Below are positions 1 through 64,000 of a stretch of 64,000 bases of DNA, one piece after another. The DNA lies in the NCBI GenBank assembly GCA_035620375.1, contig DASPGX010000028.1, positions 2,974-66,973 of the forward strand. The letters are read 5' to 3'. The stretch's first letter is position 1; the number at the start of each line of letters is the position of its first letter. A model generated the notes under the pieces. The model worked only from the letters and a program-made list of their open reading frames with translations. It did not search any database and had not been told where the DNA came from. Position numbers and translations under genes: made by a program. The stretch comes from Minisyncoccota bacterium (GTDB lineage Bacteria; Patescibacteriota; Minisyncoccia; 2-02-FULL-40-12; GWA2-44-9).

Positions 1-4
1 AACA

Positions 5-3000
5 TTGTTTATCCTTCCCTCGCTGTTCGGTACGGCGGATATTGATACGCCCACCCTCACCTTCAATAACGACCGCGATACCGGTATTGCTCACGAGGGC
101 TCGAATGCTCCGAACAAGCTGTTCTTCGTGACCGCGGGTAACGCGAGCGTCATGATTGATGGGAGCGGAAATCTGGTGCTTGATGAGAACCTGGTCTTCG
201 GTTCAACCGGCGCTGCGAAGCTGGACGTAGAGGGTAACGCCGGTGCGAATCTCATCGTGAATTTTGCCTCCAGTTCGGGCGCGCGCGCATTTCTTATCGG
301 TCCGAACCGGGCAATGGTTGCGGGTGGGGGTGCGTACGCGGCCGCGGACGATTTCCATCAGTTCAACACGGATTCCGGCAACAATAACCCGAACCGTTCG
401 GAAATCGGCGGATTAGACGACCTGTTCATCTCGGGCGACCTGGAGCTTGACGGTATCATTGATATTGCGGGTGACGCATCGGTATCGGGCGATATAGAGA
501 TGCAGACCAATGCGACGTACCTGATTCTCCCGTCCCTTGTCAGCTCGGCCGAAATTGATACGCCCCTGATGACGTTCAATAATGACCGCGACACGGGCAT
601 CGCGCACGAGGGCACGAATGCGCCGAACAAGCTGTTCTTCGTGACCGCGGGTAACGCGAGTGTCATGATTGATGGGAGCGGAAATCTCGTTTTGGACGAG
701 AATATGGTGTTCAGCACGGCGGGAGCCGCAAAACTGGATGTGGAAGGCAATGCCGGCGCGAATCTTATCGTGAATTTCGCCTCCAGCTCCGCGGCGCGTG
801 CGTTCCTTATCGGACCGAACCGGGCGGTGACAATCGGTGGTGCGGCGTACAACGCTGCAGACGATTTCAACCAGATTAACGACGATGCCACGAACAATAA
901 TCCCGGCAGGGCGGAAATCGATTCCATTACCGACCTGTTTATCGCGGACGACGTCGAGATCGACGGCATTTTGGACGTCGGCGGCGCCGCATCCATTTCG
1001 GGCCAACTGGAAGTCGGCACGACATTTAACCGGGAAACCCTGAAGGTGAAGGGCAATAACGGCACGAACGTTTCAACGGCGAATATCACGTTCGTTGACG
1101 ACCCGGATACCGGGTTTGCGAACCTCAGTCAGAACGGCGGCCCGGACAAGATATTCGTGGTGAACGGTGGCTCCGCCAATGCCGTCTTTGATGACGACGG
1201 AGACCTGCTTCTGCGTGACGGCCTGGCGTGGAACACGTCCGACGGCGATGCGAAACTTCACGTCATCAGTGCGGGGAGCGAGAATATTTTCATTGCGGCA
1301 TCCACTTCGGCGTCAACGTTTACCCTTACGAAGTACGGCGTATTTGTCCTCGGCGATGCAACATTCAACGCGAACCTGGAAACGTTCAACCAGTTTAATG
1401 ACGAAACGACGAACACGAACCCTGGCCGCAGTGAAATCACCGATGAAGAGGATCTGTTCATCGCCGGAGACCTGGAGATTGACGGGATACTGGATATTGG
1501 GGGATTCGCATCGATTTCCGGCGACCTGGAGGTCGGTACAAGTAATGAGTTCTTTGTGGACGTCTCGGCGAACAACGTCGGCATCAATACCAGTGCGCCG
1601 ACGGCCACGCTGCACGTCAGCAACCTGACGGCATCCCAGGACATCGTGAATATTTACGACAACACGACCGAGGTATTCAGTATTCTGGACGGCGGTAATG
1701 TCGGGGTGAACGTGACCGATCCGGTTGCCCGGTTCGCGGTGAGCAACGGTGCGGGTGCGCAGGACATATTCAACCTTTTTGACAACACGACCGAGGTCAT
1801 GACGGTTCTGAACGGAGGAAATGTCGGTATCGGCGCCACCGGACCGGAAATGCTGCTGGAGGTGGGCGGGAACATCCTGGCCTCCAATTCGGGCAATATC
1901 TATATCGGAACCGGATTGTTCCAGGTCAGCGGCGTGACGGCTGCGGCGTACAACCGTTTCGGGACCGGCACTACCGGTCATGCGTTGTCCGGCCAGAGCG
2001 ACGTACTGGTGAGCGATGACCTTGAAGTGGATGGTGTTCTGTTCGCCGACGGCGGCGCGACCATGGGCGGGACACTGAACCTGAACAGCAACAACATCAC
2101 GAACGGCGGCACGATTACCGGTACGACCATCACCGGAACAAGCTTCTCGGGCGGGTCATTCAGCGGTTCCAGCCTCTCGGTCAGCGGCGGCGTGAGCGGT
2201 GCGGGAGCGTCGTTCTCCGGAAACATTGAGGTCGCGGGCATCGCCAAACTATCCGCCGGTTCGGCGGGTGCCCCCTCGTATACCTTTACCAGTCAGACGA
2301 ATACGGGAATGTTCCGCAGCGGCACCAGCGTCGGCATCTCCGCCGCGGGAACCCAAATCGGCCTCTTCAGCACGGCCGGGCTTACCGTAACTGGGACCAT
2401 AGAGGCAAGCGGCGGTTTTATCGACAACGGCAACGCCGGCATCGACACGGACTGTGCGGCCAATGAATTCCTCGGCAACCAGACCACCTCGGGCGGCATC
2501 GTGACCGCCGGCTCCTGTGAGACGGACGACGTGGACTATGCCGAGCGCTTCTACGCGGGCGAATCCGGCATCGCTCCCGGTGACGTCATCGTCGCCGACC
2601 CGCGCGGCGCCGTTGATATCGGCGTCCCCGGCGCCGACTACAACCAGGCGGTCGTCCGCAGCACCACAGCCTACCAGGGCTCCACCATCGGCATCATCTC
2701 CACCATGCCCGGACTCATCATCGGCGCCAAAGGCACGGCGGAGCATCCCACCGTGGAAGTCGCCCTCGCCGGCCGCGTCCCCGTGAAGGTCAACGACCAG
2801 AACGGCCCCGTATCCGTGGGAGACATGCTCACCAGCTCCGATGAGCCCGGCATCGCCATGCGCGCCAACCGCGCCGGCATGGTCGTCGGTACCGCCCTGA
2901 CCGAACCCTACGCCTCCGGCTCCCAGCAGTATGTCATCGCCTTCGTGAACCCGCAGTTCTGGATGCCCACCGTCGGCGAAACCGACGACCTCTTCCCGAC

Positions 3001-3541
3001 GGCCGAGGAAGCGGGACTGTTTGAGCGGTTTGTGGGGTATCTGCGGGAACTGCTGGATATCACGCTGGAGAAAGGACTGATTGCGACCATCAAGGGAGTG
3101 TTCACCGAGGTCGTGACCGAGCGGCTCTGTCTGGAGGATGTATGTATCACCAAGGACGAGCTGCGCGGCCTCCTGGATTCCGGCGGAATCGTCCCCGTGG
3201 ACGGGTCCGGCGGACAACCGTCAGATGAGCCGGAAGACGAACAGGACGGGAGTGCGGATGGCGGGGCATCAGGAGGCGATACCTCAGACGGGCAGGATGA
3301 AGGGGAAGAGGTTACGGAAACCGTCGATGACGCCGGAACGGACGACGATGAGAATACTGCCGACGATTCAGGCAATCAGTCCGCGGATGAGACGTCGGAA
3401 ACCGAAGGCGGTGATGCCGGGGAGGGAGCGTCGGCAGATACAGCGGAAGACAGTTCTGCAGGGGAGACCGGTGACAGCGGAACGGAGGCCGGTCCCGATT
3501 CCGGGTCATCGTCATCGGGCGAAAGTGGTGATACGGAGTAA
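5..3541 (+). CDS. Giant repetitive extracellular protein (adhesin/tail-fibre-like). Has ~170-aa tandem repeats, a Gly/Thr/Ser-rich fibre region, and a ~110-aa acidic D/E/S/G low-complexity C-terminal tail. Probably continues upstream of the window.
   Basis: 1178-aa ORF. The protein repeat IDTP(T/L)(L/M)TFNNDRDTGIAHEG(S/T)NAPNKLFFVTAGNASVMIDGSGNLVLDEN... occurs twice nearly identically and a third time diverged. The underlying DNA repeat has a 510-nt period (e.g. 121-175 vs 631-685). Ends in an SDEPEDEQDGSADGG...GESGDTE tail. No catalytic motif recognised. Confidence 0.6.
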   Translation: MFILPSLFGTADIDTPTLTFNNDRDTGIAHEGSNAPNKLFFVTAGNASVMIDGSGNLVLDENLVFGSTGAAKLDVEGNAGANLIVNFASSSGARAFLIGPNRAMVAGGGAYAAADDFHQFNTDSGNNNPNRSEIGGLDDLFISGDLELDGIIDIAGDASVSGDIEMQTNATYLILPSLVSSAEIDTPLMTFNNDRDTGIAHEGTNAPNKLFFVTAGNASVMIDGSGNLVLDENMVFSTAGAAKLDVEGNAGANLIVNFASSSAARAFLIGPNRAVTIGGAAYNAADDFNQINDDATNNNPGRAEIDSITDLFIADDVEIDGILDVGGAASISGQLEVGTTFNRETLKVKGNNGTNVSTANITFVDDPDTGFANLSQNGGPDKIFVVNGGSANAVFDDDGDLLLRDGLAWNTSDGDAKLHVISAGSENIFIAASTSASTFTLTKYGVFVLGDATFNANLETFNQFNDETTNTNPGRSEITDEEDLFIAGDLEIDGILDIGGFASISGDLEVGTSNEFFVDVSANNVGINTSAPTATLHVSNLTASQDIVNIYDNTTEVFSILDGGNVGVNVTDPVARFAVSNGAGAQDIFNLFDNTTEVMTVLNGGNVGIGATGPEMLLEVGGNILASNSGNIYIGTGLFQVSGVTAAAYNRFGTGTTGHALSGQSDVLVSDDLEVDGVLFADGGATMGGTLNLNSNNITNGGTITGTTITGTSFSGGSFSGSSLSVSGGVSGAGASFSGNIEVAGIAKLSAGSAGAPSYTFTSQTNTGMFRSGTSVGISAAGTQIGLFSTAGLTVTGTIEASGGFIDNGNAGIDTDCAANEFLGNQTTSGGIVTAGSCETDDVDYAERFYAGESGIAPGDVIVADPRGAVDIGVPGADYNQAVVRSTTAYQGSTIGIISTMPGLIIGAKGTAEHPTVEVALAGRVPVKVNDQNGPVSVGDMLTSSDEPGIAMRANRAGMVVGTALTEPYASGSQQYVIAFVNPQFWMPTVGETDDLFPTAEEAGLFERFVGYLRELLDITLEKGLIATIKGVFTEVVTERLCLEDVCITKDELRGLLDSGGIVPVDGSGGQPSDEPEDEQDGSADGGASGGDTSDGQDEGEEVTETVDDAGTDDDENTADDSGNQSADETSETEGGDAGEGASADTAEDSSAGETGDSGTEAGPDSGSSSSGESGDTE

Positions 3542-3644
3542 AAATATGTCCGAGAGCGGCGCTGGAAGCCCCAATATAACGATTTTTCCGAATGTCTGAC
3601 GAAAAAGACCCGTTCTGAGCGTGTGAGCGATATTGGAGGGATGA

Positions 3645-3668
3645 CTTTTTCCACAGCTGTGGAAAAAG
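3645..3668. terminator. Perfect palindrome ctttttccacagctgtggaaaaag downstream of the giant protein gene (terminator-like hairpin)
   Basis: 24-nt self-complementary sequence with A/T runs on both sides, lying between the 3541 stop and the next gene start. Confidence 0.4.
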
Positions 3669-3757
3669 TCGGTTGGCGTTCGTCCGAAGCGGTTGGTATG
3701 CTTTCGCCAACGTAATATTTGCCGGGATTTTCGGAGGGACCGGCGTCTGAAGCTCAC

Positions 3758-4468
3758 ATGAAAGTCGTATCAAAATTGCTTGCGGGTCTGATTCTTGTCG
3801 CGGCCATCGCCGGAGGCGGCTGGTATTTCTTCAATAAGGGTAAGCAGGAGTTCGTCATCAAGCCGGGTGAGAAACTTTCCGAGGAGCAGGTGTCGCGGCT
3901 GGTCCAGCGCGTCGGACGGTTCCTCGTGCTTCCGGACAACGAGGAGCCCTCGGTCGCGGCCATCGTTGACGCCGCCGCGCTCGCCGAACGCCAGTCGTTC
4001 TACCAAGGCGCAAAGGACGGCGATATTCTTCTGGTCTACTCCAACAAAGCCATCATCTATGACGCGGTTGAAGATAAACTGGTGAATGTCGGACCCATCG
4101 TGCGCACGGACGAGCCGGTTGCGCCGGTCGCCAGCGGAAGCGGAACTCCGCTGCCGGAGGCAAGCGCGACGCCTGCTCCCGAGCCGACCGAGCCCGTCAC
4201 TATTGAAGTCCGCAACGGCACGACGACCGCCGGCCTCGCCGGAGCGATGCGCGACGAGCTGAAGAAGAACGAGCTGTTCAACGTGACCTCCGTCGGCGAC
4301 GCGACGGGCAGTTACACGGAAACGTTCATCGTTGACCTGACAGGCGGCAAGAAGTTCGCGACCGTCCAGGCGCTGCAGCAGGAGCTGAAGACCGCGAAGC
4401 TGGTGACGGCGCTTCCTCAGGGCGAGCGCTCCACGACGGCAGAAGTTCTCGTTCTTATCGGGAAGTAG
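3758..4468 (+). CDS. Membrane-anchored protein with LytR_C (LytR/CpsA/Psr C-terminal) domain
   Basis: N-terminal TM segment KLLAGLILVAAIAGGGWYFF. C-terminal IEVRNGTTTAGLAG...ELKKNELFNVTSVGDA...TFIVDLTGGK...VLVLIGK is typical of LytR_C. The ORF-track start at 3719 is TTG; the ATG at 3758 is preferred. Confidence 0.55.
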   Translation: MKVVSKLLAGLILVAAIAGGGWYFFNKGKQEFVIKPGEKLSEEQVSRLVQRVGRFLVLPDNEEPSVAAIVDAAALAERQSFYQGAKDGDILLVYSNKAIIYDAVEDKLVNVGPIVRTDEPVAPVASGSGTPLPEASATPAPEPTEPVTIEVRNGTTTAGLAGAMRDELKKNELFNVTSVGDATGSYTETFIVDLTGGKKFATVQALQQELKTAKLVTALPQGERSTTAEVLVLIGK

Positions 4469-4484
4469 CCGCCCCGAAAGCCCT

Positions 4485-4529
4485 CCTATATACTGAACGG
4501 CTCATCATATGAGCCGTTCAGTATATAGG
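4485..4529. repeat. Intergenic palindromic element copy 1 (core AACGGCTCAT-cat-ATGAGCCGTT)
   Basis: 45-nt near-perfect palindrome cctatatactgaacggctcat-cat-atgagccgttcagtatatagg. Shares its core with elements at 14824, 46536 and 62251. Confidence 0.6.
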
Positions 4530-4649
4530 TACGGTGAATTCTAAAGTTATCTACATACCACTTGCGGAGGGTATGCTATCATCCAAGTGCAACCTGGTAA
4601 CGCAAAAGCGCTTGTGAACCAAGCGTTTTTGCGTTTTAATGAGGAAACG

Positions 4650-7091
4650 ATGGAGCGCTCGTACGACCCTTCTTCCCTTGAGAAGAAGTGGCACGAACAG
4701 TGGCAGGACGCCGGACTCTACAGGACTCCCGATTCCGAAAAGGAGCGGGAGAATTTCATGTTGCTGACGGAATTTCCGTATCCGTCGGGCAATCTCCATA
4801 TCGGACACTGGTACGCCTTCGCGTTGCCGGACATGCTCGCGCGGTATTTGCGCATGACCGGCAGGAACGTCCTGTATCCCATCGGCTTTGACGCGTTCGG
4901 ATTGCCGGCCGAGAACGCCGCCATCCAGCGCGGCGTTCATCCGGAGGCGTGGACCCGGGAAAATATCGCGACCATGACGGAGCAGCTCCGCTCCATGGGG
5001 GCGTCGTTCGACTGGTCGCGGGCGGTTTCCACCATTGACCCGGCATATTACCGGTGGACGCAGTGGATGTTCCTCCGCTTTTTTGAAAAGGGCCTTGCCT
5101 ACAGGGCACGGACGACGGTCAACTGGTGTCCGAAAGACAAAACTGTCCTTGCCAATGAGCAGGTCGTCGACGGCGCCTGTGACCGGTGCGGCACGGCGGT
5201 TCAGCAGCAGGAGCGCGAACAGTGGATGCTCAAGACGACGGCGTACGCGGCTGAATTGGCTTCGGACCTTCAGGGGCTGGATTATCCCGAATCCACCAAA
5301 GCCGCCCAGCGGAACTGGATAGGGCCGAGCGAGGGCGCGGAAATCATTTTCCGGCTCAATGTACCGGGCCAGGACGACGGAAAGCACAGCGTGGCCGTCT
5401 TCACGACGCGGCCCGACACGCTGTTCGGCTGTACCTACCTTGCGGTTTCTCCCGAGCTGGCGAAGAAGTGGATGGACGTCGGGTGGGAAGCCCCGGACGC
5501 GGTCCGGGCGTACGTGGACGATGCGTTATCGCGGCGCGAGCTGGAACGCCTTGAGCGGGAAAAGACGGGCGTGGACAGCGGAGTAGCCGCCATCAACCCC
5601 GTTAACGGCGGGAAGGTGCCGGTCTGGGTTGCTGATTACGTGTTGGGCTCCTACGGTACCGGCGCCATCATGGCCGTTCCGGCGCACGACGAACGCGATT
5701 TTGAGTTCGCGGAGAAATTCGGCCTGCCCGTACGACAGGTAATCGAACCGGCCGGAGGAGACGATTCGTCCGGGGGCTCCGTCTATGCCGGAGAAGGCGT
5801 GCTTACGAACTCTGGGCCGTATGACGGTTTGGATTCCGCGCAGGCGCGAACGAAGATTACCGCAGAACTCGCTTCCAAGGGTCACGGTTCAGCCCGCACG
5901 ACATACCGTCTCCGCGATTGGATATTGTCCCGTCAGCGCTACTGGGGGTGTCCGATTCCGCTCATTTCGTGCAAGGAGTGCGGATTTGTCCCTGTTCCCG
6001 ACGAACAGCTGCCCGTCGAACTTCCTCCGCTGGACGACTTCAGGCCCGCCGATGACGGACGCTCTCCGCTCGCCAAGGCCGCGGGGTGGGTGAAAGCCGC
6101 ATGTCCGAAGTGCGGCGGAGACGCCGAGCGTGAAACCGATACGATGGATACCTTCGTGGATTCCTCGTGGTACTTCCTCCGGTACGCCGACCCGGACAAT
6201 GGCGGACGGTTCGCCGGTGAGGATAAAATCGGGGCATGGCTTCCCGTGCCGATGTACGTCGGCGGAGCGGAACACAATACGATGCACCTGCTGTATTCGC
6301 GGTTCTGGACGCGTGCGCTGAACGGCCTGGGCCTGGTGCCGTTCGCCGAGCCGTACCTGGCGCGGAGGAACCACGGCGTAATCCTCGGTCCGGACGGGCA
6401 GAAGATGTCCAAGTCGCGCGGGAACGTTATCGACCCCGACGAGCAGGTGGCCAAGTACGGCGCGGACACGGTGCGTATGTACCTGGCGTTCATGGCGCCG
6501 TACGAGCAGGGCGGACCGTGGGATCCCAAGGGCATCACCGGGGTGCACCGGTTCCTCAAGCGCTTCTGGGCGTTCGTCCATGACCGCTGGGAAAGCGCGG
6601 ACGGAGCGGACAGCGAAGATGCCGCAAAGGCGGTTCACCGGGCGAACCGGGACATCGGCGACGATTTGGCGAACCTCCGCTTTAATACGGCGGTTTCTTC
6701 GGCGATGATAATGCTCAATGCGCTTGAGACGGAAACAAAAGTCTCGCGGGACCTTCTCCGCCGGATGGTGCGCATCCTCGCGCCGATGGCCCCGCATATG
6801 GCCGAGGAACTCTGGCGTGGGACGCTCGGCGAACATGAGTCGGTCCACGTACAGAAATGGCCGGAGCCCGAGGAGGACATTCTGCGGGAGGACGAGTACG
6901 AACTGCCGGTTCAGGTGAACGGGAAACTGCGGGGGAGAATCGTCGTCGGACGCACCGATGACGAACGGACGGCGGTCGCGAAAGCGCTGCAATCCCCTGA
7001 TATTTTGCGGATTATCGGGGAGCAGTCCCCGAAAAAGACCGTATTTGTCGCCGGACGGATGCTCAATATCCTTGTGGATGAGAGCCATTGA
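4650..7091 (+). CDS. leuS: Leucyl-tRNA synthetase
   Basis: NLHIGH and KMSKS class I signatures with LeuS-specific editing/CP1 architecture. GAGGA RBS 6 nt upstream of the ATG at 4650. The ORF-track start at 4587 is an upstream in-frame extension. Confidence 0.95.
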   Translation: MERSYDPSSLEKKWHEQWQDAGLYRTPDSEKERENFMLLTEFPYPSGNLHIGHWYAFALPDMLARYLRMTGRNVLYPIGFDAFGLPAENAAIQRGVHPEAWTRENIATMTEQLRSMGASFDWSRAVSTIDPAYYRWTQWMFLRFFEKGLAYRARTTVNWCPKDKTVLANEQVVDGACDRCGTAVQQQEREQWMLKTTAYAAELASDLQGLDYPESTKAAQRNWIGPSEGAEIIFRLNVPGQDDGKHSVAVFTTRPDTLFGCTYLAVSPELAKKWMDVGWEAPDAVRAYVDDALSRRELERLEREKTGVDSGVAAINPVNGGKVPVWVADYVLGSYGTGAIMAVPAHDERDFEFAEKFGLPVRQVIEPAGGDDSSGGSVYAGEGVLTNSGPYDGLDSAQARTKITAELASKGHGSARTTYRLRDWILSRQRYWGCPIPLISCKECGFVPVPDEQLPVELPPLDDFRPADDGRSPLAKAAGWVKAACPKCGGDAERETDTMDTFVDSSWYFLRYADPDNGGRFAGEDKIGAWLPVPMYVGGAEHNTMHLLYSRFWTRALNGLGLVPFAEPYLARRNHGVILGPDGQKMSKSRGNVIDPDEQVAKYGADTVRMYLAFMAPYEQGGPWDPKGITGVHRFLKRFWAFVHDRWESADGADSEDAAKAVHRANRDIGDDLANLRFNTAVSSAMIMLNALETETKVSRDLLRRMVRILAPMAPHMAEELWRGTLGEHESVHVQKWPEPEEDILREDEYELPVQVNGKLRGRIVVGRTDDERTAVAKALQSPDILRIIGEQSPKKTVFVAGRMLNILVDESH

Positions 7092-7206
7092 CACGGCCCC
7101 GCATGAGTTGCTATAATAATAGGTAGCGGTCGTACGACATCTAATCTGTCCGCCGATGGCGGAGCGTGCCACAGGGCATGCACCGGCCGCCGGCAGACCT
7201 TCCGAA

Positions 7207-7548
7207 ATGGAGGACAATGACCGGCAGTTCGTAGAATACGTAATCAAGTCCATCGTGACGCATCCGGACGACGTGAAAGTCGACCGGACCGTGGACGAAC
7301 TCGGCGTCCTGCTGACCGTGAAGGTGCACCGGGACGACATGGGTCTGCTCATCGGCCGCAGCGGCGCGACGGCGAAGTCCATCCGCACGCTGGCCCGCAT
7401 CGTGGGCATGCGCAACAACTCGCGCGTGAACATGAGGATTGAGGAGCCCGAAGGCGGACGCATGGAAAAGCCCGTCGGTTCCGGCAGCGTCCTGACCGAG
7501 GACGGCAAGAGCAAGGACATCGCGGACGTCTTGGGTGATTTGCAGTAA
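7207..7548 (+). CDS. KH-domain RNA-binding protein (KhpA/YlqC-like) with C-terminal extension
   Basis: VKVHRDDMGLLIGRSGATAKSIRTLARIVG contains the KH GxxG loop. The start could instead be the upstream in-frame ATG at 7156. Confidence 0.6.
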   Translation: MEDNDRQFVEYVIKSIVTHPDDVKVDRTVDELGVLLTVKVHRDDMGLLIGRSGATAKSIRTLARIVGMRNNSRVNMRIEEPEGGRMEKPVGSGSVLTEDGKSKDIADVLGDLQ

Positions 7549-7564
7549 TCGCTTCACGAAAGCA

Positions 7565-7596
7565 CCGCCCGCCTGAGTGAGGCGGGCTTTCGTTCA
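7565..7596 (+). terminator. Rho-independent terminator after the KH-domain gene
   Basis: GC-rich stem ccgcccgcc / ggcgggc followed by tttcgtt. Confidence 0.55.
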
Positions 7597-7750
7597 GCTC
7601 CGGGATTGGCTATTTCACCCGGTACCGTCGTTGCCGCTGCGCGCTTCGCGAGACGTACGTTGAGTACGCCTCGCTCCAGTGCTCGCTCTGCGCCTCGGTC
7701 TCGGGCGAAATATCTCAATCCGTGGTAGAACCACTACGGAGGCACAAACT

Positions 7751-8395
7751 ATGCTGAAGTTTGAGATTATCACCATCTTTCCGGACATATTCACGGGATT
7801 TCTACAGGAGTCCCTGATTTCCAAGGCGCAGAAGAAGCGTCTGATTTCCATTCGCACGCATTACCTGCGTAAATGGACCACCGACCGTCATCAGACCGTG
7901 GACGGCAAGCCCTACGGCGGGGGTCCGGGTCTGGTGATGAAGGTGGAGCCGCTCTATAAGGCCGTGCGTGACATCACGAAGCGGAAGACCGGGAAGACCC
8001 GCGTCGTTCTGTTTTCGCCGCGCGGAAAGCAACTGGACCAGAAAACGGTCCGGCGTTGGGCGAAGCTGGACCGTCTGGTGTTCATCTGCGGGCGCTACGA
8101 GGGCGTGGACGAGCGGGTCGCCGACCATGTCGCCGACGAGGTCGTCTCCGTCGGGCCGTACGTGCTCAACGGCGGCGAGGTCGCGGCGATGGCCGCGATA
8201 GAGGCGGTATCACGGCTGGTTCCCGGATTCATGCATGATGAAGACAGCCAGACCAAGGAGGATCACCCGCAGTTCACCAAGCCGGAAGTGTTCAGCCCGG
8301 AGTCCGGAGTGCGGTGGCGCGTCCCCAAGGTTCTGCTCTCGGGCAACCACGCGGAAATCGCCCGGTGGCGGCAAAAGCGTCTCAAAAAGAACTGA
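7751..8395 (+). CDS. trmD: tRNA (guanine37-N1)-methyltransferase
   Basis: MLKFEIITIFPDIF...KPYGGGPGLVM... is the TrmD SPOUT signature. GGAGG RBS upstream of the ATG at 7751. Confidence 0.9.
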   Translation: MLKFEIITIFPDIFTGFLQESLISKAQKKRLISIRTHYLRKWTTDRHQTVDGKPYGGGPGLVMKVEPLYKAVRDITKRKTGKTRVVLFSPRGKQLDQKTVRRWAKLDRLVFICGRYEGVDERVADHVADEVVSVGPYVLNGGEVAAMAAIEAVSRLVPGFMHDEDSQTKEDHPQFTKPEVFSPESGVRWRVPKVLLSGNHAEIARWRQKRLKKN

Positions 8396-8439
8396 TTCCG
8401 TGTGCATAGCGGCATCCGGGGGTCTGGTATACTGACAGT

Positions 8440-8694
8440 ATGGTATCGGACGCCCACCACCGTTTCGCCGCGCTCGTTTCGGGCTCTGCGCTTTCCGACG
8501 ACGACAAGTCGGCGTGGCTGGATTTCGCCGACATGCTCGGCGGAAGCGACGTTGCGGCACTGCTTGAGCGCGCGGAAAGCGCGCCCGGCGCCCTGAAGGA
8601 GATGAACGATGAGCTGAAACTGAAGCAGGAATATATCCGGACGGGCGACTCCGCGGTTCTGGAGCGGATGTCCGGCCAATCCCATGCCGAATAA
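8440..8694 (+). CDS. Hypothetical small protein
   Basis: 84-aa ORF with ordinary composition. The antisense ORFs in this region are R/S-rich and look spurious. Confidence 0.3.
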   Translation: MVSDAHHRFAALVSGSALSDDDKSAWLDFADMLGGSDVAALLERAESAPGALKEMNDELKLKQEYIRTGDSAVLERMSGQSHAE

Positions 8695-9616
8695 GAGCGA
8701 ACAACCGCAGGCGGTCCCGCAAACTGAATCCGTTGCTCCGGCGCGCGCGCGGGAGCGTGAAGAGAATCTCGAGCGGGCGGCTTCACGTACCGGCGAACTG
8801 GTGACCGCCGATATTAAAGCCGCTGACGAGGTGCCGGTCCGCCGCCGGGGTAACCGTCTCCGTTCCGCGGTTCTGCTGACGACAATGGCCGTCACCGGGT
8901 TCATCTCTGAGACGATGGGAGTGAAGCCTGCGGAGGCCGGACAGGGCCACGGGCGGGAAACGGCGCGTGAGCTGATGTGGGAAGGGAGCTATTTCGCAAA
9001 CCAGATAGTGGACCGGAATCTGTATGACTCCATCATGCGGATTCAGAACGCCCAGGAGCGCATGCGGCAGATTGAGTACCAGCTGCAGGACGCCCAGCGC
9101 CAGCGGAGCGAGAACGCCGGCGAACTCGGGCGGATAAACAGCGAGCTTGCCGGTCACATGAATACGCTTGCCGCAAAACCGGGCTACCTTGAATACGCGA
9201 CCCAGCACGAGCGGTACCTGACCCTCGGGCACATGCGGACTGAACTTGCCACGGCGCTGTACGGCGGCAATGCGCTGGGGGCCATGGCCGCCATTCAGCA
9301 GCGCGTGAAGGAGATTGATGACGAGCGGGCTGCAATCAGCAGGCAGCTGAAAAAGATTGCCGCGCAGCATTCCATCGACGAGCATCAGAACCAGCCGTGG
9401 GAGCTGGTGGAGCATATGAATCTGGTCAACGAGCAGTACCGGCGGATTTCCGAGCAGATGCGGCTGACGAAGGCGATGGAGCTGTGGACGGTGGAACTCC
9501 AGGGGGCGTCCGGAGCATTGTCCGATGCCGAGAGTTCACGCCGGAGGAATGAACTTCTCCGGGCGGGAATTCAGGTCGGGACCACGGTCCTGGACACGAT
9601 TTTGCGGCCCCGGTAG
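8684..9616 (+). CDS. Hypothetical coiled-coil protein
   Basis: 310-aa ORF rich in Q/E/R/L heptad-like stretches. Composition is plausible, unlike the antisense L-rich ORF 8783..9415. Confidence 0.4.
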   Translation: MPNKSEQPQAVPQTESVAPARAREREENLERAASRTGELVTADIKAADEVPVRRRGNRLRSAVLLTTMAVTGFISETMGVKPAEAGQGHGRETARELMWEGSYFANQIVDRNLYDSIMRIQNAQERMRQIEYQLQDAQRQRSENAGELGRINSELAGHMNTLAAKPGYLEYATQHERYLTLGHMRTELATALYGGNALGAMAAIQQRVKEIDDERAAISRQLKKIAAQHSIDEHQNQPWELVEHMNLVNEQYRRISEQMRLTKAMELWTVELQGASGALSDAESSRRRNELLRAGIQVGTTVLDTILRPR

Positions 9617-9633
9617 GCCCGTTTTCCGGGCTA

Positions 9634-9662
9634 TTGACGGTTTCTGGGATGCCGAGTATACT
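9634..9662 (+). promoter_or_regulatory. Candidate sigma70-type rRNA promoter (TTGACG-17-TATACT)
   Basis: ctaTTGACGgtttctgggatgccgagTATACTgg sits ~200 nt upstream of the 16S 5' end. Confidence 0.45.
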
Positions 9663-9821
9663 GGCGGCACTCCTATGAGGGATGTCATAGAAGCATAAAA
9701 ACCACCCTATTCTGCGGTACACCCGCGTTTGCCCCCATCCGGAGGCAAACGCGGTTGTATTGTGAGGTCACCGAAGGTGACCGAAACCCCGAGCATCGTC
9801 GAGGGGTGCTCTACAGCCGGG

Positions 9822-9838
9822 GACCTTGTCAATTTGAT
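9822..9838 (+). other. 16S leader half of a long-range processing stem (pairs with 11542..11558)
   Basis: atttgatatagccaatc is the exact reverse complement of gattggctatatcaaat, which lies 178 nt past the 16S 3' end. This is the classic RNase III-type stem bracketing the mature 16S. Confidence 0.6.
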
Positions 9839-9865
9839 ATAGCCAATCAGTTCCATTCCTATTAA

Positions 9866-11364
<1,499 letters not shown>

Positions 11365-11541
11365 ATTCAAGCTTTCCCTCTCCGGAGGGGAACGGATAGA
11401 AGGTAAATGTCGATGTAGGATATGCGCTGGCTTCTCAGCAATGGGAAGCGGGCTTAACCGCCACGGCGCATGAACTACGGCGGGTCCGACGCATAAATCG
11501 GAGGCCTTATACCGGTTCGGCCAAAAACACCGGTGGTGGAC

Positions 11542-11558
11542 GATTGGCTATATCAAAT
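11542..11558 (+). other. 16S trailer half of the processing stem (pairs with 9822..9838)
   Basis: See the 9822 entry. A 17-bp perfect complement, extended by a further ccttg/caagg. Confidence 0.6.
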
Positions 11559-11587
11559 ATGCAAGGCCCTTCCTGCCGTAAGGCAGA

Positions 11588-11617
11588 CACAACACCCGCC
11601 GTATGGCGGGTGTTGTG
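11588..11617 (+). terminator. Hairpin closing the 16S transcription unit
   Basis: cacaacacccgcc-gtat-ggcgggtgttgtg is a 13-bp stem. No 23S follows it. Confidence 0.45.
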
Positions 11618-11629
11618 GTAAAATAAGGC

Positions 11630-11893
11630 ATGCAGCCGGAACTGCCGACGTATCTTCCGGACATCGGGGCGGCCGGCCTGGGCCTGCCTCTGCGGCTTTC
11701 GGCTTCCTCCGAACTTATCGTGCTCGCATTCGCCCTTACGGTCGTATTCTGGGGGGTCATGGCGGCCATTTTCATATACCATTGGCGGCGGTTCCCGTTT
11801 GACCGCGAGCGTCTCGTGTTCGGTGAGCGCCTGTTCTTCTCGGTGTCGGCCGCCGCGATACTCGTCGCGCTCGGCGGCGTGCTCACGCTGTAG
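11630..11893 (+). CDS. Small membrane protein (YdbS-partner-like)
   Basis: Two hydrophobic helices. Its stop abuts the start of the next PH-domain gene. Confidence 0.4.
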   Translation: MQPELPTYLPDIGAAGLGLPLRLSASSELIVLAFALTVVFWGVMAAIFIYHWRRFPFDRERLVFGERLFFSVSAAAILVALGGVLTL

Positions 11894-11895
11894 CC

Positions 11896-12414
11896 ATGTA
11901 TATACCCCTTGAACAAGGCGAGCGCGTCGTCATAAAAGTTCACCGGCACTGGTTCTTTCTGGCCACTCACGCGCTGCTTATCGTGCTGGTTCTTGTGCTC
12001 CCGTTCGCGGCGTACCGTTCGCTTATCGCGTACGGCGCGCTGGCTCCCGGGGGCGTTTCCGCCGGGGCGGCGTGGACCCTCGGTGCGCTGTGGTTCCTCG
12101 TCGGGTGGACGTTGTATTTCAAATTCTGGACCCTGTATTGGCTGGACATCTGGGTTGTCACGGACCGGCGGCTTATAGATATTGATTACCGGCACCTCTT
12201 TGACCGGGACATCGCCATCCTGCGTCTGGATAAGATTCAGGACGTGCAGGTCCGCGTGACGGGGGTTCTCGGAAATCTCCTGAAGTTCGGCGCGGTTTCG
12301 GTTCAGACCGCGGGGGAGTCGCGGGAGTTCGTCATTGACCAGATTGCCGAGCCCGAGGCGCTCCGTGACGCAATCGTGAAGGGGTCCGGCGCATCATCGC
12401 GGGTATCGGGATAG
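11896..12414 (+). CDS. Bacterial PH-domain (bPH_2 / YdbS-YdbT-like) membrane protein
   Basis: Two N-terminal TM helices, then the DRRLIDIDYRHLFDRDIAILRLDKIQDVQV... fold typical of DUF304/bPH_2. Confidence 0.55.
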   Translation: MYIPLEQGERVVIKVHRHWFFLATHALLIVLVLVLPFAAYRSLIAYGALAPGGVSAGAAWTLGALWFLVGWTLYFKFWTLYWLDIWVVTDRRLIDIDYRHLFDRDIAILRLDKIQDVQVRVTGVLGNLLKFGAVSVQTAGESREFVIDQIAEPEALRDAIVKGSGASSRVSG

Positions 12415-12457
12415 AAAAAAAGCGGCCGCCATGGGGCGACCGCCTCGCGTCTCACCT

Positions 12458-13591
12458 TCAGCCGAGGTCAGCACGGATGTTTATCCAGCGTCCGACCTCT
12501 GTCAGGTACTCTTTCCGCCGGTCGGCATTCAGTGCCTTCTCGGGCGTCAGAACGCCGTTCAGGGTTCTGCCCTGCGCCTGCATGCGGGCGAGTGCTGCGG
12601 CGGAAAATCCGGTCGTCCGTTCCATGGCCGAGAGACCTGATCTCGGGTCAAAGCGGTCCAGGAGACGGTAGGAGAGGTATTCGCCGGAAAGCGTCTCCGC
12701 GGTAACCCGCATGAACGCCACGTCAGGATGTGCGTGGTCGGTGCGGGGCAGACGTTCGATGACCTCGCGGAACTGTTCGCGTGAGAGGCCCTGGAACGTG
12801 TCCACGAATCCGGGCCAACGCAGCGTAAGCTCGTCAAACCGGTAGACGCCCTGCGCTGCGAAGTTCCACGGTGCCACTGACGCTCCCGATGAGGAGAACG
12901 CCTCCACCGACATGAACTGCGGACAGACGTCGGTCAGTTCCTGCAGCGGAAACCGGTGGATGACGTCAAACGGATTGATTTCCACGACCTTCCGGTCGCG
13001 CACGACCGGCGCGGGGTCGTAGCACATGTGCTCCAGACCCTCCGCCGAGTAAATGAGCTGGTAGTTGGACGGTTCCTCCGGCTTCTGCGGCAGGCCGCCG
13101 GCGGCGATGACGACCTTCTTCGCTGCCGTGGTGTTCAGGCGGTCCAGAAGGTCCTGCGCCATGACGACGCCCAGTCCGGGCATCAAACCGCAATCCGGAA
13201 TGATGGAGACCCCGAATCCCTCCGCCAGAGCATGCATGCCGAGCATGTCACGCGTTACCGGAACGACGCCGCCGAGTTCGCAAAAGTGCCTGCCGCATTC
13301 CATGGCATTTTGCGCAAGCCACATGCTGTACTTTGCCGGCAGCGCGCTGATGATGACGTCGTGCGGCCCAAACACGTCGTGCAGATTGCCCTGCTCCACG
13401 TTGAGCGCGCGGGCCCGTACGGATACCCGCCGGTGCTCCTTGCCGGGCCGGATGTCGTCGGCCACGCTGAACGCCCGCTCTTCGGAGATGTCCGTGAGCA
13501 TGACGTGCTCCGTGTCTTCCTGGCGGGCGAGCCACCACGCGATGGCCTTGCCGACGCCGGTTCCCAGGACCAGGTAGCGGTATTTCCCCAT
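12458..13591 (-). CDS. Saccharopine dehydrogenase family NAD(P)-binding protein (carboxynorspermidine/homospermidine/saccharopine DH-like)
   Basis: N-terminal Rossmann loop MGKYRYLVLGTGVGKAIA and length consistent with the family. AAGGAG RBS 7 nt upstream of this ATG. The ORF-track start at 13693 is an upstream extension. Confidence 0.6.
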   Translation of the reverse strand: MGKYRYLVLGTGVGKAIAWWLARQEDTEHVMLTDISEERAFSVADDIRPGKEHRRVSVRARALNVEQGNLHDVFGPHDVIISALPAKYSMWLAQNAMECGRHFCELGGVVPVTRDMLGMHALAEGFGVSIIPDCGLMPGLGVVMAQDLLDRLNTTAAKKVVIAAGGLPQKPEEPSNYQLIYSAEGLEHMCYDPAPVVRDRKVVEINPFDVIHRFPLQELTDVCPQFMSVEAFSSSGASVAPWNFAAQGVYRFDELTLRWPGFVDTFQGLSREQFREVIERLPRTDHAHPDVAFMRVTAETLSGEYLSYRLLDRFDPRSGLSAMERTTGFSAAALARMQAQGRTLNGVLTPEKALNADRRKEYLTEVGRWINIRADLG

Positions 13592-13752
13592 GACGGAACT
13601 CCTTGGATTTGAATGGACCTGTCCTGCCGACAGGCGGACGGGAACACTATGCCAAAGCGTCCGATAAAGGGCAACGATACGCCACGCTGTCAATTGTGCT
13701 GTATGTTCATGCGTGATAGGGAAAGGTGTTCCTCACATCATAGGAGGTAGTG

Positions 13753-14733
13753 ATGGCAACGGTAAATCGCGAGCAGGTCAGCCGTGTGGCGGCCTATCTG
13801 AAGGCAAACCCACCCGAGGGTTCCGGCCTGAATTTCTACAGTGTGCAGACGCCCAAGGGCGAGCTTGTTCTGGACCGGATGTACCCGCCGGTGAACCATC
13901 CGCATGCCGTCGACTTCTTTTTCCTGGCGTGCCTGCACCAGTACGGGTTCTGGTGGGGAGATTCCCGGGGTTACCGTGAGCCGATGTACGGGAATCTCGG
14001 CGAAAAGCGCCTGAAGGGCTCGGATCTTCTGTGGGGCCTATTCCTACGGGCTTTGGATTCCGAAGAGCTCTGGGACCCGAAGTACCTTGCGGATATTACC
14101 CCGCGCCAGCTGGCCGATGTCATGTCCGACGACGAGGCGACACCATGGCCGAATTTTGAGGAGCGGGTGCATCTCACTCAGCGCTACGGTCGGTGGCTCG
14201 CGAGCCGCAACCTGAACCCGCTGAACATCGTGGCCCAGGCGAACAGCACCAATAGCCCGCTTCGGGGCTTCCGTCTTATCATGGACATGGACCGTGGCCT
14301 GAACCCGTGGGCGGACGACCGGCTGGAGAAGAAGCAGCTTCTTCTGGCGATGGCGTTGGCCAACCGTCCCGAGCGGTTCCTCAAGGTTGCGCCCGGCGAG
14401 GAATGGCCGCCTATCGTGGACTACCACCTCATGCGGGTGTGTCTGCGTCTGGGATTCGTGGACATCGGCTCCGCGAACATCGCCCGGAACACTGAGCGGC
14501 TCTGGGCATCGGCCGAAGAGGAGCAAGCGATACGTGTGGGGACCCGTGATGCCGTAGAGCAACTCATCCGGGAATCGGGCCTGACGATGGCCCAGGTGGA
14601 CGAAACGCTCTGGATGGCGCGCAAGTACTGTCCGGAGACGGAGAGTCCCGACTGCGACAAGTGTCTGTTCGGTTCGGTCTGTCCCCGATGGACCGGGCTC
14701 TTCCAGCCGGTCATCCGCACGACGGCCTACTGA
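13753..14733 (+). CDS. HhH-GPD-like glycosylase superfamily protein with EndoIII-type [4Fe-4S] cluster loop (C-x6-C-x2-C-x5-C)
   Basis: C-terminus CPETESPDCDKCLFGSVCP carries the four-Cys spacing of the EndoIII/MutY FCL motif. AGGAGG RBS 5 nt upstream of the ATG at 13753. Confidence 0.45.
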   Translation: MATVNREQVSRVAAYLKANPPEGSGLNFYSVQTPKGELVLDRMYPPVNHPHAVDFFFLACLHQYGFWWGDSRGYREPMYGNLGEKRLKGSDLLWGLFLRALDSEELWDPKYLADITPRQLADVMSDDEATPWPNFEERVHLTQRYGRWLASRNLNPLNIVAQANSTNSPLRGFRLIMDMDRGLNPWADDRLEKKQLLLAMALANRPERFLKVAPGEEWPPIVDYHLMRVCLRLGFVDIGSANIARNTERLWASAEEEQAIRVGTRDAVEQLIRESGLTMAQVDETLWMARKYCPETESPDCDKCLFGSVCPRWTGLFQPVIRTTAY

Positions 14734-14739
14734 CGGCAA

Positions 14740-14772
14740 CGCCCTCCGCATTTCGCGGAGGGCGTCTTCGTT
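14740..14772 (+). terminator. Rho-independent terminator
   Basis: cgccctccgc-atttc-gcggagggcg followed by tcttcgttt. Confidence 0.5.
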
Positions 14773-14823
14773 TCAACGGCTCACGTCTCGGCGAGGGTCC
14801 CGTGAGGGTCGCCCCGAGGGGCT

Positions 14824-14870
14824 CCCAAATAAATCAACGGCTCATCTCATGAGCCGTTGATTTATTTGGG
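14824..14870. repeat. Intergenic palindromic element copy 2 (core AACGGCTCAT-ctc-ATGAGCCGTT)
   Basis: cccaaataaatcaacggctcat-ctc-atgagccgttgatttatttggg has perfect 22-bp arms and lies between convergent genes. Confidence 0.6.
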
Positions 14871-14921
14871 ATACGGGTGGCGACCCCACTTGGGTCGCTG
14901 TCGAGCCGTTGAACGGGTGGG

Positions 14922-15665
14922 CTACTTAATCTGCCATGTCAGCGTTACGTTCACGCTGATTTCGTTTTCGCCCACGGGAATCTCCGGCAGGGGGGCGGTT
15001 CCGCCGCCGATATCCATGGCATCAGACTCCAAGGCGCGGAACATCACCGGATATCCGCCGGTGTCCTCGCCGAAATTGATGATGCGGCCCAGACGGATGC
15101 CCAGCTGACGCTCGAGCGCCTTTGCCTTGTCCTTGGCGTCGGCGATTGCCAGCGCCCGTGCTTCCTCGCGGAGCTTATCCGGGTCGTCGATGGTCAGCTG
15201 CAGATTGTTCACCTGGTTCGCCCCGGCACCGACCACGCCGTCCAGAATGACGTCGGTTTCCTCAAGGTTGCGGATTTTCACCTCAATGCTCTGGTTCACC
15301 TGGTATCCGGTGATGACGGGCTGGCCGCCCCGCGGATACGTATACTGCGGGTAGATGTTGTATCCGGACGTTTTGATGTCGCGCTCTTCAATGCCCCGGT
15401 CACGGAGAAACTTCACGACCGCCTCGGACCTGCGGCTGTTCTCATTCTGGGCTGATTCCGAGTTAGCCGCTTCCGTCACGATGGACAGGCTGACGACGGC
15501 CACGTCGGGAGCGGCGTTCACCGTTCCCGTCCCGGAGAACGAGACAGTGTTCGTCGTGGTCGCCGTGTTCAGCGTCCGGCTCGTCAGGACCCCGAGGAAC
15601 AGCACCCCGACAACCGAAAGGGCGATGACCGTCCATCCGAGAATCTTCTTCTGCAGTGGTTCCAT
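14922..15665 (-). CDS. SIMPL-domain (DUF541 / BP26-like) secreted protein
   Basis: Signal anchor followed by the GYQVNQSIEVKIRNLEE...ARALAIADAKDKAKALERQLG... SIMPL pattern. Confidence 0.65.
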   Translation of the reverse strand: MEPLQKKILGWTVIALSVVGVLFLGVLTSRTLNTATTTNTVSFSGTGTVNAAPDVAVVSLSIVTEAANSESAQNENSRRSEAVVKFLRDRGIEERDIKTSGYNIYPQYTYPRGGQPVITGYQVNQSIEVKIRNLEETDVILDGVVGAGANQVNNLQLTIDDPDKLREEARALAIADAKDKAKALERQLGIRLGRIINFGEDTGGYPVMFRALESDAMDIGGGTAPLPEIPVGENEISVNVTLTWQIK

Positions 15666-15721
15666 TGCGAAATTGGTTATGATGTCCTAATACGAGGACT
15701 ATCGTAGCAAAACGTCGGCCC

Positions 15722-16351
15722 GTGAGAATACCCCACAAGACATTGGAACGCAGCCTGCTGAGCGGGGGTTACCGCTCGGTCATCGGCGTGGATGAGGTCG
15801 GCATGGCGTGTCTTGCCGGTCCGGTGACCGTTTGCGCGGTCATGCTGGGCCCGGAGTTTTTCCGGAGCCGCCACGACGGCCTCCGGGGACTGCGCGACTC
15901 AAAGCTGCTCAGGCCGCATCAGCGCGAGGCCTATGCCGCCGAGCTGAAGCGGGAGCCGTCATTGCGGTTCTGTATCGCAAGCGCCATGCCCCGCACGATA
16001 GACCGGCTGAACATCTTCTGGGCCGCCCGTCTGGCGATGCGCCGCGCCGTCCGCCGGCTCGCCGGGCCGGACGACGGGTGCATGGTGCTGGTGGACGGCA
16101 ATCTTCCGGTCCGGGGACTGGGGATGGAGCAGCTGCCGGTCGTGAAAGGGGACCGGAAAGTCTTCACCATCGCATGCGCGTCCGTCATCGCCAAGGTTCA
16201 CCGTGACGGACTGATGACCCGCTACGCCCGCCGGTATCCCGGATACGGATTTGAGGTGCATAAAGGGTATCCGACGCGCATGCACCGTGAACGGCTTGCG
16301 GCGCTCGGCGCGACGGAATTGCATCGCAGGACATTTAGTGGTATAATATAA
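15722..16351 (+). CDS. rnhB: Ribonuclease HII
   Basis: VIGVDEVGMACLAGPV DE(A/V)G active-site block, later D and RYPGYG/HKGYPT motifs. Confidence 0.85.
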   Translation: MRIPHKTLERSLLSGGYRSVIGVDEVGMACLAGPVTVCAVMLGPEFFRSRHDGLRGLRDSKLLRPHQREAYAAELKREPSLRFCIASAMPRTIDRLNIFWAARLAMRRAVRRLAGPDDGCMVLVDGNLPVRGLGMEQLPVVKGDRKVFTIACASVIAKVHRDGLMTRYARRYPGYGFEVHKGYPTRMHRERLAALGATELHRRTFSGII

Positions 16352-16381
16352 AATCGTTCATCAACAGCGGAGGGTCTCGGG

Positions 16382-17170
16382 ATGCAGACGTTCGCATGGT
16401 TCTGCGTCATCATGGCGCTTGTGCTCCTGTACGGCATGCGCATCAGGAGCGTCATCGGGTACGTCCGTTCGCCGCTCATGCACTGGTATGTCGGCGCGAC
16501 GCTCGGCGTTGGCCTGTTCCTGGGCGCGGTTCTGACCGCCAAGCTCGGACTGAGCATGCCGCGTGACGCGGCGGTCGCCCTCCACGGCGTCGTGATGTTC
16601 GTCGGGGCATGGCTGGGTTTGCGCTACTGGAGCGTATGGCGGCCGTGGGACGTTCCCGCGGCGGTACTTGCGCTGGTACTGGTGGCGTTCTACTTCACCG
16701 ACCCCCGGACGTACAACAACATCATGTTCGGCGCGGTGACGCTCGGCTGTGCGGTGGGCGGATACTACGTGACCAAGCGCTGGCTGGTCGCGTTCTCGCT
16801 CGTCATGGCCTGCTTCGACGGCTATGCCGTGTGGGGTTCGGACATCATGGAGCAGCTCATTGAGCAGAAGCCCGGTCCGTTTCCGACCGAACTGCTCGTG
16901 GCGAGCTTCTTCCCGCGCCACTTTTCCATCGGGGTCATGGACGCGCTCCTTGCGGCCATGATTATCGTCGGATTGGTGCATCACCGCGGTATCGGCAGGG
17001 CGGCAATGTTCGCACTCGCCTACGCCGGCTCTATCTTCGCCGTGGGCGTCATCGCCCTGCGTTTGGCGAACATGGGGAACACGCTGTTCGCCCATGTGCC
17101 GATGCTCGTCATCCTCGCGCCGCTGGCATGCGGCTTCCTCCTTCTCAGCCCTCGGGGCCAGGCGCCCTGA
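16382..17170 (+). CDS. Polytopic membrane protein, presenilin/signal-peptide-peptidase-like (FDGYAVWG and G-x-x-D motifs), paralogue 1
   Basis: At least 7 predicted TM helices. ACFDGYAVWGSDIM and SIGVMDALLAAMI align with the FDGFAVWGSDLM and GIGAGDVLFAAIA motifs of the neighbouring paralogue. Confidence 0.45.
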   Translation: MQTFAWFCVIMALVLLYGMRIRSVIGYVRSPLMHWYVGATLGVGLFLGAVLTAKLGLSMPRDAAVALHGVVMFVGAWLGLRYWSVWRPWDVPAAVLALVLVAFYFTDPRTYNNIMFGAVTLGCAVGGYYVTKRWLVAFSLVMACFDGYAVWGSDIMEQLIEQKPGPFPTELLVASFFPRHFSIGVMDALLAAMIIVGLVHHRGIGRAAMFALAYAGSIFAVGVIALRLANMGNTLFAHVPMLVILAPLACGFLLLSPRGQAP

Positions 17171-17238
17171 GGGCGCTTTCTTTTTTCGGAAACGGAGGCT
17201 ATCATCCCGAAAGCGTCTTAAATCCATAGGGAGGCCGG

Positions 17239-18144
17239 GTGTACCCCATTATCTGGTTCGCACTGGTGACGGCGTTGGCCGTCGCATACGCTGTGCGGGC
17301 CGACACAACGTGGGGTCCGCAAAAGCGTTTCTACATCGAATGGCCCCACGCCGTCGCCATCGCGCTGGCAGTCATCGTCGCCGGTCTGCTTATCGGCCGC
17401 GGCGTGCCTGAGGCGGTTACGCCCCAGCCGGCCGTGAAGCCGGCCACGACGACCGCTCCCGCCGTACCCCCGCCGGTTTCGGTGCCTGCGCCCGGCCACG
17501 CGCCCGGAAAGACCCCGACGCCGGCGACGCACGACGCGAAGCCCGGGCCGGCCATACCGCCCGAGGCATTCGTGGCATTCCATGCCGTCGGCATTGCCTA
17601 TGCGGCCTTTGCCGGACTCGTGCTCTGGCGGCGTGAAAATTGGTCTCCGTACGCTGCGGCATTCGCCGCCATGGCCGTTACGGTCGCTTACTTCACCTGG
17701 TCCGGCGTCCATGAAGTCGGCAATACCGTGCTTCTGTTGGTCGCGCTGGGATTCTCGTTGCTTGGCCGGACGGCCACGCAGAAAGGGTTCATCGTCGCAT
17801 ACATCCTACTGATGCTGTTCGACGGTTTCGCGGTCTGGGGCTCGGATCTCATGAACCGCATCGCGTTGCACTACCCCGAGGCGTTCCCGAAGTTTCTGCG
17901 GATGGCGGGTTACGGCGGCCTGGCAACGGGCATCGGCGCGGGTGATGTGCTGTTCGCGGCAATCGCGTGCAACCACATTCATCAGCACCGGGGCTTTCGG
18001 AGAGCCGTATTTTTCGCCGTCGCGTGCACGGTCGGCGTCCTCGTCGGCATCCTGATGCCGGGGCAGACGCCGTTGCTTATCTTCGTGACCCCCGTGGCGA
18101 TTGCCGCCCTGCTCATCCCGCAAGGCTGGCTGCGCATCGACTAA
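17239..18144 (+). CDS. Polytopic membrane protein, presenilin/SPP-like (FD ... GxGD), paralogue 2, with Pro/Ala-rich extracytoplasmic linker
   Basis: LLMLFDGFAVWGSDLM and GGLATGIGAGDVLFAAIA (GxGD). The 60-aa P/A/T-rich segment is absent from paralogue 1. Confidence 0.45.
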   Translation: MYPIIWFALVTALAVAYAVRADTTWGPQKRFYIEWPHAVAIALAVIVAGLLIGRGVPEAVTPQPAVKPATTTAPAVPPPVSVPAPGHAPGKTPTPATHDAKPGPAIPPEAFVAFHAVGIAYAAFAGLVLWRRENWSPYAAAFAAMAVTVAYFTWSGVHEVGNTVLLLVALGFSLLGRTATQKGFIVAYILLMLFDGFAVWGSDLMNRIALHYPEAFPKFLRMAGYGGLATGIGAGDVLFAAIACNHIHQHRGFRRAVFFAVACTVGVLVGILMPGQTPLLIFVTPVAIAALLIPQGWLRID

Positions 18145-18195
18145 GTATCAACATGCTCAATCGGTGCGCATTTTGTTTGGTATAATGGACGTACC

Positions 18196-19230
18196 ATGGC
18201 CACCAATATTGCAATCAACGGTTTCGGGCGTATCGGACGGGCGTTTTTCAAGCTGGCGCTGACGAAGCCGGAGCTGAATATCGTGGCCATCAATGACCTC
18301 GGCGACCCCGAGAACCTCGCGTATCTCCTCAAGTTTGATTCCGCGTACGGCCGTTACGGCCACGAGGTCTCGGTAAAGGAGGCCGAAGGGTCCAAATACC
18401 TGGTGGTCGGAGGGCAATCGTTCCTGTTCATTCAGGAGAAAGAACTGGCGAAGCTTCCCTGGAAGGATTTGGGCGTGGATGTTGTCGTGGAGGCGACTGG
18501 CGTGTTCACGAAATACGAACAGGTGCAGTCCCATGTGGATGCGGGCGCAAAGCGCGTCGTGCTGACCGCCCCGGCAAAGGACGAGGACGGCCCGGACGCC
18601 AAGACGGTGCTCATGGGCATCAACGCCGAGGAGCTGAAGACGTGCACGCTGTCATCCAACGGCTCGTGCACCACGAATTCGGCATCACCGGTGCTGCAGA
18701 TTCTTACCGAGACCGTCGGGGTGGAAAAGGCATTTTTGAACACGACGCACGGTTATACGGCGACGCAGGCGCTCATCGACGGGCCGACCAAGGGCAAGGA
18801 CTACCGCAAAGGGCGCGCAGCTGCGGCGAACATCATCCCTGCGACGACCGGCTCCGCCATTGCGGTCGGCCGTGCGGTCCATGCGGTAACGGGCAAGTTT
18901 GACGGTATCGCGATGCGGGTGCCCGTCCTGACCGGCTCGCTGTCCGCCATCGTTTTCGTTTCTTCAAAGAAAACGAATGCGGAGGAAATCAACGAGATTC
19001 TGCGCAAAGCGGCCGTGGAGTCCCGCTGGGCCGGTATCTTCAGGGCGTCCGACGAGCAGCTGGTATCCAGCGATATCGTCGGGGACCCCTATGCCGCTAT
19101 CGCCGACCTGACGCTGACGACGGTCGTGGATGGTAACCTGTGCGCCGTATACTCCTGGTATGACAACGAATTCGGATACACGAACTCGTTGGTCATGCAC
19201 GTGTTGGAGGTGGCGAAAGCCCTTGCATAG
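18196..19230 (+). CDS. gap: Glyceraldehyde-3-phosphate dehydrogenase
   Basis: NGFGRIGR NAD loop and S-C-T-T-N catalytic block (SSNGSCTTNSASP). Confidence 0.95.
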   Translation: MATNIAINGFGRIGRAFFKLALTKPELNIVAINDLGDPENLAYLLKFDSAYGRYGHEVSVKEAEGSKYLVVGGQSFLFIQEKELAKLPWKDLGVDVVVEATGVFTKYEQVQSHVDAGAKRVVLTAPAKDEDGPDAKTVLMGINAEELKTCTLSSNGSCTTNSASPVLQILTETVGVEKAFLNTTHGYTATQALIDGPTKGKDYRKGRAAAANIIPATTGSAIAVGRAVHAVTGKFDGIAMRVPVLTGSLSAIVFVSSKKTNAEEINEILRKAAVESRWAGIFRASDEQLVSSDIVGDPYAAIADLTLTTVVDGNLCAVYSWYDNEFGYTNSLVMHVLEVAKALA

Positions 19231-20093
19231 TGAGCGAATATATCTCCGAAAAGAAGATAAAGGAGCTGGAGAAGAAGGCCAACGATATCCGGCAGGATAT
19301 CGTGAGTATGCTTGTGGAGGCCGGCTCCGGCCATACGGCGGGTCCGCTTGGTCTGGCGGACATCTATACGGCGTTCTATTTTCACATCCTTAACCACGAC
19401 CCCAAGCGGCCCGACTGGGAGGAGCGTGACCGGTTTATTGTATCCAACGGGCATACGTGCCCCGTCTGGTACGCGACCCTGGCGCACGCGGGGTACTTTC
19501 CGAAAGAGGAACTGAAGACGTTGCGGAAACTGGGTACGCGTCTGCAGGGCCATCCCGAGCGCGGCCATCTTCCCGGCATTGAGAACACCTCGGGTCCTCT
19601 GGGCCAGGGATTGGGTCAGGCAGCCGGCATGGCGTATGCGGCGCGCATGGATGCGCGGAAGTTCCGCGTCTACTGTCAGATGTCCGACGGAGAGCAGGAA
19701 TCGGGCGTGCTCTGGGAGTCGGCGATGTTCGCGGGCAAAAACAAGCTCAACAACCTGACCGCGTTCATTGACCGCAATAACATCCAGATCGACGGGATGA
19801 CGGAGGACATCATGCCCCTGGAGCCTCTCCGGGACAAATGGGAGGCGTTCAACTGGAACGTGCTGGAGGTGGACGGGCACAACATTGAAGCGTTCGTGGA
19901 CGCGGTGCAGGAGGCTAAGGCGACGTACGAGAAACCGACCGTCATCATCGCGCATACGATACCCGGTAAGGGCATCAAGGAGATTGAATTTGACTACAAA
20001 TGGCATGGGATTCCCCCCAAGCCCGACCAGGCCAAGGCGTTTCTGCAGGAACTGCGGACGTTGGGCGGAAAGATTACGAGCGAGCATGAATGA
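19230..20093 (+). CDS. Transketolase, N-terminal (TPP-binding) subunit of a split enzyme
   Basis: GSGHTAGPLGLADIYTAFYF...GHTCP...LGQGLGQAAG TPP motifs. GTG start overlaps the gap stop (TAGTG). Confidence 0.9.
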   Translation: MSEYISEKKIKELEKKANDIRQDIVSMLVEAGSGHTAGPLGLADIYTAFYFHILNHDPKRPDWEERDRFIVSNGHTCPVWYATLAHAGYFPKEELKTLRKLGTRLQGHPERGHLPGIENTSGPLGQGLGQAAGMAYAARMDARKFRVYCQMSDGEQESGVLWESAMFAGKNKLNNLTAFIDRNNIQIDGMTEDIMPLEPLRDKWEAFNWNVLEVDGHNIEAFVDAVQEAKATYEKPTVIIAHTIPGKGIKEIEFDYKWHGIPPKPDQAKAFLQELRTLGGKITSEHE

Positions 20094-20241
20094 CCTGTAC
20101 GGCATGGAACAGCACCAGACTTCAGCGGTCAGGCCCGTTCACGGTATGGGCCGGCGCATGGTTTTGTGGACGATTATCGTGGTGACCGTCGGCGCCATCC
20201 TGATACTATTGTCCGGAGGGCGGGTTTTCTGAAACCGGATC

Positions 20242-20673
20242 ATGCTACGCGATATCACAATGATAATCTCGGTCATGGTGTCCATCGGCTCCATCGGTTT
20301 CGGGTTCTACAAGAATATCGAGGCATCCAACAACCGTGCGTTCATCTACGAACAGGCGTACCGCATTGTGGGACAGATTAATGACGCTCCCATTTCCGAA
20401 CAGGCGAAAACGCAGCTGACGACGGATGCGCTTTCCGGATTGTCCGCACCGCCGCCGGTCATCGACCTGTCGCAGTCCAGCGCCGATGTCGGCGACGACG
20501 GCGTCTGCACGCCCAACGAGGAGTCGTTCTGTACGCAACTGGCGGACCGGCTGGGACGGGAGAACGTCGCCTGTGCGCGCGGCAATGAGCCGACCGGACC
20601 CGTCTGTGCGCAGGCGGCACGGACGAGGACTGAGATACTTCAGGAGGGCTGTTTTCTCTGCTTTGCGCCATGA
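20242..20673 (+). CDS. Small membrane-anchored Cys-rich protein, paralogue A (inserted between the transketolase halves)
   Basis: N-terminal TM, shared SGL(S/P)APPPV(I/L)(D/G)(L/I)(D/S)FS block, then a C-terminal Cys cluster. Its stop overlaps paralogue B's start. Confidence 0.45.
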   Translation: MLRDITMIISVMVSIGSIGFGFYKNIEASNNRAFIYEQAYRIVGQINDAPISEQAKTQLTTDALSGLSAPPPVIDLSQSSADVGDDGVCTPNEESFCTQLADRLGRENVACARGNEPTGPVCAQAARTRTEILQEGCFLCFAP

Positions 20674-21044
20674 ACGTACGTCTTGCATTCCCGGTGACCA
20701 TGTTCGTCCTCGCGGGCGTATCGTTCGGCTACGGCGCCTGGCAGCATCTCGCGGCGCGGAGCGCGCGTGCGGCGGACGCGAGCCGGTTGGCGTACATCCT
20801 GCAGACGATTGAGCATTCCGACCTGTCCCGTGCGGGCAAGCAGGATTTGTACGTTTCCATCGCATCGGGCCTGCCGTCGGCGCCTCCGGTTCTGGGTATA
20901 GATTTTTCCGGCTCATTCGCGGCCCTTCCGGGAGGAGATTCGTGCGTGAGCGACGGCCAGCGTGCGTTGTGCCGTGCGCTGATTACCACCGGAGCCGATG
21001 ACGCAACGCGCGGTGCGGTATGCGGCGGGTGCAGCCCCGAATAG
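20670..21044 (+). CDS. Small membrane-anchored Cys-rich protein, paralogue B
   Basis: Same architecture as 20242..20673. Stop TAG is 2 nt before the start of the transketolase C-subunit. Confidence 0.45.
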   Translation: MNVRLAFPVTMFVLAGVSFGYGAWQHLAARSARAADASRLAYILQTIEHSDLSRAGKQDLYVSIASGLPSAPPVLGIDFSGSFAALPGGDSCVSDGQRALCRALITTGADDATRGAVCGGCSPE

Positions 21045-21046
21045 AC

Positions 21047-22063
21047 ATGAGCCTGAACGCAAAATACAACCTGGCGTTCCCTGAAAACCCCGCCGATGCG
21101 GAAATGGTTCCCACGCGGGACGGGTTCGGCAAAGGGCTCGTCCGGGCGGGCGAGCAGGACGAGCGGGTCGTCGCGTTGTGCGCCGACCTGACCGAGTCCA
21201 CGCGCACCCAGTGGTTCGCCGAAAAATTCCCCGGACGTTTTGTACAGGTCGGGGTCGCGGAGCAGAACCTTGCGGTTCTGGCCTCCGGCATGGCGAATTA
21301 CGGCAAGATTCCGTTCATCACCTCGTATGCGACGTTCAGCCCGGGCCGGAACAACGAGCAAATCCGGACGACGGTCTGCATCAACAACGTGCCCGTGAAA
21401 ATCGCGGGTTCCCATGCGGGCGTTTCCGTGGGACCTGACGGCGCCACGCACCAGGCTTTGGAGGATATCGCGCTCATGCGGGTCATCCCGCGGATGGTCG
21501 TGGTCGTTCCCGCGGACGCTCCGCAGGCGCAAAAAGCGACGTTCGCCGCCGCATTCAACGGCTCGCCCACATATATCCGGCTGGGAAGGGAAAAAATGCC
21601 GGTATTCACGACCGACGATACGCCTTTTGAAATCGGAAAAGCACAGGTACTGCGGGACGGTTCGGATGTTGCGATAGTCGCTTGCGGCGCGCTGGTTTAT
21701 GAAGCGCTTCTGGCGGCCCGCCGTCTGGCGGATGATGGCATTGAATGCACAGTCATCAATAACCACACCGTGAAACCGATGGATGCACGGACTATCGCAG
21801 ATGCCGCGAGGGCCTGCGGCGCCGTGGTCACCGCGGAGGAACACCAGATTGCGGGGGGCATGGGCTCGGCCGTGGCCGAAGTTCTTGCCGCCTCGGGACC
21901 CGTTCCCGTGGAGTTTGTGGGGATGCAGGACCGTTTCGGCGAGTCCGGGCCCCCGGCGGACCTGATGAAACATTTCGGCCTTGATGCGGATGGTATCATC
22001 CAGGCCGTTCACCGCGTCATGAAGCGGAAGAAGAAGAGCCGCGCCGCGAAACCGAAGAAATGA
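21047..22063 (+). CDS. Transketolase, C-terminal (pyrimidine-binding + C-terminal domain) subunit
   Basis: FVQVGVAEQNLAVLASGMA and later transketolase C-domain blocks. The ATG at 21047 is preferred because the ORF-track start at 21020 overlaps the preceding gene. Confidence 0.9.
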   Translation: MSLNAKYNLAFPENPADAEMVPTRDGFGKGLVRAGEQDERVVALCADLTESTRTQWFAEKFPGRFVQVGVAEQNLAVLASGMANYGKIPFITSYATFSPGRNNEQIRTTVCINNVPVKIAGSHAGVSVGPDGATHQALEDIALMRVIPRMVVVVPADAPQAQKATFAAAFNGSPTYIRLGREKMPVFTTDDTPFEIGKAQVLRDGSDVAIVACGALVYEALLAARRLADDGIECTVINNHTVKPMDARTIADAARACGAVVTAEEHQIAGGMGSAVAEVLAASGPVPVEFVGMQDRFGESGPPADLMKHFGLDADGIIQAVHRVMKRKKKSRAAKPKK

Positions 22064-22090
22064 AAATGACCTCCGGGGAGGTCATTTTCA

Positions 22091-22639
22091 TTAGGCTTCC
22101 GAGTTGCTTTTCAGGAGGTCCCTGAGCTTCGCGAAGTCCGCTTCCAGGAGGCTTTTCACCGAAGGATCCTTGAGAGCCTTGGACGGGCTCATCGTCGGGA
22201 GAAGCTTGAACGTTCCGAGAGGGAATGTTCTGCCGTGCACGTTCTCGACGGGGATACGCAGACCGACGCCGTTCAGCGCGAGGTTGCCGAGGGTAACCAC
22301 GACCTCGGGATTCACGCTGCGTATTTCATCCTTCAGGAACGACGCGTGCGAACGGATTTCCTTGGGCGTCGGGAGCTTGTCGTCGTCGGGTCGGTATTTG
22401 ACCACGTTGGTCACATACACCTTTTTGCTGTCGATTCCTGCGCTCCGGAGGAGGCGGTTGAGTTCCTTGGCATGATTGCCTCCCATCGGCTTGCCCTCAC
22501 GCTCGCCGTCCTGGTCCAAAACCTCGTTGACGAACACGATACGGGCGCCGACGGTCCCTTTCCCGAAGACGAGCTTTTTCCCCTTGAATTTTTCTTTCAA
22601 GGCCGTGTTTACGCTCTTGAGTGTCTTGGGGTCCGACAT
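22091..22639 (-). CDS. Uracil-DNA glycosylase superfamily protein, divergent family-4-like (no GE(A/G)PG motif, no Fe-S cysteines)
   Basis: Aligns with family-4 UDG through ...GKPMGGNHAKELNRLL...VYVTNVVKYRP...PEVVVTLGNLA. The catalytic motif-A position reads VNEVL, and C is replaced by Y in VKYRP. Confidence 0.55.
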   Translation of the reverse strand: MSDPKTLKSVNTALKEKFKGKKLVFGKGTVGARIVFVNEVLDQDGEREGKPMGGNHAKELNRLLRSAGIDSKKVYVTNVVKYRPDDDKLPTPKEIRSHASFLKDEIRSVNPEVVVTLGNLALNGVGLRIPVENVHGRTFPLGTFKLLPTMSPSKALKDPSVKSLLEADFAKLRDLLKSNSEA

Positions 22640-22728
22640 GGCTGAAACAGTAGCATAAATGGCTGACTTTGGCAATACCTGAACCATAAAAGGCCCGCTA
22701 CGGCAGGCCCTCTATGGCATACGGTTTG

Positions 22729-22800
22729 TGGGCGGCATAGGAATCGAACCTATGACCTCTGTCTTATCAGGACAGCGTTCTACCACTGAACTAGCCGCCC
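22729..22800 (-). tRNA. tRNA-Ile (anticodon GAU)
   Basis: Reverse complement folds as a cloverleaf: acceptor GGGCGGC/GCCGCCC, anticodon loop CUGAUAA, T-loop TTCGATT, discriminator A. No encoded CCA. Confidence 0.85.
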
Positions 22801-22804
22801 TCGG

Positions 22805-22860
22805 CCCGGATATACTATACAAAAATCTGGATATAATCAAGATTTCGTGCTATAATGTGT
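22805..22860. promoter_or_regulatory. AT-rich divergent promoter region between the two tRNA genes
   Basis: Two TATAAT hexamers (22833-22838, 22851-22856) on the + strand and TATAGT-like hexamers on the - strand, in an otherwise GC-rich genome. Confidence 0.3.
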
Positions 22861-22890
22861 CGTTATGCGGCGTTGAAGCCGTCGGCTGAC

Positions 22891-22963
22891 GGGCCCGTAG
22901 CTTAGTTGGTAGAGCGCCTCATTTGCAATGAGGAGGTCACCGGTTCGAATCCGGTCGGGTCCA
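22891..22963 (+). tRNA. tRNA-Ala (anticodon UGC)
   Basis: Cloverleaf with the G3:U70 alanine identity pair, anticodon loop TTTGCAA, T-loop TTCGAAT, discriminator A. No encoded CCA. Followed by the hairpin gcccgcc-tctgac-ggcgggt. Confidence 0.85.
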
Positions 22964-23020
22964 CCTGAAAATCGCACAGCGCCCGCCTCTGACGGCGGGT
23001 GCCGTGGTAGGATGAGCCCA

Positions 23021-23563
23021 ATGCGACACGAGGTACCGTTCATCTCTCAATATCAGGGAATCACCGACCCGGCCTGGCAGTGGCGGGGGTGCGGAATTAC
23101 TGCCCTGAAAATGGTCATGGATTTCTGGCATGCCGGGGATTCCGGCAACCGGACAACGGACATGGAAACATTGTTCCGTGAGGGTACGCGGAGCGGAGCG
23201 TACCGTGAAGGCGTCGGATGGTCGCATGCCGGCCTGGTCGCGCTTGCCCGCGCCTTCGGGTATGAGGCGTACAACCGTGACTGGGCACCCAAGGGTCCGA
23301 CACCGAAGGAACCCGGGGCGGCGTTTACGGAGCTCATCAGGGAGCTTGAGTCCGGACCCGTTCTGGTATCGGTATTCAGCGGGCTGAACCCCGCCCGCGG
23401 CGGGGGGCATATTGTTGTGATGACCGGAACGGAGAGCGGCCTCGTATACTTCAGCGATCCCGAACAGCTCAACGAGCGCGAGGGAGTCCGTGTGTTGGCT
23501 GCGGAGGCGTTCGCACAGGCGTTCAAGGCGCGGTACGTCGTGGTCAGGCCGGCTCAACGGTGA
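23021..23563 (+). CDS. Papain-like peptidase C39-like domain protein
   Basis: QWRGCGITALKMVMDFW supplies the Cys and GGGHIVVMTG the His, matching Peptidase_C39_2-like proteins. The alternative start is 23012. Confidence 0.5.
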   Translation: MRHEVPFISQYQGITDPAWQWRGCGITALKMVMDFWHAGDSGNRTTDMETLFREGTRSGAYREGVGWSHAGLVALARAFGYEAYNRDWAPKGPTPKEPGAAFTELIRELESGPVLVSVFSGLNPARGGGHIVVMTGTESGLVYFSDPEQLNEREGVRVLAAEAFAQAFKARYVVVRPAQR

Positions 23564-25230
23564 CTGACGAAGGGAGACGGTTCCTCGGGTGGTCCGGGAG
23601 GCCCGGCGGGAGGCTCCGGTTTCTTGTGTACTGCCCGCCAGACAAGCGCGCCGATAACGACAACGGCGCCGGCACCGGCCAGAACATGCGGCAGGTAGGT
23701 GAACAACAGCTCCAGGAACGGCGTGGATTTCTTGTGCGTTGCGGGTGCTCCGACTTTTTCAAATACGCCGTCGCCGTTGTCGGCATATATGACGATACGC
23801 GCGCCGTCAGGCAGGTTTGCCAGCAGGAGCGAGGTGTCATGGGTGTAGAGCGTTTCTATGAGCTGGCCGTCCGCGCCGATGATGTCCACGCGGTAGCCGT
23901 TCGACGGCGCGCCTGATGCCGGTTCCTGCCACTGTATCGTCTGTCCGTCGCCGTCTCCGGAGGGACCGATACTGATAGTCGGCGTAGGGGCGGGCGGAGG
24001 TGTCGGTGTGCCGCCCGGTCCCGGACCGGGGGTCGGCGCAGCCACCGTTGAGAACGTGAATTCAACAGCCGATTCGTTTCCGGAAGCGTCTCCGCTCCGC
24101 ACGACCGCCGTATACGAGGACTGCTGCGCGAGGTCGCTGACAGGGATGAGGTGTTCCAGCTCCAGGGTACTGTCGGAACCGCCCCCGACGGTGATTTTAT
24201 CCACGCCCTGCTGGATGACCACGAGGGAGTTCGCCGCTTCGTTCGTCGTCCACGCGATGCTGACGCTCTCATGCGTCACGTTGACCGCCCGCGCGTTGGT
24301 GATTACCGGGGGCGTCGTGTCCGGCGGCGGGGTCGGTGCCGGTGTTCCGGTCGGCGGCGGGGTAGTCGGGCCGGGAGTCGGCGAGACGCTGGTTCCGGCG
24401 CTCGTGAATTGGCCGTTAACCTGGGTAACGTTGCCCCAGACGTCCTTGGCGGTGAGGGTGAACTCGTGCGCGGTGCCGGGGTCGGATATCGTCAGGAGGA
24501 CGGAACACGACTGAACGGAGAGCGGACAGCTGGTGTACGAACCCGAGTACGGCACGGTGTACGCCTGACCTTGGCCCTGGGGACCATACTGCACCGACGC
24601 ATCCACGGGCTCGGACGCATTGAACGACAACCGGACGCTCTGTACGGAAAGAATTTCGGCGGAAACGTTTGTCAGGACGGGGTCGGTGCTCTCGGTATTC
24701 TCATACAGGGCGGACTTGAAGGCGAACTCCCGCTCCTCACCGCCGATACGGGACAGGCCGCCGGTGTAAGCCGCCTGCGGGGGTGCGTTATGCGGCAGGA
24801 CCTGCTGTTGGGCCGCGTAATAGATGCGCAACGAAGGCATTGCAGTGCTGATGCGCACAACATATGGCTGATTTGCGGTGACCGCGACCTGGGACGGGAG
24901 GGCAATCTTCAGCCGCATGCCTCCCGAGCTTTCGGCGATGGCCGGAACCGTGACGACCCTGCTGGAGATGAGGGTCGAGGACGGGTTATACAGCTGGAAT
25001 GTCGCCGTGCCCGACGTACCGTTGGTGCTGACCCACACGTCAAAGCCGCTCAAATGGTCGTTCAACGGGAGAAAAACCTGCTCCACCGGCTGCGGAGACG
25101 AGGCGACGAGCAGGCTTTCCGCAAAATCCGGGTTGAACTCAAAGTACAGTGCATCCGCAAAGACCGTTTCCGGGGAGAAAAACAGCGCGGCCAGGAGAAA
25201 TACGGTCACAAGCGCTCTCACAATATGCAT
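23554..25230 (-). CDS. Secreted cell-surface protein with fibronectin-III-like domain(s), Pro/Thr-rich linkers and C-terminal TM anchor
   Basis: Signal peptide MHIVRALVTVFLLAALFFSPETVFA. PTPGPTTPPPTGTPAPTPPPDTTPP linker followed by ITNARAVNVTHESVSIAWTT (FN3-like). C-terminal hydrophobic helix plus KK. Confidence 0.55.
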   Translation of the reverse strand: MHIVRALVTVFLLAALFFSPETVFADALYFEFNPDFAESLLVASSPQPVEQVFLPLNDHLSGFDVWVSTNGTSGTATFQLYNPSSTLISSRVVTVPAIAESSGGMRLKIALPSQVAVTANQPYVVRISTAMPSLRIYYAAQQQVLPHNAPPQAAYTGGLSRIGGEEREFAFKSALYENTESTDPVLTNVSAEILSVQSVRLSFNASEPVDASVQYGPQGQGQAYTVPYSGSYTSCPLSVQSCSVLLTISDPGTAHEFTLTAKDVWGNVTQVNGQFTSAGTSVSPTPGPTTPPPTGTPAPTPPPDTTPPVITNARAVNVTHESVSIAWTTNEAANSLVVIQQGVDKITVGGGSDSTLELEHLIPVSDLAQQSSYTAVVRSGDASGNESAVEFTFSTVAAPTPGPGPGGTPTPPPAPTPTISIGPSGDGDGQTIQWQEPASGAPSNGYRVDIIGADGQLIETLYTHDTSLLLANLPDGARIVIYADNGDGVFEKVGAPATHKKSTPFLELLFTYLPHVLAGAGAVVVIGALVWRAVHKKPEPPAGPPGPPEEPSPFVSHR

Positions 25231-25281
25231 ATTCTACCACAAAGAGGCCCCGAAGGGCCTCTTTGTATGCTGACCGAGAAA

Positions 25282-25737
25282 CTACCGGACGACTTCGATG
25301 GTCTCGCCGAGTTCGGCGAACGGGGCGCGGACGTTAATCCGTCCGTTCGCGTCGCGGTACACCTGATAGCCGGTGGAGGCGACGGTGCCGTTCGTGGTCG
25401 GGTCAACGACCATCGTGGACAGGTACGTCGGTTGGACGCACGCCGCGAGGTCGAAGTTACCGGAACCCGAGCCGACAACCGTGTAGGTGCTCGGCAACGC
25501 CGGACAACCGCCCGTGGTGGGCCAGTTACCGCGGTTGTCAGCCAACCGCTGACCGATGGCGTTCAGCACGGTGTTAATGTTGCTCCAGCGCTGACTGTTC
25601 CGCGCCTGGGCGAACTGCCGGGCGGGGTTCAGAGCCACGATAACGACCGCGGCCAGGATGGCGATGATACCGATGACGACCAGAATCTCGATAAGGGTGA
25701 AACCCTTACGGGTCCGGCCGATATTCCCTCTTTTCAT
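25282..25737 (-). CDS. Type IV pilin (major pilin candidate)
   Basis: Class III signal KGFTLIEILVVIGIIAILAAVV (G/FTLIE prepilin cleavage/methylation motif). Confidence 0.8.
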   Translation of the reverse strand: MKRGNIGRTRKGFTLIEILVVIGIIAILAAVVIVALNPARQFAQARNSQRWSNINTVLNAIGQRLADNRGNWPTTGGCPALPSTYTVVGSGSGNFDLAACVQPTYLSTMVVDPTTNGTVASTGYQVYRDANGRINVRAPFAELGETIEVVR

Positions 25738-25882
25738 GTATGAATGTGTTGGTTAGTGAAATACGAAGATACTGTCTGGGGCGCCATGCATGGAGCGTCC
25801 CAGCTCCTATCGACCATAGGCACTATTGATTATACCAGCCGCAGCATCGGCGGTTATCCACACGAATTGAAGCTGATTGCCG

Positions 25883-27325
25883 TCATTTTATCTCGTTCCA
25901 GTTGATGGGAGTGTAATAGCTGGAGGTCTTGGGGAAACTCGGAGGAGGATAAAACAGGAGATTGGGGTCGTAGATGATGATGCGTTGCTGGTACCCGGTG
26001 CCGTCGCTCCAGGCGAATCCGTACCGCTCTTCAGAGCCGATCATCCCGTAGAGCGTGATTTTCTGGCGGACGTGGTTGGGAGAGCACCGTGGCTGGTTGC
26101 CGGAGGGCGGCCGGTAGTAGTAGCGGCCGACCCGGTTGCTCTGCGCCAGGAGCGCACCGTCAATCCGCAGGTCGTCCTCGCTGTCCCATCCGGCATTCAC
26201 ATTGCCCTGGGCTACGAGCGAAATAATATCCTGACCGTCGTAGTTCGTGTACAAAAGGTCCCGGTTGACGGTTATGTGCATCCGGTGGGCGGGATTTTCC
26301 GGGAAACGCCCTGTCGCAATGGTAATCCGGGCCGTATTTATCTGTCCGTCAATCCACACGTGGTCTTCAATGAAGATTATGCCGTTGTCCGGGAACGGAT
26401 AGTTACCGAGAAAGGTTTCGTCTTCAATGCTCCAGGTGTCCCAGTCCTGCTCGCCCAGAACGCTGACGCATCCGTTGGGCGCCTTGATGGTATCCGTCAC
26501 GTCGTAGAGGTCGAAGGTGTCGTTTGTTTTCAGGATGATGTGGTAGCCCTTGTTGCCGACCGTGTTCCGGTAGAAGCCGTCTGCTTGAGCGCTGGCTTTC
26601 AGGTTGGCGAGGTCCTGAGAGAGTCCGGCGAAATCGATGGGCGGAACGGGGAACTGTCTGCCTGCCTTGAAGACGTCCGGGCGGTTCGGCACGGCTGCAG
26701 GGGGGAGCGGGTCCTGCGGCGCGACGTGGGTATGGACGCCGAATTCATCCTGCCCGCTGTGGTCGGGGTCGTTGAACTCGGCGACCGCGCTGGTGACGAG
26801 ATTATGCGCGATGCCGTCGATGCGGACTCCGGAATTCGAGTGGACCGGTCCGAAGATTTCCGAGCCGGGCCCGAAGAACACGTACGAGCCGATGATGGCG
26901 GAGTATTTTGCGAAGGACGGAATGTCCATCTGTGCCTCAATGATTTTCTCGGCGTCCGGATTCACGGTCAGCGTCCCCGTAGACCGGATGGTCAGGAGCG
27001 TGGAGCCCGTTGCCGGAGGCGAAATATCGAGCGTGAACGTTCCGATGAGATTTCCGTCTTTATCGCGGTAGTCATGGACGTACGGCCCCGGAGCGCCGGT
27101 GCCGTCCTGGTAATCCTTGGGCGCATGCGCCAGGTGCCACCGGTAGTATTCAATGCCGGCCTCCGCGATGAGAAAGGCCTGCTCGGCGTCGCTGTCGCGC
27201 CACACCAGCCGGACGTTCGTGTCCGCCCACAGCACGAAGCCGGTCAGGATAATGATGGAAACCGCGCTGAAAATCAGAACCTGTACCGCAATCTGGCCCT
27301 TGTTCCGGTATCCGGTCATGCTCAT
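25883..27325 (-). CDS. Large PilX-like minor pilin / pilus-associated protein (480 aa)
   Basis: N-terminal hydrophobic PilX_N-like segment GQIAVQVLIFSAVSIIILTGFVLWA followed by a large extracellular domain. Overlaps the next gene by 4 nt. Confidence 0.5.
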   Translation of the reverse strand: MSMTGYRNKGQIAVQVLIFSAVSIIILTGFVLWADTNVRLVWRDSDAEQAFLIAEAGIEYYRWHLAHAPKDYQDGTGAPGPYVHDYRDKDGNLIGTFTLDISPPATGSTLLTIRSTGTLTVNPDAEKIIEAQMDIPSFAKYSAIIGSYVFFGPGSEIFGPVHSNSGVRIDGIAHNLVTSAVAEFNDPDHSGQDEFGVHTHVAPQDPLPPAAVPNRPDVFKAGRQFPVPPIDFAGLSQDLANLKASAQADGFYRNTVGNKGYHIILKTNDTFDLYDVTDTIKAPNGCVSVLGEQDWDTWSIEDETFLGNYPFPDNGIIFIEDHVWIDGQINTARITIATGRFPENPAHRMHITVNRDLLYTNYDGQDIISLVAQGNVNAGWDSEDDLRIDGALLAQSNRVGRYYYRPPSGNQPRCSPNHVRQKITLYGMIGSEERYGFAWSDGTGYQQRIIIYDPNLLFYPPPSFPKTSSYYTPINWNEIK

Positions 27326-27927
27326 ATTTCGCCCCTCAAATTACGGATGGTCGCGTCAATTGACTGCGTGAATCCTGCGGGCGGAAGCGTGGGGTCGTCG
27401 TCGACGGTGACGCGCATCCGGATGAGGCGTATCTGTGCGACCGGAACCGGCGCGGAGAGCGAGGCGGTGTTCCCGGTCCATGACAGCCCTTCCCAGTACG
27501 CAAAGATGTCCGGCCCTGGTACGACGGAGGTGATGACGTCCCGCACCTGTTCATCCACGGCAGGATACGTGGCCGGGTTTCCCGTCGGCTCGGTGACGCC
27601 TTTCCGTATCGTCGTTCCGTCCAGGAAGTACCGGATTTGTTCGAACGTTCCGTCTGCGTCCACGTCGGCATAGAACGTGATGCCGTTCGCCGCGGCGGCG
27701 GCAATCGGATAGCTTCCGTTCTCCGAGATGCTCATGGAACGCGCCTCCGAGATGAACGTCCGGAGCGTCCGCTCGACCCCGCGCTCCGAATCCAGCCGGC
27801 TCCCCAGGAGTGTGCCGAAAAAGTTCACGTCGAGGGCGAAATACGTGGCAAGCGTCATGACGCCGGTCGCGACGGCGATGGTGATGAGCAATTCCAGGAT
27901 TGTGACGCCGCGGCGGTGCATCGTCAT
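27322..27927 (-). CDS. Minor pilin / pseudopilin with prepilin-type N-terminal methylation domain
   Basis: RRGVTILELLITIAVATGVM. Confidence 0.65.
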   Translation of the reverse strand: MTMHRRGVTILELLITIAVATGVMTLATYFALDVNFFGTLLGSRLDSERGVERTLRTFISEARSMSISENGSYPIAAAAANGITFYADVDADGTFEQIRYFLDGTTIRKGVTEPTGNPATYPAVDEQVRDVITSVVPGPDIFAYWEGLSWTGNTASLSAPVPVAQIRLIRMRVTVDDDPTLPPAGFTQSIDATIRNLRGEI

Positions 27928-29717
27928 GGATTCAGGGGAACGGTAATACCCTGCCAGTCAGCGATAACGGGAACCTCCGCATTGTAATCGGAGAAACCGG
28001 ACTTTGTGACGGTGAGCGTGTACGTATCATTGGCAAGGCCGCTGAAGAACGCGTTTCCGCCGGGCAGGCATCCGGCGCGGTAGGTGATGCCGACCGCTTC
28101 CAGAGAGGGAGTGGCGTCCTGGTCCAGCGTCCGCATTTCTACCCGGTACCGGAGATAGCGGTTACCGTTGTGCAATGTGGGAAGGTTTCCGCCGGCGCCG
28201 GTATAGAAGGTTGCCGGAGTGCCGTCGGGCCCCGCATAGACCCAGGTAGCGTTGTCGTTGTTCGTGGCAATCTGGAGCCGGACGCTGTCGGTTCCGGTTT
28301 CGGACGGCTGGGACGACGGCGTCATGCCGGCCGAGAAGAATGAGATGCTCGCCGTCCCGAAATCGACGGTTTCCGATTCCAGCCACGCATAGCTTCCCGT
28401 TGCGTGGGGCCCGCCGGGCGGAATGAGCGTAAGTACGCCCGCAGAGGCGGTGTATATTCCGCCGCTCTGCTGGCTGAACTGGCCGCCGCTCCAGTCGCTT
28501 TGGGACCAGGTATTGCGTCCGCTGACGACCGTGACGTCGTACGCGCCGCTGGCAAGGCGCACCGCCGCGTCGTTTAACGGTGTGCCGCCCGGGCCGGTAA
28601 CCGTGACGAGCAGTGACGAGGGGTCCTTCGGCGCCATCAGCCAGGTGACCGCAAGTGACGAACCCGGATTAAGGGTGAACGGCGAGGGATGGCTGGTCCC
28701 GGCGATATCCCACGAAGCGTCCGTGGATCGGGCCGTGAAACTGTCCCATTCCAGCGGTGAGACCGACACGGTGCCGCCGGCGCCGGTCTGGTGCGAAACG
28801 GAGTATTTGGGGATATCCGGAGCGGAGCCGATGAGTTTGGAACCGGTCAGGAGAAAGTCAACGCCTGGTACGGTGCCGCACACCGCGCTCCGCGAGGTGA
28901 AGGCGACGTCACCCGTTACGTCGATGGAAAACGTCGCCACGGTCAGCTGCTCCGCAACGATGGTCAGGTCGGGCTTTGCGGGGTTCGGGTTCGAAGGCTC
29001 GCCGGGCGGATACGTGCGGTCCGTAGAGTAGCCCGCCTTGGTGACGGTCACCCGGTAGCCCGCGGAATCGGTCGCCAGGCCAATGAGCTGAAGGAGGCCG
29101 TCCGCATCCGAAGTGTCCGTGATGTTGACGGCGGGGGTCACTCCCGTGTTGGTGACCGTGATGGTCGCACCCGGCAGTGCGATACCCGAGCCGTCCAGAA
29201 CGCGCACCAGGAGGTACCCGGTCTTCGACGGGTCTTCCAGGTTGCGCGGAGCCAATGTCGTGGTCATCCGGATATCCGAGAACCGCGGGCATGAGGCACA
29301 CAAGATGCGCAGTTCGATGATTTTGTAGTCCGCCGGGTCGGTATCGCCCGGGGTGCCGTCCAGGAGGCCATCGAAGGGGTCGTCAATGTTCCTGACCGTC
29401 GTTTCGACGGTGAACGGCACGCCGCCCACGGTGACCGCCTTGGACGGCGGAAGCAGTCCGGGCGGCACGCCGCCGACCGTGCCGACGTCCTCGTAGCGCA
29501 TATTTCTGATAATCTCCACCTCGGATTCTATGATGTTTGCCGCCGTCGCGTGGTATTGTCCCGCAGTCACGATGTCGAGCGTGTTGCTGTACGACAGATA
29601 CAACCCCGAAGAAACAATGACCAGGATGGTCATGCCGATGAGCGTTTCCAGCAACGTAAAACCGGCCGGGACGCATCCGGCTTTTGTGCGGCCGTCCGTC
29701 GGTGCAAGTTTTCTCAT
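27924..29717 (-). CDS. Giant minor pilin (597 aa) with prepilin-type N-terminus
   Basis: AGFTLLETLIGMTILVIVSSGLYLSY followed by ~550 aa of beta-rich, T/S/G-rich extracellular domain. Confidence 0.6.
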   Translation of the reverse strand: MRKLAPTDGRTKAGCVPAGFTLLETLIGMTILVIVSSGLYLSYSNTLDIVTAGQYHATAANIIESEVEIIRNMRYEDVGTVGGVPPGLLPPSKAVTVGGVPFTVETTVRNIDDPFDGLLDGTPGDTDPADYKIIELRILCASCPRFSDIRMTTTLAPRNLEDPSKTGYLLVRVLDGSGIALPGATITVTNTGVTPAVNITDTSDADGLLQLIGLATDSAGYRVTVTKAGYSTDRTYPPGEPSNPNPAKPDLTIVAEQLTVATFSIDVTGDVAFTSRSAVCGTVPGVDFLLTGSKLIGSAPDIPKYSVSHQTGAGGTVSVSPLEWDSFTARSTDASWDIAGTSHPSPFTLNPGSSLAVTWLMAPKDPSSLLVTVTGPGGTPLNDAAVRLASGAYDVTVVSGRNTWSQSDWSGGQFSQQSGGIYTASAGVLTLIPPGGPHATGSYAWLESETVDFGTASISFFSAGMTPSSQPSETGTDSVRLQIATNNDNATWVYAGPDGTPATFYTGAGGNLPTLHNGNRYLRYRVEMRTLDQDATPSLEAVGITYRAGCLPGGNAFFSGLANDTYTLTVTKSGFSDYNAEVPVIADWQGITVPLNP

Positions 29718-30826
29718 CGTCCGAGTGACTGACTGATTTTGTAGATTGGCGTGATGATGGAAATGGCGACGAAACTTACGACCAATCCCATGGCCAGAAG
29801 CAGGAGCGGTTCCAGGATGTTGCTCATGGTCTTCGTCGCACCGTCCAGCTCGGACTCATAAAATGTTGCGAGGAATTCGAAGGTCTCGTCCAGCTTTCCC
29901 GTGCTTTCGCCGACGTTTGCCATTTGCGAGAACGTCGGCGGGAAGAATTCCGGACGTTCGATCATCAGCTTGCTCATCGTCTGACCCTGCTGGACCTCCT
30001 TCGCGATATCCTCCATCTGCTGCTGGTAGACCAGGTTCGTCAGCGACCGTCCGGAAATATTGATTGCTTCCACGATGCGGACGCCGCCTTTCAGAAGCAG
30101 GTTCATGGTGCGGGCCACGGTTATGATGTTGACGTCCATCACCATTGAGCCCACGAGGGGCATCCGGGTGAGCGAGCGGTGCCAGGCGAACCGGACCGCG
30201 CGTATGCGGAGCAGGAACATCCAGCCGATGCCCAGCACAACCAGTCCCAGAATCACCCAGAGGCCGTTGGCAATCATGAATTCGGAGAACGCGATGAATA
30301 TCCGCGTGGTCAGCGGAAGTTCCACATTGAGCGAGTTGAGCACGGGAAGGATGCGCGGAAAAATGAAGAACGTCATGATTCCCGTGATGCCGAACGTCGC
30401 CACGAGGATGACGATGGGGTAGACCATCGCGCCGACGACTTTCTTCTGCAGTTCCGCCTTCTTTTCCAGTTCCTGGGCAAGGTATTTGAAGTTCTCCGAC
30501 AATGTGCCGGACGTTTCACCGACCCGGACCAAGTTGATGATGAAATCGCCGAACACCTGCTTGTACCGTTCCATGCCGACCGAGAGGTAGTGGCCGTTCT
30601 TCACGTCGGCTATGAGGCTGTCCAGCACCTTCAGGAACGGACGGGACTTGGTCTGCTTCCGGAGAATTTCCAGCGATTCCAAAACCTGAAGTCCCGAGCG
30701 CGTCATCATCTCCATATGGCGCGCAAACAGCATCTTGTCTTTCAGGGACAGCCTGAAGAACAGGCTGCTGAAACCGCCCAGACTGCCGCCCTCGGTTTTC
30801 GGGGGTGTTTCGGTTCCGTTACTCAT
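29714..30826 (-). CDS. pilC: Type IV pilus assembly platform protein PilC (GspF family)
   Basis: Two T2SSF repeats and three TM segments. Overlaps both neighbours. Confidence 0.85.
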   Translation of the reverse strand: MSNGTETPPKTEGGSLGGFSSLFFRLSLKDKMLFARHMEMMTRSGLQVLESLEILRKQTKSRPFLKVLDSLIADVKNGHYLSVGMERYKQVFGDFIINLVRVGETSGTLSENFKYLAQELEKKAELQKKVVGAMVYPIVILVATFGITGIMTFFIFPRILPVLNSLNVELPLTTRIFIAFSEFMIANGLWVILGLVVLGIGWMFLLRIRAVRFAWHRSLTRMPLVGSMVMDVNIITVARTMNLLLKGGVRIVEAINISGRSLTNLVYQQQMEDIAKEVQQGQTMSKLMIERPEFFPPTFSQMANVGESTGKLDETFEFLATFYESELDGATKTMSNILEPLLLLAMGLVVSFVAISIITPIYKISQSLGR

Positions 30827-32570
30827 GAATGACGCGGAGGATTTCTTCGATGGTCGTCAGTCCCTTCAGCGCTTTCTGGAACCCGTCTTCCAGAAGCGTG
30901 GTCATGCCGTTCTTGATGGCGATTTTCTTGATTTCGCTCGCGTCGGCGTGGCGCATGATGGCTTCGCGGATGAAATCGTTGACCTCCAGGATTTCATAGA
31001 TGCCCATCCGGCCCTTGTACCCCGTATGACCGCACATGTCGCAGCCCTTGCCGATGTAGAAGTCGCGGTGGTCATCAAGGATTTCCGGGGTCAGGGAATC
31101 CTTCAGCGACATGAACTCTCCTTCGGTAATGCGCCGCGGCTCCTTGCAGTTCTCGCAAATCATGCGCACCAGCCGCTGGCCCATCGCCACGTTCACCGTG
31201 GATGCGACCAGGAACGGCTCGACGCCCATATCCAACAGGCGCGGCAACGTCGTTGCGGCGTCGTTCGTGTGCAGGGTGGACAGGAGCTTGTGGCCCGTCA
31301 GAGCCGCGTTGACGGCGATGGACGCCGTCTCTTCGTCGCGGATTTCGCCGACCATGATGATGTTCGGGTCCTGCCGGAGGATTGAACGCAGGCCGGCGGC
31401 GAACGTCAGTCCGGTGCGGTTGTTCACCTGAATCTGGTCGATGCCCTCCAGGGAGTACTCGATGGGGTCTTCAATCGTGATGATGGACACTTCGCGCGTG
31501 GAGAGTTCCTTGAGGATGGTGTACAGCGTCGTCGTTTTTCCGGAGCCGGTCGGTCCCGTCGCCAGAATCATGCCGTACGGCGTCTTCACCGCCTTGCGGA
31601 CCTTTTTCCGGTCGGCCTCGCTCAACGCCACGTCGTCCAGCGAATTGAGCTTGGTCTGTTCGGCCAGGAGCCGCAGGACTGCGTTCTCGCCGTAGTAGGT
31701 CGGGACGATGCTGACGCGGACGTCGAACTGCCGGTCGGAGTCCTGCATGCTGATGCGGAACCGGCCGTCCTGTGCCGCCTGGTGTTCGTCGGTCCGCATC
31801 GCACCCAGGACTTTGATGCGGGAGATGATGCCCGGATGGATGCCCTTGGGGAACGTGAACGAATCGCGCAGGATGCCGTCGATACGCAGGCGCGCGAGGA
31901 GGTTTTCTTCGGTCGGCTCAAGATGAATATCCGAAGCACGCGTGAGGAACGCGTATCCCATGAGCGTGTCCACGAGCGCGATAATCGATATCTCGGCTTC
32001 CGGCTTCGTGACAATCTGCTGAATCCGGTCTTTGAGGTCCTGAATCTGTTTGGGGTCCGCTCCCGCGACGTCCGACAAATCTTTGGGCTCCTTCGCGGAA
32101 GCCTTCGCTTTTCCGTTCCGTGCGGATTTCTTCGCGGGTTCCGTTTCGGGGGGCGCGGCCGGCGCCGGTCCGCCTCCTTTGGCCAGCCGCTGTGCCTCGG
32201 CGACGATATCGGAAACGGTGATGTCCCGCTTGACCATCACGGACTCAATGCCGCACGTTTGCGCCCGTTTGCGTTCGTTCTCGTCGTCCTTGTCGAACAG
32301 TACCAGCGCGGGGATGTGCCTCTCCTTTCTGGCGTCTTCGACGAGCTTGCAGTAGTCACCGCCCTCGTGGAGCGGAACGTCCACGACCAGCGCGTCCGGC
32401 GCGTTCTTCTTGAGCATCTGGCGCGCCTCATCGTCGGACGATGCGTGCGACGCCTCAAGCTCCGCCTTCTTGAGGCGTTCCATGAGCAGTTGTGCCATGA
32501 AAAAATTGTCCTCAACGAGGAGGACCCGTCTGCCGCCCGTAGTAGTAGTCCCGTTCTTCCGTGCCGACAT
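30819..32570 (-). CDS. pilB: Type IV pilus assembly ATPase PilB/GspE with N-terminal receiver (REC)-like domain
   Basis: Walker A GPTGSGKTTT, Asp box, His box and tetracysteine CxxC...CxxC (CENC...CDMC). The first ~120 aa (RRVLLVEDN...LVVDV...VMVKRD) resemble a CheY-like receiver. Confidence 0.85.
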   Translation of the reverse strand: MSARKNGTTTTGGRRVLLVEDNFFMAQLLMERLKKAELEASHASSDDEARQMLKKNAPDALVVDVPLHEGGDYCKLVEDARKERHIPALVLFDKDDENERKRAQTCGIESVMVKRDITVSDIVAEAQRLAKGGGPAPAAPPETEPAKKSARNGKAKASAKEPKDLSDVAGADPKQIQDLKDRIQQIVTKPEAEISIIALVDTLMGYAFLTRASDIHLEPTEENLLARLRIDGILRDSFTFPKGIHPGIISRIKVLGAMRTDEHQAAQDGRFRISMQDSDRQFDVRVSIVPTYYGENAVLRLLAEQTKLNSLDDVALSEADRKKVRKAVKTPYGMILATGPTGSGKTTTLYTILKELSTREVSIITIEDPIEYSLEGIDQIQVNNRTGLTFAAGLRSILRQDPNIIMVGEIRDEETASIAVNAALTGHKLLSTLHTNDAATTLPRLLDMGVEPFLVASTVNVAMGQRLVRMICENCKEPRRITEGEFMSLKDSLTPEILDDHRDFYIGKGCDMCGHTGYKGRMGIYEILEVNDFIREAIMRHADASEIKKIAIKNGMTTLLEDGFQKALKGLTTIEEILRVIHE

Positions 32571-32587
32571 GTTCCCTCCTTGGGAGG

Positions 32588-32977
32588 TCAGGCACCGACG
32601 AGCTCTTTAATCCGTCCGACGATGACGCTCAGGTCATCGGTCTTACGGATGTGGCCCAGGGCACCGATCTCCTTGGCGTACTTTTCGTCAATCCACGCGT
32701 TCTCGACCTCCTCTTCGCCGTAATTCGTCAGAAAGACTACCTTGATGTCGCGGAGGTTCTCGTCCGCCTTCATCGCCGAAACGGCCTCGACGCCGTTCAT
32801 GACCGGCATCTTTACGTCCATGATGACCAGGTCCGGTCGGTCCTTCTGGAGCATGTCCAGCGCCTGTTTGCCGTCCGCGGCTTCCCGTATCTCAAAACCC
32901 GCACCTTCAAGCTTGGCGCGGATGATGGTGCGCAGGTCCGCTTCGTCGTCCACGATGAGGATTTTCGCCGTTGCCAT
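32588..32977 (-). CDS. Stand-alone response-regulator receiver domain protein (CheY-like)
   Basis: KILIVDDEADLRTII...DLVIMDVKMPVMNG...VVFLTNYG...K has the canonical REC Asp/Thr/Lys positions. The ORF-track start at 33166 is an upstream extension. Confidence 0.75.
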   Translation of the reverse strand: MATAKILIVDDEADLRTIIRAKLEGAGFEIREAADGKQALDMLQKDRPDLVIMDVKMPVMNGVEAVSAMKADENLRDIKVVFLTNYGEEEVENAWIDEKYAKEIGALGHIRKTDDLSVIVGRIKELVGA

Positions 32978-33014
32978 TAGTGTAAGTATATCATACGCCC
33001 CGGGTTTGGCGCGC

Positions 33015-34652
33015 CTATGCGGCAGGGATAACGATGGTGAATACGCTGCCTTTGCCGGGACCCTCGGATGCGGCAGTAATGGTGCCCTGGTGGGCCAGTA
33101 CAATCTGCTTGGCGATATAGAGGCCAAGGCCCGTGCCCTCAATGCGCTTTGCAGCGTCCCGTTCACGGGTGAACTGCTCGAACAGCTGCGGGAGGAGGTC
33201 CGCCGGCATTCCGCGGCCGCTGTCGGACACGATGACGAAAATGTCGCTGCCGCGCCGCTCCGCGGCGACCTTCACCCACCCGGTCTCCGTGTACTTGATG
33301 GAATTGTCCACGAGATTCTGGATGACCTGCCGGAATTTTTCGGTGTCCAGCATGGCGTTCAGCTCGTCGTGTTCCGGCGTTTCATGCCGGAGTTCAAGAT
33401 TCTTACGCTCGGCGAGGGGCAACAGGTCGTTGACCACCTGCGTGACGAGGTTGGACATACTGACGCGGTCGAACGCGAACTGCATCCGGCCCTCCTCAAT
33501 GCGCCGGAGGTCCAGGAGGTTGTTCACCAGCGCAATCAGCCGGTCGGCCGATTCCTTGATTTTGCCCACCATTTCCGTGACCTTCTCCGGCACCGTGCCG
33601 TAGGTGCCGTCGCCGATGAGCTGGGCATAGCCCTTCACGACGCTCATCGGCGCCTTTACCTGGTGCGAGGCGAACGAAAGGAATTCGGAGCGGATGCGGT
33701 CCAGGCGCTTGAGCTTGATGTTCGCGTCCGTCAGCTCCCGGGTCATCTGTTCAAGGTGCTCCCGCTGGGATACCTCGCTGATGACGCTGCGGATGAGCAG
33801 GATGCCGAATGCCAGCACGAACGAGAACGTGCCGATGCGGATGAGCAGCGTGCCGACGTTGTCCGTCACGACAATCTCAGCGAGCAGTATTGCGCTGAGC
33901 ACGAAGGTCAGCAGCTCCGCGGCGATGGCTTTGACGTTCAGGAACTGGTACCGGCGGATGGCATGGGACGTGGCGAGGATGATGGGAAGGAAGAAAATGG
34001 GCGCGAGCGGGACGAATAGCAGCATGTCGAATGCCACGGGCAGAATGAGGTTGAACGTCAGGATGAGCAGGAATGTCAGCGCGGCGCCGGCGAGGATGAT
34101 TCTGGCCTGCGCCCGCTCAAGCGTCGCAGGTCCACCGGTACGCCGTACAAGCATCACGATACCGGCGACGACGAACACGGCCGCAACCATCCCGAATACG
34201 GGCAATGCCGGTCCGCGAATCGGGTCGGTCACGCCGCTCACGGCGACCGAGTCGACGCGCTCAAAGATGAACCGTGAAAGCGTCAGCAGGGAAGTCAGGA
34301 CCGCAGCGGGAAGCGCGACGAATTTGTACCATCGCGGGAAGGTGATTTCGGCGCGCGGAAAGATGTAGAACAGCGTGAAGAAGCTGAACGCGTGCCAGGT
34401 TGCGGTGAACAGCGTCAGCCGCAGAAGCCAGAGCACCTGCCACGGCTCCTGGACCTGGTAATTCAGGTAATTGAACGTGCCGTACGCGACCGTGGCCAGC
34501 GCGAAGACGAGGAATGCCCGGTTCGTGGCATTGCTGCGGTCGCTGAAATAGACCGCGAACCCCATAATGCCGATTGCCGCCACCGCGATGGCGATGGCGA
34601 TGAGGTCCAAATGGCGCAAGCCCGCCAGGAGGTCGGTGATGGCGAATTCCAT
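33015..34652 (-). CDS. Sensor histidine kinase with N-terminal multi-TM (7TM-type) sensor domain
   Basis: ~7 predicted TM helices in the first 300 aa, then the HisKA H-box SFASHQVKAP and HATPase_c N/G1/G2 boxes (NLVDNSIKYT, DSGRGM, GTGLGL). Confidence 0.8.
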   Translation of the reverse strand: MEFAITDLLAGLRHLDLIAIAIAVAAIGIMGFAVYFSDRSNATNRAFLVFALATVAYGTFNYLNYQVQEPWQVLWLLRLTLFTATWHAFSFFTLFYIFPRAEITFPRWYKFVALPAAVLTSLLTLSRFIFERVDSVAVSGVTDPIRGPALPVFGMVAAVFVVAGIVMLVRRTGGPATLERAQARIILAGAALTFLLILTFNLILPVAFDMLLFVPLAPIFFLPIILATSHAIRRYQFLNVKAIAAELLTFVLSAILLAEIVVTDNVGTLLIRIGTFSFVLAFGILLIRSVISEVSQREHLEQMTRELTDANIKLKRLDRIRSEFLSFASHQVKAPMSVVKGYAQLIGDGTYGTVPEKVTEMVGKIKESADRLIALVNNLLDLRRIEEGRMQFAFDRVSMSNLVTQVVNDLLPLAERKNLELRHETPEHDELNAMLDTEKFRQVIQNLVDNSIKYTETGWVKVAAERRGSDIFVIVSDSGRGMPADLLPQLFEQFTRERDAAKRIEGTGLGLYIAKQIVLAHQGTITAASEGPGKGSVFTIVIPAA

Positions 34653-34655
34653 AGT

Positions 34656-35762
34656 TCAGGCCGAGCGGTCGCCGGCGGGGCGTACGTCGGGCTCAAGTCG
34701 CGGCGTCCGTGCGCTCGGCTCGTCCGCGTGACCGATGCGGAACATGAATGCCAGAACGCCATCGGATAACTTAAGAACGGATGCGAGGCGGGCGTAAGCG
34801 TCCGCGACAATTGACGCATGGCGCTCGGCCAGGGTCCGGTCGCCGTCCGCAACGCGGTTCATCAGCAGGGGAATTCCCGTCAGTGGCTGCAGGTGCAGTC
34901 CCATGGATGTTACGGAGAGCCATACGCGTTCGAAGAGACGCCCCGCGGCGACATACTGGGTCGTATCTCGGTTGGGGATGACGATTGCGCCCATAGCCGC
35001 GCCGGTCATATAGATGCCGCCGTTCGTTTTCGCGACCATGGATGACAGGCCGACCGCATTGAGCGCGCGCAGTGCGGGAAAATGCCTGAATACGGCGAAT
35101 CCTGCGCGCACCGGCGGAGGAAGCTCAAACGTCTTGATGGAGAATCCGAGTTTTCGTGCTGCGTCCTGCTCATCCGTCCAGTTGATGTGCGAAAAGAAGA
35201 ACCGGTGCATGTTCCGGTCTTCGAACAGGACACGCTCGTTCAGCGCCAACAGGTTGCCCAGTTCCTGACGGCGCGCCGTATCGGTTACCAGAATAAGCTG
35301 CGGTCCGCTTTCGGCCGTCTTCATCAGTGCGTCATGTTGGACCGCGGTCAGCTCGGCGTTGCGGTACGGACGTCGGTTCGTCGCACGCTTCCAGATGGAC
35401 TCGTAGAGCGGATGCGCGGCCTGGGTCGCGCGCTCCAGATACGCCCGGGCAATCCAGTCAGGATCACTGGGGGTCGGCAGGACCTTCGCGGAAAGCCGGT
35501 AGCCACGCTGCGCGGCGGCAATGGACATGTTTTCCAGGACCGCGCCGTTGGCGATATACGAGGGCCGCTGCCCCCAGCTGTAGAGGGAATTGTCCCGCTC
35601 GGGAAGATTGAAGACGTCGATGAAACCGGGTCCGACTTCAAACCGCCATGGCTGGCAGTTGTCGCCCGATGGAGCCATCGTACCCGCGGTGATGATGTGC
35701 AGGACATCCTCATCGAGCGTCGGCGGCTTCTGGCTCATCATTGTCTTTAGTATATCACGCAT
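34656..35762 (-). CDS. Nitroreductase-family (FMN) oxidoreductase, long form
   Basis: APSGDNCQPWRF nitroreductase signature near the N-terminus. About 370 aa, so probably tandem/extended nitroreductase folds. GGAAG RBS upstream of the ATG at 35762; the ORF-track start at 35924 would overlap the upstream gene by 100 nt. Confidence 0.7.
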   Translation of the reverse strand: MRDILKTMMSQKPPTLDEDVLHIITAGTMAPSGDNCQPWRFEVGPGFIDVFNLPERDNSLYSWGQRPSYIANGAVLENMSIAAAQRGYRLSAKVLPTPSDPDWIARAYLERATQAAHPLYESIWKRATNRRPYRNAELTAVQHDALMKTAESGPQLILVTDTARRQELGNLLALNERVLFEDRNMHRFFFSHINWTDEQDAARKLGFSIKTFELPPPVRAGFAVFRHFPALRALNAVGLSSMVAKTNGGIYMTGAAMGAIVIPNRDTTQYVAAGRLFERVWLSVTSMGLHLQPLTGIPLLMNRVADGDRTLAERHASIVADAYARLASVLKLSDGVLAFMFRIGHADEPSARTPRLEPDVRPAGDRSA

Positions 35763-35824
35763 GCTGGTCTTCCGTGCCGCGTTCATACACAGAAGAAACC
35801 CCGCGTTGTGCGGGGTTTCGGGAC

Positions 35825-36988
35825 TCAGATGCCGAGTTTCGTCTTGAGCATGTCGGCGAGGCGTTTCCGTTCGCGGACCGCGATGTCCGAGGAATAGCCG
35901 GGGTCCAGGTTTTCGTCCAGACACAGGTGGTACCGTCCGCTTGGCATGGCGTCGCCCGCAACGATCCCCCTGATGAGATAGGTGACGGCGGATGCGCCTA
36001 TGAGCGCAGTGCCACCGAGCTGCGGAACGGATACGAGTGTTTCCCCGATGGCGGGAAGCGAACGTATCATGCGTACCGGATGATGCTCGGCGCCGATAAG
36101 CCGGGCGATGGTCCTTATCGTTTCCTGTTTATTCCCCCGCAACGCTGAAAAGCGGGCGACGTCGGTTGTGCCCAGCCGCCCGAGGAAATAGGGCGTACGG
36201 CCCAGGTCGTGCCGCTCAACGTCAATGGTGCTCCGGTCGCCGTTGTCGGCCGCTGACAACAGCGGTATGCGCTGCTTCCGGGCGAGTTCGCGCAGACGCT
36301 GTTTGATGACGAAGTCGTCCATTTCGTCCACGACGACATCCAGTCCGCGCATGAACGAAGCGACGTTCGTTGCATTCAGTCCGCGGTCGAAAATGCCCAC
36401 ATGGGCGTAGGGGTTTATTTCCCAGATCCGGCGCGCGATGACGGTGGTCTTCGGAAGGCCGAGCTGGTGGACTCCCGCGATGAGGCGGTTCGTGTTGGAC
36501 AGTTCGAGCTCGTCGAAATCGGCAAGGCGGATGCGCCGGGCTCCGCCGGCAAGCACCACGGAAAGTGCAACGTTGCTGCCCACAGACAGTCCGGCGACAC
36601 CGACGACCGTGTCATAAAACTTCTTCTGTTCCGCGAAGGTGATAAGATTCGCGTTTCTGCTGGTACGGACCCGGTTGAACTCGGGTTCCGCAAGTACGTG
36701 CACAAGGGTGTTCAGCCACGGATAGTGCACCCATCGTCCCTGGCGGATCAGAGGTCCGCGTCGGGTCCGTCCGGCGATGAATGCACCGACGGCTTCGGCA
36801 ATCTTTTCCTTCGGAAGCCGGATGAGCCCCGGCTGTTCGACGAGCGCGAGTTCCGCCAGCTGACCGGCGTACGTGTCGACGATTCCCGGTTTCCGGAGTC
36901 CGGAACGCAGGCGTCCGAACGCGCGCCACGAAGCGGCGGCGGCGGGATTGAATATCTTCGGTTGTTCCCGTTTCTCCATGAGGTTCAT
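35825..36988 (-). CDS. E1-like (ThiF/MoeB/HesA family) protein with N-terminal ~120-aa extension and degenerate nucleotide loop
   Basis: VVGVAGLSVGSNVALSVVLAGGARRIRLADFDELELSNTNR matches the ThiF Rossmann plus D-x-D ... SNLNRQ block, but GxGxxG is degenerate (GVAGLSVG). Confidence 0.65.
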   Translation of the reverse strand: MNLMEKREQPKIFNPAAAASWRAFGRLRSGLRKPGIVDTYAGQLAELALVEQPGLIRLPKEKIAEAVGAFIAGRTRRGPLIRQGRWVHYPWLNTLVHVLAEPEFNRVRTSRNANLITFAEQKKFYDTVVGVAGLSVGSNVALSVVLAGGARRIRLADFDELELSNTNRLIAGVHQLGLPKTTVIARRIWEINPYAHVGIFDRGLNATNVASFMRGLDVVVDEMDDFVIKQRLRELARKQRIPLLSAADNGDRSTIDVERHDLGRTPYFLGRLGTTDVARFSALRGNKQETIRTIARLIGAEHHPVRMIRSLPAIGETLVSVPQLGGTALIGASAVTYLIRGIVAGDAMPSGRYHLCLDENLDPGYSSDIAVRERKRLADMLKTKLGI

Positions 36989-38520
36989 TCCTTGATAAGG
37001 TACTTCGGCTTAAGTCCCGGGCGGAAATGCTCCGGGTCCTGGTAGTTTTTCAGAATCACCCTCGGGGTCAAATCTTTGCCGAGATGGTTCCAGAGAAAGT
37101 CGTATTCCATGTTGATTCTGCGCAGCACTCCGACGACATGCCGCGAAAGCGCGCGGGCGAGTGACGCGGCCGGCCGCTTGCCGGGCTGAAGTTCAATGTT
37201 GAGCTCAAGGAAGGCCTCATGTTTACGGTCGTATCCCTTGCGCAGGGCGAACTTCCCGGTGATGTCGCCGAGGAATTTCTCCGCGTTCAGCGCCGCATGG
37301 ACGTGCTCGGGATAGATGTTCGCGGCATAGAATACGAGAGTATGGTCGCTGCGCCCTTTGAGCGCAATGAACGGCAGTTTCCACGAACCGGCCGGCACAG
37401 TACGGCCGGATTTCCGCAGCGCCGCAACACCGTCGGCATATGGGATAACGGTTCCCGCGTCGTGGAGGTTGAACCGGATGAGCGGAATACCGCTGTCGGA
37501 GGTGAACAACAGTTCCCCGTTCAGCCGGGCGACATGGCGGAGCAACGGATTGTACTGGAACAGGTTCGGTACGGTCGCGGAAGCGAAGAGGTTCCCGCAC
37601 AATTCCGGGTCGGCCGATGCGGCACGGCGGAGGGCGACGGTCAGCGGCGTTTCGTGGCCGATGAGCAACGTCTCCGACGAACCGTACGTGTTCATGGCCG
37701 CGACCGCGTCGGCCGCAAGACCCGCGGCGCGGTTCAGATACGAACGCCAGGCCTCACTGAATCCTTCACTGCAAAAAAGCATCCGGAGGCCCGACTTCCG
37801 CCAGGAGAGGCCTGCGCGCTTGCCGGACTCCACGACGTCTTTCACGAAGAACGGATGTCCGATGAGCAGGACCTGGTCATAGTTGCGCCGGAGTTTGCCG
37901 ATGACGTTGAGCGCCTGGTCCTTGTTGTTTCCGACGCTCACGGCGGTAAGCGGATAGCCGCGCTGGGCCGTGAGCCATGTCGGCAGGAGCGTGGCAACGC
38001 CGGAAACATAGACGCCCATCGGAAAGCCGATGACGGCGAGCGTGGATTTGCGGTGGATGCCGAACAGCGTCCGGTAGGCGAGTTCATGAATGAGCGTCGC
38101 CTCCATTTCCTGGCGCTGGCCCCGGGGCCAGAACTTCGGTTCGCCGCTCGTACCCGAGCTCACCGCGATGAGCGATGCGTTCCGGAGTTTTCCGTCCCAG
38201 CACCGCGCCGCCAGCGGATACCGGTTCACATAGTTTGCCTTGTCGGTGAAGGGCACGCCGTCCAGGTCGGCGGCAGTACGTACGGCACGACCGTTGATGC
38301 GGTGCCGCCGGAGGAAGTCGCGGTACGCCGGGACGCGTTCGGCCGCGGCATGGAAGAGGGCGAGCGCGCGGCGGTCGCCCTGGCGCACCCACCGCCCGGG
38401 CGCATCGCGGCGGAGCGATGACTCCATCGCCGCAATGTCCGTGCGCCAATAGTCCGCGATGCCGGCGCGGAACAGAGGCGCTGCCGCGAGCGTGTTCCAG
38501 GTGTCCCGTTTCGTACTCAT
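36985..38520 (-). CDS. Adenylate-forming enzyme, GH3-like / PaaK(F390-synthetase)-like acyl-AMP ligase
   Basis: SSGTSGEPKFWPRG P-loop-like adenylation motif. At 511 aa it is closer to GH3-type amido synthetases than to PaaK. 4-nt overlaps with both neighbours. Confidence 0.6.
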   Translation of the reverse strand: MSTKRDTWNTLAAAPLFRAGIADYWRTDIAAMESSLRRDAPGRWVRQGDRRALALFHAAAERVPAYRDFLRRHRINGRAVRTAADLDGVPFTDKANYVNRYPLAARCWDGKLRNASLIAVSSGTSGEPKFWPRGQRQEMEATLIHELAYRTLFGIHRKSTLAVIGFPMGVYVSGVATLLPTWLTAQRGYPLTAVSVGNNKDQALNVIGKLRRNYDQVLLIGHPFFVKDVVESGKRAGLSWRKSGLRMLFCSEGFSEAWRSYLNRAAGLAADAVAAMNTYGSSETLLIGHETPLTVALRRAASADPELCGNLFASATVPNLFQYNPLLRHVARLNGELLFTSDSGIPLIRFNLHDAGTVIPYADGVAALRKSGRTVPAGSWKLPFIALKGRSDHTLVFYAANIYPEHVHAALNAEKFLGDITGKFALRKGYDRKHEAFLELNIELQPGKRPAASLARALSRHVVGVLRRINMEYDFLWNHLGKDLTPRVILKNYQDPEHFRPGLKPKYLIKE

Positions 38521-40121
38521 CCGGAAAAGAGTGGGGATATGCGCGGGGTACGCCAGGCGACATCCAGACCTGCGCCGGCCCTGATGAGGTCGGTGACCGC
38601 GGGGAGCTCATCCACCAGAACCCGGTCTTTGGTGACCGCGGGGAATACACGGCGCACGGCGCGGTACAATTCCGACGCCGCGGGCGAAAGCCGCCGCGTC
38701 GCCCGCATGACGTCGGTCGCCTGGGCGAGCGTGATGAGTTCCACGGCGCACAGGATGCGCAGGTCCTCGGCCGTTTTCATCGTCAGCAGTGCCGAGTCGG
38801 TGCCCATACTCACGACGTCCTGGTTGTCGGCATTCGTGGACATGGAGTGAACGCGGTGCGGATACGCCATGGACTGGGCGTGTGACGCGGTGGAGGTCGC
38901 CACGAACTGCAGGCCCTGCAGGGAAAGGTTCAGGCCGGCGGTCGCCAGATTCAGAAACGGCGGCAATCTTCGGTTCACGTTCCGGTTCAGGAAGAAATTA
39001 ATCTGTCGCTCCGCCAGCAGCGTCAGTTTCGCCATCGCCGCGCGGAGTTCGTCGGCAGCCTGTGCGACGTATTCGCCGTGAAAGTTCCCGCCGTGCAGGA
39101 ATTTTCCCGACACCGGGTCCACGATGGGATTGTCGGTAACGGAGTTTATCTCCGTCTCAACCGTCTCCCGGGAGCGGGCCAACACGTCCAGCGACGGGCC
39201 GACAATCTGGGGGATACACCGGAAGGAATAGATTTCCTGCACGTCCTCGTCGATGAACCGTGTCGCTTCCGTGATGCGGTGCTTGCGTTGGAAAGCCTCG
39301 CGCTGCTTGATGAGCCGGGAGCCGGCGGTGAGTTCGCGCAGGGCAAGGCCGACGGTCAGCTGGCCGCGGTGCGGACGCAGTTCGTGCAGGCGTTCGGACA
39401 GTCCGTCCGCGAACGCGCCGATGAGTTCCAGAGCCCAGGCGCCCGAGCGGACGGCGACCGAGAGCAGGCGGTCGGCGTCGCGGCAGGCGACCGCCATGAT
39501 GCCGGCCATGAACGAAGTGCCGTTGATGACCGCGAGCCCGTCGCGCGGGATGAGGCGGTACGGCTCAAGTCCCGCAAGTTTCAGTGCCCGCGCGGCCGGC
39601 ATGCGTTCATCGCGGTACCGCACATGCCCCTCACCGATAAGCGCCAGTCCGACATGCGCGAGCTGTACGAGGTCGCCGCTCGTGCCCACGGCCCCGTGTT
39701 CGGGAACTTCGGGAATGATGCGGTGGTTGATGACCGCCGCGAGCGCGTGCAACAGCTCGGCGGAGACCCCCGACATGCCGCGGGCAAGCGTGTTGAGCCT
39801 GACCAGCATGGCGGCAAGCACCAACGGGTCCGGCACCGGCGCGCCCATGCCGACCGCGTGGCTCCGGATGAGGTTCGTCTGCAACTCCGTCAGCGCTTTG
39901 CGGGAAATGAGGTGCGAGGCCATCGGTCCGAATCCCGTGTTCACGCCGTAGATGACTTTGCTGGTCAGGTTCTTCTCCAGCATCATCCGGCTTTCCTGCG
40001 TCCGCGCAAAAACATCGTCGTCAATAACCGCCGACATTTTCGGGTCGGCGACAAATGCCCAGATGCGCCTGATGTCCAGGTCGCCGCCGGTGATGAGCAA
40101 TGTGCGCGGCATGTTGTGCAC
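38517..40121 (-). CDS. Aromatic amino-acid ammonia-lyase/aminomutase (HAL/PAL/TAL family, MIO cofactor; T-S-G triad variant)
   Basis: GVNTGFG, the MIO-forming GTSGDLVQLAH (TSG rather than ASG), NGTSFMAG and SVTDNP blocks. Confidence 0.8.
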   Translation of the reverse strand: MHNMPRTLLITGGDLDIRRIWAFVADPKMSAVIDDDVFARTQESRMMLEKNLTSKVIYGVNTGFGPMASHLISRKALTELQTNLIRSHAVGMGAPVPDPLVLAAMLVRLNTLARGMSGVSAELLHALAAVINHRIIPEVPEHGAVGTSGDLVQLAHVGLALIGEGHVRYRDERMPAARALKLAGLEPYRLIPRDGLAVINGTSFMAGIMAVACRDADRLLSVAVRSGAWALELIGAFADGLSERLHELRPHRGQLTVGLALRELTAGSRLIKQREAFQRKHRITEATRFIDEDVQEIYSFRCIPQIVGPSLDVLARSRETVETEINSVTDNPIVDPVSGKFLHGGNFHGEYVAQAADELRAAMAKLTLLAERQINFFLNRNVNRRLPPFLNLATAGLNLSLQGLQFVATSTASHAQSMAYPHRVHSMSTNADNQDVVSMGTDSALLTMKTAEDLRILCAVELITLAQATDVMRATRRLSPAASELYRAVRRVFPAVTKDRVLVDELPAVTDLIRAGAGLDVAWRTPRISPLFSG

Positions 40122-40185
40122 TCATTGTATCGGAATCGGTGATAGAATGATTGTGTATTACGTATTCACTCATTCGTTCATCGTT

Positions 40186-40602
40186 ATGACATACGACGTA
40201 GCAATCAATATATGGACCGTGGTCGGCGCCGCGGCCGCGAGTTTCGTGGTCGGCATGCTCTGGTACGGTCCGGTCTTCGGAAAAACCTGGATGAAGCTCT
40301 CGGGGATTTCCCGGGCGGACATGAAATCCATGCCGTTGACTCCCGTGCAGGCCATGGTGGGCGGCGCGGTTACGGCCCTGCTGATGGCCTATGTGCTCGC
40401 CTGGCTGGCGCAAGCCCTGATTCTGCTTTCGGCGAGTGACGCGATGCGGATGGCGTTCTGGCTCTGGCTCGGATTCTTCGTCCCGCTGACCGCGGGTTCG
40501 TGGTTGTGGGAGGGCAAGCCGTTGAGGCTCTTCCTTTTTAACGCTGCGCATTGGCTTGTCGCGCTCTCGGCGATGAGCTACGTCGTCGTCCGCTGGATGT
40601 AG
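40186..40602 (+). CDS. DUF1761-like small membrane protein (divergent from the biosynthetic operon)
   Basis: MTYDVAINIWTVVGAAAASFVVGMLWYGPVFGKTW and ~4 TM helices. The long ORF-track version (from 39952) is an unlikely extension. Confidence 0.45.
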   Translation: MTYDVAINIWTVVGAAAASFVVGMLWYGPVFGKTWMKLSGISRADMKSMPLTPVQAMVGGAVTALLMAYVLAWLAQALILLSASDAMRMAFWLWLGFFVPLTAGSWLWEGKPLRLFLFNAAHWLVALSAMSYVVVRWM

Positions 40603-40717
40603 GATTCCGGCCGCAAGATCATCACCCCGGTTCCGTACGGAGCCGGGGTGATTGGTATATGAAACGGTCAGCGCCCTGCGGTTTCCATGAGAAACAGATA
40701 TACCAACATGGCAAGTT

Positions 40718-41257
40718 TTGTCGTTTTCGGCCTGTGATAGGATTGAGGCGATGGACCCGAAGGATACAGAACCGTTCCCGTTGTCCCCGGAACCCGGTCG
40801 TTCCGTAATCCGGCACGGCTCCGGAGACATCACGAGCATAGAGGAAAAGACCGAGGACGAGTTTGTGCGCTACGACGAGCGGATGAAGCTCTGGGGCTGG
40901 CTCTCCAGGGAATTCGGGGCGAAGTGGGAGATGATGAGCCAGCAGCAGCGGGAGGCGACCGTCCAGAAATACATCGTCACCATCATTGAAGAACTCAAGG
41001 CCATGGCCGGCGGACTGTGGGACCAGCTCTCTCCGGAAAATAAGCGTGAGTTGTTCCACGCCCGCTTCATTGACCGCACCGCGCCTCCGGTACCCGTCCG
41101 TCCCGCAAAGCCGCCGGTCCGGAAGGCGGGCCCTGAAGGGAAAACCGAACACCGCGCGACGGGATTCGTGGATTGGGTCGCGCGGAACGCCGGCCGTCTT
41201 CCGGCGGACTGGGGAGAACGGAGAAAGATGTATCTTGAAGAAACGGGCGGTGAGTAA
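40718..41257 (+). CDS. Hypothetical protein
   Basis: Balanced composition (W/Y/K/E present). The antisense 403-aa ORF is L/R/H-rich and rejected. The start may be the ATG at 40751. Confidence 0.4.
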   Translation: MSFSACDRIEAMDPKDTEPFPLSPEPGRSVIRHGSGDITSIEEKTEDEFVRYDERMKLWGWLSREFGAKWEMMSQQQREATVQKYIVTIIEELKAMAGGLWDQLSPENKRELFHARFIDRTAPPVPVRPAKPPVRKAGPEGKTEHRATGFVDWVARNAGRLPADWGERRKMYLEETGGE

Positions 41258-41272
41258 TAACCAATTCTCATT

Positions 41273-41866
41273 ATGAGCGAATCGAACCGCGAGCCGGCAA
41301 TACGCAGGGAGATGGGCGGCCACGAGGATTACGGTGCCTATGAGCGCAAGGTGCGCCAGGAAATGTGGGAGCAGTACAAGGACATGTTGCGCGAGCTTCC
41401 CACTCATGACGACCGTGAGGAGGCGGTTCGGAAGCTGGCCAAGCAGGAGATGGCGCGCCGGGCGAGCGCGAAGGTGAAGGCCGAGAGCCGGGAACCGGAA
41501 CCGGCCGGGAAAAAGACGGAACAGGGTCCGGCCCCCGCCGCATCCGTGGAGAAGCCCCTGGGAATCCTGGATGCCGGTCCGTGGCTCAAATGGGACGACG
41601 TCGTCTATGCCGAGGGCAAGTTCCACGTGTTCACGTCGGAATTCGTCCCTGCGCTTGTTGAGGCGCTCGGTGAACTGTCCAGCGACATGCAGGTGCGCAC
41701 GCGCCAGATGAACATGATACGCAATCTGTATCAGGGCAAGCTGTTCCGCATGTACGCGAACCAGTATCCCGACCGTCCGGCGGACGAGTTGCGCGAGAAC
41801 GTGCAGGGATGGCTGGACGAGCGGTGGGAGCAAACGCTTGCCGCCGCGCGGCGCCTGGCGTCATAG
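41273..41866 (+). CDS. Hypothetical protein
   Basis: 197-aa ORF with plausible composition and a charged N-terminal half. No motif recognised. Confidence 0.4.
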   Translation: MSESNREPAIRREMGGHEDYGAYERKVRQEMWEQYKDMLRELPTHDDREEAVRKLAKQEMARRASAKVKAESREPEPAGKKTEQGPAPAASVEKPLGILDAGPWLKWDDVVYAEGKFHVFTSEFVPALVEALGELSSDMQVRTRQMNMIRNLYQGKLFRMYANQYPDRPADELRENVQGWLDERWEQTLAAARRLAS

Positions 41867-41878
41867 TCCTGAGCGACC

Positions 41879-42877
41879 ATGGAGAGTTACGTCATTATCG
41901 GACTGCTGGTGGTCCTGTGCGGCGCCGTACTCTATGCGGCGCGTTCGTTGCGCCGTCCGGCCGACACGAAACCTGACCAGTCCGTGCTGATGCTTTCCCA
42001 GCGCGTCGAAGCGCTCTCGCACCAGCTCTCGCATCAAATGGAGCAGTCGCGGCAAGCCACCGAGCGCTCGGGGGCCAGCGTCTTCTCGCAGGTGCAGGCG
42101 TTCACGCAGGGGATGACTGAGCTGCGCGAGTCGGTCAAGCAGGTGCGCGAGTCGGTCAAGGATGTCGCCTCGTTCCAGGAGATGTTCCGGTCCCCCAAAC
42201 TCCGGGGCCAATGGGGGGAGTTGTCTCTGGGGGCCATTCTCAAGGAGTATTTCCCCAAAGGCGGGTACGAGGAACAGCACTACTTTGCAGGCGGTGAGGC
42301 GGTAGACGCTGTTGTCCGGCTCCCGAACGGCCTGCTCCTGCCTATCGATTCAAAATTCAATTGGGACAATTTCAAGAAGATGACGGAAAGCGAGAGCGAG
42401 ACTGCCCGGGCTGCCTACCGCAAACAATTTCTGTCCGACGTGAAAAAGAAGGTGGACGAAATCGCGACTAAGTACGTCCTGCCCAGCGAGGGGACGGTGG
42501 ATATGGCGCTCATGTATATGCCCGCAGAGAGCATCTACTACGAGGTTGTCCAGAATGTCCGGGAAGAGGATGTCGCCGAATACGCGCGCAAGCGCAAGGT
42601 ATACCTCACCTCGCCGAACACGTTGTATATCACGCTGTCTGCCGTCATTCACTGGTTCAAGGACTCGCAGTTACAGAGCCAGACGCGGGCCATCATGAAG
42701 CGGTTGGAAACCGTGATTAAAGATGCCGGAACGCTGGCGAACGAGTTCCGCAAGCTCGGAGATCACCTATCCGATGCCTCTTCCGCCTATGAACGGACCG
42801 ACAAGAAGCTCGGCCACCTTGTCGAGCGGACACAGAAGGTGATAGAAATGAGTGAGCAGGAGAATTTGCTTTCGTAA
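41879..42877 (+). CDS. rmuC: DNA recombination protein RmuC
   Basis: N-terminal TM, coiled coil, then the RmuC block RGQWGELSLGAILKEYFP...LPIDSKF... Confidence 0.8.
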   Translation: MESYVIIGLLVVLCGAVLYAARSLRRPADTKPDQSVLMLSQRVEALSHQLSHQMEQSRQATERSGASVFSQVQAFTQGMTELRESVKQVRESVKDVASFQEMFRSPKLRGQWGELSLGAILKEYFPKGGYEEQHYFAGGEAVDAVVRLPNGLLLPIDSKFNWDNFKKMTESESETARAAYRKQFLSDVKKKVDEIATKYVLPSEGTVDMALMYMPAESIYYEVVQNVREEDVAEYARKRKVYLTSPNTLYITLSAVIHWFKDSQLQSQTRAIMKRLETVIKDAGTLANEFRKLGDHLSDASSAYERTDKKLGHLVERTQKVIEMSEQENLLS

Positions 42878-42888
42878 TACCGCGAACC

Positions 42889-43557
42889 ATGCCCGACGAA
42901 GAATTGCCAGCGATGCCCGAGCTCCCTGTTGCGCCGGTTGAGAAGCCGGATGTTTCCGCGTCGCCTGACCGTCCGAAAGCTCCCGAGGCCCCCAAGCGGT
43001 CCATAGCCGCCGAGGACAAGCCGGTGCCGCGTCCGGAGCGCAAGACCGCCCCGGCTACAGCGCCCCGCGCTCCCGAGCGCACCATCGTTTCCGGGGACGC
43101 GCCGGCAGGCGCGGAAGGTGAACCCAAAAGCGGTGAGCGCAAAGAGGGTACGCCGGAGAAGGGCGGACTTGAACGGGATATGGAGAAAAAAGCGGCAGAG
43201 CGTGGACTTGCTCCGGAAGAGAAAAAGAGCTGGTGGACGGAAAAGGTTCCTATCACGTCCAACGCCGCGAAGGGTCCGAAAGAGCCGCTTTCGTTCGGTC
43301 AGCGGTTGTGGCGCGGCATCAAGGGCGGCGCGCTGATGTATCCCGTAGGTATCTTGACGACCGTGGGTATGGGCATCTGGGGGAGCCTGGGGAAAATCGC
43401 TGAGAATGTGGCGACCTATGGGACCACGTATGTGCCCTGGGCCCAGTGGTTCGGCGCTTCGCTGACTCATCCCATAACTCTTGGGGTCGTCGGCGCAGGG
43501 TTCGCCGCGGGCTTCTTGACCCATTGGTTCCGTAAGCGGCGGGAGCAGAAGAAATAG
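42889..43557 (+). CDS. Hypothetical membrane-anchored protein with Pro/Lys/Glu-rich N-terminal region
   Basis: Low-complexity PKAPEAPK-type segment, then three hydrophobic helices and a basic tail. Confidence 0.4.
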   Translation: MPDEELPAMPELPVAPVEKPDVSASPDRPKAPEAPKRSIAAEDKPVPRPERKTAPATAPRAPERTIVSGDAPAGAEGEPKSGERKEGTPEKGGLERDMEKKAAERGLAPEEKKSWWTEKVPITSNAAKGPKEPLSFGQRLWRGIKGGALMYPVGILTTVGMGIWGSLGKIAENVATYGTTYVPWAQWFGASLTHPITLGVVGAGFAAGFLTHWFRKRREQKK

Positions 43558-43700
43558 CCGGACCTCTTTCCTTTTTCCGCGGTTTCCGTATAATCGGGTC
43601 TGTATTTTTGAATACACTTCGCCTATGCGGAGTGTATTCGTCCCGAGGAGCCGCGCCCGTGTGCCCGGCGACGGGATTTCACGCTTTTCCGTAAACCGGT

Positions 43701-45689
43701 ATGGATATTTTCCTCGTATCTCTCATCGCGGCGGTTGTTGCGCTTGTGTATGGCGCGTTTCTTGCATGGACCGTACTGAAGCAGCCTGCGGGTGATGAGC
43801 GTATGCAGAGCATTGCGCGCGCCATTCAGGAGGGTGCGTCTGCATATCTGAAGCGCCAGAACCGGACCGTCATCATCGTGGGCGTGCCGGTAACGGTCGC
43901 ACTGTACTTCCTGCTCGGATGGGGCACGGCCGCCGGGTTCGTCGTCGGCGCGTTCGCTTCCGCGCTTGCGGGCTGGCTCGGCATGGCGGTGGCGGTACGC
44001 GCGAATGTCCGCGTCGCGGAGCAGGCGAAGTACGGCATGGCCCCGGCGTTCTCCCTGGGATTTAAGGGCGGTGCGGTCACCGGATTCGCGGTGGTCGGTC
44101 TCGCCCTGCTCTCGCTGACCGTTTTCTATTGGCTCACCGGTGACGTCATTGCGTTGATTGGCCTCGGTTTCGGCGCCTCGCTTATCTCGGTCTTTGCGCG
44201 TTTGGGCGGCGGCATCTTCACCAAGGGCGCCGACGTCGGCGCCGACCTGGTGGGCAAGATTGAAGCGGGAATCCCCGAAGACGACCCGCGAAATCCGGCG
44301 GTTATCGCCGACAACGTCGGCGATAATGTCGGCGACGATGCGGGCATGGCAGCGGACCTCTTTGAAACATACGTGGTCTCGGCGATTTCCGTCATGCTCC
44401 TGACGCATCTTCTGCTTCCGCAGTTCCCCGAACTGGTCAAACTTCCTCTGCTCATCGGCGCCGCCGCGGTCGTCGCGTCCGTCGTCGGTTCGTTCTTCGT
44501 GCGTCTGCGGGGAAGCATCATGGGTGCGCTGTACCGCGGCGGCATCGTGACGGCCGGCGTCGCCGCCGCGCTGTTCTGGGCGATGACGAAGTATGCGCCG
44601 GTCATTACCGAACTCGGCGAAGAGGCGGGCACGGTAATCTTTTGGTCGCTTATCATCGGTATCGCGGTCACCGCGTTGATGGTTCTCATCACCGAGTACT
44701 ACACGTCCAAGCGGTTCCGCCCTGTCCGTGCCATCGCTGAGGCGAGCACCACGGGCCATGGCACAAACGTCATCATGGGACTGGCCATGAGCATGCAGGC
44801 CACGGCGCTTCCGCTGGTCGTCATCGGCGGGGCCATGCTCGGTGCGTACCAGCTTGCCGGTCTGTACGGCATCGCACTGGCGACCATGAGCATGCTGTCG
44901 CTGACGGGTATGGTCGTCGCCATTGATGCGTTCGGACCCATCACCGACAATGCCGGCGGCATCGCGGAGATGGCGAAGCTTCCCCAGGAAGTCCGCGACG
45001 TCACCGACCCGCTGGACGCGGTCGGAAACACGACCAAGGCGGTCACCAAGGGGTACGCCATCGCGTCGGCCGGCCTTGCCGCGCTGGTGCTGTTCGCCGC
45101 CTACACGCAGGAACTGCAGGCCGCGGGCCGGTTCGTACTGTTCATGCTTGCCGATGTGCGCGTGCTCGTCGGCCTGCTCATCGGCGGCATGATGCCGTAT
45201 CTGTTCGGCTCGTTCGCGATGCAGGCGGTTTCCAAGGCGGGCTCGGCGGTCGTGGACGAAGTTCGCCGTCAGTTCCGCGAGAAGCCCGGCATCATGACCG
45301 GCACCGACAAGCCGGATTACGGTTCGGCCGTGGACATCGTCACTAAGGCGGCCATCCGCGAAATGATTATTCCGGCGCTCATTCCGGTCGTCTTTCCCAT
45401 CGCCGTCGGTTTCCTGCTGGGGCCTGAGGCGCTCGGCGGTCTGCTGGTCGGAACCATCGTGACGGGTCTGTTCGTCGCCATCTCCATGACCTCGGGCGGT
45501 GGTGCATGGGACAACGCGAAGAAATACATTGAAGAGGGCAATCACGGCGGCAAGGGCTCCGACGCCCACAAGGCCGCAATCACCGGAGACACCGTGGGCG
45601 ACCCGTATAAGGATACGGCAGGGCCGGCGATTAATCCGATGATTAAAGTCGCCAACATTGTGGCTCTCTTGATAGCCCGCTTCATCTAA
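43701..45689 (+). CDS. hppA: Membrane-bound H+(or Na+)-translocating pyrophosphatase
   Basis: [33 protein letters not shown] and DNAGGIAEM signature blocks. 662 aa and multi-TM. Confidence 0.95.
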
Positions 45690-45744
45690 GAGTATCTCCA
45701 CACCAAACACCCCGCTCCGGCGGGGTGTTTGGTATAATGAGGAC

Positions 45745-46512
45745 ATGACGAACGGAGCTCCGGATTTCGCGCAACGTCAGTCCATTCCGTCCGTGCCGGC
45801 CGCCCAGCCGCGGCACGCAGCGAACATCGGAAGCGTGCGCGATGTCATGACGACCGACGTGCTCGCCATCGCTGCCGACGACACGCTGGATATCGTGGCG
45901 GGTCTCTTTGAGAAGTACGACTACGACGGCATGCCCGTCGTGGACGCCGGCTACAAACTGCTCGGCGTGATTACGGCGTACGACATGGTCCTGCAGTCCT
46001 CCGGCATGCACCTGCCGACGGTTATCGGCATCATGGAGAACATCGCCAAGGGGAAGGGCGACCGCCGCCAGCTGGACGAGCAGTTCGGCAAACTCAAGGA
46101 GATTTCGGCGACCAGCATCATGAACACCAAGCCGCTGACCGTCGGCCCCGACGCGCCGCTCTCCGATGCCGCCGGACTCTTCGCCCAGCACCCCAAGGTC
46201 AACCCGCTCTGCGTCGTGGACGCCCAGGGCAAGCTCGTCGGAGTCATTTCGCGCTATGACATCCTGAAATTCTTCAACGAGAAGTATTTCAACAAGGTCG
46301 TGCAGGACGTGAACGAGGGCGATCCGTTCAAGGCGTTTCCGACCCGTTCCGCCCGCAAGGCCGAGGAAGCGCTGGGCGAGGTGGAGAAGGAGTTTTTGCT
46401 GGTGACCAAGCGGCGTCCGCTCATCTGGAAGTACGTGGCAATTGCCATGTTCGCCGCGGGCCTTATCGTCGCCACAGCGTTGATTATCCGCATCGTGCAG
46501 CGGGGCGGATGA
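45745..46512 (+). CDS. CBS-domain pair protein with C-terminal TM helix
   Basis: Two CBS repeats (VRDVMTTDVLAI..., TSIMNTKPLTVGP...) and a terminal hydrophobic helix. Confidence 0.6.
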   Translation: MTNGAPDFAQRQSIPSVPAAQPRHAANIGSVRDVMTTDVLAIAADDTLDIVAGLFEKYDYDGMPVVDAGYKLLGVITAYDMVLQSSGMHLPTVIGIMENIAKGKGDRRQLDEQFGKLKEISATSIMNTKPLTVGPDAPLSDAAGLFAQHPKVNPLCVVDAQGKLVGVISRYDILKFFNEKYFNKVVQDVNEGDPFKAFPTRSARKAEEALGEVEKEFLLVTKRRPLIWKYVAIAMFAAGLIVATALIIRIVQRGG

Positions 46513-46535
46513 GGCTGGGGTAGAAAGGAGGGGGT

Positions 46536-46578
46536 CCAAATTTTAACGGCTCACTTGGTGAGCCGTTAAAATTTGATT
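46536..46578. repeat. Intergenic palindromic element copy 3 (core AACGGCTCAC-ttg-GTGAGCCGTT)
   Basis: ccaaattttaacggctcac-ttg-gtgagccgttaaaatttg(a). The core has a compensatory T-to-C / A-to-G change that keeps pairing. Lies between convergent genes. Confidence 0.6.
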
Positions 46579-46592
46579 GGCCGGTCTGCGCG

Positions 46593-46721
46593 CTACTTAT
46601 TCACCTGCTTCCAGAGCCAGGCGATGAGCAGGGCGCCGATGACGACGAGCTCAATCTGGAACAGTGACCCGAAGACGAGTCCGCCGCCCCAACCGCCCAT
46701 CATGCCTTCATATCCCATCAT
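46593..46721 (-). CDS. Candidate 42-aa Met/Gly-rich single-TM mini-protein immediately downstream of copB
   Basis: Minus-strand ORF MMGYEGMMGGWGGGLVFGSLFQIELVVIGALLIAWLWKQVNK. Too short for the ORF track. Mx2-3M motifs resemble Cu(I)-binding Met motifs. Confidence 0.3.
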   Translation of the reverse strand: MMGYEGMMGGWGGGLVFGSLFQIELVVIGALLIAWLWKQVNK

Positions 46722-46737
46722 GGATGAAGATATTAGG

Positions 46738-48861
46738 TTAGTACAACGACTGCCGCTTCAATAATACCGCATTGAACGCAACGATGACCGTGGACACCGA
46801 CATCAGAATTGCCGCCACGGCCGGTTGGAGCAGAATGCCCCGTGATGCCAATACTCCCGCCGCCAGCGGTATAGCGACGATGTTATATCCTGCCGCCCAC
46901 CAGAGATTCTGGACCATTTTCGCATAGGTCAGGCGCGAGAGCCGGACGATGCGCGGGATATCGCGCGGGTCGTTCCGTACGAGGATGATGCCCGCGGACT
47001 CTATGGCGACGTTCGTTCCCGCACCGATGGCGATTCCGACGTCGGCCTGCGTCAGGGCCGGCGCGTCATTGATGCCGTCACCGACCATGGCAACCTGCGC
47101 TCCGCGCGCCTGCAGCTCCCTGACCCTTGCCGATTTCTCATCAGGTTTGACGCGGGCGAAGTACTCGTCAATCCCGAGTTCCTCGGCGACCCAGGATGCG
47201 ACCTCGTCCGCATCCCCGGTCACCATGGCGACCTTCACCCCGAGCTGTTTCAGCTCGGCCACCGCTTCACGGGATTCGCGGCGGATGACGTCTGCGAACG
47301 CAAATGCACCGATGAACGAGCCGTCGTGGAGTACATAGATTACGGTTTTTCCCTTGGACGCTTCCGCCTTCATGGCCGCCTGCAGTTCCGCCGGTATATC
47401 CTGGGTCCCAATGACGCCGTGTCCGCCGATAGTGATGTCAGAGCCGGAAACGCGTGCCTGAGAACCCTTCCCGGGCAAGCGTCGGAAATCTTCAGCATCG
47501 GGAAGCGTGATGCCCATCTCCTGCGCTCGCGCGACAAGCGCCTTCGCAATGGGGTGCTCTGACCGCGCATCCGCAGCAGCGCCGAGCATGATGAGCGTCC
47601 GCTTATCCGTTCCGGGCGCCGGCCAAGCATCCGTCATGCCGTATGTGCCCGTCGTCAACGTCCCGGTCTTATCAAACAGGACCGTGTCAATACTCCGTGC
47701 GGCCTCCAGTGCGAGGCGCTGGCGGACGAGGAAACCATTCTGCGCGGCCTTCGTGGTGGAGATGGATGCGACCAGCGGAACGGCAAGTCCCAGCGCATGC
47801 GGGCAGGCGATGACCAGCACCGCTACGAAGCGTTCCACGGCGAATCCCGCACCTGCGCCGGCGGCGAGCCATCCCGCAAGCGTCGTGGAGCCTCCGATGA
47901 CCGCGACATAGGTGAGCCACAGTGCGGCACGGTCTGACAGTATCTGAAGCCGGGACTTGGATGCCTGCGCCTCGGCGACCAGGCGCATAACGCCGGCCAG
48001 GAAGGTATGCTCTCCGATAGCTTCTACGCGGACGGTGAGCGGACCGTCACCGTTGACCGTACCGGCGATGACCATATTGCCCCTTGTCTTCGGTACCGGC
48101 CGTGATTCGCCGGTTGCAAGCGATTCGTTCACGTCGGAATTCCCTTCGGTTACCTGTCCGTCCGCGGGAATCTTTCCTCCCGGCCGTACGAGGACAAGGT
48201 CGTCCTTCGTAAGTTCACTGAGCGGAATTTTTACAGTTCTTCCGTTCCGGATAATCTCCGCAGTGTCCGGCAAAAGTTTCGACAACTCCTTCAATGCGCC
48301 TTGTGCGCCCTTGACCGCGCGCATCTCCAGCCAGTGGCCCAGAAGCATGACGGTGATAAGCGTGGCAAGTTCCCAGAAAAGGGTTTCCGTATTGCCCAGG
48401 AGCGTATTGACCGCGCTGTAGCCGAACGCCGCGGTGATGGCGATGGCGATGAGGGTCATCATACCCGGCAGACGGGCACGCAGCTCGCGCCATGCGCTGG
48501 CCAGGAAGACCCATCCTCCGATGAAGAAGATGAGCGTGCCGAGCGCGGCGGGAACATATGCTGAGCCGGGGAAGTCCGGAGGCGACCAGCCGGTGAGCGT
48601 CGGAACAATATCCGAGTAGAGGACCACGGGAATGCTCAATATGAGCGATGTCCAGAACTTCCGTTTGAATGCATCGGTGCTGTGGCCGGCGTGCTTGCCG
48701 TGTACGCCGGCTGCCCCCTCGTGCGCCCGCTCATCGGGTGAGGCGGGAACAAGGCTCATTCCGCATTCGGGGCACATGCCCGGCCGTTCCTGGCGGATTT
48801 CCGGGTGCATGGGACACGTATAGTCTTTCGTGTGCATGATGATTGGGATTATACCCCGCAC
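46738..48861 (-). CDS. copB: Copper-translocating P1B-type ATPase, CopB-like (CPH motif) with N-terminal CxxxHP...CPxCGM metal-binding domain
   Basis: N-terminal YTCPMHPEIRQERPGMCPECGM. TM6 reads ACPHALGLA (CPH). DKTGTLT phosphorylation site. GDGINDAP hinge. Confidence 0.9.
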   Translation of the reverse strand: MRGIIPIIMHTKDYTCPMHPEIRQERPGMCPECGMSLVPASPDERAHEGAAGVHGKHAGHSTDAFKRKFWTSLILSIPVVLYSDIVPTLTGWSPPDFPGSAYVPAALGTLIFFIGGWVFLASAWRELRARLPGMMTLIAIAITAAFGYSAVNTLLGNTETLFWELATLITVMLLGHWLEMRAVKGAQGALKELSKLLPDTAEIIRNGRTVKIPLSELTKDDLVLVRPGGKIPADGQVTEGNSDVNESLATGESRPVPKTRGNMVIAGTVNGDGPLTVRVEAIGEHTFLAGVMRLVAEAQASKSRLQILSDRAALWLTYVAVIGGSTTLAGWLAAGAGAGFAVERFVAVLVIACPHALGLAVPLVASISTTKAAQNGFLVRQRLALEAARSIDTVLFDKTGTLTTGTYGMTDAWPAPGTDKRTLIMLGAAADARSEHPIAKALVARAQEMGITLPDAEDFRRLPGKGSQARVSGSDITIGGHGVIGTQDIPAELQAAMKAEASKGKTVIYVLHDGSFIGAFAFADVIRRESREAVAELKQLGVKVAMVTGDADEVASWVAEELGIDEYFARVKPDEKSARVRELQARGAQVAMVGDGINDAPALTQADVGIAIGAGTNVAIESAGIILVRNDPRDIPRIVRLSRLTYAKMVQNLWWAAGYNIVAIPLAAGVLASRGILLQPAVAAILMSVSTVIVAFNAVLLKRQSLY

Positions 48862-49823
48862 GCGCCTCCGCTGCGACCTTGGACCGGTTCAACTTCGCTC
48901 AAGATGTTCCGGTAGCCGGTTCCGCTGGAGAACTGTGCGCCCAGAAGTTCACGGGGGTCAGCTGACTCCCAGGTCCGCCCCTTCATGTCCAGGTATTTTG
49001 CGATGGTCAGGTACGTGTCGGGGAACCAATACGCGTTCACCTGCAGGGCGACGCGGTACATCTCCTCCTCGCCCGCGCCGTTCGCGGCCATCAGTTCCAA
49101 CAGGCCCAGCATCGCCATGCCGTGATTACAGTCGGGGAAGTACGTGGAATTCCCGCAGCACGGGCGGTAGACGTTTCGCGCAACTGATTCCACGAGGGCC
49201 TGCTGTTCCGAGGTCAGTTTCACGTAGCGGTGTCCGGAATAGTGGTCCATCGCGTCGCCCACGGCGATGCTCCAGCCGCCCGTCGAAGCAAACCGGCCCG
49301 CACCGCCGTATTGGGGGTCCGTCATCGGACCTTCTTCAAGAACGGGATTTGTGTTCGCCAGCCCGAACGCCCAGAGCAGGTTCAGGATGATTCCCGCGTT
49401 GTTGGCGTCCATGCGGATGGTGTCGGCCCGTCCCTCCAGGAGGGTCCGTTCGTAGGGATTCAGACCTCCGCGCGACTCATACAAGGCTTCAAATGCCTGC
49501 CGGTCAATGACGCCGTCGGCGACCATCCGGGCGCCCAGGTCTCCCCATGAGATGGGCAATGCAATGCCGTCCCGGGGAAGGACCGTCTCCTCGAATGCGG
49601 CGCTTTCAGGCGCCGTCGTACGGTCACCCCGCGGGGCGTACGGCAAAAGCCACGCGCCGCCTATGACGGCGGCCCCGGCCAGTGCGCCGAACAGAAACGT
49701 CGTCATCGGTTTCGGTGCCGGCCGTTGCGCGCCGGACGCGGAGGAATGTTCCGCGCAATGTTCATTAATTCTCTCTGACTGCAGATTCCCGCCCTCGGCT
49801 GATTCATGGTGCATACAATGCAT
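48849..49823 (-). CDS. Hypothetical exported protein with His/Cys-rich N-terminus and CCGNSTYFPDCNHGMAM cluster (putative metal-binding)
   Basis: MHCMHHESAEGG...EHCAEH, then a hydrophobic signal-like helix. Several internal Cys/His/Met clusters. Sits inside the copper/redox island. Confidence 0.4.
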   Translation of the reverse strand: MHCMHHESAEGGNLQSERINEHCAEHSSASGAQRPAPKPMTTFLFGALAGAAVIGGAWLLPYAPRGDRTTAPESAAFEETVLPRDGIALPISWGDLGARMVADGVIDRQAFEALYESRGGLNPYERTLLEGRADTIRMDANNAGIILNLLWAFGLANTNPVLEEGPMTDPQYGGAGRFASTGGWSIAVGDAMDHYSGHRYVKLTSEQQALVESVARNVYRPCCGNSTYFPDCNHGMAMLGLLELMAANGAGEEEMYRVALQVNAYWFPDTYLTIAKYLDMKGRTWESADPRELLGAQFSSGTGYRNILSEVEPVQGRSGGACGV

Positions 49824-49832
49824 GGTGGTGAT

Positions 49833-50201
49833 TTAACAACATTCCTTGAGCTTTCGTTCCGCTTCCGCGACGGACCAGTTCCTCACCGTCCCCGGATGTC
49901 CGCGTCGCTCCGTGAACGCGACGGTGATGAGCGCGGCTCCTATCACGGCCAGGGCCGCGAAATGCCATGCCTGAACGGCGGCCGCATACGCGGCGGCCAG
50001 ACCGGCAGGAACGAAGACCAGCATGAAGGCCGTGCGGCGTGCCGCCGCCGTGCGCTCACGGAGCAGATAGGCGATGCCGACCGCGGAACCGCCTATCAAT
50101 GTAGCAATGAGCGCGGCATCCACGGCATGACCGTCCGCCCGCCAGAGCAACAGCGCAATCCAGGTACCCGAGACGATAGTGCATATCGGACAGATTTTCA
50201 T
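49833..50201 (-). CDS. Small multi-TM membrane protein ending in Cys-Cys
   Basis: MKICPICTIVSGTWIALLLW... has three hydrophobic helices. This start abuts the ccdA stop. C-terminus ...KLKECC. Confidence 0.35.
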   Translation of the reverse strand: MKICPICTIVSGTWIALLLWRADGHAVDAALIATLIGGSAVGIAYLLRERTAAARRTAFMLVFVPAGLAAAYAAAVQAWHFAALAVIGAALITVAFTERRGHPGTVRNWSVAEAERKLKECC

Positions 50202-50203
50202 GG

Positions 50204-50983
50204 TCAGAGGATAAGGATGAGTACGCCCAGTCCGAGCATGGCGATTCCCGTCCACAGCCGCATTGACCGGACATTGGACTTCTTCCATGCCTCCAGCCGT
50301 TCCACGACCGTCCGGTTCCCCGCGATGGCGAGAACAACCAGGAGCGGGAATACGAAGACCGCATTGTACAACAGGAGATAGCTGAATCCTTTCAGATAGG
50401 TCGCCGAATCATGCAGGAGCCCGAGCACCATCAGGTACGGGCCGCCGGTGCAGGGGAATTCGCAAAGTCCGACCAGCGCGCCGAGTCCGAACGCGGCGGG
50501 TAGCGACGCCCGGCCCATCAGTTCCGCCATCTTCCGGTGCGCCGCATGCGGCACGCGCAGTTTGATGGGGAATGCGGGGAAGAACTCATTGACGATGTTC
50601 ACGATGCCCCAGGCGATGAGCAAACCCGCGCCGACCTTCCCCATGAAATGGGGCGTGTTGAACAGGTGGAGGGTGCCCAGGAGTCCGAGTCCGATGGCCA
50701 GATAGGAGAGGAAGATGCCTGCCACGTACGCTCCGCCGACGGCGAACAGGCGCCCGCGCACCACCCCGAGCCCCAAGAGGACCGCGATGGTTACCAGGAG
50801 GATGGCGAACGCGCACGGATTGATGCTGTCCAGGAGCGCCGAGATGAGTACAAGCGGAAGCAGGACCGTTCCGCCGTCGCTGATGCTCCATGCGAACCGT
50901 GTTCCGAGGTCGCCGCGGAGGAACAGGACGACTGCGGCAAGCGCGACAGCGGCGCTGATTGCAGCGATGAGTTTCCGGTTCAT
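50204..50983 (-). CDS. ccdA: Cytochrome c-type biogenesis / thiol-disulfide electron transporter CcdA (DsbD family)
   Basis: SINPCAFAIL (first redox Cys) and LCEFPCTGGPY (second) with 6 TM helices. Confidence 0.8.
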   Translation of the reverse strand: MNRKLIAAISAAVALAAVVLFLRGDLGTRFAWSISDGGTVLLPLVLISALLDSINPCAFAILLVTIAVLLGLGVVRGRLFAVGGAYVAGIFLSYLAIGLGLLGTLHLFNTPHFMGKVGAGLLIAWGIVNIVNEFFPAFPIKLRVPHAAHRKMAELMGRASLPAAFGLGALVGLCEFPCTGGPYLMVLGLLHDSATYLKGFSYLLLYNAVFVFPLLVVLAIAGNRTVVERLEAWKKSNVRSMRLWTGIAMLGLGVLILIL

Positions 50984-50984
50984 G

Positions 50985-51482
50985 CTACGGGGTCACGTTC
51001 GCCGTGAACGAAACGACGACGGGTGTGCCCGCATCGTTTTCCATGGTGACCGTGCGTTGTATCGGTCCGACGCCCGACGGGCCGTGTGCGGCCGGGTCAA
51101 ACGTGATGATGAGCGAGGCGGTATCCTGCGGAGCGACGGATGCGTTGACGCGGGGGATGAATCCGTGCCCGAGCATTCCGTACGGTCCGTACTTGCGTCC
51201 GGCATGGTCAAGGGAGACTGACGTGCACATGCATGACGTGTACGTCTTGCCGAGGGTTACCGATGAGGCGCCGGTATTGGTGACCGCTATGCGGTGCCGG
51301 ACGGTTCCGGCGGCCATGGAGATGGTTCCGAAGTCAAACGACGTTTCCGACGGTTCCAGGGGACCAGGAGCGGCGATATCCGACATGGGCGTCGCCAGCG
51401 GAGTACCGCCGGGACGCGCCGCCCATGCCAGAATCCCGGCGGCCGCCAGGGTTCCGATAAGGACGAAGAGGATTGTTTTCAT
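50985..51482 (-). CDS. DUF1573-domain secreted protein
   Basis: Signal peptide, then FDFGTISMAAGTVRHRIAVTNTGASSVTL...SCMCTS, which follows the DUF1573 consensus. Confidence 0.6.
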   Translation of the reverse strand: MKTILFVLIGTLAAAGILAWAARPGGTPLATPMSDIAAPGPLEPSETSFDFGTISMAAGTVRHRIAVTNTGASSVTLGKTYTSCMCTSVSLDHAGRKYGPYGMLGHGFIPRVNASVAPQDTASLIITFDPAAHGPSGVGPIQRTVTMENDAGTPVVVSFTANVTP

Positions 51483-51567
51483 GATGCATGGTGGGTTGAT
51501 ACGACAAACAAACCCCGGAAGGGGTCTGTGGACGCACGCCGAAGGAGGGATACGTTTCCGGCGTGCG

Positions 51568-51951
51568 CTACACGCCTGTTGGGCTGTGGTTCAGGCGGAT
51601 GTTCCAGCGGAAAACCGGAAATCGGGAGAGCGACGCCTCAAACGGAAGGGTCCGGACGAGGGATGTATGCCACAAACCGCCATCGGCTCGTACCGGGGAG
51701 ACCCGCCAAATCAATACCGCACCGAACGCCGCGAGAAGTAGGGTCAGAGCCGACAGGACGGGAACGGATGCCAGAACGCGCTGCAGAGAGCTGAGGTGCT
51801 GGGCCGCCGAACCGATGGAAAGACACGGCAATGCGGAAATAGAGGAGAGGAAACAATCAGTCCCATGCGCGAGATTTTCGCTCATGGCGAACGGACCGGC
51901 GATGCCGACGACGGTGAGCGCAAGGATGACGAATAGGGAGAGCGTTTTCAT
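51568..51951 (-). CDS. Hypothetical small membrane protein
   Basis: MKTLSLFVILALTVVGIAG signal-like N-terminus and a second hydrophobic helix. Weak. Confidence 0.25.
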   Translation of the reverse strand: MKTLSLFVILALTVVGIAGPFAMSENLAHGTDCFLSSISALPCLSIGSAAQHLSSLQRVLASVPVLSALTLLLAAFGAVLIWRVSPVRADGGLWHTSLVRTLPFEASLSRFPVFRWNIRLNHSPTGV

Positions 51952-51967
51952 GAATATGGCCATTATA

Positions 51968-52534
51968 TCATGATTTCAGTGCGTGAACCAGTCGGATTTC
52001 GCAGTCCTTGAAGACTGCTTTGAGCGTTTCCTGTTCCTTCGGGGTGAACTTTTTGAGCACGTAGTCGCGTACCCATTCGTCGCGCTTTTTGTCGGATTGT
52101 GCGCGGGCCTTGTCCAAGGCGCGGGAACCAAGACCGATGCGCACGCGCCAGAACTTCTTGGTCTTCAGCGCAGACATGATGCTCTCCACCCCGCGGTGTC
52201 CGCCGGAGTTCTTTTCAAAGGAGAGTTTGCAGTTGCCGAAGGGGATATCCAGGTCGTCCTGAACGACGACGACATCCTCGTTCTTCGCCTTCGCCCAGCG
52301 CTTTGCCGCCGCGGCGGTCTGTCCGGATTTGTTCACGTACGTCTGCGGTTTGACCAGCCATGTCTTGATGCCGTCCACCTCGCACTTGGCCGCCTGCGCA
52401 AAAATCTTCTTCTCGTCCGTGAAGTCCGCGCCTTTGTGCTTCTTGATGAGCCAGTCCAAAAATTGCCAGCCGACGTTATGGCGGGTGGCGAGGTACTCTT
52501 CGTCCGGATTGCCGATGCCGATGATGAGCTTCAT
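51968..52534 (-). CDS. pth: Peptidyl-tRNA hydrolase
   Basis: MKLIIGIGNPDEEYLATRHNVGWQ... Confidence 0.85.
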   Translation of the reverse strand: MKLIIGIGNPDEEYLATRHNVGWQFLDWLIKKHKGADFTDEKKIFAQAAKCEVDGIKTWLVKPQTYVNKSGQTAAAAKRWAKAKNEDVVVVQDDLDIPFGNCKLSFEKNSGGHRGVESIMSALKTKKFWRVRIGLGSRALDKARAQSDKKRDEWVRDYVLKKFTPKEQETLKAVFKDCEIRLVHALKS

Positions 52535-52600
52535 ATACGGGAGTATAGAAAAGCGCGCGGAAAAAGAAAACGGCCGCCAGGCGGGCTGGCGGCCGTGGGC

Positions 52601-55207
52601 CTACTTCCGGTTCAGGAACTCGCTGATGACCGTGCGGTCCCTGCGGTACCACGCGGCCCGGGTGCGGATGCGTTCCAGCGATTCCGCGATGGCACGGGTC
52701 GCGCTCGGCGCGGGGTGTTCGGCGAAGAACCGTTCCACGGCGCCGGCGTCTTCGTCGCGGTTGAATCCGCTGATGGGCAGTTCGATGATCCGCCCCAGCA
52801 TCTTCAGTCCGCCGCCGGAGTACCGTTCGCTGACCTGCTCCCAGTTGGCGGTGATGAACTCCCATGCCGACCGGCGGCCCTGGGCATGCGTGCCCATTCC
52901 GGCGAGCACGTAGATGAAGTCCCCGGAACGGACCTGCCGGGGGTCGAATGCGAACTCCAGAACCTTCGCGAGAATGCCCCGGTCGGTGAATCGTCCCATG
53001 GCGTTGAGCAGACGGACCCGCTCTTCCTGGAGAGTCGCGGAGCCGTACAATTGCTGGAAGATGTGCAGGTCCGACCAGAGGTTCTGCTTCGCGACCGTGG
53101 CGTACACCGCTGCCCGCAGGTTGGGGTTCAGCGTCCTTCTGCCGGCGAAGTGTCCGGCGAACGCGCTTACGGCCGCTTCCGTCGTCGCCCGGTCGCCGTA
53201 GGCGCCCAGGGCGCCCATAATCTGGCCCCGCAGGAGTTTGGTCGTGTGAGCCTCGCTCCTCCGTTCGGTCCAGCCGAGCTTCGCGGCGACGGAAGAAAGG
53301 ACCGAGCAGGCGAACGCGTCGTAACGCCGTTCGCTCGCGGTCTCCTCCACGAGATTGGCGACGGCGCCCAAGGCGCCGAGCGCGGCGTTCCAGACCGTGT
53401 AGTCGGTCTCGTTCAGGTACGACGCCAGCAGGTTCAGGAGCTCTCCCGTCGGCAGCCGGCCGGCACGCGCGAGCGAGAGCGCGTCGCTGATGAGTCCGTA
53501 GCGGTCCGCGGGAGGCAGCGCGTTCTCGCGGAGTGATTCCGCGAGCCGCCCCCACTGTTCCGGCGGATAGTTCACCCGCGCGAGCGTAATCTGCCCCGCG
53601 TTGAGCTTCGTGACGGCGGTCGCCGGCATGTCCGTCTTCACCGTGAACGACCTTCCGCTGCAGCTGAAGCGCGGCAACGGCTTGGATGAACCGCCGGTGA
53701 GCACGGTCAGTGCGACCGGAATGTCCCATGTCTGCCGGGACTCCGCGTCGGTGAGCGTTTCGCCGCCGGACAGGAACCGCTCCTGGGACAGTTCCAGCGA
53801 ACCGTCCCCGGCAGCCCGGACCGTGATGAGCGGGTATCCCGCCTGCTTGGTCCAGGTGTCCATGATGTCGCGCACGGGCTTGCCCGATGCCTCCGCCAGG
53901 GCTTCCCAGAGGTCTTCCGTGGTCGCGTTGGCGTACGCATGCCGGCGCAGATAGTTCTGCAGGCCCGTCCGGAATGCGTCGGGGCCGATGAAGTCGTGAA
54001 TCATCCGGATGACGCTTGCCCCCTTGGAGTAACTGATGGAGTCGAAAATCTGGCTGATTTCGTTGGGATGTCCGACCTCCACCTCGATGGCGTGGCTGGA
54101 ACGGAGGCCGTCCAGGGACAGCGCGCTGGCGTACTCGTCGCCGACGAACTGCGTCCAGATGTCCCACTCGGGGAACAGCGCGTCCATGGCGAGGCTGGCC
54201 ATCCATGTCGCGAAGCCCTCGTTCAGCCAGAGGTGTGTCCACCACTGCATGGTCACGAGGTTTCCGAACCACTGATGCGCCAGCTCGTGTGCGACGACTT
54301 CGGCGACCCGCTGATACGCAGCGGACGCCGAATGCTCGGGGTCGATGAGCAGCGCGTTCTCGCGGTACGTCACCAGGCCCCAGTTCTCCATCGCGCCTGC
54401 GGCGAAGTCGGGAATCGCCACCATGTCCAGCTTCGGGAGCGGGTACGGAATGCCGAAGTATTCGTTGTAGAACTCCAGGACGCGGATTGCCGTCTCCAGA
54501 GCGAACCGGCCGTGCTCCTTCTTGCCCGGTACGGTGTACACGCGTACCCGCGTCCCGTTGTTCGTGGTTCCCTCGATGAACTCCAGCTCGCCGACGATGA
54601 ATGCCAGCAGATAGCTGGACATCACCGGCGAACGGTCGAACGTGAATTTGGCCAGCCCTTCCGGGGTGACGCTCTGGGCGCGGACCGGCATGTTCGACAG
54701 GGCGGTCAGTCCCGGCGGAACGGAGAGGGTGACGTCGAACGTCGCCTTCAGGGCCGGCTCGTCCCCGCAGGGGAGCGCCCGGCGTGCGTCCGTCGCCTCG
54801 AACTGCGTCGCCGCCAGGTGGCGCTCCACGCCGTCCGGTCCGACGAACCGGCTCCGGTAGAAGCCGGCCATCTTGTCGTTGAGCGTCCCGGAGTACCCGA
54901 TTTCGAGGACCGCGCCTCCCGCGGGAATCTCGTCCGTGAACGTCAGGACCGCGGTCTGGGCTTCGGCGTCCAGTTGTATACCGGCCGGCTGGACCGATTC
55001 CGCTCCGTCGGGGTGCAGGAGCACGTTCTCCCGGGCGACTGCCAGGTCGGCCGCGTGAAGCGTAATGGTGCGGACGGGCCGGCGGACCGTGAGATTCACG
55101 GAAACGGTTCCGGCGAACGTGAACGCCTTCAGGTCAGGCGTCAGGGCGACGTCGTAGTTGTTGTACGCGACGTCGTCGGGAATCAGGCATCCTGCCTTCT
55201 CGGTCAT
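52601..55207 (-). CDS. pepN: Aminopeptidase N (M1 family)
   Basis: GAMENWGL exopeptidase motif and HELAHQWFGNLVTMQWW...WLNEGFATW zinc site. GGAGG RBS before the ATG at 55207. Confidence 0.9.
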   Translation of the reverse strand: MTEKAGCLIPDDVAYNNYDVALTPDLKAFTFAGTVSVNLTVRRPVRTITLHAADLAVARENVLLHPDGAESVQPAGIQLDAEAQTAVLTFTDEIPAGGAVLEIGYSGTLNDKMAGFYRSRFVGPDGVERHLAATQFEATDARRALPCGDEPALKATFDVTLSVPPGLTALSNMPVRAQSVTPEGLAKFTFDRSPVMSSYLLAFIVGELEFIEGTTNNGTRVRVYTVPGKKEHGRFALETAIRVLEFYNEYFGIPYPLPKLDMVAIPDFAAGAMENWGLVTYRENALLIDPEHSASAAYQRVAEVVAHELAHQWFGNLVTMQWWTHLWLNEGFATWMASLAMDALFPEWDIWTQFVGDEYASALSLDGLRSSHAIEVEVGHPNEISQIFDSISYSKGASVIRMIHDFIGPDAFRTGLQNYLRRHAYANATTEDLWEALAEASGKPVRDIMDTWTKQAGYPLITVRAAGDGSLELSQERFLSGGETLTDAESRQTWDIPVALTVLTGGSSKPLPRFSCSGRSFTVKTDMPATAVTKLNAGQITLARVNYPPEQWGRLAESLRENALPPADRYGLISDALSLARAGRLPTGELLNLLASYLNETDYTVWNAALGALGAVANLVEETASERRYDAFACSVLSSVAAKLGWTERRSEAHTTKLLRGQIMGALGAYGDRATTEAAVSAFAGHFAGRRTLNPNLRAAVYATVAKQNLWSDLHIFQQLYGSATLQEERVRLLNAMGRFTDRGILAKVLEFAFDPRQVRSGDFIYVLAGMGTHAQGRRSAWEFITANWEQVSERYSGGGLKMLGRIIELPISGFNRDEDAGAVERFFAEHPAPSATRAIAESLERIRTRAAWYRRDRTVISEFLNRK

Positions 55208-55314
55208 GGGGCCTCCGTAGTAGTGATGGGTTGTCGATGAACAACGCCGCTGAAAATACAATATGATACGAATGCGTCAAGAAACACGAAACCCCCGGGG
55301 GAAGGGGGTTCGGC

Positions 55315-55605
55315 CTATGGCAGGCCTTTGAGCGTGGGCAGGCGGAGCGTCTGTCCGGGATGCGTGAGGTTCAGGTGCGTCAGGAGTTTGAGCTCCCGTT
55401 CCAGATTCCGGCCGCACCCAAGACAGCATACCGCTCTGCACAACGGCCGGTGCGTCATGTCCTGGATGTACCACAGTTCATCGTCCCCGCGGATGATGAG
55501 CACGGTTTCCGGGTCCAGCACGCCGACTTGTGCGGCTTTCGCCAGTTCATCGCACCGGTGCGCAAGATGCATCCGGTCCACGATGGGAGCACGGGCGATG
55601 GTCAT
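55315..55605 (-). CDS. Hypothetical Cys-rich small protein
   Basis: MTIARAPIVDRMHLAHRCDE...CRAVCCLGCGRN. No recognised family. Competing overlapping ORFs exist. Confidence 0.25.
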   Translation of the reverse strand: MTIARAPIVDRMHLAHRCDELAKAAQVGVLDPETVLIIRGDDELWYIQDMTHRPLCRAVCCLGCGRNLERELKLLTHLNLTHPGQTLRLPTLKGLP

Positions 55606-55658
55606 GATGTGACCTCCTACTATTATTATACAATATAATTCACGTATCGCCAATAGCG

Positions 55659-56360
55659 TTGCAGAGCGCCAAAAACTATGATAATATGCGACATTCCTTG
55701 ATTTCACCCATGTCAGAGCAGCCCAATCTGGCCGGACAACCGACGACCGAGGAGACCGAAGCGCAGACCCCGCCATCCCGTGGCGGGCGTATCGCGTCCG
55801 AAGTTTTCGAGTTCATCTGGGAGACGGTCAAGGTCGTCCTCATCGCGCTGGTCATCATCCTGCCGGTGCGGTACTTCCTTATCCAGCCGTTCTTCGTGAA
55901 GGGCGAATCCATGTTCCCGACGTACCACGACAAGGAGTACATCCTCGTGGACAAGTGGACCTACCGGACCGCCCGGCCCCAGCGCGGCGACGTCATCGTG
56001 TTCAAAGCGCCGACCGACGTGAACGACTACTTCATCAAGCGCATTGTCGGGCTTCCGGGCGAGCGCGTCGTCGTGCAGAACAACACCGTCCGCGTCTTTA
56101 ACGCGGAATTCCCCGACGGGTTCACGCTGAACGAGAAGGTCTACCTGCCCGATTCGCATATCACGGAGGGCACCGATGACCGCCTGCTGGAGGATGACGA
56201 GTACTACGTGCTCGGCGACAACCGCCAGCACAGCAGCGACTCGCGTGCGTTCGGACCGGTGCGGCGCGAGCTGTTCTCCGGCATGTCGTGGCTGCGTCTG
56301 TGGCCTCTGGAACGCATTGATTTCCTGGAACGCACCACGTACCCGCCTGTTATCGAGTAA
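55659..56360 (+). CDS. lepB: Signal peptidase I
   Basis: GESMFPT (Ser box) and VLGDNRQHSSDSRAFGPV (box E), with an N-terminal TM. The start could be the internal ATG (MSEQPN...). Confidence 0.85.
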   Translation: MQSAKNYDNMRHSLISPMSEQPNLAGQPTTEETEAQTPPSRGGRIASEVFEFIWETVKVVLIALVIILPVRYFLIQPFFVKGESMFPTYHDKEYILVDKWTYRTARPQRGDVIVFKAPTDVNDYFIKRIVGLPGERVVVQNNTVRVFNAEFPDGFTLNEKVYLPDSHITEGTDDRLLEDDEYYVLGDNRQHSSDSRAFGPVRRELFSGMSWLRLWPLERIDFLERTTYPPVIE

Positions 56361-56378
56361 CCTGAAACCACTAACCCT

Positions 56379-57683
56379 ATGGGAAAGCGCAAACCGTTGC
56401 TGGTCACCCTGCCGGAAGGCATCACCGAAATCGTCCCTGATGACGAGAAGTATTGGCATGCGGTGTTCCGTAAGGTGAACGGCCTGTTGGCGGACTACAG
56501 CTTCATGCGCATCGACCTTGCGCCGCTGGAGCACGCCGACCTGTTCATCCGCGCCTGTGGGTCCGGCGACGAGGGCGTGGAAAAGCGCCTGGTCACGACG
56601 CGGACGAAGGACGGGGTGACACTGGCACAGCGCTATCAGATGGCGCCGTCGTTCATGCGCGCGTACCTCCAGCACGGCATGCACGCGCTCGCCCAGCCGG
56701 TGAAGATGTTCGCGACGTCGCAAATCGTCCGGCACGGCGCCGACGGCATGCAGTCGGCGCTCAAGCTCGGCATCCAGACCATCGGCGACGACAACGAGGC
56801 GGTGGAAGCGGAGCTCATCTTCCTCGGATGCCGCATCCTGGAGTCGCTCAACCTCGGGCCGTTCACGGTCCGGATGAACACCATCGGCGACTCGCAGTCC
56901 CGCGTCACCTATGCCCGTGCATTGCGGGAGTACTACCGGTCCCGCGGAAAGAAGCTGTGCGCCAAGTGCCGCTCGTTCCAGCGCGAAAGCATTCTGATGG
57001 CGCTGGAATGTACGCAGGAGGAGTGCCGCGACGTGAATAAGGACGCTCCGCAAATCCTTGACCATTTGAGCGAGGAGGCGCGGGCCCACTTCAAGCGCCT
57101 GCTGGAGTTTTTGGACGAGGGCAAGGTGCCGTACATCCTGGAACCGTACCTGGTGCGGCATGAGGACTATGCGGCGAAGACCGTGTTTGAATTCGTGCTG
57201 GACGGTGAGCCCGACGCGGAGGGCAAGCCCACCGACGGGAAGACCGTCATCAAGGGCGGGCGCTTTGACCGGCTCTCGGACCTCATCGGCGGTTCGCGCA
57301 ACCTGCCGGCAGCGGGATGGTCGTTGGACGTCCGCGCGCTGGTGGACCGGCTCATCGCCAGGAACGCCGCGGTTCCCGAGCTCGGCGGCCGGCCCAAGGT
57401 GTTCCTGTCCCAGCTTGGCGAGGCGGCCAAGCGCAAGTCGCTCATGCTCTTTGAGGAAATCCGCAAGTCGGGCATCGACGTGCGATACTCGTTGAGCCGC
57501 GACACCATCAAGGGCCAGCTCCGTATGGCGGCGAAGCTCGGCGTCCGGTACGCGCTCATCTTCGGGCAGAAGGAAGCGCTGGAAGGAACCGTCATCGTCC
57601 GCGAAGTGGAGACCGGTATTCAGGAAACCATTCCGCAGGAGAAAATCATCGACGCGCTCAAGAAGCGCCTGAAGTCCAAATGA
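56379..57683 (+). CDS. hisS: Histidyl-tRNA synthetase (divergent N-terminal region)
   Basis: Class II motif 3 GGRFDRLSDLIGG...PAAGWSLDVRAL and a C-terminal HGTP anticodon-binding domain. The N-terminal motif 1/2 region is unusual. Confidence 0.7.
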   Translation: MGKRKPLLVTLPEGITEIVPDDEKYWHAVFRKVNGLLADYSFMRIDLAPLEHADLFIRACGSGDEGVEKRLVTTRTKDGVTLAQRYQMAPSFMRAYLQHGMHALAQPVKMFATSQIVRHGADGMQSALKLGIQTIGDDNEAVEAELIFLGCRILESLNLGPFTVRMNTIGDSQSRVTYARALREYYRSRGKKLCAKCRSFQRESILMALECTQEECRDVNKDAPQILDHLSEEARAHFKRLLEFLDEGKVPYILEPYLVRHEDYAAKTVFEFVLDGEPDAEGKPTDGKTVIKGGRFDRLSDLIGGSRNLPAAGWSLDVRALVDRLIARNAAVPELGGRPKVFLSQLGEAAKRKSLMLFEEIRKSGIDVRYSLSRDTIKGQLRMAAKLGVRYALIFGQKEALEGTVIVREVETGIQETIPQEKIIDALKKRLKSK

Positions 57684-58024
57684 TTGACGACGTGTTCTGC
57701 AAGATTCTGAACGGCGAAATGAAAGGAGAGTTCGTGTATCGTGATGACGAGGTGGCGGTGCTCAAAGATATCCGTCCCCAGGCTCCCGTTCACCTTCTGG
57801 TCATGCCGGTGAAGCACTATTCGGGAATCGGCGATTTCCTGGAACACGACGGTCCGGTGCTGGAGAAACTTCTGCGGGTGGCGGACCGGGTGGCGGGCGA
57901 ACAGGGACTGGAGAAAGGATACCGGCTCATCATCAACGAAGGCGATGACGGCGGAAAACTGGTTCCGCATCTGCACCTTCACCTTCTTGGCGGCAAGCGT
58001 CTGGGGGCGAAAATTGTCGGATAG
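57680..58024 (+). CDS. HIT-family (histidine triad) protein
   Basis: HLHLHLLGG. ATGA overlap with hisS. Confidence 0.85.
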   Translation: MIDDVFCKILNGEMKGEFVYRDDEVAVLKDIRPQAPVHLLVMPVKHYSGIGDFLEHDGPVLEKLLRVADRVAGEQGLEKGYRLIINEGDDGGKLVPHLHLHLLGGKRLGAKIVG

Positions 58025-58119
58025 GATGAGAGTTTACAGCTTATAGTTCGGAAGGACGGCCTTTCTGGCTACAAGCTGCAAGCTATCAGCTTCAGCATTC
58101 ATAGAAGGGAGGTACCATC

Positions 58120-58386
58120 ATGGTAGAAGTCAAAAGAAAACCCAACGAATCCACCGGCAGTTTGCTCCGCCGGTTCTCCCGCTTCGTTCAGCAGAGCGGC
58201 GTTTTGCTGCGCGCCAAGAAGCAGAAGTTCCGCACCAAAAAGATGACGGAGCGCCAGGAGCGCAATGCGGCAATCATGGGCATGCACCTGCAGAAGCTCC
58301 GCGAGAATCTCCAGAAGCTCGGCAAGTACGACGAAGACACCTTCAACGAAGCAAAGCGCCGGATGAAGCAGGAAATAGAACTGTAA
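58120..58386 (+). CDS. rpsU: Ribosomal protein S21 (with C-terminal extension)
   Basis: VEVKRKPNESTGSLLRRFSRFVQQSGVL matches the S21 N-terminus. GGGAGG RBS. Followed by yqeY, as in many bacteria. Confidence 0.7.
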   Translation: MVEVKRKPNESTGSLLRRFSRFVQQSGVLLRAKKQKFRTKKMTERQERNAAIMGMHLQKLRENLQKLGKYDEDTFNEAKRRMKQEIEL

Positions 58387-58387
58387 T

Positions 58388-58882
58388 ATGCTCAAAGACA
58401 CGCTCAAGGACGACATGAAGGCGGCGATGAAGTCGGGCGACGCAAGGGCGAAGTCAACCATCGCCATGTTGCTGTCCGCGGTGAAGAACCGCGAGCTGGA
58501 CAAGCGCTCCAAGCTCGCCAAGGCGGGGACGCCCGACGCGGAACTGGACGCCTCCAGCGCGCTGACGGACGAAGAGGTCGTGGAGGTCATCGGCAGCGAA
58601 ATCAAAAAGCGCAAGGAATCCATCGCGACGTTCGAACAGGCCGGCCGCGCTGAACTCGCTGAAGGCGAAAAGGCGGAGATGGAGGTCCTGGTCAAATATC
58701 TGCCCGAACAGATGGGAGAGGACGAAGTCCGCAAGCTCGTCACCGAGGCCGTCGCCGAAACGGGCGCCGCTACGCCAAAGGATATGGGCAAGGTCATGGC
58801 GAAAGTAAGCCCGAAGACGAAAGGACGTTTTGACGGTTCCCGCCTCGCCGAACTCGTAAAAGAATCGCTAATGGCAAAGTAA
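58388..58882 (+). CDS. yqeY: GatB/YqeY-domain protein
   Basis: LKDDMKAAMKSGD...TDEEVVEVI...KDMGKVMAKV pattern. Confidence 0.8.
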   Translation: MLKDTLKDDMKAAMKSGDARAKSTIAMLLSAVKNRELDKRSKLAKAGTPDAELDASSALTDEEVVEVIGSEIKKRKESIATFEQAGRAELAEGEKAEMEVLVKYLPEQMGEDEVRKLVTEAVAETGAATPKDMGKVMAKVSPKTKGRFDGSRLAELVKESLMAK

Positions 58883-58946
58883 GAATGGCAAATGGCGAAC
58901 GGTATTTCGGACTTCGCCATTCGGAACTCTTACTTCTTACTTTCGC

Positions 58947-59405
58947 TTGAGCGAGTTTGACCTCGTATTCCGCGACCTGACCCGGAAGCGGGACCCGGTT
59001 CTGCGCCGGGCTCTTGTGGTACGCGCATTGCGCGCGGCCTCGGGCGCGCTCCGTGTGCCACGCGGCATCACGGCGGAGATTGCCGTCACGGTTGTCGGGC
59101 CGCGGCGGATGCGTTCGCTGAACCGGAAATGGCGGAAGGTGGACAATCCGACCGATGTATTGGCTTTTCCACTTCATCCGCGCACGCCGAAAGGCTATAC
59201 TTCGGTATCATTGGGGGATATCTTCATCTGTCCCGATGTGGTGCGGCTCAAAGCCCGTCAGGCGGGAAATCCGTACTCCGGGCAGGCGAAGTGGTCGCTG
59301 GTGCACGGCATTCTGCATCTGGCCGGTTATGACCACGAGAAAAGCACGGCCGCGGCAAAGCGGATGGAGGCGCAGGAGCGGAAGATTTTAAGAAGCCTAA
59401 AGTAG
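58947..59405 (+). CDS. ybeY: Endoribonuclease YbeY (rRNA maturation factor)
   Basis: HGILHLAGYDHE zinc motif. TTG start codon. Confidence 0.85.
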   Translation: MSEFDLVFRDLTRKRDPVLRRALVVRALRAASGALRVPRGITAEIAVTVVGPRRMRSLNRKWRKVDNPTDVLAFPLHPRTPKGYTSVSLGDIFICPDVVRLKARQAGNPYSGQAKWSLVHGILHLAGYDHEKSTAAAKRMEAQERKILRSLK

Positions 59406-59573
59406 GATGCGAACTGTTTGCCCAAGTCCAAGGCGTGAGCGAGCATCGGAGCGAGTCGTACCTGGAGGTACGGCGAGCGAGAAGCACAGCGGCAACGCAG
59501 GAATTGGGCAAACCTGAAAGGCGCGATGCCGTCCGGATTTGAGGGACGGCTGCGCAGGCGCATTCCGGGAACC

Positions 59574-60815
59574 ATGGCACAACATCACATCATCTGCGGC
59601 ATAGATATCGGCAATACTCAGACGAAAGTCGTCGTCGCCAAGCCGTCCCAGGACGGTTCGCGTCCGCAGATTATCGGCGTCGGTACGGCATCTTCCACGA
59701 GCGCCGTCCGGAACAGCGTTATCGTGGACATGCAGGAGGCGACGAATAATCTTCGTCTCGCCATTCACCAAGCCGAGCAGATGGCCAGCGTTCCGGTCCA
59801 GCGCGCGTATCTTGCCGTCAGCGGCGACCACATCCGTTCGCAGATTTCCCGCGGAGTCGTCGCCGTTTCCCGCGCGGACCAGGAGATTTCGCAGAGCGAT
59901 GTTGACCGCGTCATCCAGGCGGCATCGGCGCTGAACCTGCCGCCGAACCGCCGCGTCATTCACACCATCCCGCGCGAATTCATCGTGGATGAGCGCGATT
60001 CCGTGCGCGACCCCGTCGGCATGAAGGGCGTCAGGCTCGAAGTGGACGTGCACATCGTGGACGGATTTGACCCGCACCTGCAGAAGCATCAGCGCTGCGT
60101 GCAGGAGCAGGGCATCCAGGTCGCGGAAATGGTCTATGCGCCGCTGGCCGCCTCGCTGACCGCCCTGGACCGACACCAGAAGGAATTCGGCGTCGTGCAT
60201 CTGGATTTCGGCGGCGCGACGGCGTCGCTGTCGGTATTCCATGAGGGCGAGCTCATCCATACGGCGGTGCTTCCCATCGGGTCCCGGCATATCACGAACG
60301 ACCTGGCGGTGCTGTTGCGCACCTCGCCCGACAACGCGGAGCGGGTGAAGCTGGAACTGGGAACGACAGGAGAGGCCGACGACCGCAGGCGCCGCGACCA
60401 GCTGGATTTGTCCCAGTACGTCGGCGAGGACCTGCAGGTTCCGCGCCGGACATTCGTCGGCGCCATTGACGCGCGCATGGACGAGCTCATGGAGAAGGTC
60501 CGCGACGAACTCAAGAAATCGGGGATGTCAGGACAGCTGCCGTCAGGCGTCGTCGTCTCCGGCGGCGGTTCGTTGCTTCCGGGATTCGCGCTCCGCGTCC
60601 GGGACGAGGCGCGCCTTGCGGTCCGCGCGGTCCGTCCGATGAACGTGGATGCGGCCGTCGATGCGGTATTGGACCCTGCATACACGGTTGCGCTGGGCCT
60701 TGTCGTCTGGGGATTCGGCCGCGAAGAGGACCGTATCGGCCGTCAGGGGCCAAAGATGGCCGCGCCGGAGTGGATGAAGAAGTCGTTCTCCTGGCTCAAA
60801 AACTTCGCGCCGTAG
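59574..60815 (+). CDS. ftsA: Cell division protein FtsA
   Basis: Actin-like ATPase blocks GIDIGNTQTKVVVA and LDFGGATASLSV. Lies upstream of ftsZ. The ORF-track start at 59526 is an upstream extension. Confidence 0.85.
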   Translation: MAQHHIICGIDIGNTQTKVVVAKPSQDGSRPQIIGVGTASSTSAVRNSVIVDMQEATNNLRLAIHQAEQMASVPVQRAYLAVSGDHIRSQISRGVVAVSRADQEISQSDVDRVIQAASALNLPPNRRVIHTIPREFIVDERDSVRDPVGMKGVRLEVDVHIVDGFDPHLQKHQRCVQEQGIQVAEMVYAPLAASLTALDRHQKEFGVVHLDFGGATASLSVFHEGELIHTAVLPIGSRHITNDLAVLLRTSPDNAERVKLELGTTGEADDRRRRDQLDLSQYVGEDLQVPRRTFVGAIDARMDELMEKVRDELKKSGMSGQLPSGVVVSGGGSLLPGFALRVRDEARLAVRAVRPMNVDAAVDAVLDPAYTVALGLVVWGFGREEDRIGRQGPKMAAPEWMKKSFSWLKNFAP

Positions 60816-60894
60816 AGTTATCCACATCCTTGTACACAGTCTGTTATGCGCGGTTTGCGCGCGTTTTTTTATTGTGATAGACCGCAGGTGAACC

Positions 60895-62064
60895 ATGACG
60901 CAGATAAGGCCTCAATTCGAGACATTCGCGCGCATTAAGGTGTGCGGCGTCGGCGGGTCGGGAAATAACGCGCTGATGCGGATGATTGAATCGCGCATTC
61001 AGGGCGTTGAATTCATCGCCATTAATACCGACGCGCAGGCCCTGCACAACAACCCGGCCTCGGTGAAAGTGCACGTCGGCCGGTCGCTTACGCGCGGACT
61101 GGGCGCGGGCATGAACGCGGAAATCGGCCGCCAGGCGGCGATTGATACGAAGGAAGACATCCAGGCAGCGCTCAAGGGCGCGGACATGGTGTTCATCGCG
61201 TGCGGCCTGGGAGGCGGCACGGGCACCGGCGCCTCGCCCGTGGTCGCGGACATCGCGCGCGAGCTCGGCGCGTTGGTCGTCGCGGTGGTGACGAAACCGT
61301 TCCTCTTTGAGGGCGCCCAGCGCATGCGGGTCGCCGAAGAGGGCCTGAACATCCTCAAGGACAAGGTGGATTCGCTCATCACTATTCCGAATGACCGCAT
61401 CCTCTCCATCATCGACCGGAACACGCCCATGACGCAGGCATTCCAAATCGTGGACGACGTGCTCCGGCAGGGCGTCCAGGGCATCTCGGACCTCATCACG
61501 GACCATTCGCTCATCAACCTGGACTTCGCGGACGTCAAAGCCGTCATGCTCAATTCGGGCCCGGCGCTCATGGGCATCGGCCTGGCGACAGGAGACGACC
61601 GCGCCATTGAGGCGGCAAAGCAGGCGATTTCCTCCCCGCTGGTTGAGGTATCCATAGAAGGTGCCAAAGGAGTCCTGCTGAACGTTTCCGGCGGTGCCGA
61701 CCTGACCATGTCCGAAGTCAACGACGCGGCGCGGGTCATCACCGAGCACGTGGACCGCGACGCGAAAATCATCTTCGGTGCCGGCATCACGGAGAAGCTT
61801 AAGAAGGGCGAGGTGAAGGTCACCGTGGTCGCAACCGGATTTTCGGGCGATTATCAGCCCTCCGCGCGGACGGTGGTTGCCGGCGGCTCCTCCCCGGCGC
61901 CCGACACGGACTATCTGCGTGCCGAACGGCCGTCGTTCCAGCCGGCCGCGGCTCCTCAGCGTCCCAACGGAGGCGAGCAGCCCCGTAGGCAGATAGTGGA
62001 CGAGAAGGCGACGGATGAATTCGACATCGATATTCCGGCGTTCATCAGGCGAAAAATGAGGTAG
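60895..62064 (+). CDS. ftsZ: Cell division GTPase FtsZ
   Basis: GVGGSGNNALMRM, the tubulin signature GLGGGTGTGASPVVA, and NxDFAD. Confidence 0.95.
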   Translation: MTQIRPQFETFARIKVCGVGGSGNNALMRMIESRIQGVEFIAINTDAQALHNNPASVKVHVGRSLTRGLGAGMNAEIGRQAAIDTKEDIQAALKGADMVFIACGLGGGTGTGASPVVADIARELGALVVAVVTKPFLFEGAQRMRVAEEGLNILKDKVDSLITIPNDRILSIIDRNTPMTQAFQIVDDVLRQGVQGISDLITDHSLINLDFADVKAVMLNSGPALMGIGLATGDDRAIEAAKQAISSPLVEVSIEGAKGVLLNVSGGADLTMSEVNDAARVITEHVDRDAKIIFGAGITEKLKKGEVKVTVVATGFSGDYQPSARTVVAGGSSPAPDTDYLRAERPSFQPAAAPQRPNGGEQPRRQIVDEKATDEFDIDIPAFIRRKMR

Positions 62065-62250
62065 AACTCCGCGGAGATATCCTTGTGCGGGCACGAATCA
62101 ACAAGCCCCCGTCGGGGCTTTGTTGTTCTCCTTCTCGCTTCCGGCATTGCTATGTCTCGGCTGCGAAAGTCCCTTACAAGGACATCCCCGCGCCGTTCAA
62201 TCGGCGTCGGGGAGGGTGAGGTGTACTGAATGTAGCCCGCCAAGGCGGGC

Positions 62251-62284
62251 CTTTTGACGGCTCATCTGATGAGCCGTTAAAAAA
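62251..62284. repeat. Intergenic palindromic element copy 4 (core GACGGCTCAT-ctg-ATGAGCCGTT)
   Basis: cttttgacggctcat-ctg-atgagccgttaaaaaa. Preceded by a second hairpin, gcccgcc-aag-gcgggc. Lies between convergent genes. Confidence 0.6.
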
Positions 62285-62345
62285 TAAGAAACAAAAATGC
62301 GTTCGTGCCGGTTGGGGGTCGGCACGAACGCGTTGGGAGAGCTGT

Positions 62346-62636
62346 TCAGAACGCTCCGGTCATGCGGGCGAGGGTCAGGGCGGCGACGAGCGAAACGCCC
62401 GTGCCGGTGATGACCGCGTATCCGAGCAGGCCGGCGTCCGGCCGGTTTGCCCGCTTCGCCATGACTGCGATGACCAGCGCCAGAGGACCGCTCGGGAGTC
62501 CGAAAGCGACCAGGAAGGCGCTATCGGAGATGAGTCCGACGGCGCAGAGGAGTACGCACAGGATGCGTACTATCACAACCTGCGTGAACAGGCTGCCCGG
62601 CTTTCCGTCGGTGCCCGACGTCGTCTGCTCGCTCAC
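62346..62636 (-). CDS. Small membrane protein (Asp23-operon-associated type)
   Basis: Two or three hydrophobic helices. Adjacent to the Asp23-like gene. Confidence 0.35.
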   Translation of the reverse strand: MSEQTTSGTDGKPGSLFTQVVIVRILCVLLCAVGLISDSAFLVAFGLPSGPLALVIAVMAKRANRPDAGLLGYAVITGTGVSLVAALTLARMTGAF

Positions 62637-62649
62637 GTTCGCGTGCCGT

Positions 62650-62985
62650 TCAGTGAACGTATGCCCGCGGGGTCTGCGGTGCGGGCACGTCGATTTCCTG
62701 CACGACCAGCGACACCGTTCCGGTCATCCCGTACGCCGCGAGGGCTTCACGGACCAGGGCGGTGATGTTCTTGTACGTGTCCGAGTTCAGCTGACGGGGG
62801 GCGCTCGCTTCCACGATGACGCCGTACCCCAGCACGGCGCTCCGGTGGGCGATGGCCTGCAGGGGAAGGCCGTTCACGGGGATGACCTGACCGCGGTCCA
62901 TGGAGTCCCTGACGACCGGACCGATGCCCTCGGTCTCGGTCTTCAGACTGTCGGCCTCGATGCCGATCCACAACGACTTGCTCAT
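62650..62985 (-). CDS. Asp23/Gls24-family (alkaline shock protein-like) protein
   Basis: ...SAVLGYGVIVEASAP...NITALVREALAAYGMTGTVSLVVQEID resembles the Asp23 C-terminal pattern. Flanked by small membrane proteins, as Asp23 operons typically are. Confidence 0.45.
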   Translation of the reverse strand: MSKSLWIGIEADSLKTETEGIGPVVRDSMDRGQVIPVNGLPLQAIAHRSAVLGYGVIVEASAPRQLNSDTYKNITALVREALAAYGMTGTVSLVVQEIDVPAPQTPRAYVH

Positions 62986-62995
62986 GCGGCCTCCT

Positions 62996-63256
62996 TCAGA
63001 AGTTCCCGGCTGCCCAGCCGCTCAAGACCCAGATGGCGGCGATGGTTGCCAGGATGGTTATGGCGAGCACCGCCCCTGACGGGACGCGCTCACAAATGGT
63101 GTCCAGGACCGTCTCCGCGCGGTCGCTCCACGTGGGCGCGGGCATCGGCCGGGCCTTCCCGTGCCAGGGGAAGTTCCCCGTGAGCACTTTCGCGCGGCCC
63201 TCGGTGGGCGATCGTCGCCAGTCGCGGTGCAGGGGAGTGAAGGTTCCGTACTCCAT
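62996..63256 (-). CDS. Small membrane protein (DUF2273-like position)
   Basis: C-terminal hydrophobic helix LAITILATIAAIWVLSGWAAGNF. Confidence 0.35.
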   Translation of the reverse strand: MEYGTFTPLHRDWRRSPTEGRAKVLTGNFPWHGKARPMPAPTWSDRAETVLDTICERVPSGAVLAITILATIAAIWVLSGWAAGNF

Positions 63257-63370
63257 GTCCGCTTAGCCTTTCTTTTCAACGATGTACTATTATACAACAC
63301 ATCCACCGAATCATCAAGGTCCCGGTTTTCGCCTATCCTCTCGCTTTTCGTACGCTTCGTTATCAACATT

Positions 63371-63398
63371 GCGGACCACCGGAACCGGGGCGTATAAT
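63371..63398 (+). promoter_or_regulatory. Candidate promoter for nrdJ (TTGCGG-18-TATAAT)
   Basis: cattGCGGaccaccggaaccggggcgTATAAT. Followed by a ~75-nt leader carrying a perfect 8-bp hairpin, gaccacgc-aagg-gcgtggtc. Confidence 0.35.
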
Positions 63399-63477
63399 GA
63401 AGTCCCTCAAAGGGGTATATTACCCGGAACAACTCTTTGACGACCACGCAAGGGCGTGGTCGCAACATCCTCACCGG

Positions 63478-64000
63478 ATGATGACGAAGGGTGCTTCCGG
63501 AATCGCCATGGACGAAGCGTTGGCGTCCCGGGCGACGCAGAACCCGCCCGACACGCAGGGCGAGGTGAACGGCAGATCCGCCGGCCGGCACACGGACCGG
63601 CAGGCAAGAGGTCTGCCGTGGGAGCGTCGCTTCGGTGATCCGGTAAAGCATCCGTATGACGAGGTAACGTGGGAGCTCCGCGATGCGCGCATCACGCGCG
63701 CGGACGGGACGGTGGTGTTTGAGCAGAAAGGCATAGAAGTTCCGGCGTTCTGGAGCCAGACCGCGACCGATATCGTCGCGTCCAAATATTTCCGCGGCCG
63801 CCTGGATTCCCCCGAGCGTGAACGCTCGGTGAAGCAGATGCTGGACCGCGTCGCAAAGACGCTCGGGTTCTGGGGGCTCAAGGGCGGGTATTTCGCCTCC
63901 GCGGATGACGCCGAGCGGTACGTGCAGGATTTGACCTGGCTGCTCCTGAACCAGTACGCGTCGTTCAACAGCCCGGTATGGTTCAACGTCGGCATGTACG
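63478..64000 (+). CDS. nrdJ: Ribonucleotide reductase, class II (adenosylcobalamin-dependent) NrdJ-like, 5' fragment running off the window
   Basis: YDEVTWELRDARITRADGTVVFEQKGIEVPAFWSQTATDIVASKYFRG matches the class II RNR N-terminal region. The start could also be the in-frame ATG at 63397. Confidence 0.7.
   Translation, partial: MMTKGASGIAMDEALASRATQNPPDTQGEVNGRSAGRHTDRQARGLPWERRFGDPVKHPYDEVTWELRDARITRADGTVVFEQKGIEVPAFWSQTATDIVASKYFRGRLDSPERERSVKQMLDRVAKTLGFWGLKGGYFASADDAERYVQDLTWLLLNQYASFNSPVWFNVGMY

What the first reader, a model, noticed from the sequence alone, without database searches (positions are those of the whole stretch)
5..3541. Giant repetitive surface protein with near-identical 510-bp DNA tandem repeats and an acidic disordered tail
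The DNA repeat unit of about 40-545 recurs almost base-for-base at 550-1060. For example ttcttcgtgaccgcgggtaacgcgag occurs at 124-149 and at 634-659. A third, diverged copy follows at about 1090-1560. Further downstream come short ~40-aa repeats (DIVNIYDNTTEVFSILDGGNVGVNVTDP / DIFNLFDNTTEVMTVLNGGNVGIGATGP), a GT-rich fibre-like stretch, and a ~110-aa D/E/S/G tail. Near-identical long repeats are hotspots for recombinational expansion and contraction, which is phase or antigenic variation of a surface or tail-fibre-like protein. A region beginning CETDDVDY... and containing T-x-x-H-P loosely recalls Hint/autoprocessing modules, but that similarity is weak.
Basis: seen in the sequence. Interest (0 to 1): 0.55.

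Follow-up and report, generated by a model that had tools for sequence, protein, structure and literature searches.

The report
Phage-fibre-like bacterial surface fibre gene
This is the 3' part of a gene for a long, tail-fibre-like surface protein of an uncultured bacterium that ends in a phage-type folding module likely to cut itself off; its internal repeats are old, diverged domain copies rather than near-identical DNA repeats, so it is a fairly ordinary member of a very large, poorly annotated family.

Summary
The ORF is real: frame 2, nt 2-3541, 1179 codons, open at the left edge, so the N-terminus is missing. The repeat is real but overstated. Its period is 513 nt (171 aa), not 510. Copies 1 and 2 are 72% identical in DNA and 74% in protein, with synonymous divergence near saturation (Ks about 1.4, Ka/Ks about 0.14). 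Copy 3 is about 56% identical in DNA. Only one 65-nt patch (110-174 and 623-687) is near-identical. This is an old domain duplication under purifying selection, not a recombination hotspot.

The 41-aa repeats carry the NVGIG-x3-P-x3-L-x-V "capping loop" motif of trimeric beta-helical fibres.

Its D845-Y-A-E848 motif aligns with the gp12 cleavage site. The same motif is about 98% conserved in 448 sampled copies of the module.

The module family has about 31,000 clusters at 50% identity, mostly large secreted proteins of uncultured bacteria and archaea annotated as hypothetical.

Neighbouring genes are housekeeping (LeuRS, TrmD, 16S rRNA), not phage.

Verdict: a cellular trimeric fibre or adhesin with a probably self-cleaving C-terminal chaperone; phase variation is unsupported.

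The parts
2..3541 (+). ORF for the fibre protein. 1179 codons are visible, it is open at the window's left edge (N-terminus missing), and the stop is at 3539-3541.
   Evidence: no frameshift or internal stop
2..511 (+). Repeat unit R1 (aa 1-170) of the 171-aa module
   Evidence: Repeat HMM
515..1024 (+). Repeat unit R2 (aa 172-341). It is 74% identical to R1 in protein and 72% in DNA.
1040..1543 (+). Repeat unit R3 (aa 347-514), 42-45% identical in protein to R1 and R2
110..174 (+). The only near-identical DNA patch; its partner is at 623-687 (38 + 26 exact bases, one mismatch). It is probably a short gene-conversion tract.
   Evidence: A Logan short-read contig of the same organism breaks near here; it starts at about aa 211.
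623..687 (+). Partner of the near-identical patch
1544..1951 (+). Shaft segment (aa 515-650) with three capping-loop motifs: VGINTSAPTATLHV (aa 526), VGVNVTDPVARFAV (aa 567) and VGIGATGPEMLLEV (aa 608). It includes the two 41-aa repeats.
   Evidence: The motif is defined in PMC10769870. There is a weak hit to the Bdellovibrio fibre 8on4.
1952..2533 (+). G/T/S-rich distal shaft (aa 651-844). It ends in a loop bounded by C818 and C839, both conserved in the homologue P0001.
   Evidence: In the sampled family, 131 of 451 DxAE sites have at least 2 Cys within 35 aa upstream.
2534..2545 (+). D845-Y-A-E848 motif. The predicted self-cleavage site is V844|D845. The motif aligns with D692-F-A-E695 of phi29 gp12.
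   Evidence: D, A and E are about 98% conserved in 448 domain instances.
2534..2968 (+). Beta-tulip autochaperone-like module (aa 845-989), related to phi29 gp12 D4 / Peptidase_G2
   Evidence: AF2 pLDDT is above 90 over most of the core. Foldseek matches 3gqh_A and 3suc and phage cement proteins, and phage fibre C-termini at E down to 1e-11. Profile-to-PDB search gives E 1.9e-4.
2969..3205 (+). Small helix/strand region after the module (aa 990-1068) with the conserved motif LCLEDVCITKDELRGLL (aa 1042-1058; C1043 and C1048)
   Evidence: The motif is also present in P0001, P0009, P0010 and P0277.
3206..3538 (+). Acidic low-complexity tail (aa 1069-1179; net charge -38)
   Evidence: P0001 has a tail of similar composition. 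41 of 282 sampled family members have acidic tails.
3643..3670 (.). Perfect 28-bp palindrome in the intergenic region after the gene; possibly a terminator or operator
3758..4468 (+). Downstream gene for a membrane-anchored LytR_C-domain protein. It is a neighbour; no link to the fibre has been shown.

Best explanation
The ORF encodes the C-terminal two thirds or more of a cellular, phage-tail-fibre-like surface fibre, by analogy a homotrimer. It reads as follows.
- Three or more 171-aa beta-rich modules.
- A shaft with beta-helix 'capping loop' motifs and a G/T/S-rich segment, ending in a Cys-bounded loop.
- A C-terminal tandem beta-tulip module homologous to the D4 autochaperone of the phi29 tail spike gp12 (Peptidase_G2).
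- A small Cys-containing region and a 111-aa acidic tail.

Inferred mechanism:
1. The C-terminal module trimerises first.
2. It nucleates folding of the interdigitated shaft.
3. It then cuts itself off at V844|D845 using the D845/E848 pair.
4. This releases a fragment of about 335 aa that includes the acidic tail, and exposes the Cys-loop tip as the distal, ligand-binding end of a fibre anchored by its unseen N-terminus.

Shown: the homology and fold of the module, conservation of the motif, the fibre motifs, and the chromosomal context. Inferred: trimer formation, export, cleavage, and an adhesive role.
For: Homology to gp12 D4:
- A family profile hits only phi29 pre-neck appendage protein in the PDB, at E 1.9e-4 and 3e-3. 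DxAE is placed exactly on D692-F-A-E695, the first residues of the cleaved D4 fragment 3gqh.
- hhalign to gp12 aa 680-854 gives probability 79% and E 1.6e-5.
- Family member P0031 (E 1e-74 to the profile) passes the Pfam Peptidase_G2 threshold, 37.1 bits against 25.
- The AF2 model has a confident core. It matches 3gqh_A and 3suc and beta-tulip cement proteins, and C-termini of phage fibre and preneck-appendage proteins at E 1e-11 to 1e-9.
- DxAE is about 98% conserved in 448 domain copies.

Fibre shaft:
- Capping-loop motifs are present, as defined for Bdellovibrio MAT fibres (PMC10769870).
- A relative, L086, has the same shaft motifs but a Peptidase_S74 chaperone instead.

Export:
- 85 of 128 large family members that start with M have an N-terminal hydrophobic anchor.
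- The Cys pairs are conserved.

Context:
- The gene sits in a chromosomal, non-phage context.

What D4 does:
- D4 consists of tandem beta-tulips that act as an autochaperone (bioRxiv 10.1101/216911).
- Its auto-proteolytic release in phi29 is stated in PMC4690869.
- The roles of D692 and E695 are from my own recollection of Xiang et al. 2009, which I could not read.
Against: - The query itself gets no Pfam, PHROG or NCBIfam hit.
- Sequence similarity to gp12 covers only the first tulip, and the Foldseek TM-score is modest (0.53, rmsd 9).
- The fold matches non-proteolytic capsid cement proteins equally well.
- 151 of the 282 sampled family members carry two tandem copies of the module, both with DxAE. 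That is odd for a module that is simply discarded.
- A conserved region and a long tail follow the module, which hints that the C-terminal part may have a function of its own.
- No signal peptide can be seen, because the N-terminus is missing.
- The repeat units could not be modelled (pLDDT 34), so neither the trimer nor the beta-helix is demonstrated.
Confidence: 0.6

Rival explanations
1. It is the same fibre, but the beta-tulip module is not cleaved. It stays on as a permanent trimerisation knob or binding module, like phage capsid cement proteins or the uncleaved P22 tailspike fin. In this reading DxAE is structural.
For: The best Foldseek PDB matches are non-proteolytic cement or decoration proteins. 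Many relatives have two tandem modules. A conserved Cys motif and a tail follow the module. Member P0006 lacks DxAE.
Against: The 98% conservation of D, A and E exactly at the gp12 cleavage position is hard to explain by structure alone. In many relatives the module is the extreme C-terminus, as in cleaved chaperones (110 of 282).
Confidence: 0.25
2. One reading: near-identical 510-bp DNA repeats make the gene a hotspot for recombinational expansion and contraction, giving phase or antigenic variation.
For: One 65-nt near-identical patch exists. R1 and R2 are closer to each other (74%) than to any unit of the homologue P0001 (61-62% at best), so there has been a lineage-specific duplication or conversion. 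Module content differs between the query and P0001.
Against: Overall DNA identity is 72%. Ks is about 1.4 and Ka/Ks about 0.14. The longest exact match is 38 nt, and TRF finds no array. The module differences are between proteins only 56% identical, which is an evolutionary rather than a population timescale.
Confidence: 0.07
3. It is a tail fibre or tail spike of a prophage, tailocin or gene-transfer-agent-like element rather than a cellular surface protein.
For: The module and the shaft motifs are typical of phage fibres. The upstream region is not visible.
Against: The next 60 kb hold a LytR_C gene, LeuRS, TrmD, 16S rRNA, RNase HII and pilus or secretion genes, and no phage structural genes. 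There is no PHROG hit. Relatives sit next to rpsB and release-factor genes and carry signal anchors.
Confidence: 0.06
4. The CETDDVDY... region with T-x-x-H-P is a Hint/intein-like or Peptidase_S74 autoprocessing domain.
Against: There is no Pfam hit to Hint, intein or S74 even at E<=1. The confident predicted fold is beta-tulip. The 'AEHPTVEV' stretch lies inside that fold.
Confidence: 0.02

Closest known systems
Bacillus phage phi29 gp12 pre-neck appendage (tail spike) protein, C-terminal D4 autochaperone; Pfam PF11962 Peptidase_G2 (PDB 3gqh, 3suc, 6qz9)
   Same: It is a C-terminal module following a beta-rich fibre. The D-x-A-E motif sits at the module's first residue. The fold is a tandem beta-tulip. 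These are the only PDB sequence hits of the family profile.
   Different: The query fails the Pfam model. Sequence similarity is detectable only for the first tulip. There are 190 further residues after the module (a Cys motif plus an acidic tail). The upstream part is a thin fibre with capping loops, not the gp12 pectate-lyase-like beta-helix. The gene is chromosomal.
Bdellovibrio bacteriovorus MAT (mosaic adhesive trimer) fibres (PMC10769870; e.g. PDB 8on4)
   Same: These are cellular, phage-fibre-like surface fibres with the V-G-G/N-x-x-x-P-x-x-x-L capping-loop motif and a modular, chimeric build. Part of the family ends in a self-cleaving chaperone.
   Different: The MAT chaperone is Peptidase_S74 (Ser-Lys), whereas here it is G2-like. 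The MAT N-terminal anchor domain cannot be checked. Sequence similarity is only marginal (E 0.029).
Peptidase_S74 intramolecular-chaperone fibres (K1F endosialidase, T5 pb1)
   Same: The logic is the same: a C-terminal trimerising chaperone that is auto-released (PMC4690869). A relative with the same shaft motifs (L086) uses S74.
   Different: The fold and catalytic residues differ, and the query has no S74 hit.
Phage capsid cement/decoration beta-tulip proteins (Borrelia phage BB1 8pkh, Pam3 gp6 8hdt, T1 9kzj; Pfam Phage_cement)
   Same: They are the best Foldseek PDB matches (E 6e-5 to 1e-2) and are trimeric beta-tulip modules.
   Different: They are stand-alone capsid proteins, not fused to a fibre, with no DxAE motif and no proteolysis known.

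Membership tests
Peptidase_G2 / phi29 gp12 D4 autochaperone | Match to Pfam PF11962 above the gathering score | tested here: not met
   The query has no Pfam hit at E<=1. Only 2 of 12 aligned relatives hit weakly. Relative P0031 passes, 37.1 bits against 25. 4 of the 120 listed relatives carry PF11962 precomputed.
Peptidase_G2 / phi29 gp12 D4 autochaperone | D-x-A-E motif at the cleavage position (gp12 S691|D692...E695) | tested here: met
   D845-Y-A-E848 aligns with D692-F-A-E695. The motif is about 98% conserved in the family sample.
Peptidase_G2 / phi29 gp12 D4 autochaperone | Tandem beta-tulip fold | tested here: met
   The AF2 core has pLDDT above 90. Foldseek matches 3gqh_A at E 8e-4 with TM 0.53, and 3suc at E 1.5e-3. 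It also matches viral preneck-appendage models at E about 1e-9.
Peptidase_G2 / phi29 gp12 D4 autochaperone | Autocatalytic cleavage and release after trimer assembly | not testable with these tools
   This needs protein expression and mutagenesis.
MAT-type cellular trimeric fibres | Beta-helix capping-loop motif V-G-G/N-x-x-x-P-x-x-x-L | tested here: met
   There are three copies, at aa 526, 567 and 608. The motif is taken from PMC10769870.
MAT-type cellular trimeric fibres | Signal peptide followed by a conserved N-terminal anchor domain of about 130 aa | not testable with these tools
   The N-terminus lies outside the window. The upstream sequence was not recovered.
MAT-type cellular trimeric fibres | Homotrimeric interdigitated fibre | tested here: inconclusive
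   The monomer AF2 model of aa 1-345 failed (pLDDT 34). No multimer tool was available.
Peptidase_S74 intramolecular chaperone | Pfam PF13884 match / SDxxxK Ser-Lys dyad | tested here: not met
   There is no hit in the query. The relative L086 does have one.
Hint / intein autoprocessing domain | Hint-family profile match or Hint fold | tested here: not met
   There is no Pfam hit. The predicted fold is beta-tulip.
Recombination-driven phase-variable repeat locus | Long, near-identical tandem DNA repeats | tested here: not met
   DNA identity is 72%, Ks is about 1.4, the longest exact word is 38 nt, and TRF is negative.

The most novel reading that the evidence does not exclude
The gene would be one representative of a very large family: about 31,000 clusters at 50% identity, almost all annotated 'hypothetical' and mostly missed by Pfam. 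The family would consist of secreted cellular fibres in uncultured bacteria and archaea (Patescibacteria, Chloroflexota, Bipolaricaulota, Omnitrophota, DPANN). These fibres would have adopted the phi29-type self-cleaving beta-tulip chaperone, often in tandem and followed by charged tails. They would serve as the cells' own receptor-binding fibres for cell-cell or host recognition. The retained C-terminal extension would give the module a second role beyond folding.
Probability: 0.2. Interest if true: 0.6.

Novelty: new member of a known kind. Interest (0 to 1): 0.35.

Why it matters
The finding gives a concrete, testable annotation for a protein that every standard library leaves blank: a fibre shaft, a G2-type autochaperone, and a predicted cleavage site at V844|D845. 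It also shows that the same module marks tens of thousands of large 'hypothetical' surface proteins in uncultured lineages, where the mechanisms of cell-cell attachment are largely unknown. A dedicated profile for this divergent subfamily would improve annotation of metagenomes. The specific claim of phase variation does not hold up.

Tried and rejected
- Tandem Repeats Finder on nt 1-6000 found nothing.
- Pfam, PHROGs and NCBIfam on the whole protein gave no meaningful hit.
- phmmer of the whole protein against the PDB gave only a marginal hit to the Bdellovibrio fibre 8on4.
- The first word-indexed homologue search was swamped by the low-complexity tail and returned 6 hits.
- AF2 on repeat units aa 1-345 with a 4-row alignment failed (pLDDT 34), so the 171-aa unit has no fold assignment. 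Its HMM finds whole units only in P0001.
- Scans of genome contigs and metagenome contigs with the protein found no close relatives. A profile scan found only distant shaft relatives.
- Attempts to recover the true N-terminus failed. P0001 is itself cut at its contig start. The Logan contig of the same organism starts inside repeat R2.
- Taxonomy: the best LeuRS hits in GTDB are only 49% identical, mostly Chloroflexota, so there is no firm placement.
- Xiang et al. 2009 (PMC2692858) could not be read. The catalytic roles of D692 and E695 therefore rest on my memory, plus the alignment to the first residue of the cleaved fragment.
- The Hint, S74, prophage and phase-variation readings were considered and rejected, as set out under the rival explanations.
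Full report
**Observation.**
- Frame 2 of the + strand is open from the window edge to a stop at 3539-3541. That is 1179 codons, with the N-terminus outside the window.
- A long direct repeat is present, but its period is 513 nt (171 aa).
- Units R1 (aa 1-170) and R2 (aa 172-341) are 72% identical in ungapped DNA, 80% over the first 300 nt, and 74% in protein.
- R3 (aa 347-514) is about 56% identical to them in DNA and 42-45% in protein.
- Tandem Repeats Finder reports no array.
- Nei-Gojobori counting gives pS 0.63 (Ks about 1.4), Ka 0.19 and Ka/Ks about 0.14. This is an old duplication kept under purifying selection.
- The one exception is a 65-nt patch, 110-174 versus 623-687, with 38 + 26 exact bases. 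It has almost no synonymous change and looks like a short gene-conversion tract.
- The 41-aa repeats, the G/T/S-rich stretch and the acidic tail are as described. The tail is 111 aa with D+E 34%, no K or R, and net charge -38.

**Context.**
- Downstream lie a membrane-anchored LytR_C protein (3758-4468), LeuRS, TrmD, a lone 16S rRNA gene, RNase HII, and a type IV pilus or type II secretion cluster.
- Nothing in the 60 kb downstream is phage-like, and PHROGs gives no hit.
- GC content is about 61%.
- LeuRS is at most 49% identical to any genome found in GTDB, mostly Chloroflexota. The organism is therefore poorly represented in reference genomes.

**The C-terminal module.**
- The whole protein has no Pfam, PHROG or NCBIfam match.
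- Homologues share a block of about 145 aa (aa 845-989) that begins with D-x-A-E.
- A 12-sequence profile of this block, searched exhaustively, finds 31,085 cluster representatives at E<=1e-3 and 25,656 at E<=1e-10. Most are proteins of 1000-6800 aa.
- Named members come from Patescibacteria, Saccharibacteria, Bipolaricaulota, Chloroflexi, Omnitrophota, Endomicrobium and Woesearchaeota, and all are annotated 'hypothetical'.
- Against the PDB, the profile hits only the phi29 pre-neck appendage protein gp12. The E-value is 0.039 with 12 sequences, and 1.9e-4 and 3e-3 with 78 sequences.
- In those alignments the family's DxAE falls on D692-F-A-E695, the first residues of the cleaved C-terminal fragment 3gqh. 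hhalign to gp12 aa 680-854 gives 79% probability and E 1.6e-5.
- Family member P0031 passes the Pfam Peptidase_G2 gathering score at this motif.
- AlphaFold2 with the 78-sequence alignment gives a confident core, with pLDDT above 90 for most of aa 845-989.
- Foldseek finds phage capsid cement proteins, the phi29 gp12 C-terminal fragment (3gqh_A at E 8e-4, and 3suc), and the gp8.5 base.
- Among predicted viral structures, Foldseek finds C-termini of phage fibre and preneck-appendage proteins at E 1e-11 to 1e-9 with 23-29% identity.
- gp12 D4 is described as two tandem beta-tulips acting as an autochaperone for trimerisation, with homology to 'some bacterial adhesion proteins' (bioRxiv 10.1101/216911). 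Its auto-proteolytic release is stated in PMC4690869.
- D, A and E of the motif are about 98% conserved in 448 domain instances from 282 sampled relatives.
- I therefore read aa 845-989 as a divergent Peptidase_G2-type autochaperone and predict cleavage at V844|D845. Cleavage itself is inferred, not shown.

**The rest of the protein.**
- aa 515-650 carry three copies of V-G-x-x-x-x-P-x-x-x-L-x-V. This is the beta-helix 'capping loop' motif defined for the trimeric MAT fibres of Bdellovibrio (PMC10769870). The only marginal PDB hit of the whole protein is such a fibre, 8on4.
- Just before the predicted cleavage site, C818 and C839 are conserved in the closest homologue P0001 (56% identity). In the family sample, 131 of 451 DxAE sites have such a Cys pair upstream.
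- After the module comes a region of about 80 aa with the conserved motif LC-x4-C-x-T-x3-L-x2-LL, shared with P0001, P0009, P0010 and P0277. The acidic tail follows; a tail of similar composition is present in P0001 and in 41 of 282 relatives.
- Of 128 large relatives that start with M, 85 have an N-terminal hydrophobic anchor followed by a conserved 'YQG(R/K)L' domain. That supports export for the family, but the query's own N-terminus is unknown.
- A relative with the same shaft motifs (L086, 2226 aa, next to rpsB and a release-factor gene) ends in Peptidase_S74 instead. This shows the modular, chimeric build typical of such fibres.
- The 171-aa unit as a whole is found only in the query and in P0001, and its fold could not be predicted.
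- R1 and R2 are each 61-62% identical to unit 4 of P0001 and 74% identical to each other. This fits a lineage-specific duplication. The other units are 33-50% identical to one another.
- Module content differs between the two homologues: the query has R3, and P0001 has an insert of about 370 aa. That is an evolutionary difference, not a population-level one.

**Interpretation.**
- The best-supported reading is a cellular, tail-fibre-like surface fibre whose C-terminal G2-type beta-tulip module nucleates trimer folding and is then probably self-cleaved.
- The main rival is that the module is retained. In its favour: tandem copies of the module in half of the sampled relatives (a sample biased towards high scores), the conserved extension behind it, and the equally good fold match to non-proteolytic cement proteins.
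- Phase variation through near-identical repeats, a Hint or S74 domain, and a prophage origin are each contradicted by tests run here.

**Novelty.**
- Cellular phage-fibre-like adhesins with self-cleaving chaperones are known (the MAT/S74 fibres).
- Homology of gp12 D4 to bacterial adhesion proteins was noted by Rossmann and colleagues, as cited in bioRxiv 10.1101/216911.
- This gene is therefore a new member of a known kind.
- What is mildly notable is how large and how poorly annotated the divergent module family is. Full-text searches found no description of it in these lineages.

Noticed in passing
window 9860-11362 (+); 22728-22800 (-); 22891-22965 (+): A complete 16S rRNA gene stands alone, with no 23S or 5S rRNA in the window. 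tRNA-Ile(GAT) and tRNA-Ala(TGC), which usually sit in the 16S-23S spacer, lie 11 kb away and are divergently oriented. This looks like an unlinked rRNA arrangement. The ORF listed at 10794-11264 lies inside the 16S gene and is spurious.
   Followed up: partly
window 3643-3670: A perfect 28-bp palindrome (GACTTTTTCCACAG|CTGTGGAAAAAGTC) lies in the gap between the fibre gene and the LytR_C gene. It could be a terminator hairpin or an operator.
   Followed up: no
window 110-174 and 623-687: A 65-nt patch has one mismatch and almost no synonymous change, inside repeats that are otherwise saturated at synonymous sites. It is probably a short gene-conversion tract. A Logan short-read contig of the same organism (L087) starts inside R2, near this patch.
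   Followed up: partly
window 30819-32570 (-): A T2SSE/PilB-type ATPase has an N-terminal response-regulator receiver domain. It sits next to T2SSF (29714-30826) and several unannotated genes (25883-29717), one with a weak CarboxypepD_reg hit. This looks like a pilus or secretion cluster with a built-in phospho-switch.
   Followed up: no
window 4587-7091 (+): LeuRS is at most 49% identical to any of the genomes returned from GTDB. The best hits are Chloroflexota/Dehalococcoidia, followed by Moorella and Thermoleophilia. The source organism appears to have no close sequenced relative.
   Followed up: partly
L086 6776-17382: The 2226-aa fibre relative ends with Peptidase_S74 followed by an N-terminal intein-splicing segment. 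Next comes a PD-(D/E)XK nuclease ORF, and then an ORF that starts with the C-terminal intein-splicing segment. This could be an interrupted or split intein at the end of a fibre gene.
   Followed up: no
L084 about 5500 to the locus end at 21539 (inferred from the absence of listed ORFs): No complete ORF of at least 200 aa is listed after 5421 on this 21.5-kb locus, yet a shaft-like match lies at 10001-11539. This fits a giant ORF of more than 5000 aa running off the locus. A LAGLIDADG-domain ORF lies just upstream (4633-5421).
   Followed up: no
family proteins P0022, P0031, P0045, P0057, P0102: Many relatives carry two tandem copies of the DxAE beta-tulip module separated by about 250-300 aa. 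They often have proline/glutamate-rich or acidic C-terminal tails. 85 of the 128 large relatives that start with M share an N-terminal signal anchor plus a 'YQG(R/K)L...G.PV' domain.
   Followed up: partly

Follow-up and report, generated by a model that had tools for sequence, protein, structure and literature searches.

Four intergenic palindromes in a Paceibacterota genome belong to a dispersed hairpin family, possibly of terminator type, with a patchy distribution in Patescibacteria

A 64,000-nucleotide stretch of DNA (the window) from a Candidatus Paceibacterota MAG of the candidate phyla radiation (61% GC) contains four intergenic palindromes, raising the question of whether they end transcripts, move as repeats, or act as signals at the level of DNA. 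The exact core AACGGCTCAY-N3-RTGAGCCGTT has three matches in the window (4496–4518, 14836–14858, and 46545–46567), and a fourth match with one mismatch, in which an arm beginning GACGG yields a G:T pair, lies at 62256–62278. Dinucleotide-preserving shuffles give expected counts of 0.00 (exact) and 0.02 (one mismatch), as compared to the 3 and 4 observed. These counts bear out the shared core of four palindromes proposed in the initial annotation, whose coordinates were correct within 1–3 nt. A covariance model search of the window recovered only the four known copies and no degenerate ones, a density of ∼1 copy per 16 kb. The inner stem, (A)ACGGCTCA / TGAGCCGT(T), is constant in the family. 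The window copies, to which no strand is assigned, have stems of 15–23 bp (with one G:T in copy 4) and 3-nt loops (1–3 nt at the centre of copy 4). They rank among the longest perfect hairpins of the window and fold very stably on either strand (z-scores of −5.7 to −9.3). With ORFs chosen by GC3 and annotated with Pfam, all four copies prove to be intergenic and at gene 3′ ends, 16–190 nt downstream of stop codons, and three lie between convergent genes, as had been claimed.

Copy 1 (4485–4529) has the form CCTATATACTG-AACGGCTCAT-CAT-ATGAGCCGTT-CAGTATATAGG, a perfect 21-bp stem with 21-nt arms. It resides in a tandem spacer 16 nt past the stop codon of a plus-strand LytR_C gene (3719–4468), where it is the sole hairpin directly downstream, and the leuS ATG (about 4650) follows ∼120 nt further on. 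The syntenic spacer of two relatives (L183 and L186) is missing copy 1; compared with it, the window sequence carries an insertion of 65 nt at ∼4468–4532. Copy 3 (46537–46575; CAAATTTT-AACGGCTCAC-TTG-GTGAGCCGTT-AAAATTTG, a perfect 18-bp stem with 18-nt arms) is the sole hairpin in an 80-nt spacer between convergent genes, a plus-strand CBS gene (stop at 46512) and a minus-strand 42-aa membrane ORF (46593–46721) that itself follows a P-type ATPase gene. At the 3′ end of the CBS gene, relatives L191, L192, and L193 have other, canonical terminators with an A-tract, a stem, and a T-tract, and L188 has a variant hairpin with the same AACGGCT/AGCCGTT base and a different apex. In every relative examined (L188, L191, L192, and L193), the site of copy 3 holds a terminator-type hairpin. 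The compensatory C/G change reported for this copy is a real replacement of T-A by C-G at the loop-closing pair, but that pair is only loosely kept family-wide (31 UA, 13 CG, 12 UG, and 16 unpaired among 72 family members).

Copy 2 (14823–14871; TCCCAAATAAATC-AACGGCTCAT-CTC-ATGAGCCGTT-GATTTATTTGGGA, a perfect 23-bp stem with 23-nt arms) lies between convergent Q_salvage (13750–14733, plus strand) and SIMPL (14922–15665, minus strand) genes; alone among the window copies, it has a T-rich 3′ flank on both strands. Upstream of it, the Q_salvage gene has a separate canonical intrinsic terminator on the plus strand at 14739–14765, ACGCCCTCCGC-ATTTC-GCGGAGGGCGT followed by CTTCGTTT. An outer pair of plus-strand half-sites, TTCAACGGCTC at 14772–14782 and its partner GAGCCGTTGAA at 14903–14913, 120 nt across, brackets copy 2 together with two further small hairpins; this pair may be an older copy with a disrupted centre. 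Copy 4 (62252–62282; TTTT-GACGGCTCAT-CTG-ATGAGCCGTT-AAAA, 15-nt arms with one G:T) lies between the convergent ftsZ gene (60895–62064, plus strand) and a 96-aa ORF (62346–62636, minus strand), wedged between two back-to-back canonical terminators that are both conserved in L193. The plus-strand terminator (62235–62255) consists of GCCCGC-CAAG-GCGGGC followed by CTTTT, and the minus-strand terminator (62283–62334) has its stem at 62296–62310 / 62320–62334 and its T-run, read on the minus strand, at 62283–62295. The TTTT and AAAA flanks of copy 4 are the T-run and A-run of these pre-existing neighbours, so that a T-run lies 5′ and an A-run 3′, the reverse of the terminator arrangement. Relative to the orthologous L193 site, 62257–62287 is a 31-nt insertion with flanks conserved on both sides. 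The core is thus present or absent between related genomes as a discrete block, both in the 65-nt indel at copy 1 and in the 31-nt indel at copy 4.

The paired flank beyond the 23-mer extends for 11, 13, 8, and 4 nt in copies 1 to 4, and its sequence differs between copies. Over the family, the mean perfect flank extension is 4.25 nt, as compared to 0.95 nt for flanks combined from different copies. The −1/+1 positions are paired in 66 of 72 copies and the −2/+2 positions in 63 of 72, with 5–6 pair types, and none of 500 shuffles reached the observed covariation. The initial annotation had taken flanks that differ and yet stay complementary as a sign of selection on structure. The flanks do covary and keep pairing, but this is not peculiar to the family. 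Unrelated bidirectional terminators have equally perfect AT-rich outer stems, both in the window (22059–22092 and 45702–45733) and in L193 (TAATAAAAAACTCCC/GGGAGTTTTTTATTA). Bidirectional terminators of this clade normally have an outer stem that is perfectly paired, AT-rich, and copy-specific. Because unrelated terminators are paired likewise and the flanks of copy 4 belong to its neighbours, flank pairing alone is no proof of selection on the element; the unusual feature of the family is its shared inner stem.

The dispersed family that had been proposed is much wider than the window, with the exact core at more than 100 loci elsewhere. Multi-copy carriers are a few unrelated Patescibacteria MAGs with GC contents of 33–62% and at least 4 to 18 copies in the retrieved stretches: Saccharibacteria SRP136066_co1_227 (at least 18 copies in 102 kb), Jacksonbacteria SI072_bin11 (at least 17 in 86 kb), Patescibacteria MAG257 (at least 10 in the retrieved parts), and Paceibacterota SMAG_U15170 (at least 4 in the retrieved parts). 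We found 0 copies in about 520 kb from closer relatives of the window genome. Predominant variants are genome-specific: one Saccharibacteria MAG mostly has GAAAG..CTTTC, and the Jacksonbacteria MAG mostly AAAATA..TATTTT. Some copies are nested or disrupted or have duplicated arms, both in the window (14772/14903) and at L015, L019, L027, L069, and L086. A census of positions relative to gene ends, of the kind suggested at the outset, shows the family to be strongly intergenic with a tendency to gene 3′ ends. Only ∼5 of ∼70 copies fall within called ORFs even though coding sequence makes up about 85% of the total, and 37 contexts are tandem, 11 convergent, and 3 divergent. There are 0.22 copies per convergent spacer, 0.17 per tandem spacer, and 0.07 per divergent spacer, a divergent depletion that is not significant (p = 0.08). 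The genes next to copies have housekeeping roles (recA, ssb, ndk, secY, ftsZ, and a tRNA operon) but no common functional theme. Outside Patescibacteria, single 23-mers occur in Leclercia, Flavobacterium, Agitococcus, and Pirellulaceae, and at least 25 Comamonadaceae species conserve an identical 23-mer ∼45 nt upstream of a Prx5-type peroxiredoxin gene, which represents one orthologous site. No Rfam family reached the gathering score for any copy, generic long-hairpin (miRNA precursor) matches being far below threshold, and the repeat family is without description in the databases and papers searched.

We give an even chance to the reading that this dispersed family, which includes the four sites and is patchy in Patescibacteria, consists of terminator-type hairpin modules that resemble REP or TRIT elements and come and go as whole units. 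The family consensus, AAAAnTA-core-TAnTTTT, has A at 53–59% of positions −8 to −3 and, mirrored 3′ of the core, a T-tract; the succession of A-tract, stem-loop, and T-tract is that of a predicted bidirectional terminator. The putative terminator role rests mainly on this family-wide consensus and on the positional equivalence at the copy 3 site. To this extent the bidirectional intrinsic terminators of the initial annotation find support, whereas a consensus terminator scan of the window called 0 of the 4 copies, because no T-run follows the stem. Copies 2 and 4 adjoin separate canonical terminators, and few transcripts may therefore reach them. In tandem contexts there is no sense-strand asymmetry of G:U over A:C (35 vs 29), and this comparison therefore does not demonstrate a role at the RNA level.

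The family shares with ordinary bidirectional terminators a consensus of A-tract, GC stem, short loop, and T-tract, and copy 3 stands where relatives have such a terminator. It differs from them in that ordinary terminators have no common stem sequence and in that the window copies have no T-run that satisfies the scan. Another similar system is the Tuberculosis Rho-independent terminator (TRIT) of Mycobacterium, described in the RNIE paper (Gardner et al. 2011, PMC3152330), whose authors invoked an unknown factor for its sequence conservation. TRITs are likewise abundant palindromic hairpins conserved in sequence and structure, located at gene termini and mostly bidirectional, in a genome that also has canonical terminators. 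Their sequence is unrelated, and they are confined to one genus, whereas the present core is shared by classes of Patescibacteria that are far apart, and close relatives lack it. TRITs also lie around −8 relative to the stop codon, within the coding sequence, as compared to 16–190 nt downstream of it here, and unlike TRIT the present family has a variable outer stem in which only the inner 9 bp are fixed.

A possible but rather doubtful alternative is a selfish DNA-level mobile hairpin (REP/REPIN- or MITE-like), mobilised in trans by a putative hairpin-specific enzyme and settling in gene 3′ spacers because it would do no harm there, with no role in transcription. The clean presence/absence indels at copies 1 and 4 favour such an element, as does the insertion of copy 4 into an untranscribed gap between two working terminators. 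So do the patchy distribution across distant lineages, with high copy number in few genomes and none in the relatives searched, the nested or disrupted copies and arm duplications, and the genome-specific predominant variants. Against it, the family-wide orientation of A-tract and T-tract is needed by a terminator and unexpected for a neutral insertion. Copies have no direct target-site duplications around them and are absent from viral contigs. The ∼50 proteins scanned in the window include no transposase or Y1/HUH gene, and none is visible among the 25 commonest families of the 150 ORFs adjoining copies; the search covered RAYT (Y1 transposase, PF01797) in both sets.

REP, BIME, and REPIN elements with RAYT transposases, whose genes usually have the repeats on either side, are known from Enterobacteria and Pseudomonas, and roles in 3′-end stabilisation and termination have been reported for REPs. 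The present palindromes resemble them as short multi-copy extragenic units, mostly in 3′ spacers or between convergent genes, with presence/absence polymorphism between relatives (copies 1 and 4) and genome-specific sub-variants. They differ in having perfect rather than bulged stems, no doublet (REPIN) organisation, and no GTAG/CGTC tag, the defining mark at one end of a REP palindrome. The tag is absent family-wide, flank composition being symmetric, A-rich 5′ and T-rich 3′; where GTAG does occur, close to copies 1 and 4, it comes from a stop-codon context and from an adjacent terminator. The label REP-like holds loosely, for a dispersed palindromic unit with insertion polymorphism; a classical REP is rejected because there is no GTAG tag and no RAYT was seen among the window proteins or the commonest families of copy-flanking ORFs. 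A MITE is rejected as well, since the unit is a 23-nt palindrome only, its flanks are inverted and not direct, and nothing is shared beyond the palindrome.

We consider it improbable that the core is an uptake signal (DUS/USS-like) for the competence machinery of Patescibacteria (type IV pilus and ComEC), with inverted pairs doubling as terminator stems. There is precedent for this arrangement (Kingsford et al. 2007, PMC1852404): inverted uptake sequences supply terminator stems in Pasteurellaceae and in Neisseria, where they account for about 55% of the high-confidence ones. Saccharibacteria are naturally competent via ComEC (PMC10633639). The window has a type IV pilus cluster, and the same short sequence recurs across lineages that might exchange DNA. 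As with DUS/USS, a fixed sequence of 9–10 nt occurs in inverted pairs with A/T tracts beside it, as in the stems of many terminators, in hosts with type IV pili and competence genes. DUS/USS, however, number at least 1000 per genome, mostly single and often inside genes, whereas the present unit is always a whole palindrome and single half-sites are at or below chance. Of eight occurrences of the 9-mer AACGGCTCA in the window, seven fall inside palindromes, and the remaining one belongs to the outer pair that brackets copy 2. Carrier loci totalling 479 kb contain ∼8 true single half-sites vs ∼15 expected for an 8-mer, and because isolated half-sites are not enriched the core is not like an uptake sequence. 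Its density in the window compares with ∼1 per kb for DUS/USS, coding sequence has no copies except chance coding matches, and the core is wholly missing from most related genomes.

Highly improbable, in our view, is a double-stranded DNA operator for a dimeric regulator or nucleoid protein, with GGCTCA-N5-TGAGCC half-sites 11 bp apart centre to centre. On inspection the perfect dyad symmetry and spacing fit a helix-turn-helix dimer, and the Comamonadaceae 23-mer upstream of the peroxiredoxin gene makes an operator role plausible there. Flanks that covary for pairing whatever their sequence are a property of a hairpin, not of operator half-sites, and the loop is unconstrained. Copies are also mostly at 3′ ends, with 3 of ∼50 classified in divergent (promoter) spacers, and the neighbouring genes offer no functional theme. 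Finally, although chance could account for the single 23-mers outside Patescibacteria, given that 185,579 genomes hold, by our estimate, hundreds of millions of terminator hairpins, the notion of unrelated terminators sharing a stem by chance or convergence is effectively refuted by 4 copies in 64 kb vs 0 expected and 10–18 copies in retrieved parts of single MAGs, AACGG-based stems being rare (5 of 121 perfect hairpins in 570 kb of control loci, 3 of the 5 at the same site).

If the family is a terminator-type module, each copy would combine a site-specific AT-rich outer stem, supplying the A-tract and T/U-tract, with a GC-rich inner stem and a variable loop of 3–5 nt. Transcription from either side would yield an RNA hairpin of 11–23 bp that may end or protect transcripts, as a terminator or a 3′-end stabiliser. 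Copies 1 and 3 would then be the main hairpin at their sites, and copies 2 and 4 redundant back-ups. Copy-and-paste or short-patch conversion may carry the shared stem from one terminator to another, perhaps through microhomology between A/T tracts or by means of a putative hairpin-specific enzyme, a behaviour that would recall REP elements or the mycobacterial TRIT motif. The same 9-bp stem in lineages as distant as Saccharimonadia and Paceibacteria, which this explanation leaves unaccounted for, points to a trans-acting factor or to horizontal spread.

A pattern scan of the 64-kb window found the core AACGGCTCAY-N3-RTGAGCCGTT exactly at 4496-4518, 14836-14858 and 46545-46567 (copies 1 to 3) and with one mismatch at 62256-62278 (copy 4), as compared to 0.00 and 0.02 matches expected from dinucleotide-preserving shuffles, so the four-copy pattern described in the initial annotation holds. 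The inverted repeats extend over 4485-4529 (21-nt arms), 14823-14871 (23-nt arms), 46537-46575 (18-nt arms) and 62252-62282 (15-nt arms with one G:T pair). Three of them are among the longest perfect short-range inverted repeats of the window, and all four are predicted to form very stable hairpins on either strand (z-scores −5.7 to −9.3). A covariance model built from 72 family members returned only these copies, with no degenerate ones in the window. When the copies were aligned together with 60 nt of flank on each side, in both strand orientations, no conservation was seen outside the palindrome, and a longer element around them, such as a MITE or a small RNA gene, was rejected. Our conclusion is that each of the four is a hairpin of terminator type, with a dispersed repeat unit as its inner stem.

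To place the core outside the window, the exact 23-mer was scanned in one genome per species (185,579 species), matching at least 101 DNA stretches. Among the matches listed, most are from Patescibacteria MAGs, which differ widely in class and base composition. Saccharibacteria SRP136066_co1_227 (54% GC) carries at least 18 copies in 102 kb retrieved, Jacksonbacteria SI072_bin11 (41% GC) at least 17 in 86 kb retrieved, Patescibacteria MAG257 (40% GC) at least 10, and Paceibacterota SMAG_U15170 (62% GC) and Saccharibacteria SRP077602_co6_407 (33% GC) at least four each; three Yanofskybacteria MAGs, one Kazan MAG and several more Saccharibacteria MAGs have no more than two each among the matches listed. 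The proposal of a dispersed family is thus borne out by multiple copies in several Patescibacteria MAGs. The identical 9-bp stem occurs in Saccharimonadia and Paceibacteria at 33-62% GC and is missing from the close relatives of the window organism. A contig labeled Bacteroidetes bacterium SI047_bin56 has the same sequence around the palindrome as a Jacksonbacteria SI072_bin11 contig (L062/L075) and is probably mis-binned.

Single 23-mer matches in Leclercia, Flavobacterium and Agitococcus and coding matches in WS2 and Thermoplasmatales (among the matches listed) fit chance identity by our own estimate, since for a hairpin a match in one arm is enough. The Comamonadaceae matches, in ∼30 species among the matches listed, all fall at one orthologous site ∼45 nt upstream of a Prx5-type peroxiredoxin gene, with the loop CACAATGTG, and were treated as unrelated to the dispersed family. 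The identical 23-mer AACGGCTCACAATGTGAGCCGTT, or its loop-inverted form, is found there in L001, L007, L031, L041, L043, L080 and ∼25 other loci and is conserved across Rhodoferax, Polaromonas, Comamonas, Hylemonella and Variovorax; a second hairpin (TGCAG...CTGCA) adjoins it, and it may be an operator or leader structure.

Searches with the LeuRS, CBS and FtsZ proteins identified Paceibacterota contigs syntenic with the window: L183, L184 and L193 (54% GC; LeuRS 67% and FtsZ 86% identical), L188 (CBS protein 81% identical), and L186, L194, L195, L187, L191, L192 and L196. None of these relatives has a family copy, nor do 80 FtsZ-retrieved metagenome loci, and the covariance model found no copy, degenerate ones included, in ∼523 kb of relatives. 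At copy 1, the LytR_C-leuS spacer of L183 and L186 has the conserved leuS leader directly after the stop, and the window has an extra 65 nt (∼4468-4532) that contain the copy. At copy 4, the window and L193 have the same two back-to-back canonical terminators 3′ of ftsZ, GTAG(T/C)CCGCC...GGCGG(A/G)C-CTTTTG on the plus strand and GCxxCGTGCCG...CGGCACG on the minus strand. The L193 junction reads CTTTTG-GAAAAAGAAA; relative to this reference the window has 31 nt (62257-62287, ACGGCTCATCTGATGAGCCGT plus TAAAAAATAA) exactly between the T-run and the A-run. These indels at copies 1 and 4 show that the core spreads as a discrete unit. At copy 3, every relative examined has a hairpin 3′ of the CBS gene, each with a different stem (five related genomes, five hairpins): TAATAAAAAACTCCC-GTGA-GGGAGTTTTTTATTA in L193, AAAAAATGA(C/T)CCCG... 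in L191, AAAACAAACGGACCG...CGGGCCGTTTGTTTT in L192, another GC stem in L187, and ATAAACGGCTAAGTC-CACAGA-GACTTAGCCGTTTAT in L188, which has the AACGGCT/AGCCGTT base of the family with another apex. Copy 3 therefore lies at a conserved terminator position.

The leuS leader itself contains a hairpin, AACGCAAAAGCGCTTG / CAAGCGTTTTTGCGTT followed by (A/T)TTT(T/A), at 4599-4635 in the window, ∼10125-10160 in L183 and ∼5425-5465 in L186. It ends ∼15 nt upstream of the leuS ATG (∼4650), has almost the same sequence in three genomes although their LeuRS proteins share only 66-68% identity, and could be an attenuator or translational operator. Spacer-less perfect palindromes of 28-40 bp, intergenic and each unique in sequence, are present at 3643-3670 in the window, at 13131-13170 and 13214-13245 in L183 and at 7928-7955 in L186, where ∼0.06 palindromes with 10-nt arms are expected per 64 kb; this suggests either a source of long perfect palindromes in the clade or a tolerance for them.

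Across 72 aligned copies the family consensus is AAAAnTA-AACGGCTCAY-NNN-RTGAGCCGTT-TAnTTTT. The 5′ flank has A at 53-59% from −8 to −3, T at 61% at −2 and A at 67% at −1, and the 3′ flank is its mirror image, a tract order that matches the layout of a bidirectional intrinsic terminator. The loop and the closing Y/R pair show hardly any constraint. The two positions that directly flank the core form pairs in 66/72 and 63/72 copies with five or six pair types, and pairing falls off outward. The mean perfect extension past the core is 4.25 nt, as compared to 0.95 nt when left and right flanks are taken from different copies. In two Saccharibacteria MAGs with a copy 3′ of recA in an alignable intergenic block, the 4-5 bp beside the core differ in a complementary manner (GAAAG/CTTTC vs TCAGA/TCTGA). 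Two Saccharibacteria MAGs have a conserved intergenic block of ∼170 nt around one family copy (L070 3687-3853, L023 2480-2648, L052 3777-3921). One of these MAGs carries the block both 3′ of recA and 3′ of an IMPDH/GMP-reductase gene (87% identity). The block, for which Rfam gave no match, may represent a larger repeat or a small RNA gene.

The initial annotation had read flanks that differ yet remain complementary as a sign of selection on the hairpin. The covariation is real (0/500 shuffles match the observed level), but it is not private to this element: unrelated terminators in the window and its relatives also have perfectly paired, AT-rich, site-specific outer stems, as at 22059-22092 (AATGAAAATGACCTCC/GGAGGTCATTTTCATT) and 45702-45733 (ACCAAACACCCCGC/GCGGGGTGTTTGGT), and differing-yet-complementary flanks are therefore the general build of bidirectional terminators in the clade, with an A-tract paired to a U-tract. 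The complementary TTTT/AAAA flanks of copy 4 are pre-existing context, since its 31 nt sit between the T-run and A-run of the ftsZ-side terminators. "Compensatory" pairing can thus come from the A/T tracts of neighboring terminators without selection on the element. In 570 kb of control loci, the 121 perfect hairpins have predominantly A-rich 5′ arms. Stems based on AACGG are rare in this set (5/121, three of which are the same site), which argues against a general preference for them in Patescibacteria terminators. From these comparisons, the special trait of the family is its shared inner stem and not its flank pairing. The 22059-22092 hairpin, AATGAAAATGACCTCC-GC-GGAGGTCATTTTCATT, is a perfect palindrome with 16-bp arms that holds both stops of the convergent C-terminal half of a transketolase and a UDG-family gene, and is a very compact bidirectional terminator.

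Window genes were taken as ORFs picked by third-position GC and Pfam. Copy 1 lies in a tandem spacer 16 nt past the LytR_C gene stop and upstream of leuS, copy 2 between convergent Q_salvage and SIMPL genes, copy 3 in an 80-nt convergent spacer bounded by the CBS gene and by a 42-aa ORF located after a P-type ATPase gene, and copy 4 in a convergent spacer between ftsZ and a 96-aa ORF; the earlier placement of all four as intergenic and after gene ends, three of them convergent, was correct. Copy 3 is at the edge of a block (46593-51967, between the CBS gene and pth) that encodes the 42-aa membrane ORF, the heavy-metal P-type ATPase, a 324-aa protein without a Pfam match and an SfLAP-like protein. 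This block is a lineage-specific insertion, because the CBS gene and pth are directly convergent in L191, L192 and L193. By a crude ORF call, ∼5 of ∼70 family copies are inside called ORFs, mostly short and doubtful ones, though ∼85% of the carrier sequence is coding. Of the classifiable copies, 37 are in tandem, 11 in convergent and 3 in divergent spacers (0.17, 0.22 and 0.07 copies per spacer), the divergent deficit being a trend only (Fisher p = 0.08). Their neighbors are housekeeping genes, including recA, ssb, ndk, secY, ftsZ, RNase III and release factor genes and a tRNA operon.

We infer a putative terminator or 3′-end-hairpin function from the A/T-tract consensus, the 3′-end location, the positional equivalence of copy 3, and the finding that copies 1 and 3 are the sole hairpins downstream of their genes. 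The case for the bidirectional intrinsic terminator proposed initially is weakened in that none of copies 1-4 has a T-run that passes a consensus terminator scan, the tracts of copy 4 are in the reverse of terminator orientation, copies 2 and 4 are each adjoined by independent canonical terminators, and G:U pairs are not in excess over A:C on the sense strand (35 vs 29). In behavior, the family comes closest to the mycobacterial TRIT motif, which numbers 147 palindromic hairpins at gene termini, mostly bidirectional and conserved in sequence; an unknown binding factor was proposed for them (PMC3152330).

The other proposal, REP-like elements, is right only in the loose sense that the family is dispersed and palindromic. 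Classical REPs, however, have a GTAG tag that the family lacks; neither the window nor the 25 commonest Pfam families of 150 ORFs flanking the copies include a Y1 transposase (the REP-associated RAYT), and no other transposase recurs among those families, which argues against a classical REP/RAYT system. DNA uptake sequences (DUS/USS) are similar in form, as their inverted pairs occur in terminators (PMC1852404), but they are defined by over-representation of single copies, and the carrier loci (479 kb) show no enrichment of isolated half-sites (∼8 genuine singles vs ∼15 expected for an 8-mer), which rejects uptake sequences as the main explanation. Nearly all extra ACGGCTCA / TGAGCCGT half-sites there belong to palindromes with other loop lengths, duplicated arms (L019, L027, L086) or pairs split by an insert (L069). 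Nested or disrupted copies, at L015, L069 and in the window, where an outer half-site pair 120 nt apart (14772-14782 / 14903-14913) brackets copy 2, show together with the duplicated arms that copy sites are prone to local rearrangement. A promoter role was also rejected, since the sole promoter-like match, at copy 3, is weak and symmetric (9/12) and few copies are in divergent spacers. Phage origin and a known RNA family were rejected, the core having 0 matches in viral contigs and none in Rfam. The literature searched had no paper tying Patescibacteria to uptake sequences, intrinsic terminators or extragenic palindromes, and a search with the raw sequence gave primer matches only. We rated the family as dispersed palindromic, terminator-like repeats belonging to none of TRIT, DUS/USS or REP.

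The window, which has a GC content of 61%, also carries a type IV pilus cluster, a transketolase split in two and a 16S rRNA gene that is unlinked. The complete 16S rRNA gene (9860-11362) is 73% identical to that of Patescibacteria MAG257 (L044), and the rRNA genes are considered unlinked because no 23S rRNA gene adjoins it. The pilus cluster (23554-34652, minus strand) encodes pseudopilins with the N_methyl motif, a PilC-like T2SSF protein and a PilB ATPase (30819-32570) with a fused N-terminal response-regulator receiver domain; beside PilB are a stand-alone response regulator (32588-33166) and a 7TM histidine kinase (33015-34652). The adjacent stretch 34656-40121 (minus strand; synteny is kept in L187) has genes for an aromatic amino acid ammonia-lyase, a ThiF-family protein, a nitroreductase-like protein and a 511-aa protein that matches no Pfam family. 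It may be a small cluster for biosynthesis or modification, unusual in a reduced genome. The transketolase halves (19230-20093 and 21020-22063) are separated by a ∼0.9 kb gap that holds an ORF without a Pfam match (20242-20673).

Spread of the core could occur by short-patch conversion between terminators via A/T-tract microhomology, by template switching at hairpins, or through a putative enzyme. We consider it unlikely that the 9-bp stem is the recognition site of a horizontally transferred trans-acting factor, and keep this candidate because the identical stem is found in distant lineages (33-62% GC) and in none of the close relatives, and because of the need for an inserting agent. Such a factor could be a nuclease or transposase with hairpin specificity, inserting the 21-23 nt palindrome at the centers of AT-rich dyads such as back-to-back terminators, which would be a new way to seed terminators, or a receptor for which the whole palindrome would be a dimeric DNA-uptake signal. 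Either form, if true, would explain how the exact stem is kept from 33% to 62% GC yet is missing from close relatives.

To our knowledge, almost nothing is known of the transcription signals, repeats and mobile DNA of the candidate phyla radiation. A fixed-stem module that is shared by very distant Patescibacteria but missing from close relatives is a marker for horizontal exchange or for a hairpin-binding factor, a natural case of terminator hairpin replacement, and a candidate portable terminator for new Saccharibacteria genetic systems.

Follow-up and report, generated by a model that had tools for sequence, protein, structure and literature searches.

The ORF at positions 30819-32570 of the window (the whole 64,000-nucleotide stretch analysed here) codes for a PilB/GspE-class ATPase, an assembly (extension) motor of type IV filaments. 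At its N-terminus it carries a receiver (REC) as regulatory domain, tethered via a disordered linker of about 40 residues to a complete N2 domain and catalytic core. The observation of a receiver fused to a pilus motor ATPase, made in the initial annotation, was confirmed. The gene belongs to a Parcubacteria-specific operon that comprises a 7TM histidine kinase, a single-domain receiver, the fusion (hereafter REC::ATPase), PilC/GspF, three large pilin-like proteins, a small pilin and a surface protein. Known inputs to type IV pilus (T4P) extension motors are c-di-GMP via MshEN, PilZ/FimX, and response regulators with an often unclear link to PilB (PMC11656802). The domain and operon organization described below suggests that pilus building in this CPR bacterium may be switched by phosphorylation instead of the usual c-di-GMP-binding domain. 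Full-text literature searches and a recent review of PilB regulation yielded no description of a REC-PilB fusion.

The N-terminal receiver and the ATPase core

The proposed ORF is real and lies on the minus strand, which had not been specified before. It runs from ATG to stop (583 aa plus stop) and is preceded by an AAGGAGG Shine-Dalgarno sequence 6 nt 5′ of the start. The deduced protein is an exact match to the 'Candidatus Paceibacterota' MAG protein P0001. Coordinates of the gene, its domains and its neighbours are compiled in Table 1.

Table 1. Features of the REC::ATPase gene and the surrounding cluster (window coordinates).
Feature	Position	Strand	Basis
REC::PilB/GspE-like ATPase gene	30819..32570	minus	ORF; Pfam Response_reg + T2SSE
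Receiver (REC) domain, residues 14-131, (βα)5	32178..32531	minus	Pfam, AF2, Foldseek
Acidic pair E20-D21 (CheY D12/D13)	32508..32513	minus	HMM alignment to CheY
D64, predicted phospho-acceptor Asp (CheY D57, PleD D53; end of β3)	32379..32381	minus	Alignment
F92 at the position of CheY T87 (conserved Thr/Ser, end of β4)	32295..32297	minus	Alignments
K114 (CheY K109; end of β5)	32229..32231	minus	Alignment
Pro/Ala/Lys/Glu-rich flexible linker, residues 132-172	32055..32177	minus	Full-length model, conservation
Pre-N2 helix (173-188) and N2 domain (about 196-320)	31611..32054	minus	Pfam, alignment, secondary structure
Catalytic C-terminal domain	30822..31610	minus	Motif positions
Tetracysteine (zinc) motif C472-x2-C475 ... 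C510-x2-C513	31032..31157	minus	Sequence
Single-domain response regulator, 129 aa, full DD/D/T/K quintet, α4 insertion	32588..32977	minus	Pfam
Sensor histidine kinase: HisKA_7TM membrane domain, HisKA, HATPase_c	33015..34652	minus	Pfam
Four co-oriented upstream genes, possibly same operon	34656..40121	minus	Start/stop overlaps
PilC/GspF platform protein	29714..30826	minus	Pfam T2SSF, 188 bits; NCBIfam GspF/PilC
Large pilin-like protein, 597 aa, CarboxypepD_reg + Big_1 + PEGA-like domains	27924..29717	minus	Pfam, sequence
Pilin-like protein, 201 aa, hydrophobic prepilin-like N-terminus	27322..27927	minus	Sequence, synteny
Conserved 480-aa protein, N-terminal hydrophobic helix	25883..27325	minus	Sequence
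Candidate major pilin, 151 aa, KGFTLIE prepilin motif	25282..25737	minus	Pfam N_methyl, E 4e-8
Surface protein, 558 aa, signal peptide, fn3-like region, C-terminal TM segment	23554..25230	minus	Sequence

The N-terminus is a CheY-like receiver. Pfam assigned residues 16-115 to Response_reg (PF00072) with 36.1 bits against a gathering cutoff of 30.2 (E 7.8e-9), and a sequence search of the PDB matched residues 14-129 to PleD D1, CheY and RR468 with E-values from 1e-10 to 1e-7. Structure prediction, which had been suggested as a check, yielded the (βα)5 receiver fold: the AF2 model (pLDDT 88.8) displayed β1-α1 through β5-α5 in the expected order. In the Foldseek search of the PDB, all 50 of the 50 matches listed were receiver domains, with TM scores of about 0.75-0.9 and rmsd values mostly between 1.5 and 2.7 Å. 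A diverged c-di-GMP-binding MshEN/T2SSE_N (N1) domain with only a superficial likeness to a receiver would suit the position, where canonical PilB, MshE and GspE carry MshEN, as do most of the other high-scoring ATPases in a library of 1.84 billion proteins (ten scanned). However, Pfam gave no MshEN or T2SSE_N match at the N-terminus of REC::ATPase up to E 0.01, the secondary structure is (βα)5 and not that of the helical MshEN fold, and every one of the 50 listed structural matches was a receiver. An MshEN/T2SSE_N identity, the outcome against which the initial annotation had set its own reading, was thus ruled out by Pfam, the AF2 fold and Foldseek and retains a vanishingly small probability.

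The acidic pair, the Asp and the Lys expected of a receiver are in place, as had been claimed, but the conserved Thr/Ser is missing. Among the best 120 homologs, D64 and K114 are invariant (120/120 each), and E20-D21 is kept in all 103 sequences ungapped there. REC::ATPase retains D64 and hence does not belong to the Asp-less class of pseudo-receivers. This invariance is meaningful because the same positions have decayed in sister subfamilies (D to S/G, K to E), which argues that the acidic pair, the Asp and the Lys of the fused receiver are under selection and hence presumably used. The position of F92 is occupied by F in 106 and by L in 12 of 120 homologs; sister subfamilies carry T or S there. 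Since Phe replaces the Thr/Ser of the Thr-Tyr switch, coupling between the phospho-site and the output is probably non-canonical in this subfamily. In CheY, substitutions of T87 uncoupled phosphorylation from output (PMC13636085). Moreover, the Lys-Pro motif reads Lys-Arg in REC::ATPase and Lys-Ala in the family. Receiver domain identity among 30 diverse members is only 22-44%, and within the domain conservation is lowest in the α4-β5-α5 face, which usually serves as the output surface. Conservation of an 'F-x-A-E/Q-L-L' motif in α1 was rejected as evidence for kinase docking, because variants that lack both the Asp and the kinase retain it as well.

The linker is the least conserved segment of the protein (mean top-residue frequency 0.32), and residues 137-167 have pLDDT values below 50 in the full-length AF2 model. 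This monomer model reached a pTM of 0.34, and the docking position of the receiver in it carries no usable information. C-terminal to the linker, Pfam detected T2SSE at residues 194-579 with 398.5 bits. The PDB sequence search matched residues about 200-580 to PilF, PilB and GspE, the closest solved relatives of the motor, with E-values of about 1e-107 to 1e-99. The N2 region aligns with N2D+CTD constructs of the same three proteins, its secondary structure being taken from the model. The initial annotation had the receiver in place of both N1 and N2; N1 (MshEN/T2SSE_N) is indeed absent, but N2 is present. Its description of the remainder as a canonical secretion ATPase proved accurate. Walker A (residues 339-346), the Asp box (367-371), Walker B (404-412) and the His box (from 425) were located in the sequence and are invariant across 42 homologs, and all four cysteines of the tetracysteine motif (C472, C475, C510 and C513) are likewise invariant among homologs. 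Such a tetracysteine zinc motif is typical of extension, not retraction, ATPases. With the NCBIfam equivalog pair TIGR02533/TIGR02538, the protein remained below both cutoffs (GspE: 501.9 versus 630.25; PilB: 472.3 versus 675.65).

Operon context and distribution of the fusion

The single-domain receiver and the histidine kinase reported next to the ATPase are both real and lie directly upstream of it, with gaps of 17-37 nt. The single-domain receiver matches Response_reg with 82.8 bits, and its quintet is complete in 16 of 16 orthologs aligned. The kinase sequence contains H, N, G1, F and G2 boxes. Downstream of REC::ATPase, the start of PilC/GspF overlaps the ATPase stop by 8 nt, and the gene spacing indicates that PilC/GspF and the pilin genes are translationally coupled. 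The 597-aa pilin-like protein exhibits a prepilin-type N-terminus with a GFTLLE motif, matches N_methyl and CarboxypepD_reg in Pfam and is syntenic in relatives, while orthologs of the 201-aa protein show faint or weak N_methyl matches. The 480-aa protein gave no match in Pfam or NCBIfam and is 51-69% identical in relatives. Altogether, two of the pilin-like proteins match N_methyl, and prepilin-like hydrophobic N-termini were recognized in the other two by reading the sequence. The 558-aa surface protein, which has a weak fn3 match, is the last conserved gene of the cluster as judged by synteny. Among the 40 ORFs scanned in the window, none encoded PilT, PilM/N/O, PilD or a second PilB. The four genes upstream of the kinase encode a tyrosine/aromatic ammonia-lyase, a PaaK-like adenylate-forming ligase, a ThiF-like and a nitroreductase-like protein, and they co-occur with the kinase in loci L002, L011-13, L017-20, L061, L087 and L088. 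Cultivated Patescibacteria attach to their hosts by means of type IV pili (PMC11623550), and a two-component system wired to a CPR pilus operon points to regulated host contact.

The REC plus ATPase architecture was found in nearly all of the best 120 database homologs and in about 20 species-level representative genomes. An artificial joining of a receiver gene to a short ATPase, be it by frameshift, read-through or a chimeric MAG contig, would fit the origin of the sequence from a metagenome-assembled genome and the occurrence of both a stand-alone receiver and REC-less short ATPases in the group. In contrast to this explanation, the same continuous ORF recurs in over 100 independent proteins, derived from many samples and by many assemblers, in addition to the representative genomes, a separate single receiver exists besides the fusion, and the fused receiver is no closer to its neighbour than to E. 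coli CheY. Recurrence across proteins and genomes effectively rules out an artefact, to which we assign practically no probability. The scores of the family HMM (50.8 bits for the neighbour, 48.9 for E. coli CheY) likewise give no support to the idea that the fused receiver arose by recent duplication of the neighbouring one.

Of about 20 distinct related loci compared, about 14 have both the kinase and the single receiver ahead of the fusion. Loci L061, L087 and L088 are canonical sister fusions with a kinase and a single receiver upstream. In six related loci with a REC fusion, the upstream stretch of about 3.6-10 kb contained no kinase and no single receiver. In sister fusions such as P0325, P0326 and P0348 the Asp is lost; no adjacent kinase was present in two of two Asp-less fusions examined, while directly upstream of Asp-less fusions a single-domain receiver with all canonical residues is retained. 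Other sister lineages possess short ATPases of 403-450 aa without N1 domain and without REC, and the two-component genes were never found next to REC-less short ATPases among the loci compared. As the ancestral or sister short ATPase has no N1, the receiver and linker were added ahead of the ATPase and not swapped in for N1/N2. In a crude neighbour-joining tree of the ATPase cores, the main REC-fused group formed one clade and L061 was placed elsewhere, a picture compatible with one fusion event as well as with two. A profile search of 1.84 billion representatives returned two hits covering REC among the best 150. The ten other hits scanned had either MshEN or, at the N-terminus, no regulatory domain that could be recognised; two of them were tandem double ATPases. 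For REC fusions outside Patescibacteria, this search covers the best 150 hits, and distant T2SSE families may hold independent fusions.

Proposed control of the motor by phosphorylation

Since MshEN/N1 is missing and a receiver is found there, phosphorylation is implied as the input in place of c-di-GMP. Gating of the motor by phosphorylation, directly or via the single receiver, is most likely. We favour, with somewhat better than even confidence, that pilus assembly is under two-component control, running from the kinase to the fused and the single receivers, and not under control of c-di-GMP/MshEN. The membrane kinase would sense a signal and hand a phosphoryl group on to both the single-domain receiver and D64 in the fused one. 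Phosphorylation might then alter the placement of the six tethered receivers on the motor hexamer, their pairing around it, or their pairing with the single receiver. ATPase activity or platform engagement could thereby be switched on or off, and the two-component input would replace the c-di-GMP/MshEN input to pilus assembly. A clade-wide natural receiver-motor fusion argues, in the manner of a Rosetta stone, for direct control of the motor by the receiver, and the 'direct phospho-control of pilus extension' put forward in the initial annotation is plausible.

In weighing phospho-gating, we counted the receiver fold, the kinase linkage, the invariant phospho-site, the intact motor, the flexible tether and the precedent of response regulators that act on PilB in trans in its favour, and F92, the Lys-Arg pair, the poorly conserved α4-β5-α5 face and the six loci without nearby kinase or receiver against it.

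Because the Asp-less fusions keep a canonical single receiver, the separate receiver could be the true signal carrier. The fused receiver might then act as an adaptor that docks the phosphorylated single receiver (REC-REC heterodimer), or as a constitutive oligomerisation or localisation domain, and the kinase would signal only via the separate protein. We consider this rather unlikely, although several findings are in line with it: the fused receiver lacks the Thr/Ser and the Lys-Pro motif, sister fusions have lost Asp and Lys and keep the fold together with the canonical upstream receiver, the quintet of the single receiver is complete in all 16 aligned orthologs, and the α1 motif is conserved whether or not a kinase is present. 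On the other hand, none of the 120 homologs has a substitution in the acidic pair, the Asp or the Lys at aligned positions, these residues decay elsewhere, and the six REC-fused loci without a nearby single receiver keep D64. Moreover, the adaptor role is compatible with direct control, as both receivers could need phosphorylation to pair.

A more elaborate form of the two-component reading is more doubtful still. Here the motor itself would be the response regulator, with the 7TM kinase directly phosphorylating D64. The Thr-less receiver, maybe pairing with the phosphorylated single receiver, would gate the hexamer through a non-canonical coupling, and the co-transcribed lyase, ligase, ThiF and nitroreductase genes would make an aromatic (p-coumarate-derived) ligand or cofactor sensed by the kinase. 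If true, a two-component system would for the first time be seen to transfer a phosphoryl group directly to the motor of a type IV filament, and an episymbiotic CPR bacterium would possess a self-contained module leading from signal to pilus. For phospho-gating in general, the two soluble receivers, the kinase core and the ATPase constitute a tractable in vitro set, and the same motor occurs with canonical, Thr-less or Asp-less receivers, which provide a natural set of mutants.

Comparison with known systems

REC::ATPase shares with PilB, PilF, MshE and GspE the N2 and catalytic domains, Walker A/B, Asp and His boxes and the tetracysteine zinc motif, as well as the pairing with a PilC/GspF platform and pilins. 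It differs from them in having a receiver and a disordered linker and no MshEN/N1. In NtrC, NtrC1, DctD and LuxO, a receiver is tethered to a ring-forming AAA+ ATPase, and phosphorylation controls ring assembly or activity. These proteins are AAA+ sigma-54 activators, whereas REC::ATPase is a PilT-class secretion ATPase, so that they represent a mechanistic analogue and are not homologous. TadZ/CpaE of Tad/Flp pili is a localisation factor in which an atypical receiver without phospho-acceptor is fused to a MinD/ParA-like ATPase. Both cases combine a receiver-like fold with an ATPase of a type IV filament system, but the receiver of REC::ATPase is joined to the T2SSE motor itself and has an invariant Asp. 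FimX of the PilB-PilZ-FimX complex likewise contains a non-canonical REC implicated in the control of T4P assembly. In contrast to the fused receiver, the FimX REC has no Asp and belongs to a c-di-GMP effector instead of the ATPase.

Modulation of a T4P extension motor by a kinase-controlled receiver is also known from cyanobacterial PatA-type PATAN-REC proteins (PixG, PixE, LsiR), from PilG/PilH and from Xanthomonas DrdR. PilG/PilH influence the localisation of PilB (PMC11656802). PatA-type regulators bind the N-terminal half of PilB1, and it is the PATAN domain, not REC, that contacts PilB (bioRxiv 10.1101/2021.06.11.447907). In all these systems the regulator is a separate protein, whereas REC::ATPase has no PATAN domain and carries its receiver covalently within the motor.

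Domain composition of the REC::ATPase

The REC::ATPase, which joins a receiver (REC) domain to a PilB/GspE-class ATPase, is encoded by an ATG-initiated reading frame of 583 codons ending in a stop codon, with an AAGGAGG ribosome-binding site 6 nt 5' of the start. G+C content of the window is ~61%. The sole annotation of an identical protein from a 'Candidatus Paceibacterota' MAG (P0001) is 'ATPase, T2SS/T4P/T4SS family'. Pfam searches assigned residues 16-115 to Response_reg (36.1 bits compared to a gathering score of 30.2, E 7.8e-9) and residues 194-579 to T2SSE (398.5 bits). Among PDB sequences, residues 14-129 searched alone matched PleD D1, CheY and RR468 (E 1e-10 to 1e-7), and residues ~200-580 aligned with the N2 domain and CTD of Thermus PilF, Geobacter PilB and Vibrio GspE (E ~1e-107 to 1e-99).

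Residues 1-136 were modelled with AlphaFold2 on the basis of 30 homologs; the model reached a mean pLDDT of 88.8 and displayed, in this order, the elements β1 (14-19), α1 (23-35), β2 (38-43), α2 (46-56), β3 (60-64), α3 (73-84), β4 (88-92), α4 (97-105), β5 (110-113) and α5 (119-130). All 50 PDB matches listed by Foldseek were receiver domains (KdpE, VicR, MicA, DesR, PhoP, PhoB, RR468 and others), with target-normalised TM scores of ~0.75-0.9 for isolated receiver domains and rmsd values mostly between 1.5 and 2.7 Å. In the full-length model, a confident receiver is followed by disordered residues 137-167 (pLDDT <50), a helix (173-188), the N2 domain and the catalytic domain. Both sequence and structure therefore bear out the initial annotation of a CheY-like N-terminus, and an assignment to MshEN found no support, as Pfam gave no MshEN/T2SSE_N match to the protein at E values up to 0.01. 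The proposal that the receiver stands in for both N1 and N2 holds for N1, which is absent, but not for N2, which is intact. The fusion protein is a PilB/GspE-class motor without N1, carrying a receiver where canonical PilB and MshE have the c-di-GMP-binding N1. As annotated, its remainder is a secretion ATPase with a complete motif set (Walker A 339-346, Asp box 367-371, Walker B 404-412, His box from 425, and C472/C475/C510/C513), invariant among 42 homologs compared, and it scores below NCBIfam equivalog cutoffs.

Residue equivalences were deduced from the family HMM aligned to E. coli CheY; a PleD alignment was consistent with them. E20/D21 correspond to CheY D12/D13, D64 to D57, F92 to T87, V111 (Tyr in most relatives) to Y106, K114 to K109 and R115 (Ala in relatives) to P110. 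In the 120 closest homologs, whose overall identity is 58-71%, E20 and D21 were kept in all 103 ungapped sequences and D64 and K114 in all 120, while residue 92 was F in 106 and L in 12. The canonical spacing claimed initially is thus present for acidic pair, Asp and Lys, but the Thr/Ser position is occupied by F92. Judged by sequence and predicted fold, the N-terminal domain is a receiver with one of five signature residues missing. Substitutions of CheY T87 have been reported to uncouple phosphorylation from output (PMC13636085). The β1-α1 loop, α1 and β3 were the best-conserved receiver elements and α4 was among the least conserved, so that strong constraint on a canonical α4-β5-α5 output surface is not evident.

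The two-component operon

The single-domain receiver and the histidine kinase adjoin the fusion gene as initially described, and from the kinase through the 480-aa gene the operon displays overlaps or gaps of at most 37 nt.

Genes of the REC::ATPase operon in transcriptional order
Gene product	Position	Strand	Remark
Histidine kinase, HisKA_7TM membrane domain	33015-34652	minus	
Single-domain receiver, 129 aa	32588-32977	minus	complete DD/D/T/K set
REC::ATPase	30819-32570	minus	
PilC/GspF	29714-30826	minus	
Pilin-like protein, 597 aa		minus	CarboxypepD_reg-type domains
Protein, 201 aa		minus	prepilin-like hydrophobic N-terminus
Protein, 480 aa	25883-27325	minus	prepilin-like hydrophobic N-terminus
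Pilin, 151 aa		minus	beyond 145-nt gap
Surface protein, 558 aa		minus	beyond 51-nt gap

None of the 40 window ORFs scanned encodes PilT, PilM/N/O, PilD or a secretin. The 480-aa protein, whose N-terminal hydrophobic segment is helical, matched no Pfam or NCBIfam family; with 51-69% identity across relatives it belongs to the best-conserved downstream genes of the cluster. The gene order was repeated around three homologs fetched individually, and a scan of species-representative genomes revealed kinase and single receiver upstream in ~14 of ~20 distinct REC-fused loci. At six loci (L006, L009, L010, L014-L016) both were absent within ~3.6-10 kb upstream, a region occupied by unrelated genes.

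Directly 5' of the kinase, four co-oriented minus-strand genes with 4-nt start/stop overlaps (34656-40121) encode an aromatic/tyrosine ammonia-lyase (flexirubin TAL FlxA as top NCBIfam match, at 540 bits and under the cutoff), a weakly matching PaaK-like adenylate-forming ligase, and ThiF-like and nitroreductase-like proteins, which correspond to one half each of the 'Rv1355c family'. This set co-occurs with the kinase in many related loci. As TAL and an acyl ligase constitute a pair activating p-coumarate, the kinase's ligand or cofactor could be made by these genes. Further upstream, a 707-aa minus-strand ORF (43623-45746) had no Pfam match. In relatives the equivalent neighbourhood carries a H+-pyrophosphatase near RmuC, and the real gene may be the 662-aa plus-strand ORF (43701-45689) that overlaps the 707-aa one.

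Receiver states and putative control of the motor

After a second homolog search seeded with P0127, a REC-fused homolog, 141 REC-fused ATPases were aligned to the family HMM and fell into four states.

Receiver states among REC-fused ATPases (acidic pair / Asp / T87 position / Lys)
State	Pattern	Sequences
Window subfamily	E-D / D / F or L / K	123 sequences
Fully canonical	ED / D / T / K	P0127, P0271, P0275 (encoded at L061)
Fully canonical	DD / D / S / K	P0298, P0343
Intermediate	E-S / D / S / K	L023, P0352, P0355
Asp-less	D64 to S or G, usually K114 to E	P0325, P0326 ('Liptonbacteria'), P0339, P0346, P0348, P0356
Asp-less, Lys kept		P0333, P0350

In the few cases examined, gene context tracks receiver state. 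Upstream of P0343 (locus L087) and P0355 (L088), nitroreductase-like and ThiF-like genes precede the 7TM kinase and the single receiver, with the ligase gene also present at L087; L061 likewise has such genes, the kinase and the single receiver upstream. No kinase was found within 8 kb of the Asp-less P0325 (L085) and P0348 (L086), both of which retain a fully canonical single receiver directly upstream.

Because acidic pair, Asp and Lys are invariant in the window subfamily as against decayed in sisters, and because the kinase is tightly linked, a functional phospho-site in the fused receiver is the most economical reading. The best explanation, which we regard as probable, is that the 7TM kinase phosphorylates D64 as well as the single receiver. 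Tethered receivers in the phosphorylated state would gate the activity of the hexameric motor or its engagement with PilC, a phospho-input that would substitute for the c-di-GMP/MshEN input of canonical PilB/MshE. In the main rival reading, the signal is actually carried by the single receiver, for which the fused receiver serves as docking partner. This reading draws on the missing Thr/Ser of the fused receiver, the persistence of the single receiver beside Asp-less fusions and an α1 motif (F-x-A-E/Q-L-L) conserved whether or not kinase or Asp is present; we consider it less probable. A possible hybrid is phosphorylation of both receivers followed by their pairing.

In the REC-AAA+ ATPases NtrC1, DctD and LuxO, a tethered receiver controls a ring ATPase, and the fusion appears analogous in this combination. 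It is not of the TadZ/CpaE type, in which a different ATPase is accompanied by an atypical receiver without Asp. Phospho-control by the fusion would work most like response regulators acting on PilB in trans, such as PilG/PilH (PMC11656802); PatA-type regulators bind the N-terminal half of PilB1 (bioRxiv 10.1101/2021.06.11.447907). A full-text literature search of incomplete coverage, including a 2024 review on PilB regulation, found no description of a REC-PilB/GspE fusion. Precomputed Pfam annotations already show the architecture, so it has been detected, though not described. It is common for REC domains to be fused to outputs of many kinds. With a receiver on the T4P motor itself, existing in natural canonical, Thr-less and Asp-less variants, direct phospho-control of pilus assembly can be put to experimental test.

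Distribution and origin of the fusion

The fusion is real and clade-wide, and its gene lies within a two-component operon. Judged by gene content, each of the 80 loci retrieved in the genome scan derives from a Patescibacteria/Parcubacteria MAG, a few with doubtful record titles. Some records, among them L030 and L076, bear titles such as 'Gammaproteobacteria bacterium' and 'Nanoarchaeota archaeon', and many are labelled 'uncultured Candidatus Saccharibacteria'. In these the ATPase and PilC genes and, where the contig reaches far enough, the pilin genes are Parcubacteria-like, and the labels look unreliable.

REC-fused proteins comprise 558-590 aa where gene calls exist and occur in Yanofskybacteria, Paceibacterota, Minisyncoccia and one Jorgensenbacteria genome. 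The other ~58 loci (most of L024-L084) almost all encode ATPases of only ~403-450 aa, from Wolfe-, Harrison-, Jorgensen-, Brenner-, Doudna- and Veblenbacteria, among others. These short ATPases start 17-60 residues ahead of the conserved 'SII-LVD' beginning of N2 and hence lack any N1. Many have the same PilC gene and large pilin-like genes downstream; no kinase-plus-receiver pair was found next to them at the scanned loci. Comparison with these sister sequences indicates that receiver and linker were added to an ATPase without N1. In a rough neighbour-joining tree of the ATPase core, the main REC-fused set formed one clade, with L061 apart.

One MAG (contigs CAYUJB010000003.1 and CAYUJB010000022.1; L012 and L062) encodes a REC-fused ATPase together with a short paralog lacking REC, so that the fused version there is an additional system and not the sole pilus motor. 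At L088 (8001-11160), a second, REC-less T2SSE ATPase (493 aa) directly follows the REC-fused one and precedes PilC.

When 1.84 billion representative proteins were searched with the profile, the best 150 matches included only two that covered the REC domain (P0127 and P0134). Ten other matches were scanned; these had either MshEN or no N-terminal regulatory domain that could be recognised, two of them being tandem double ATPases of ~1000 aa. Many such Parcubacteria/Moranbacteria proteins, in which two complete T2SSE units stand in tandem and MshEN in some cases forms the N-terminus, occur among P0121-P0133 and P0272-P0344, and they outscore single-unit ATPases against the profile.
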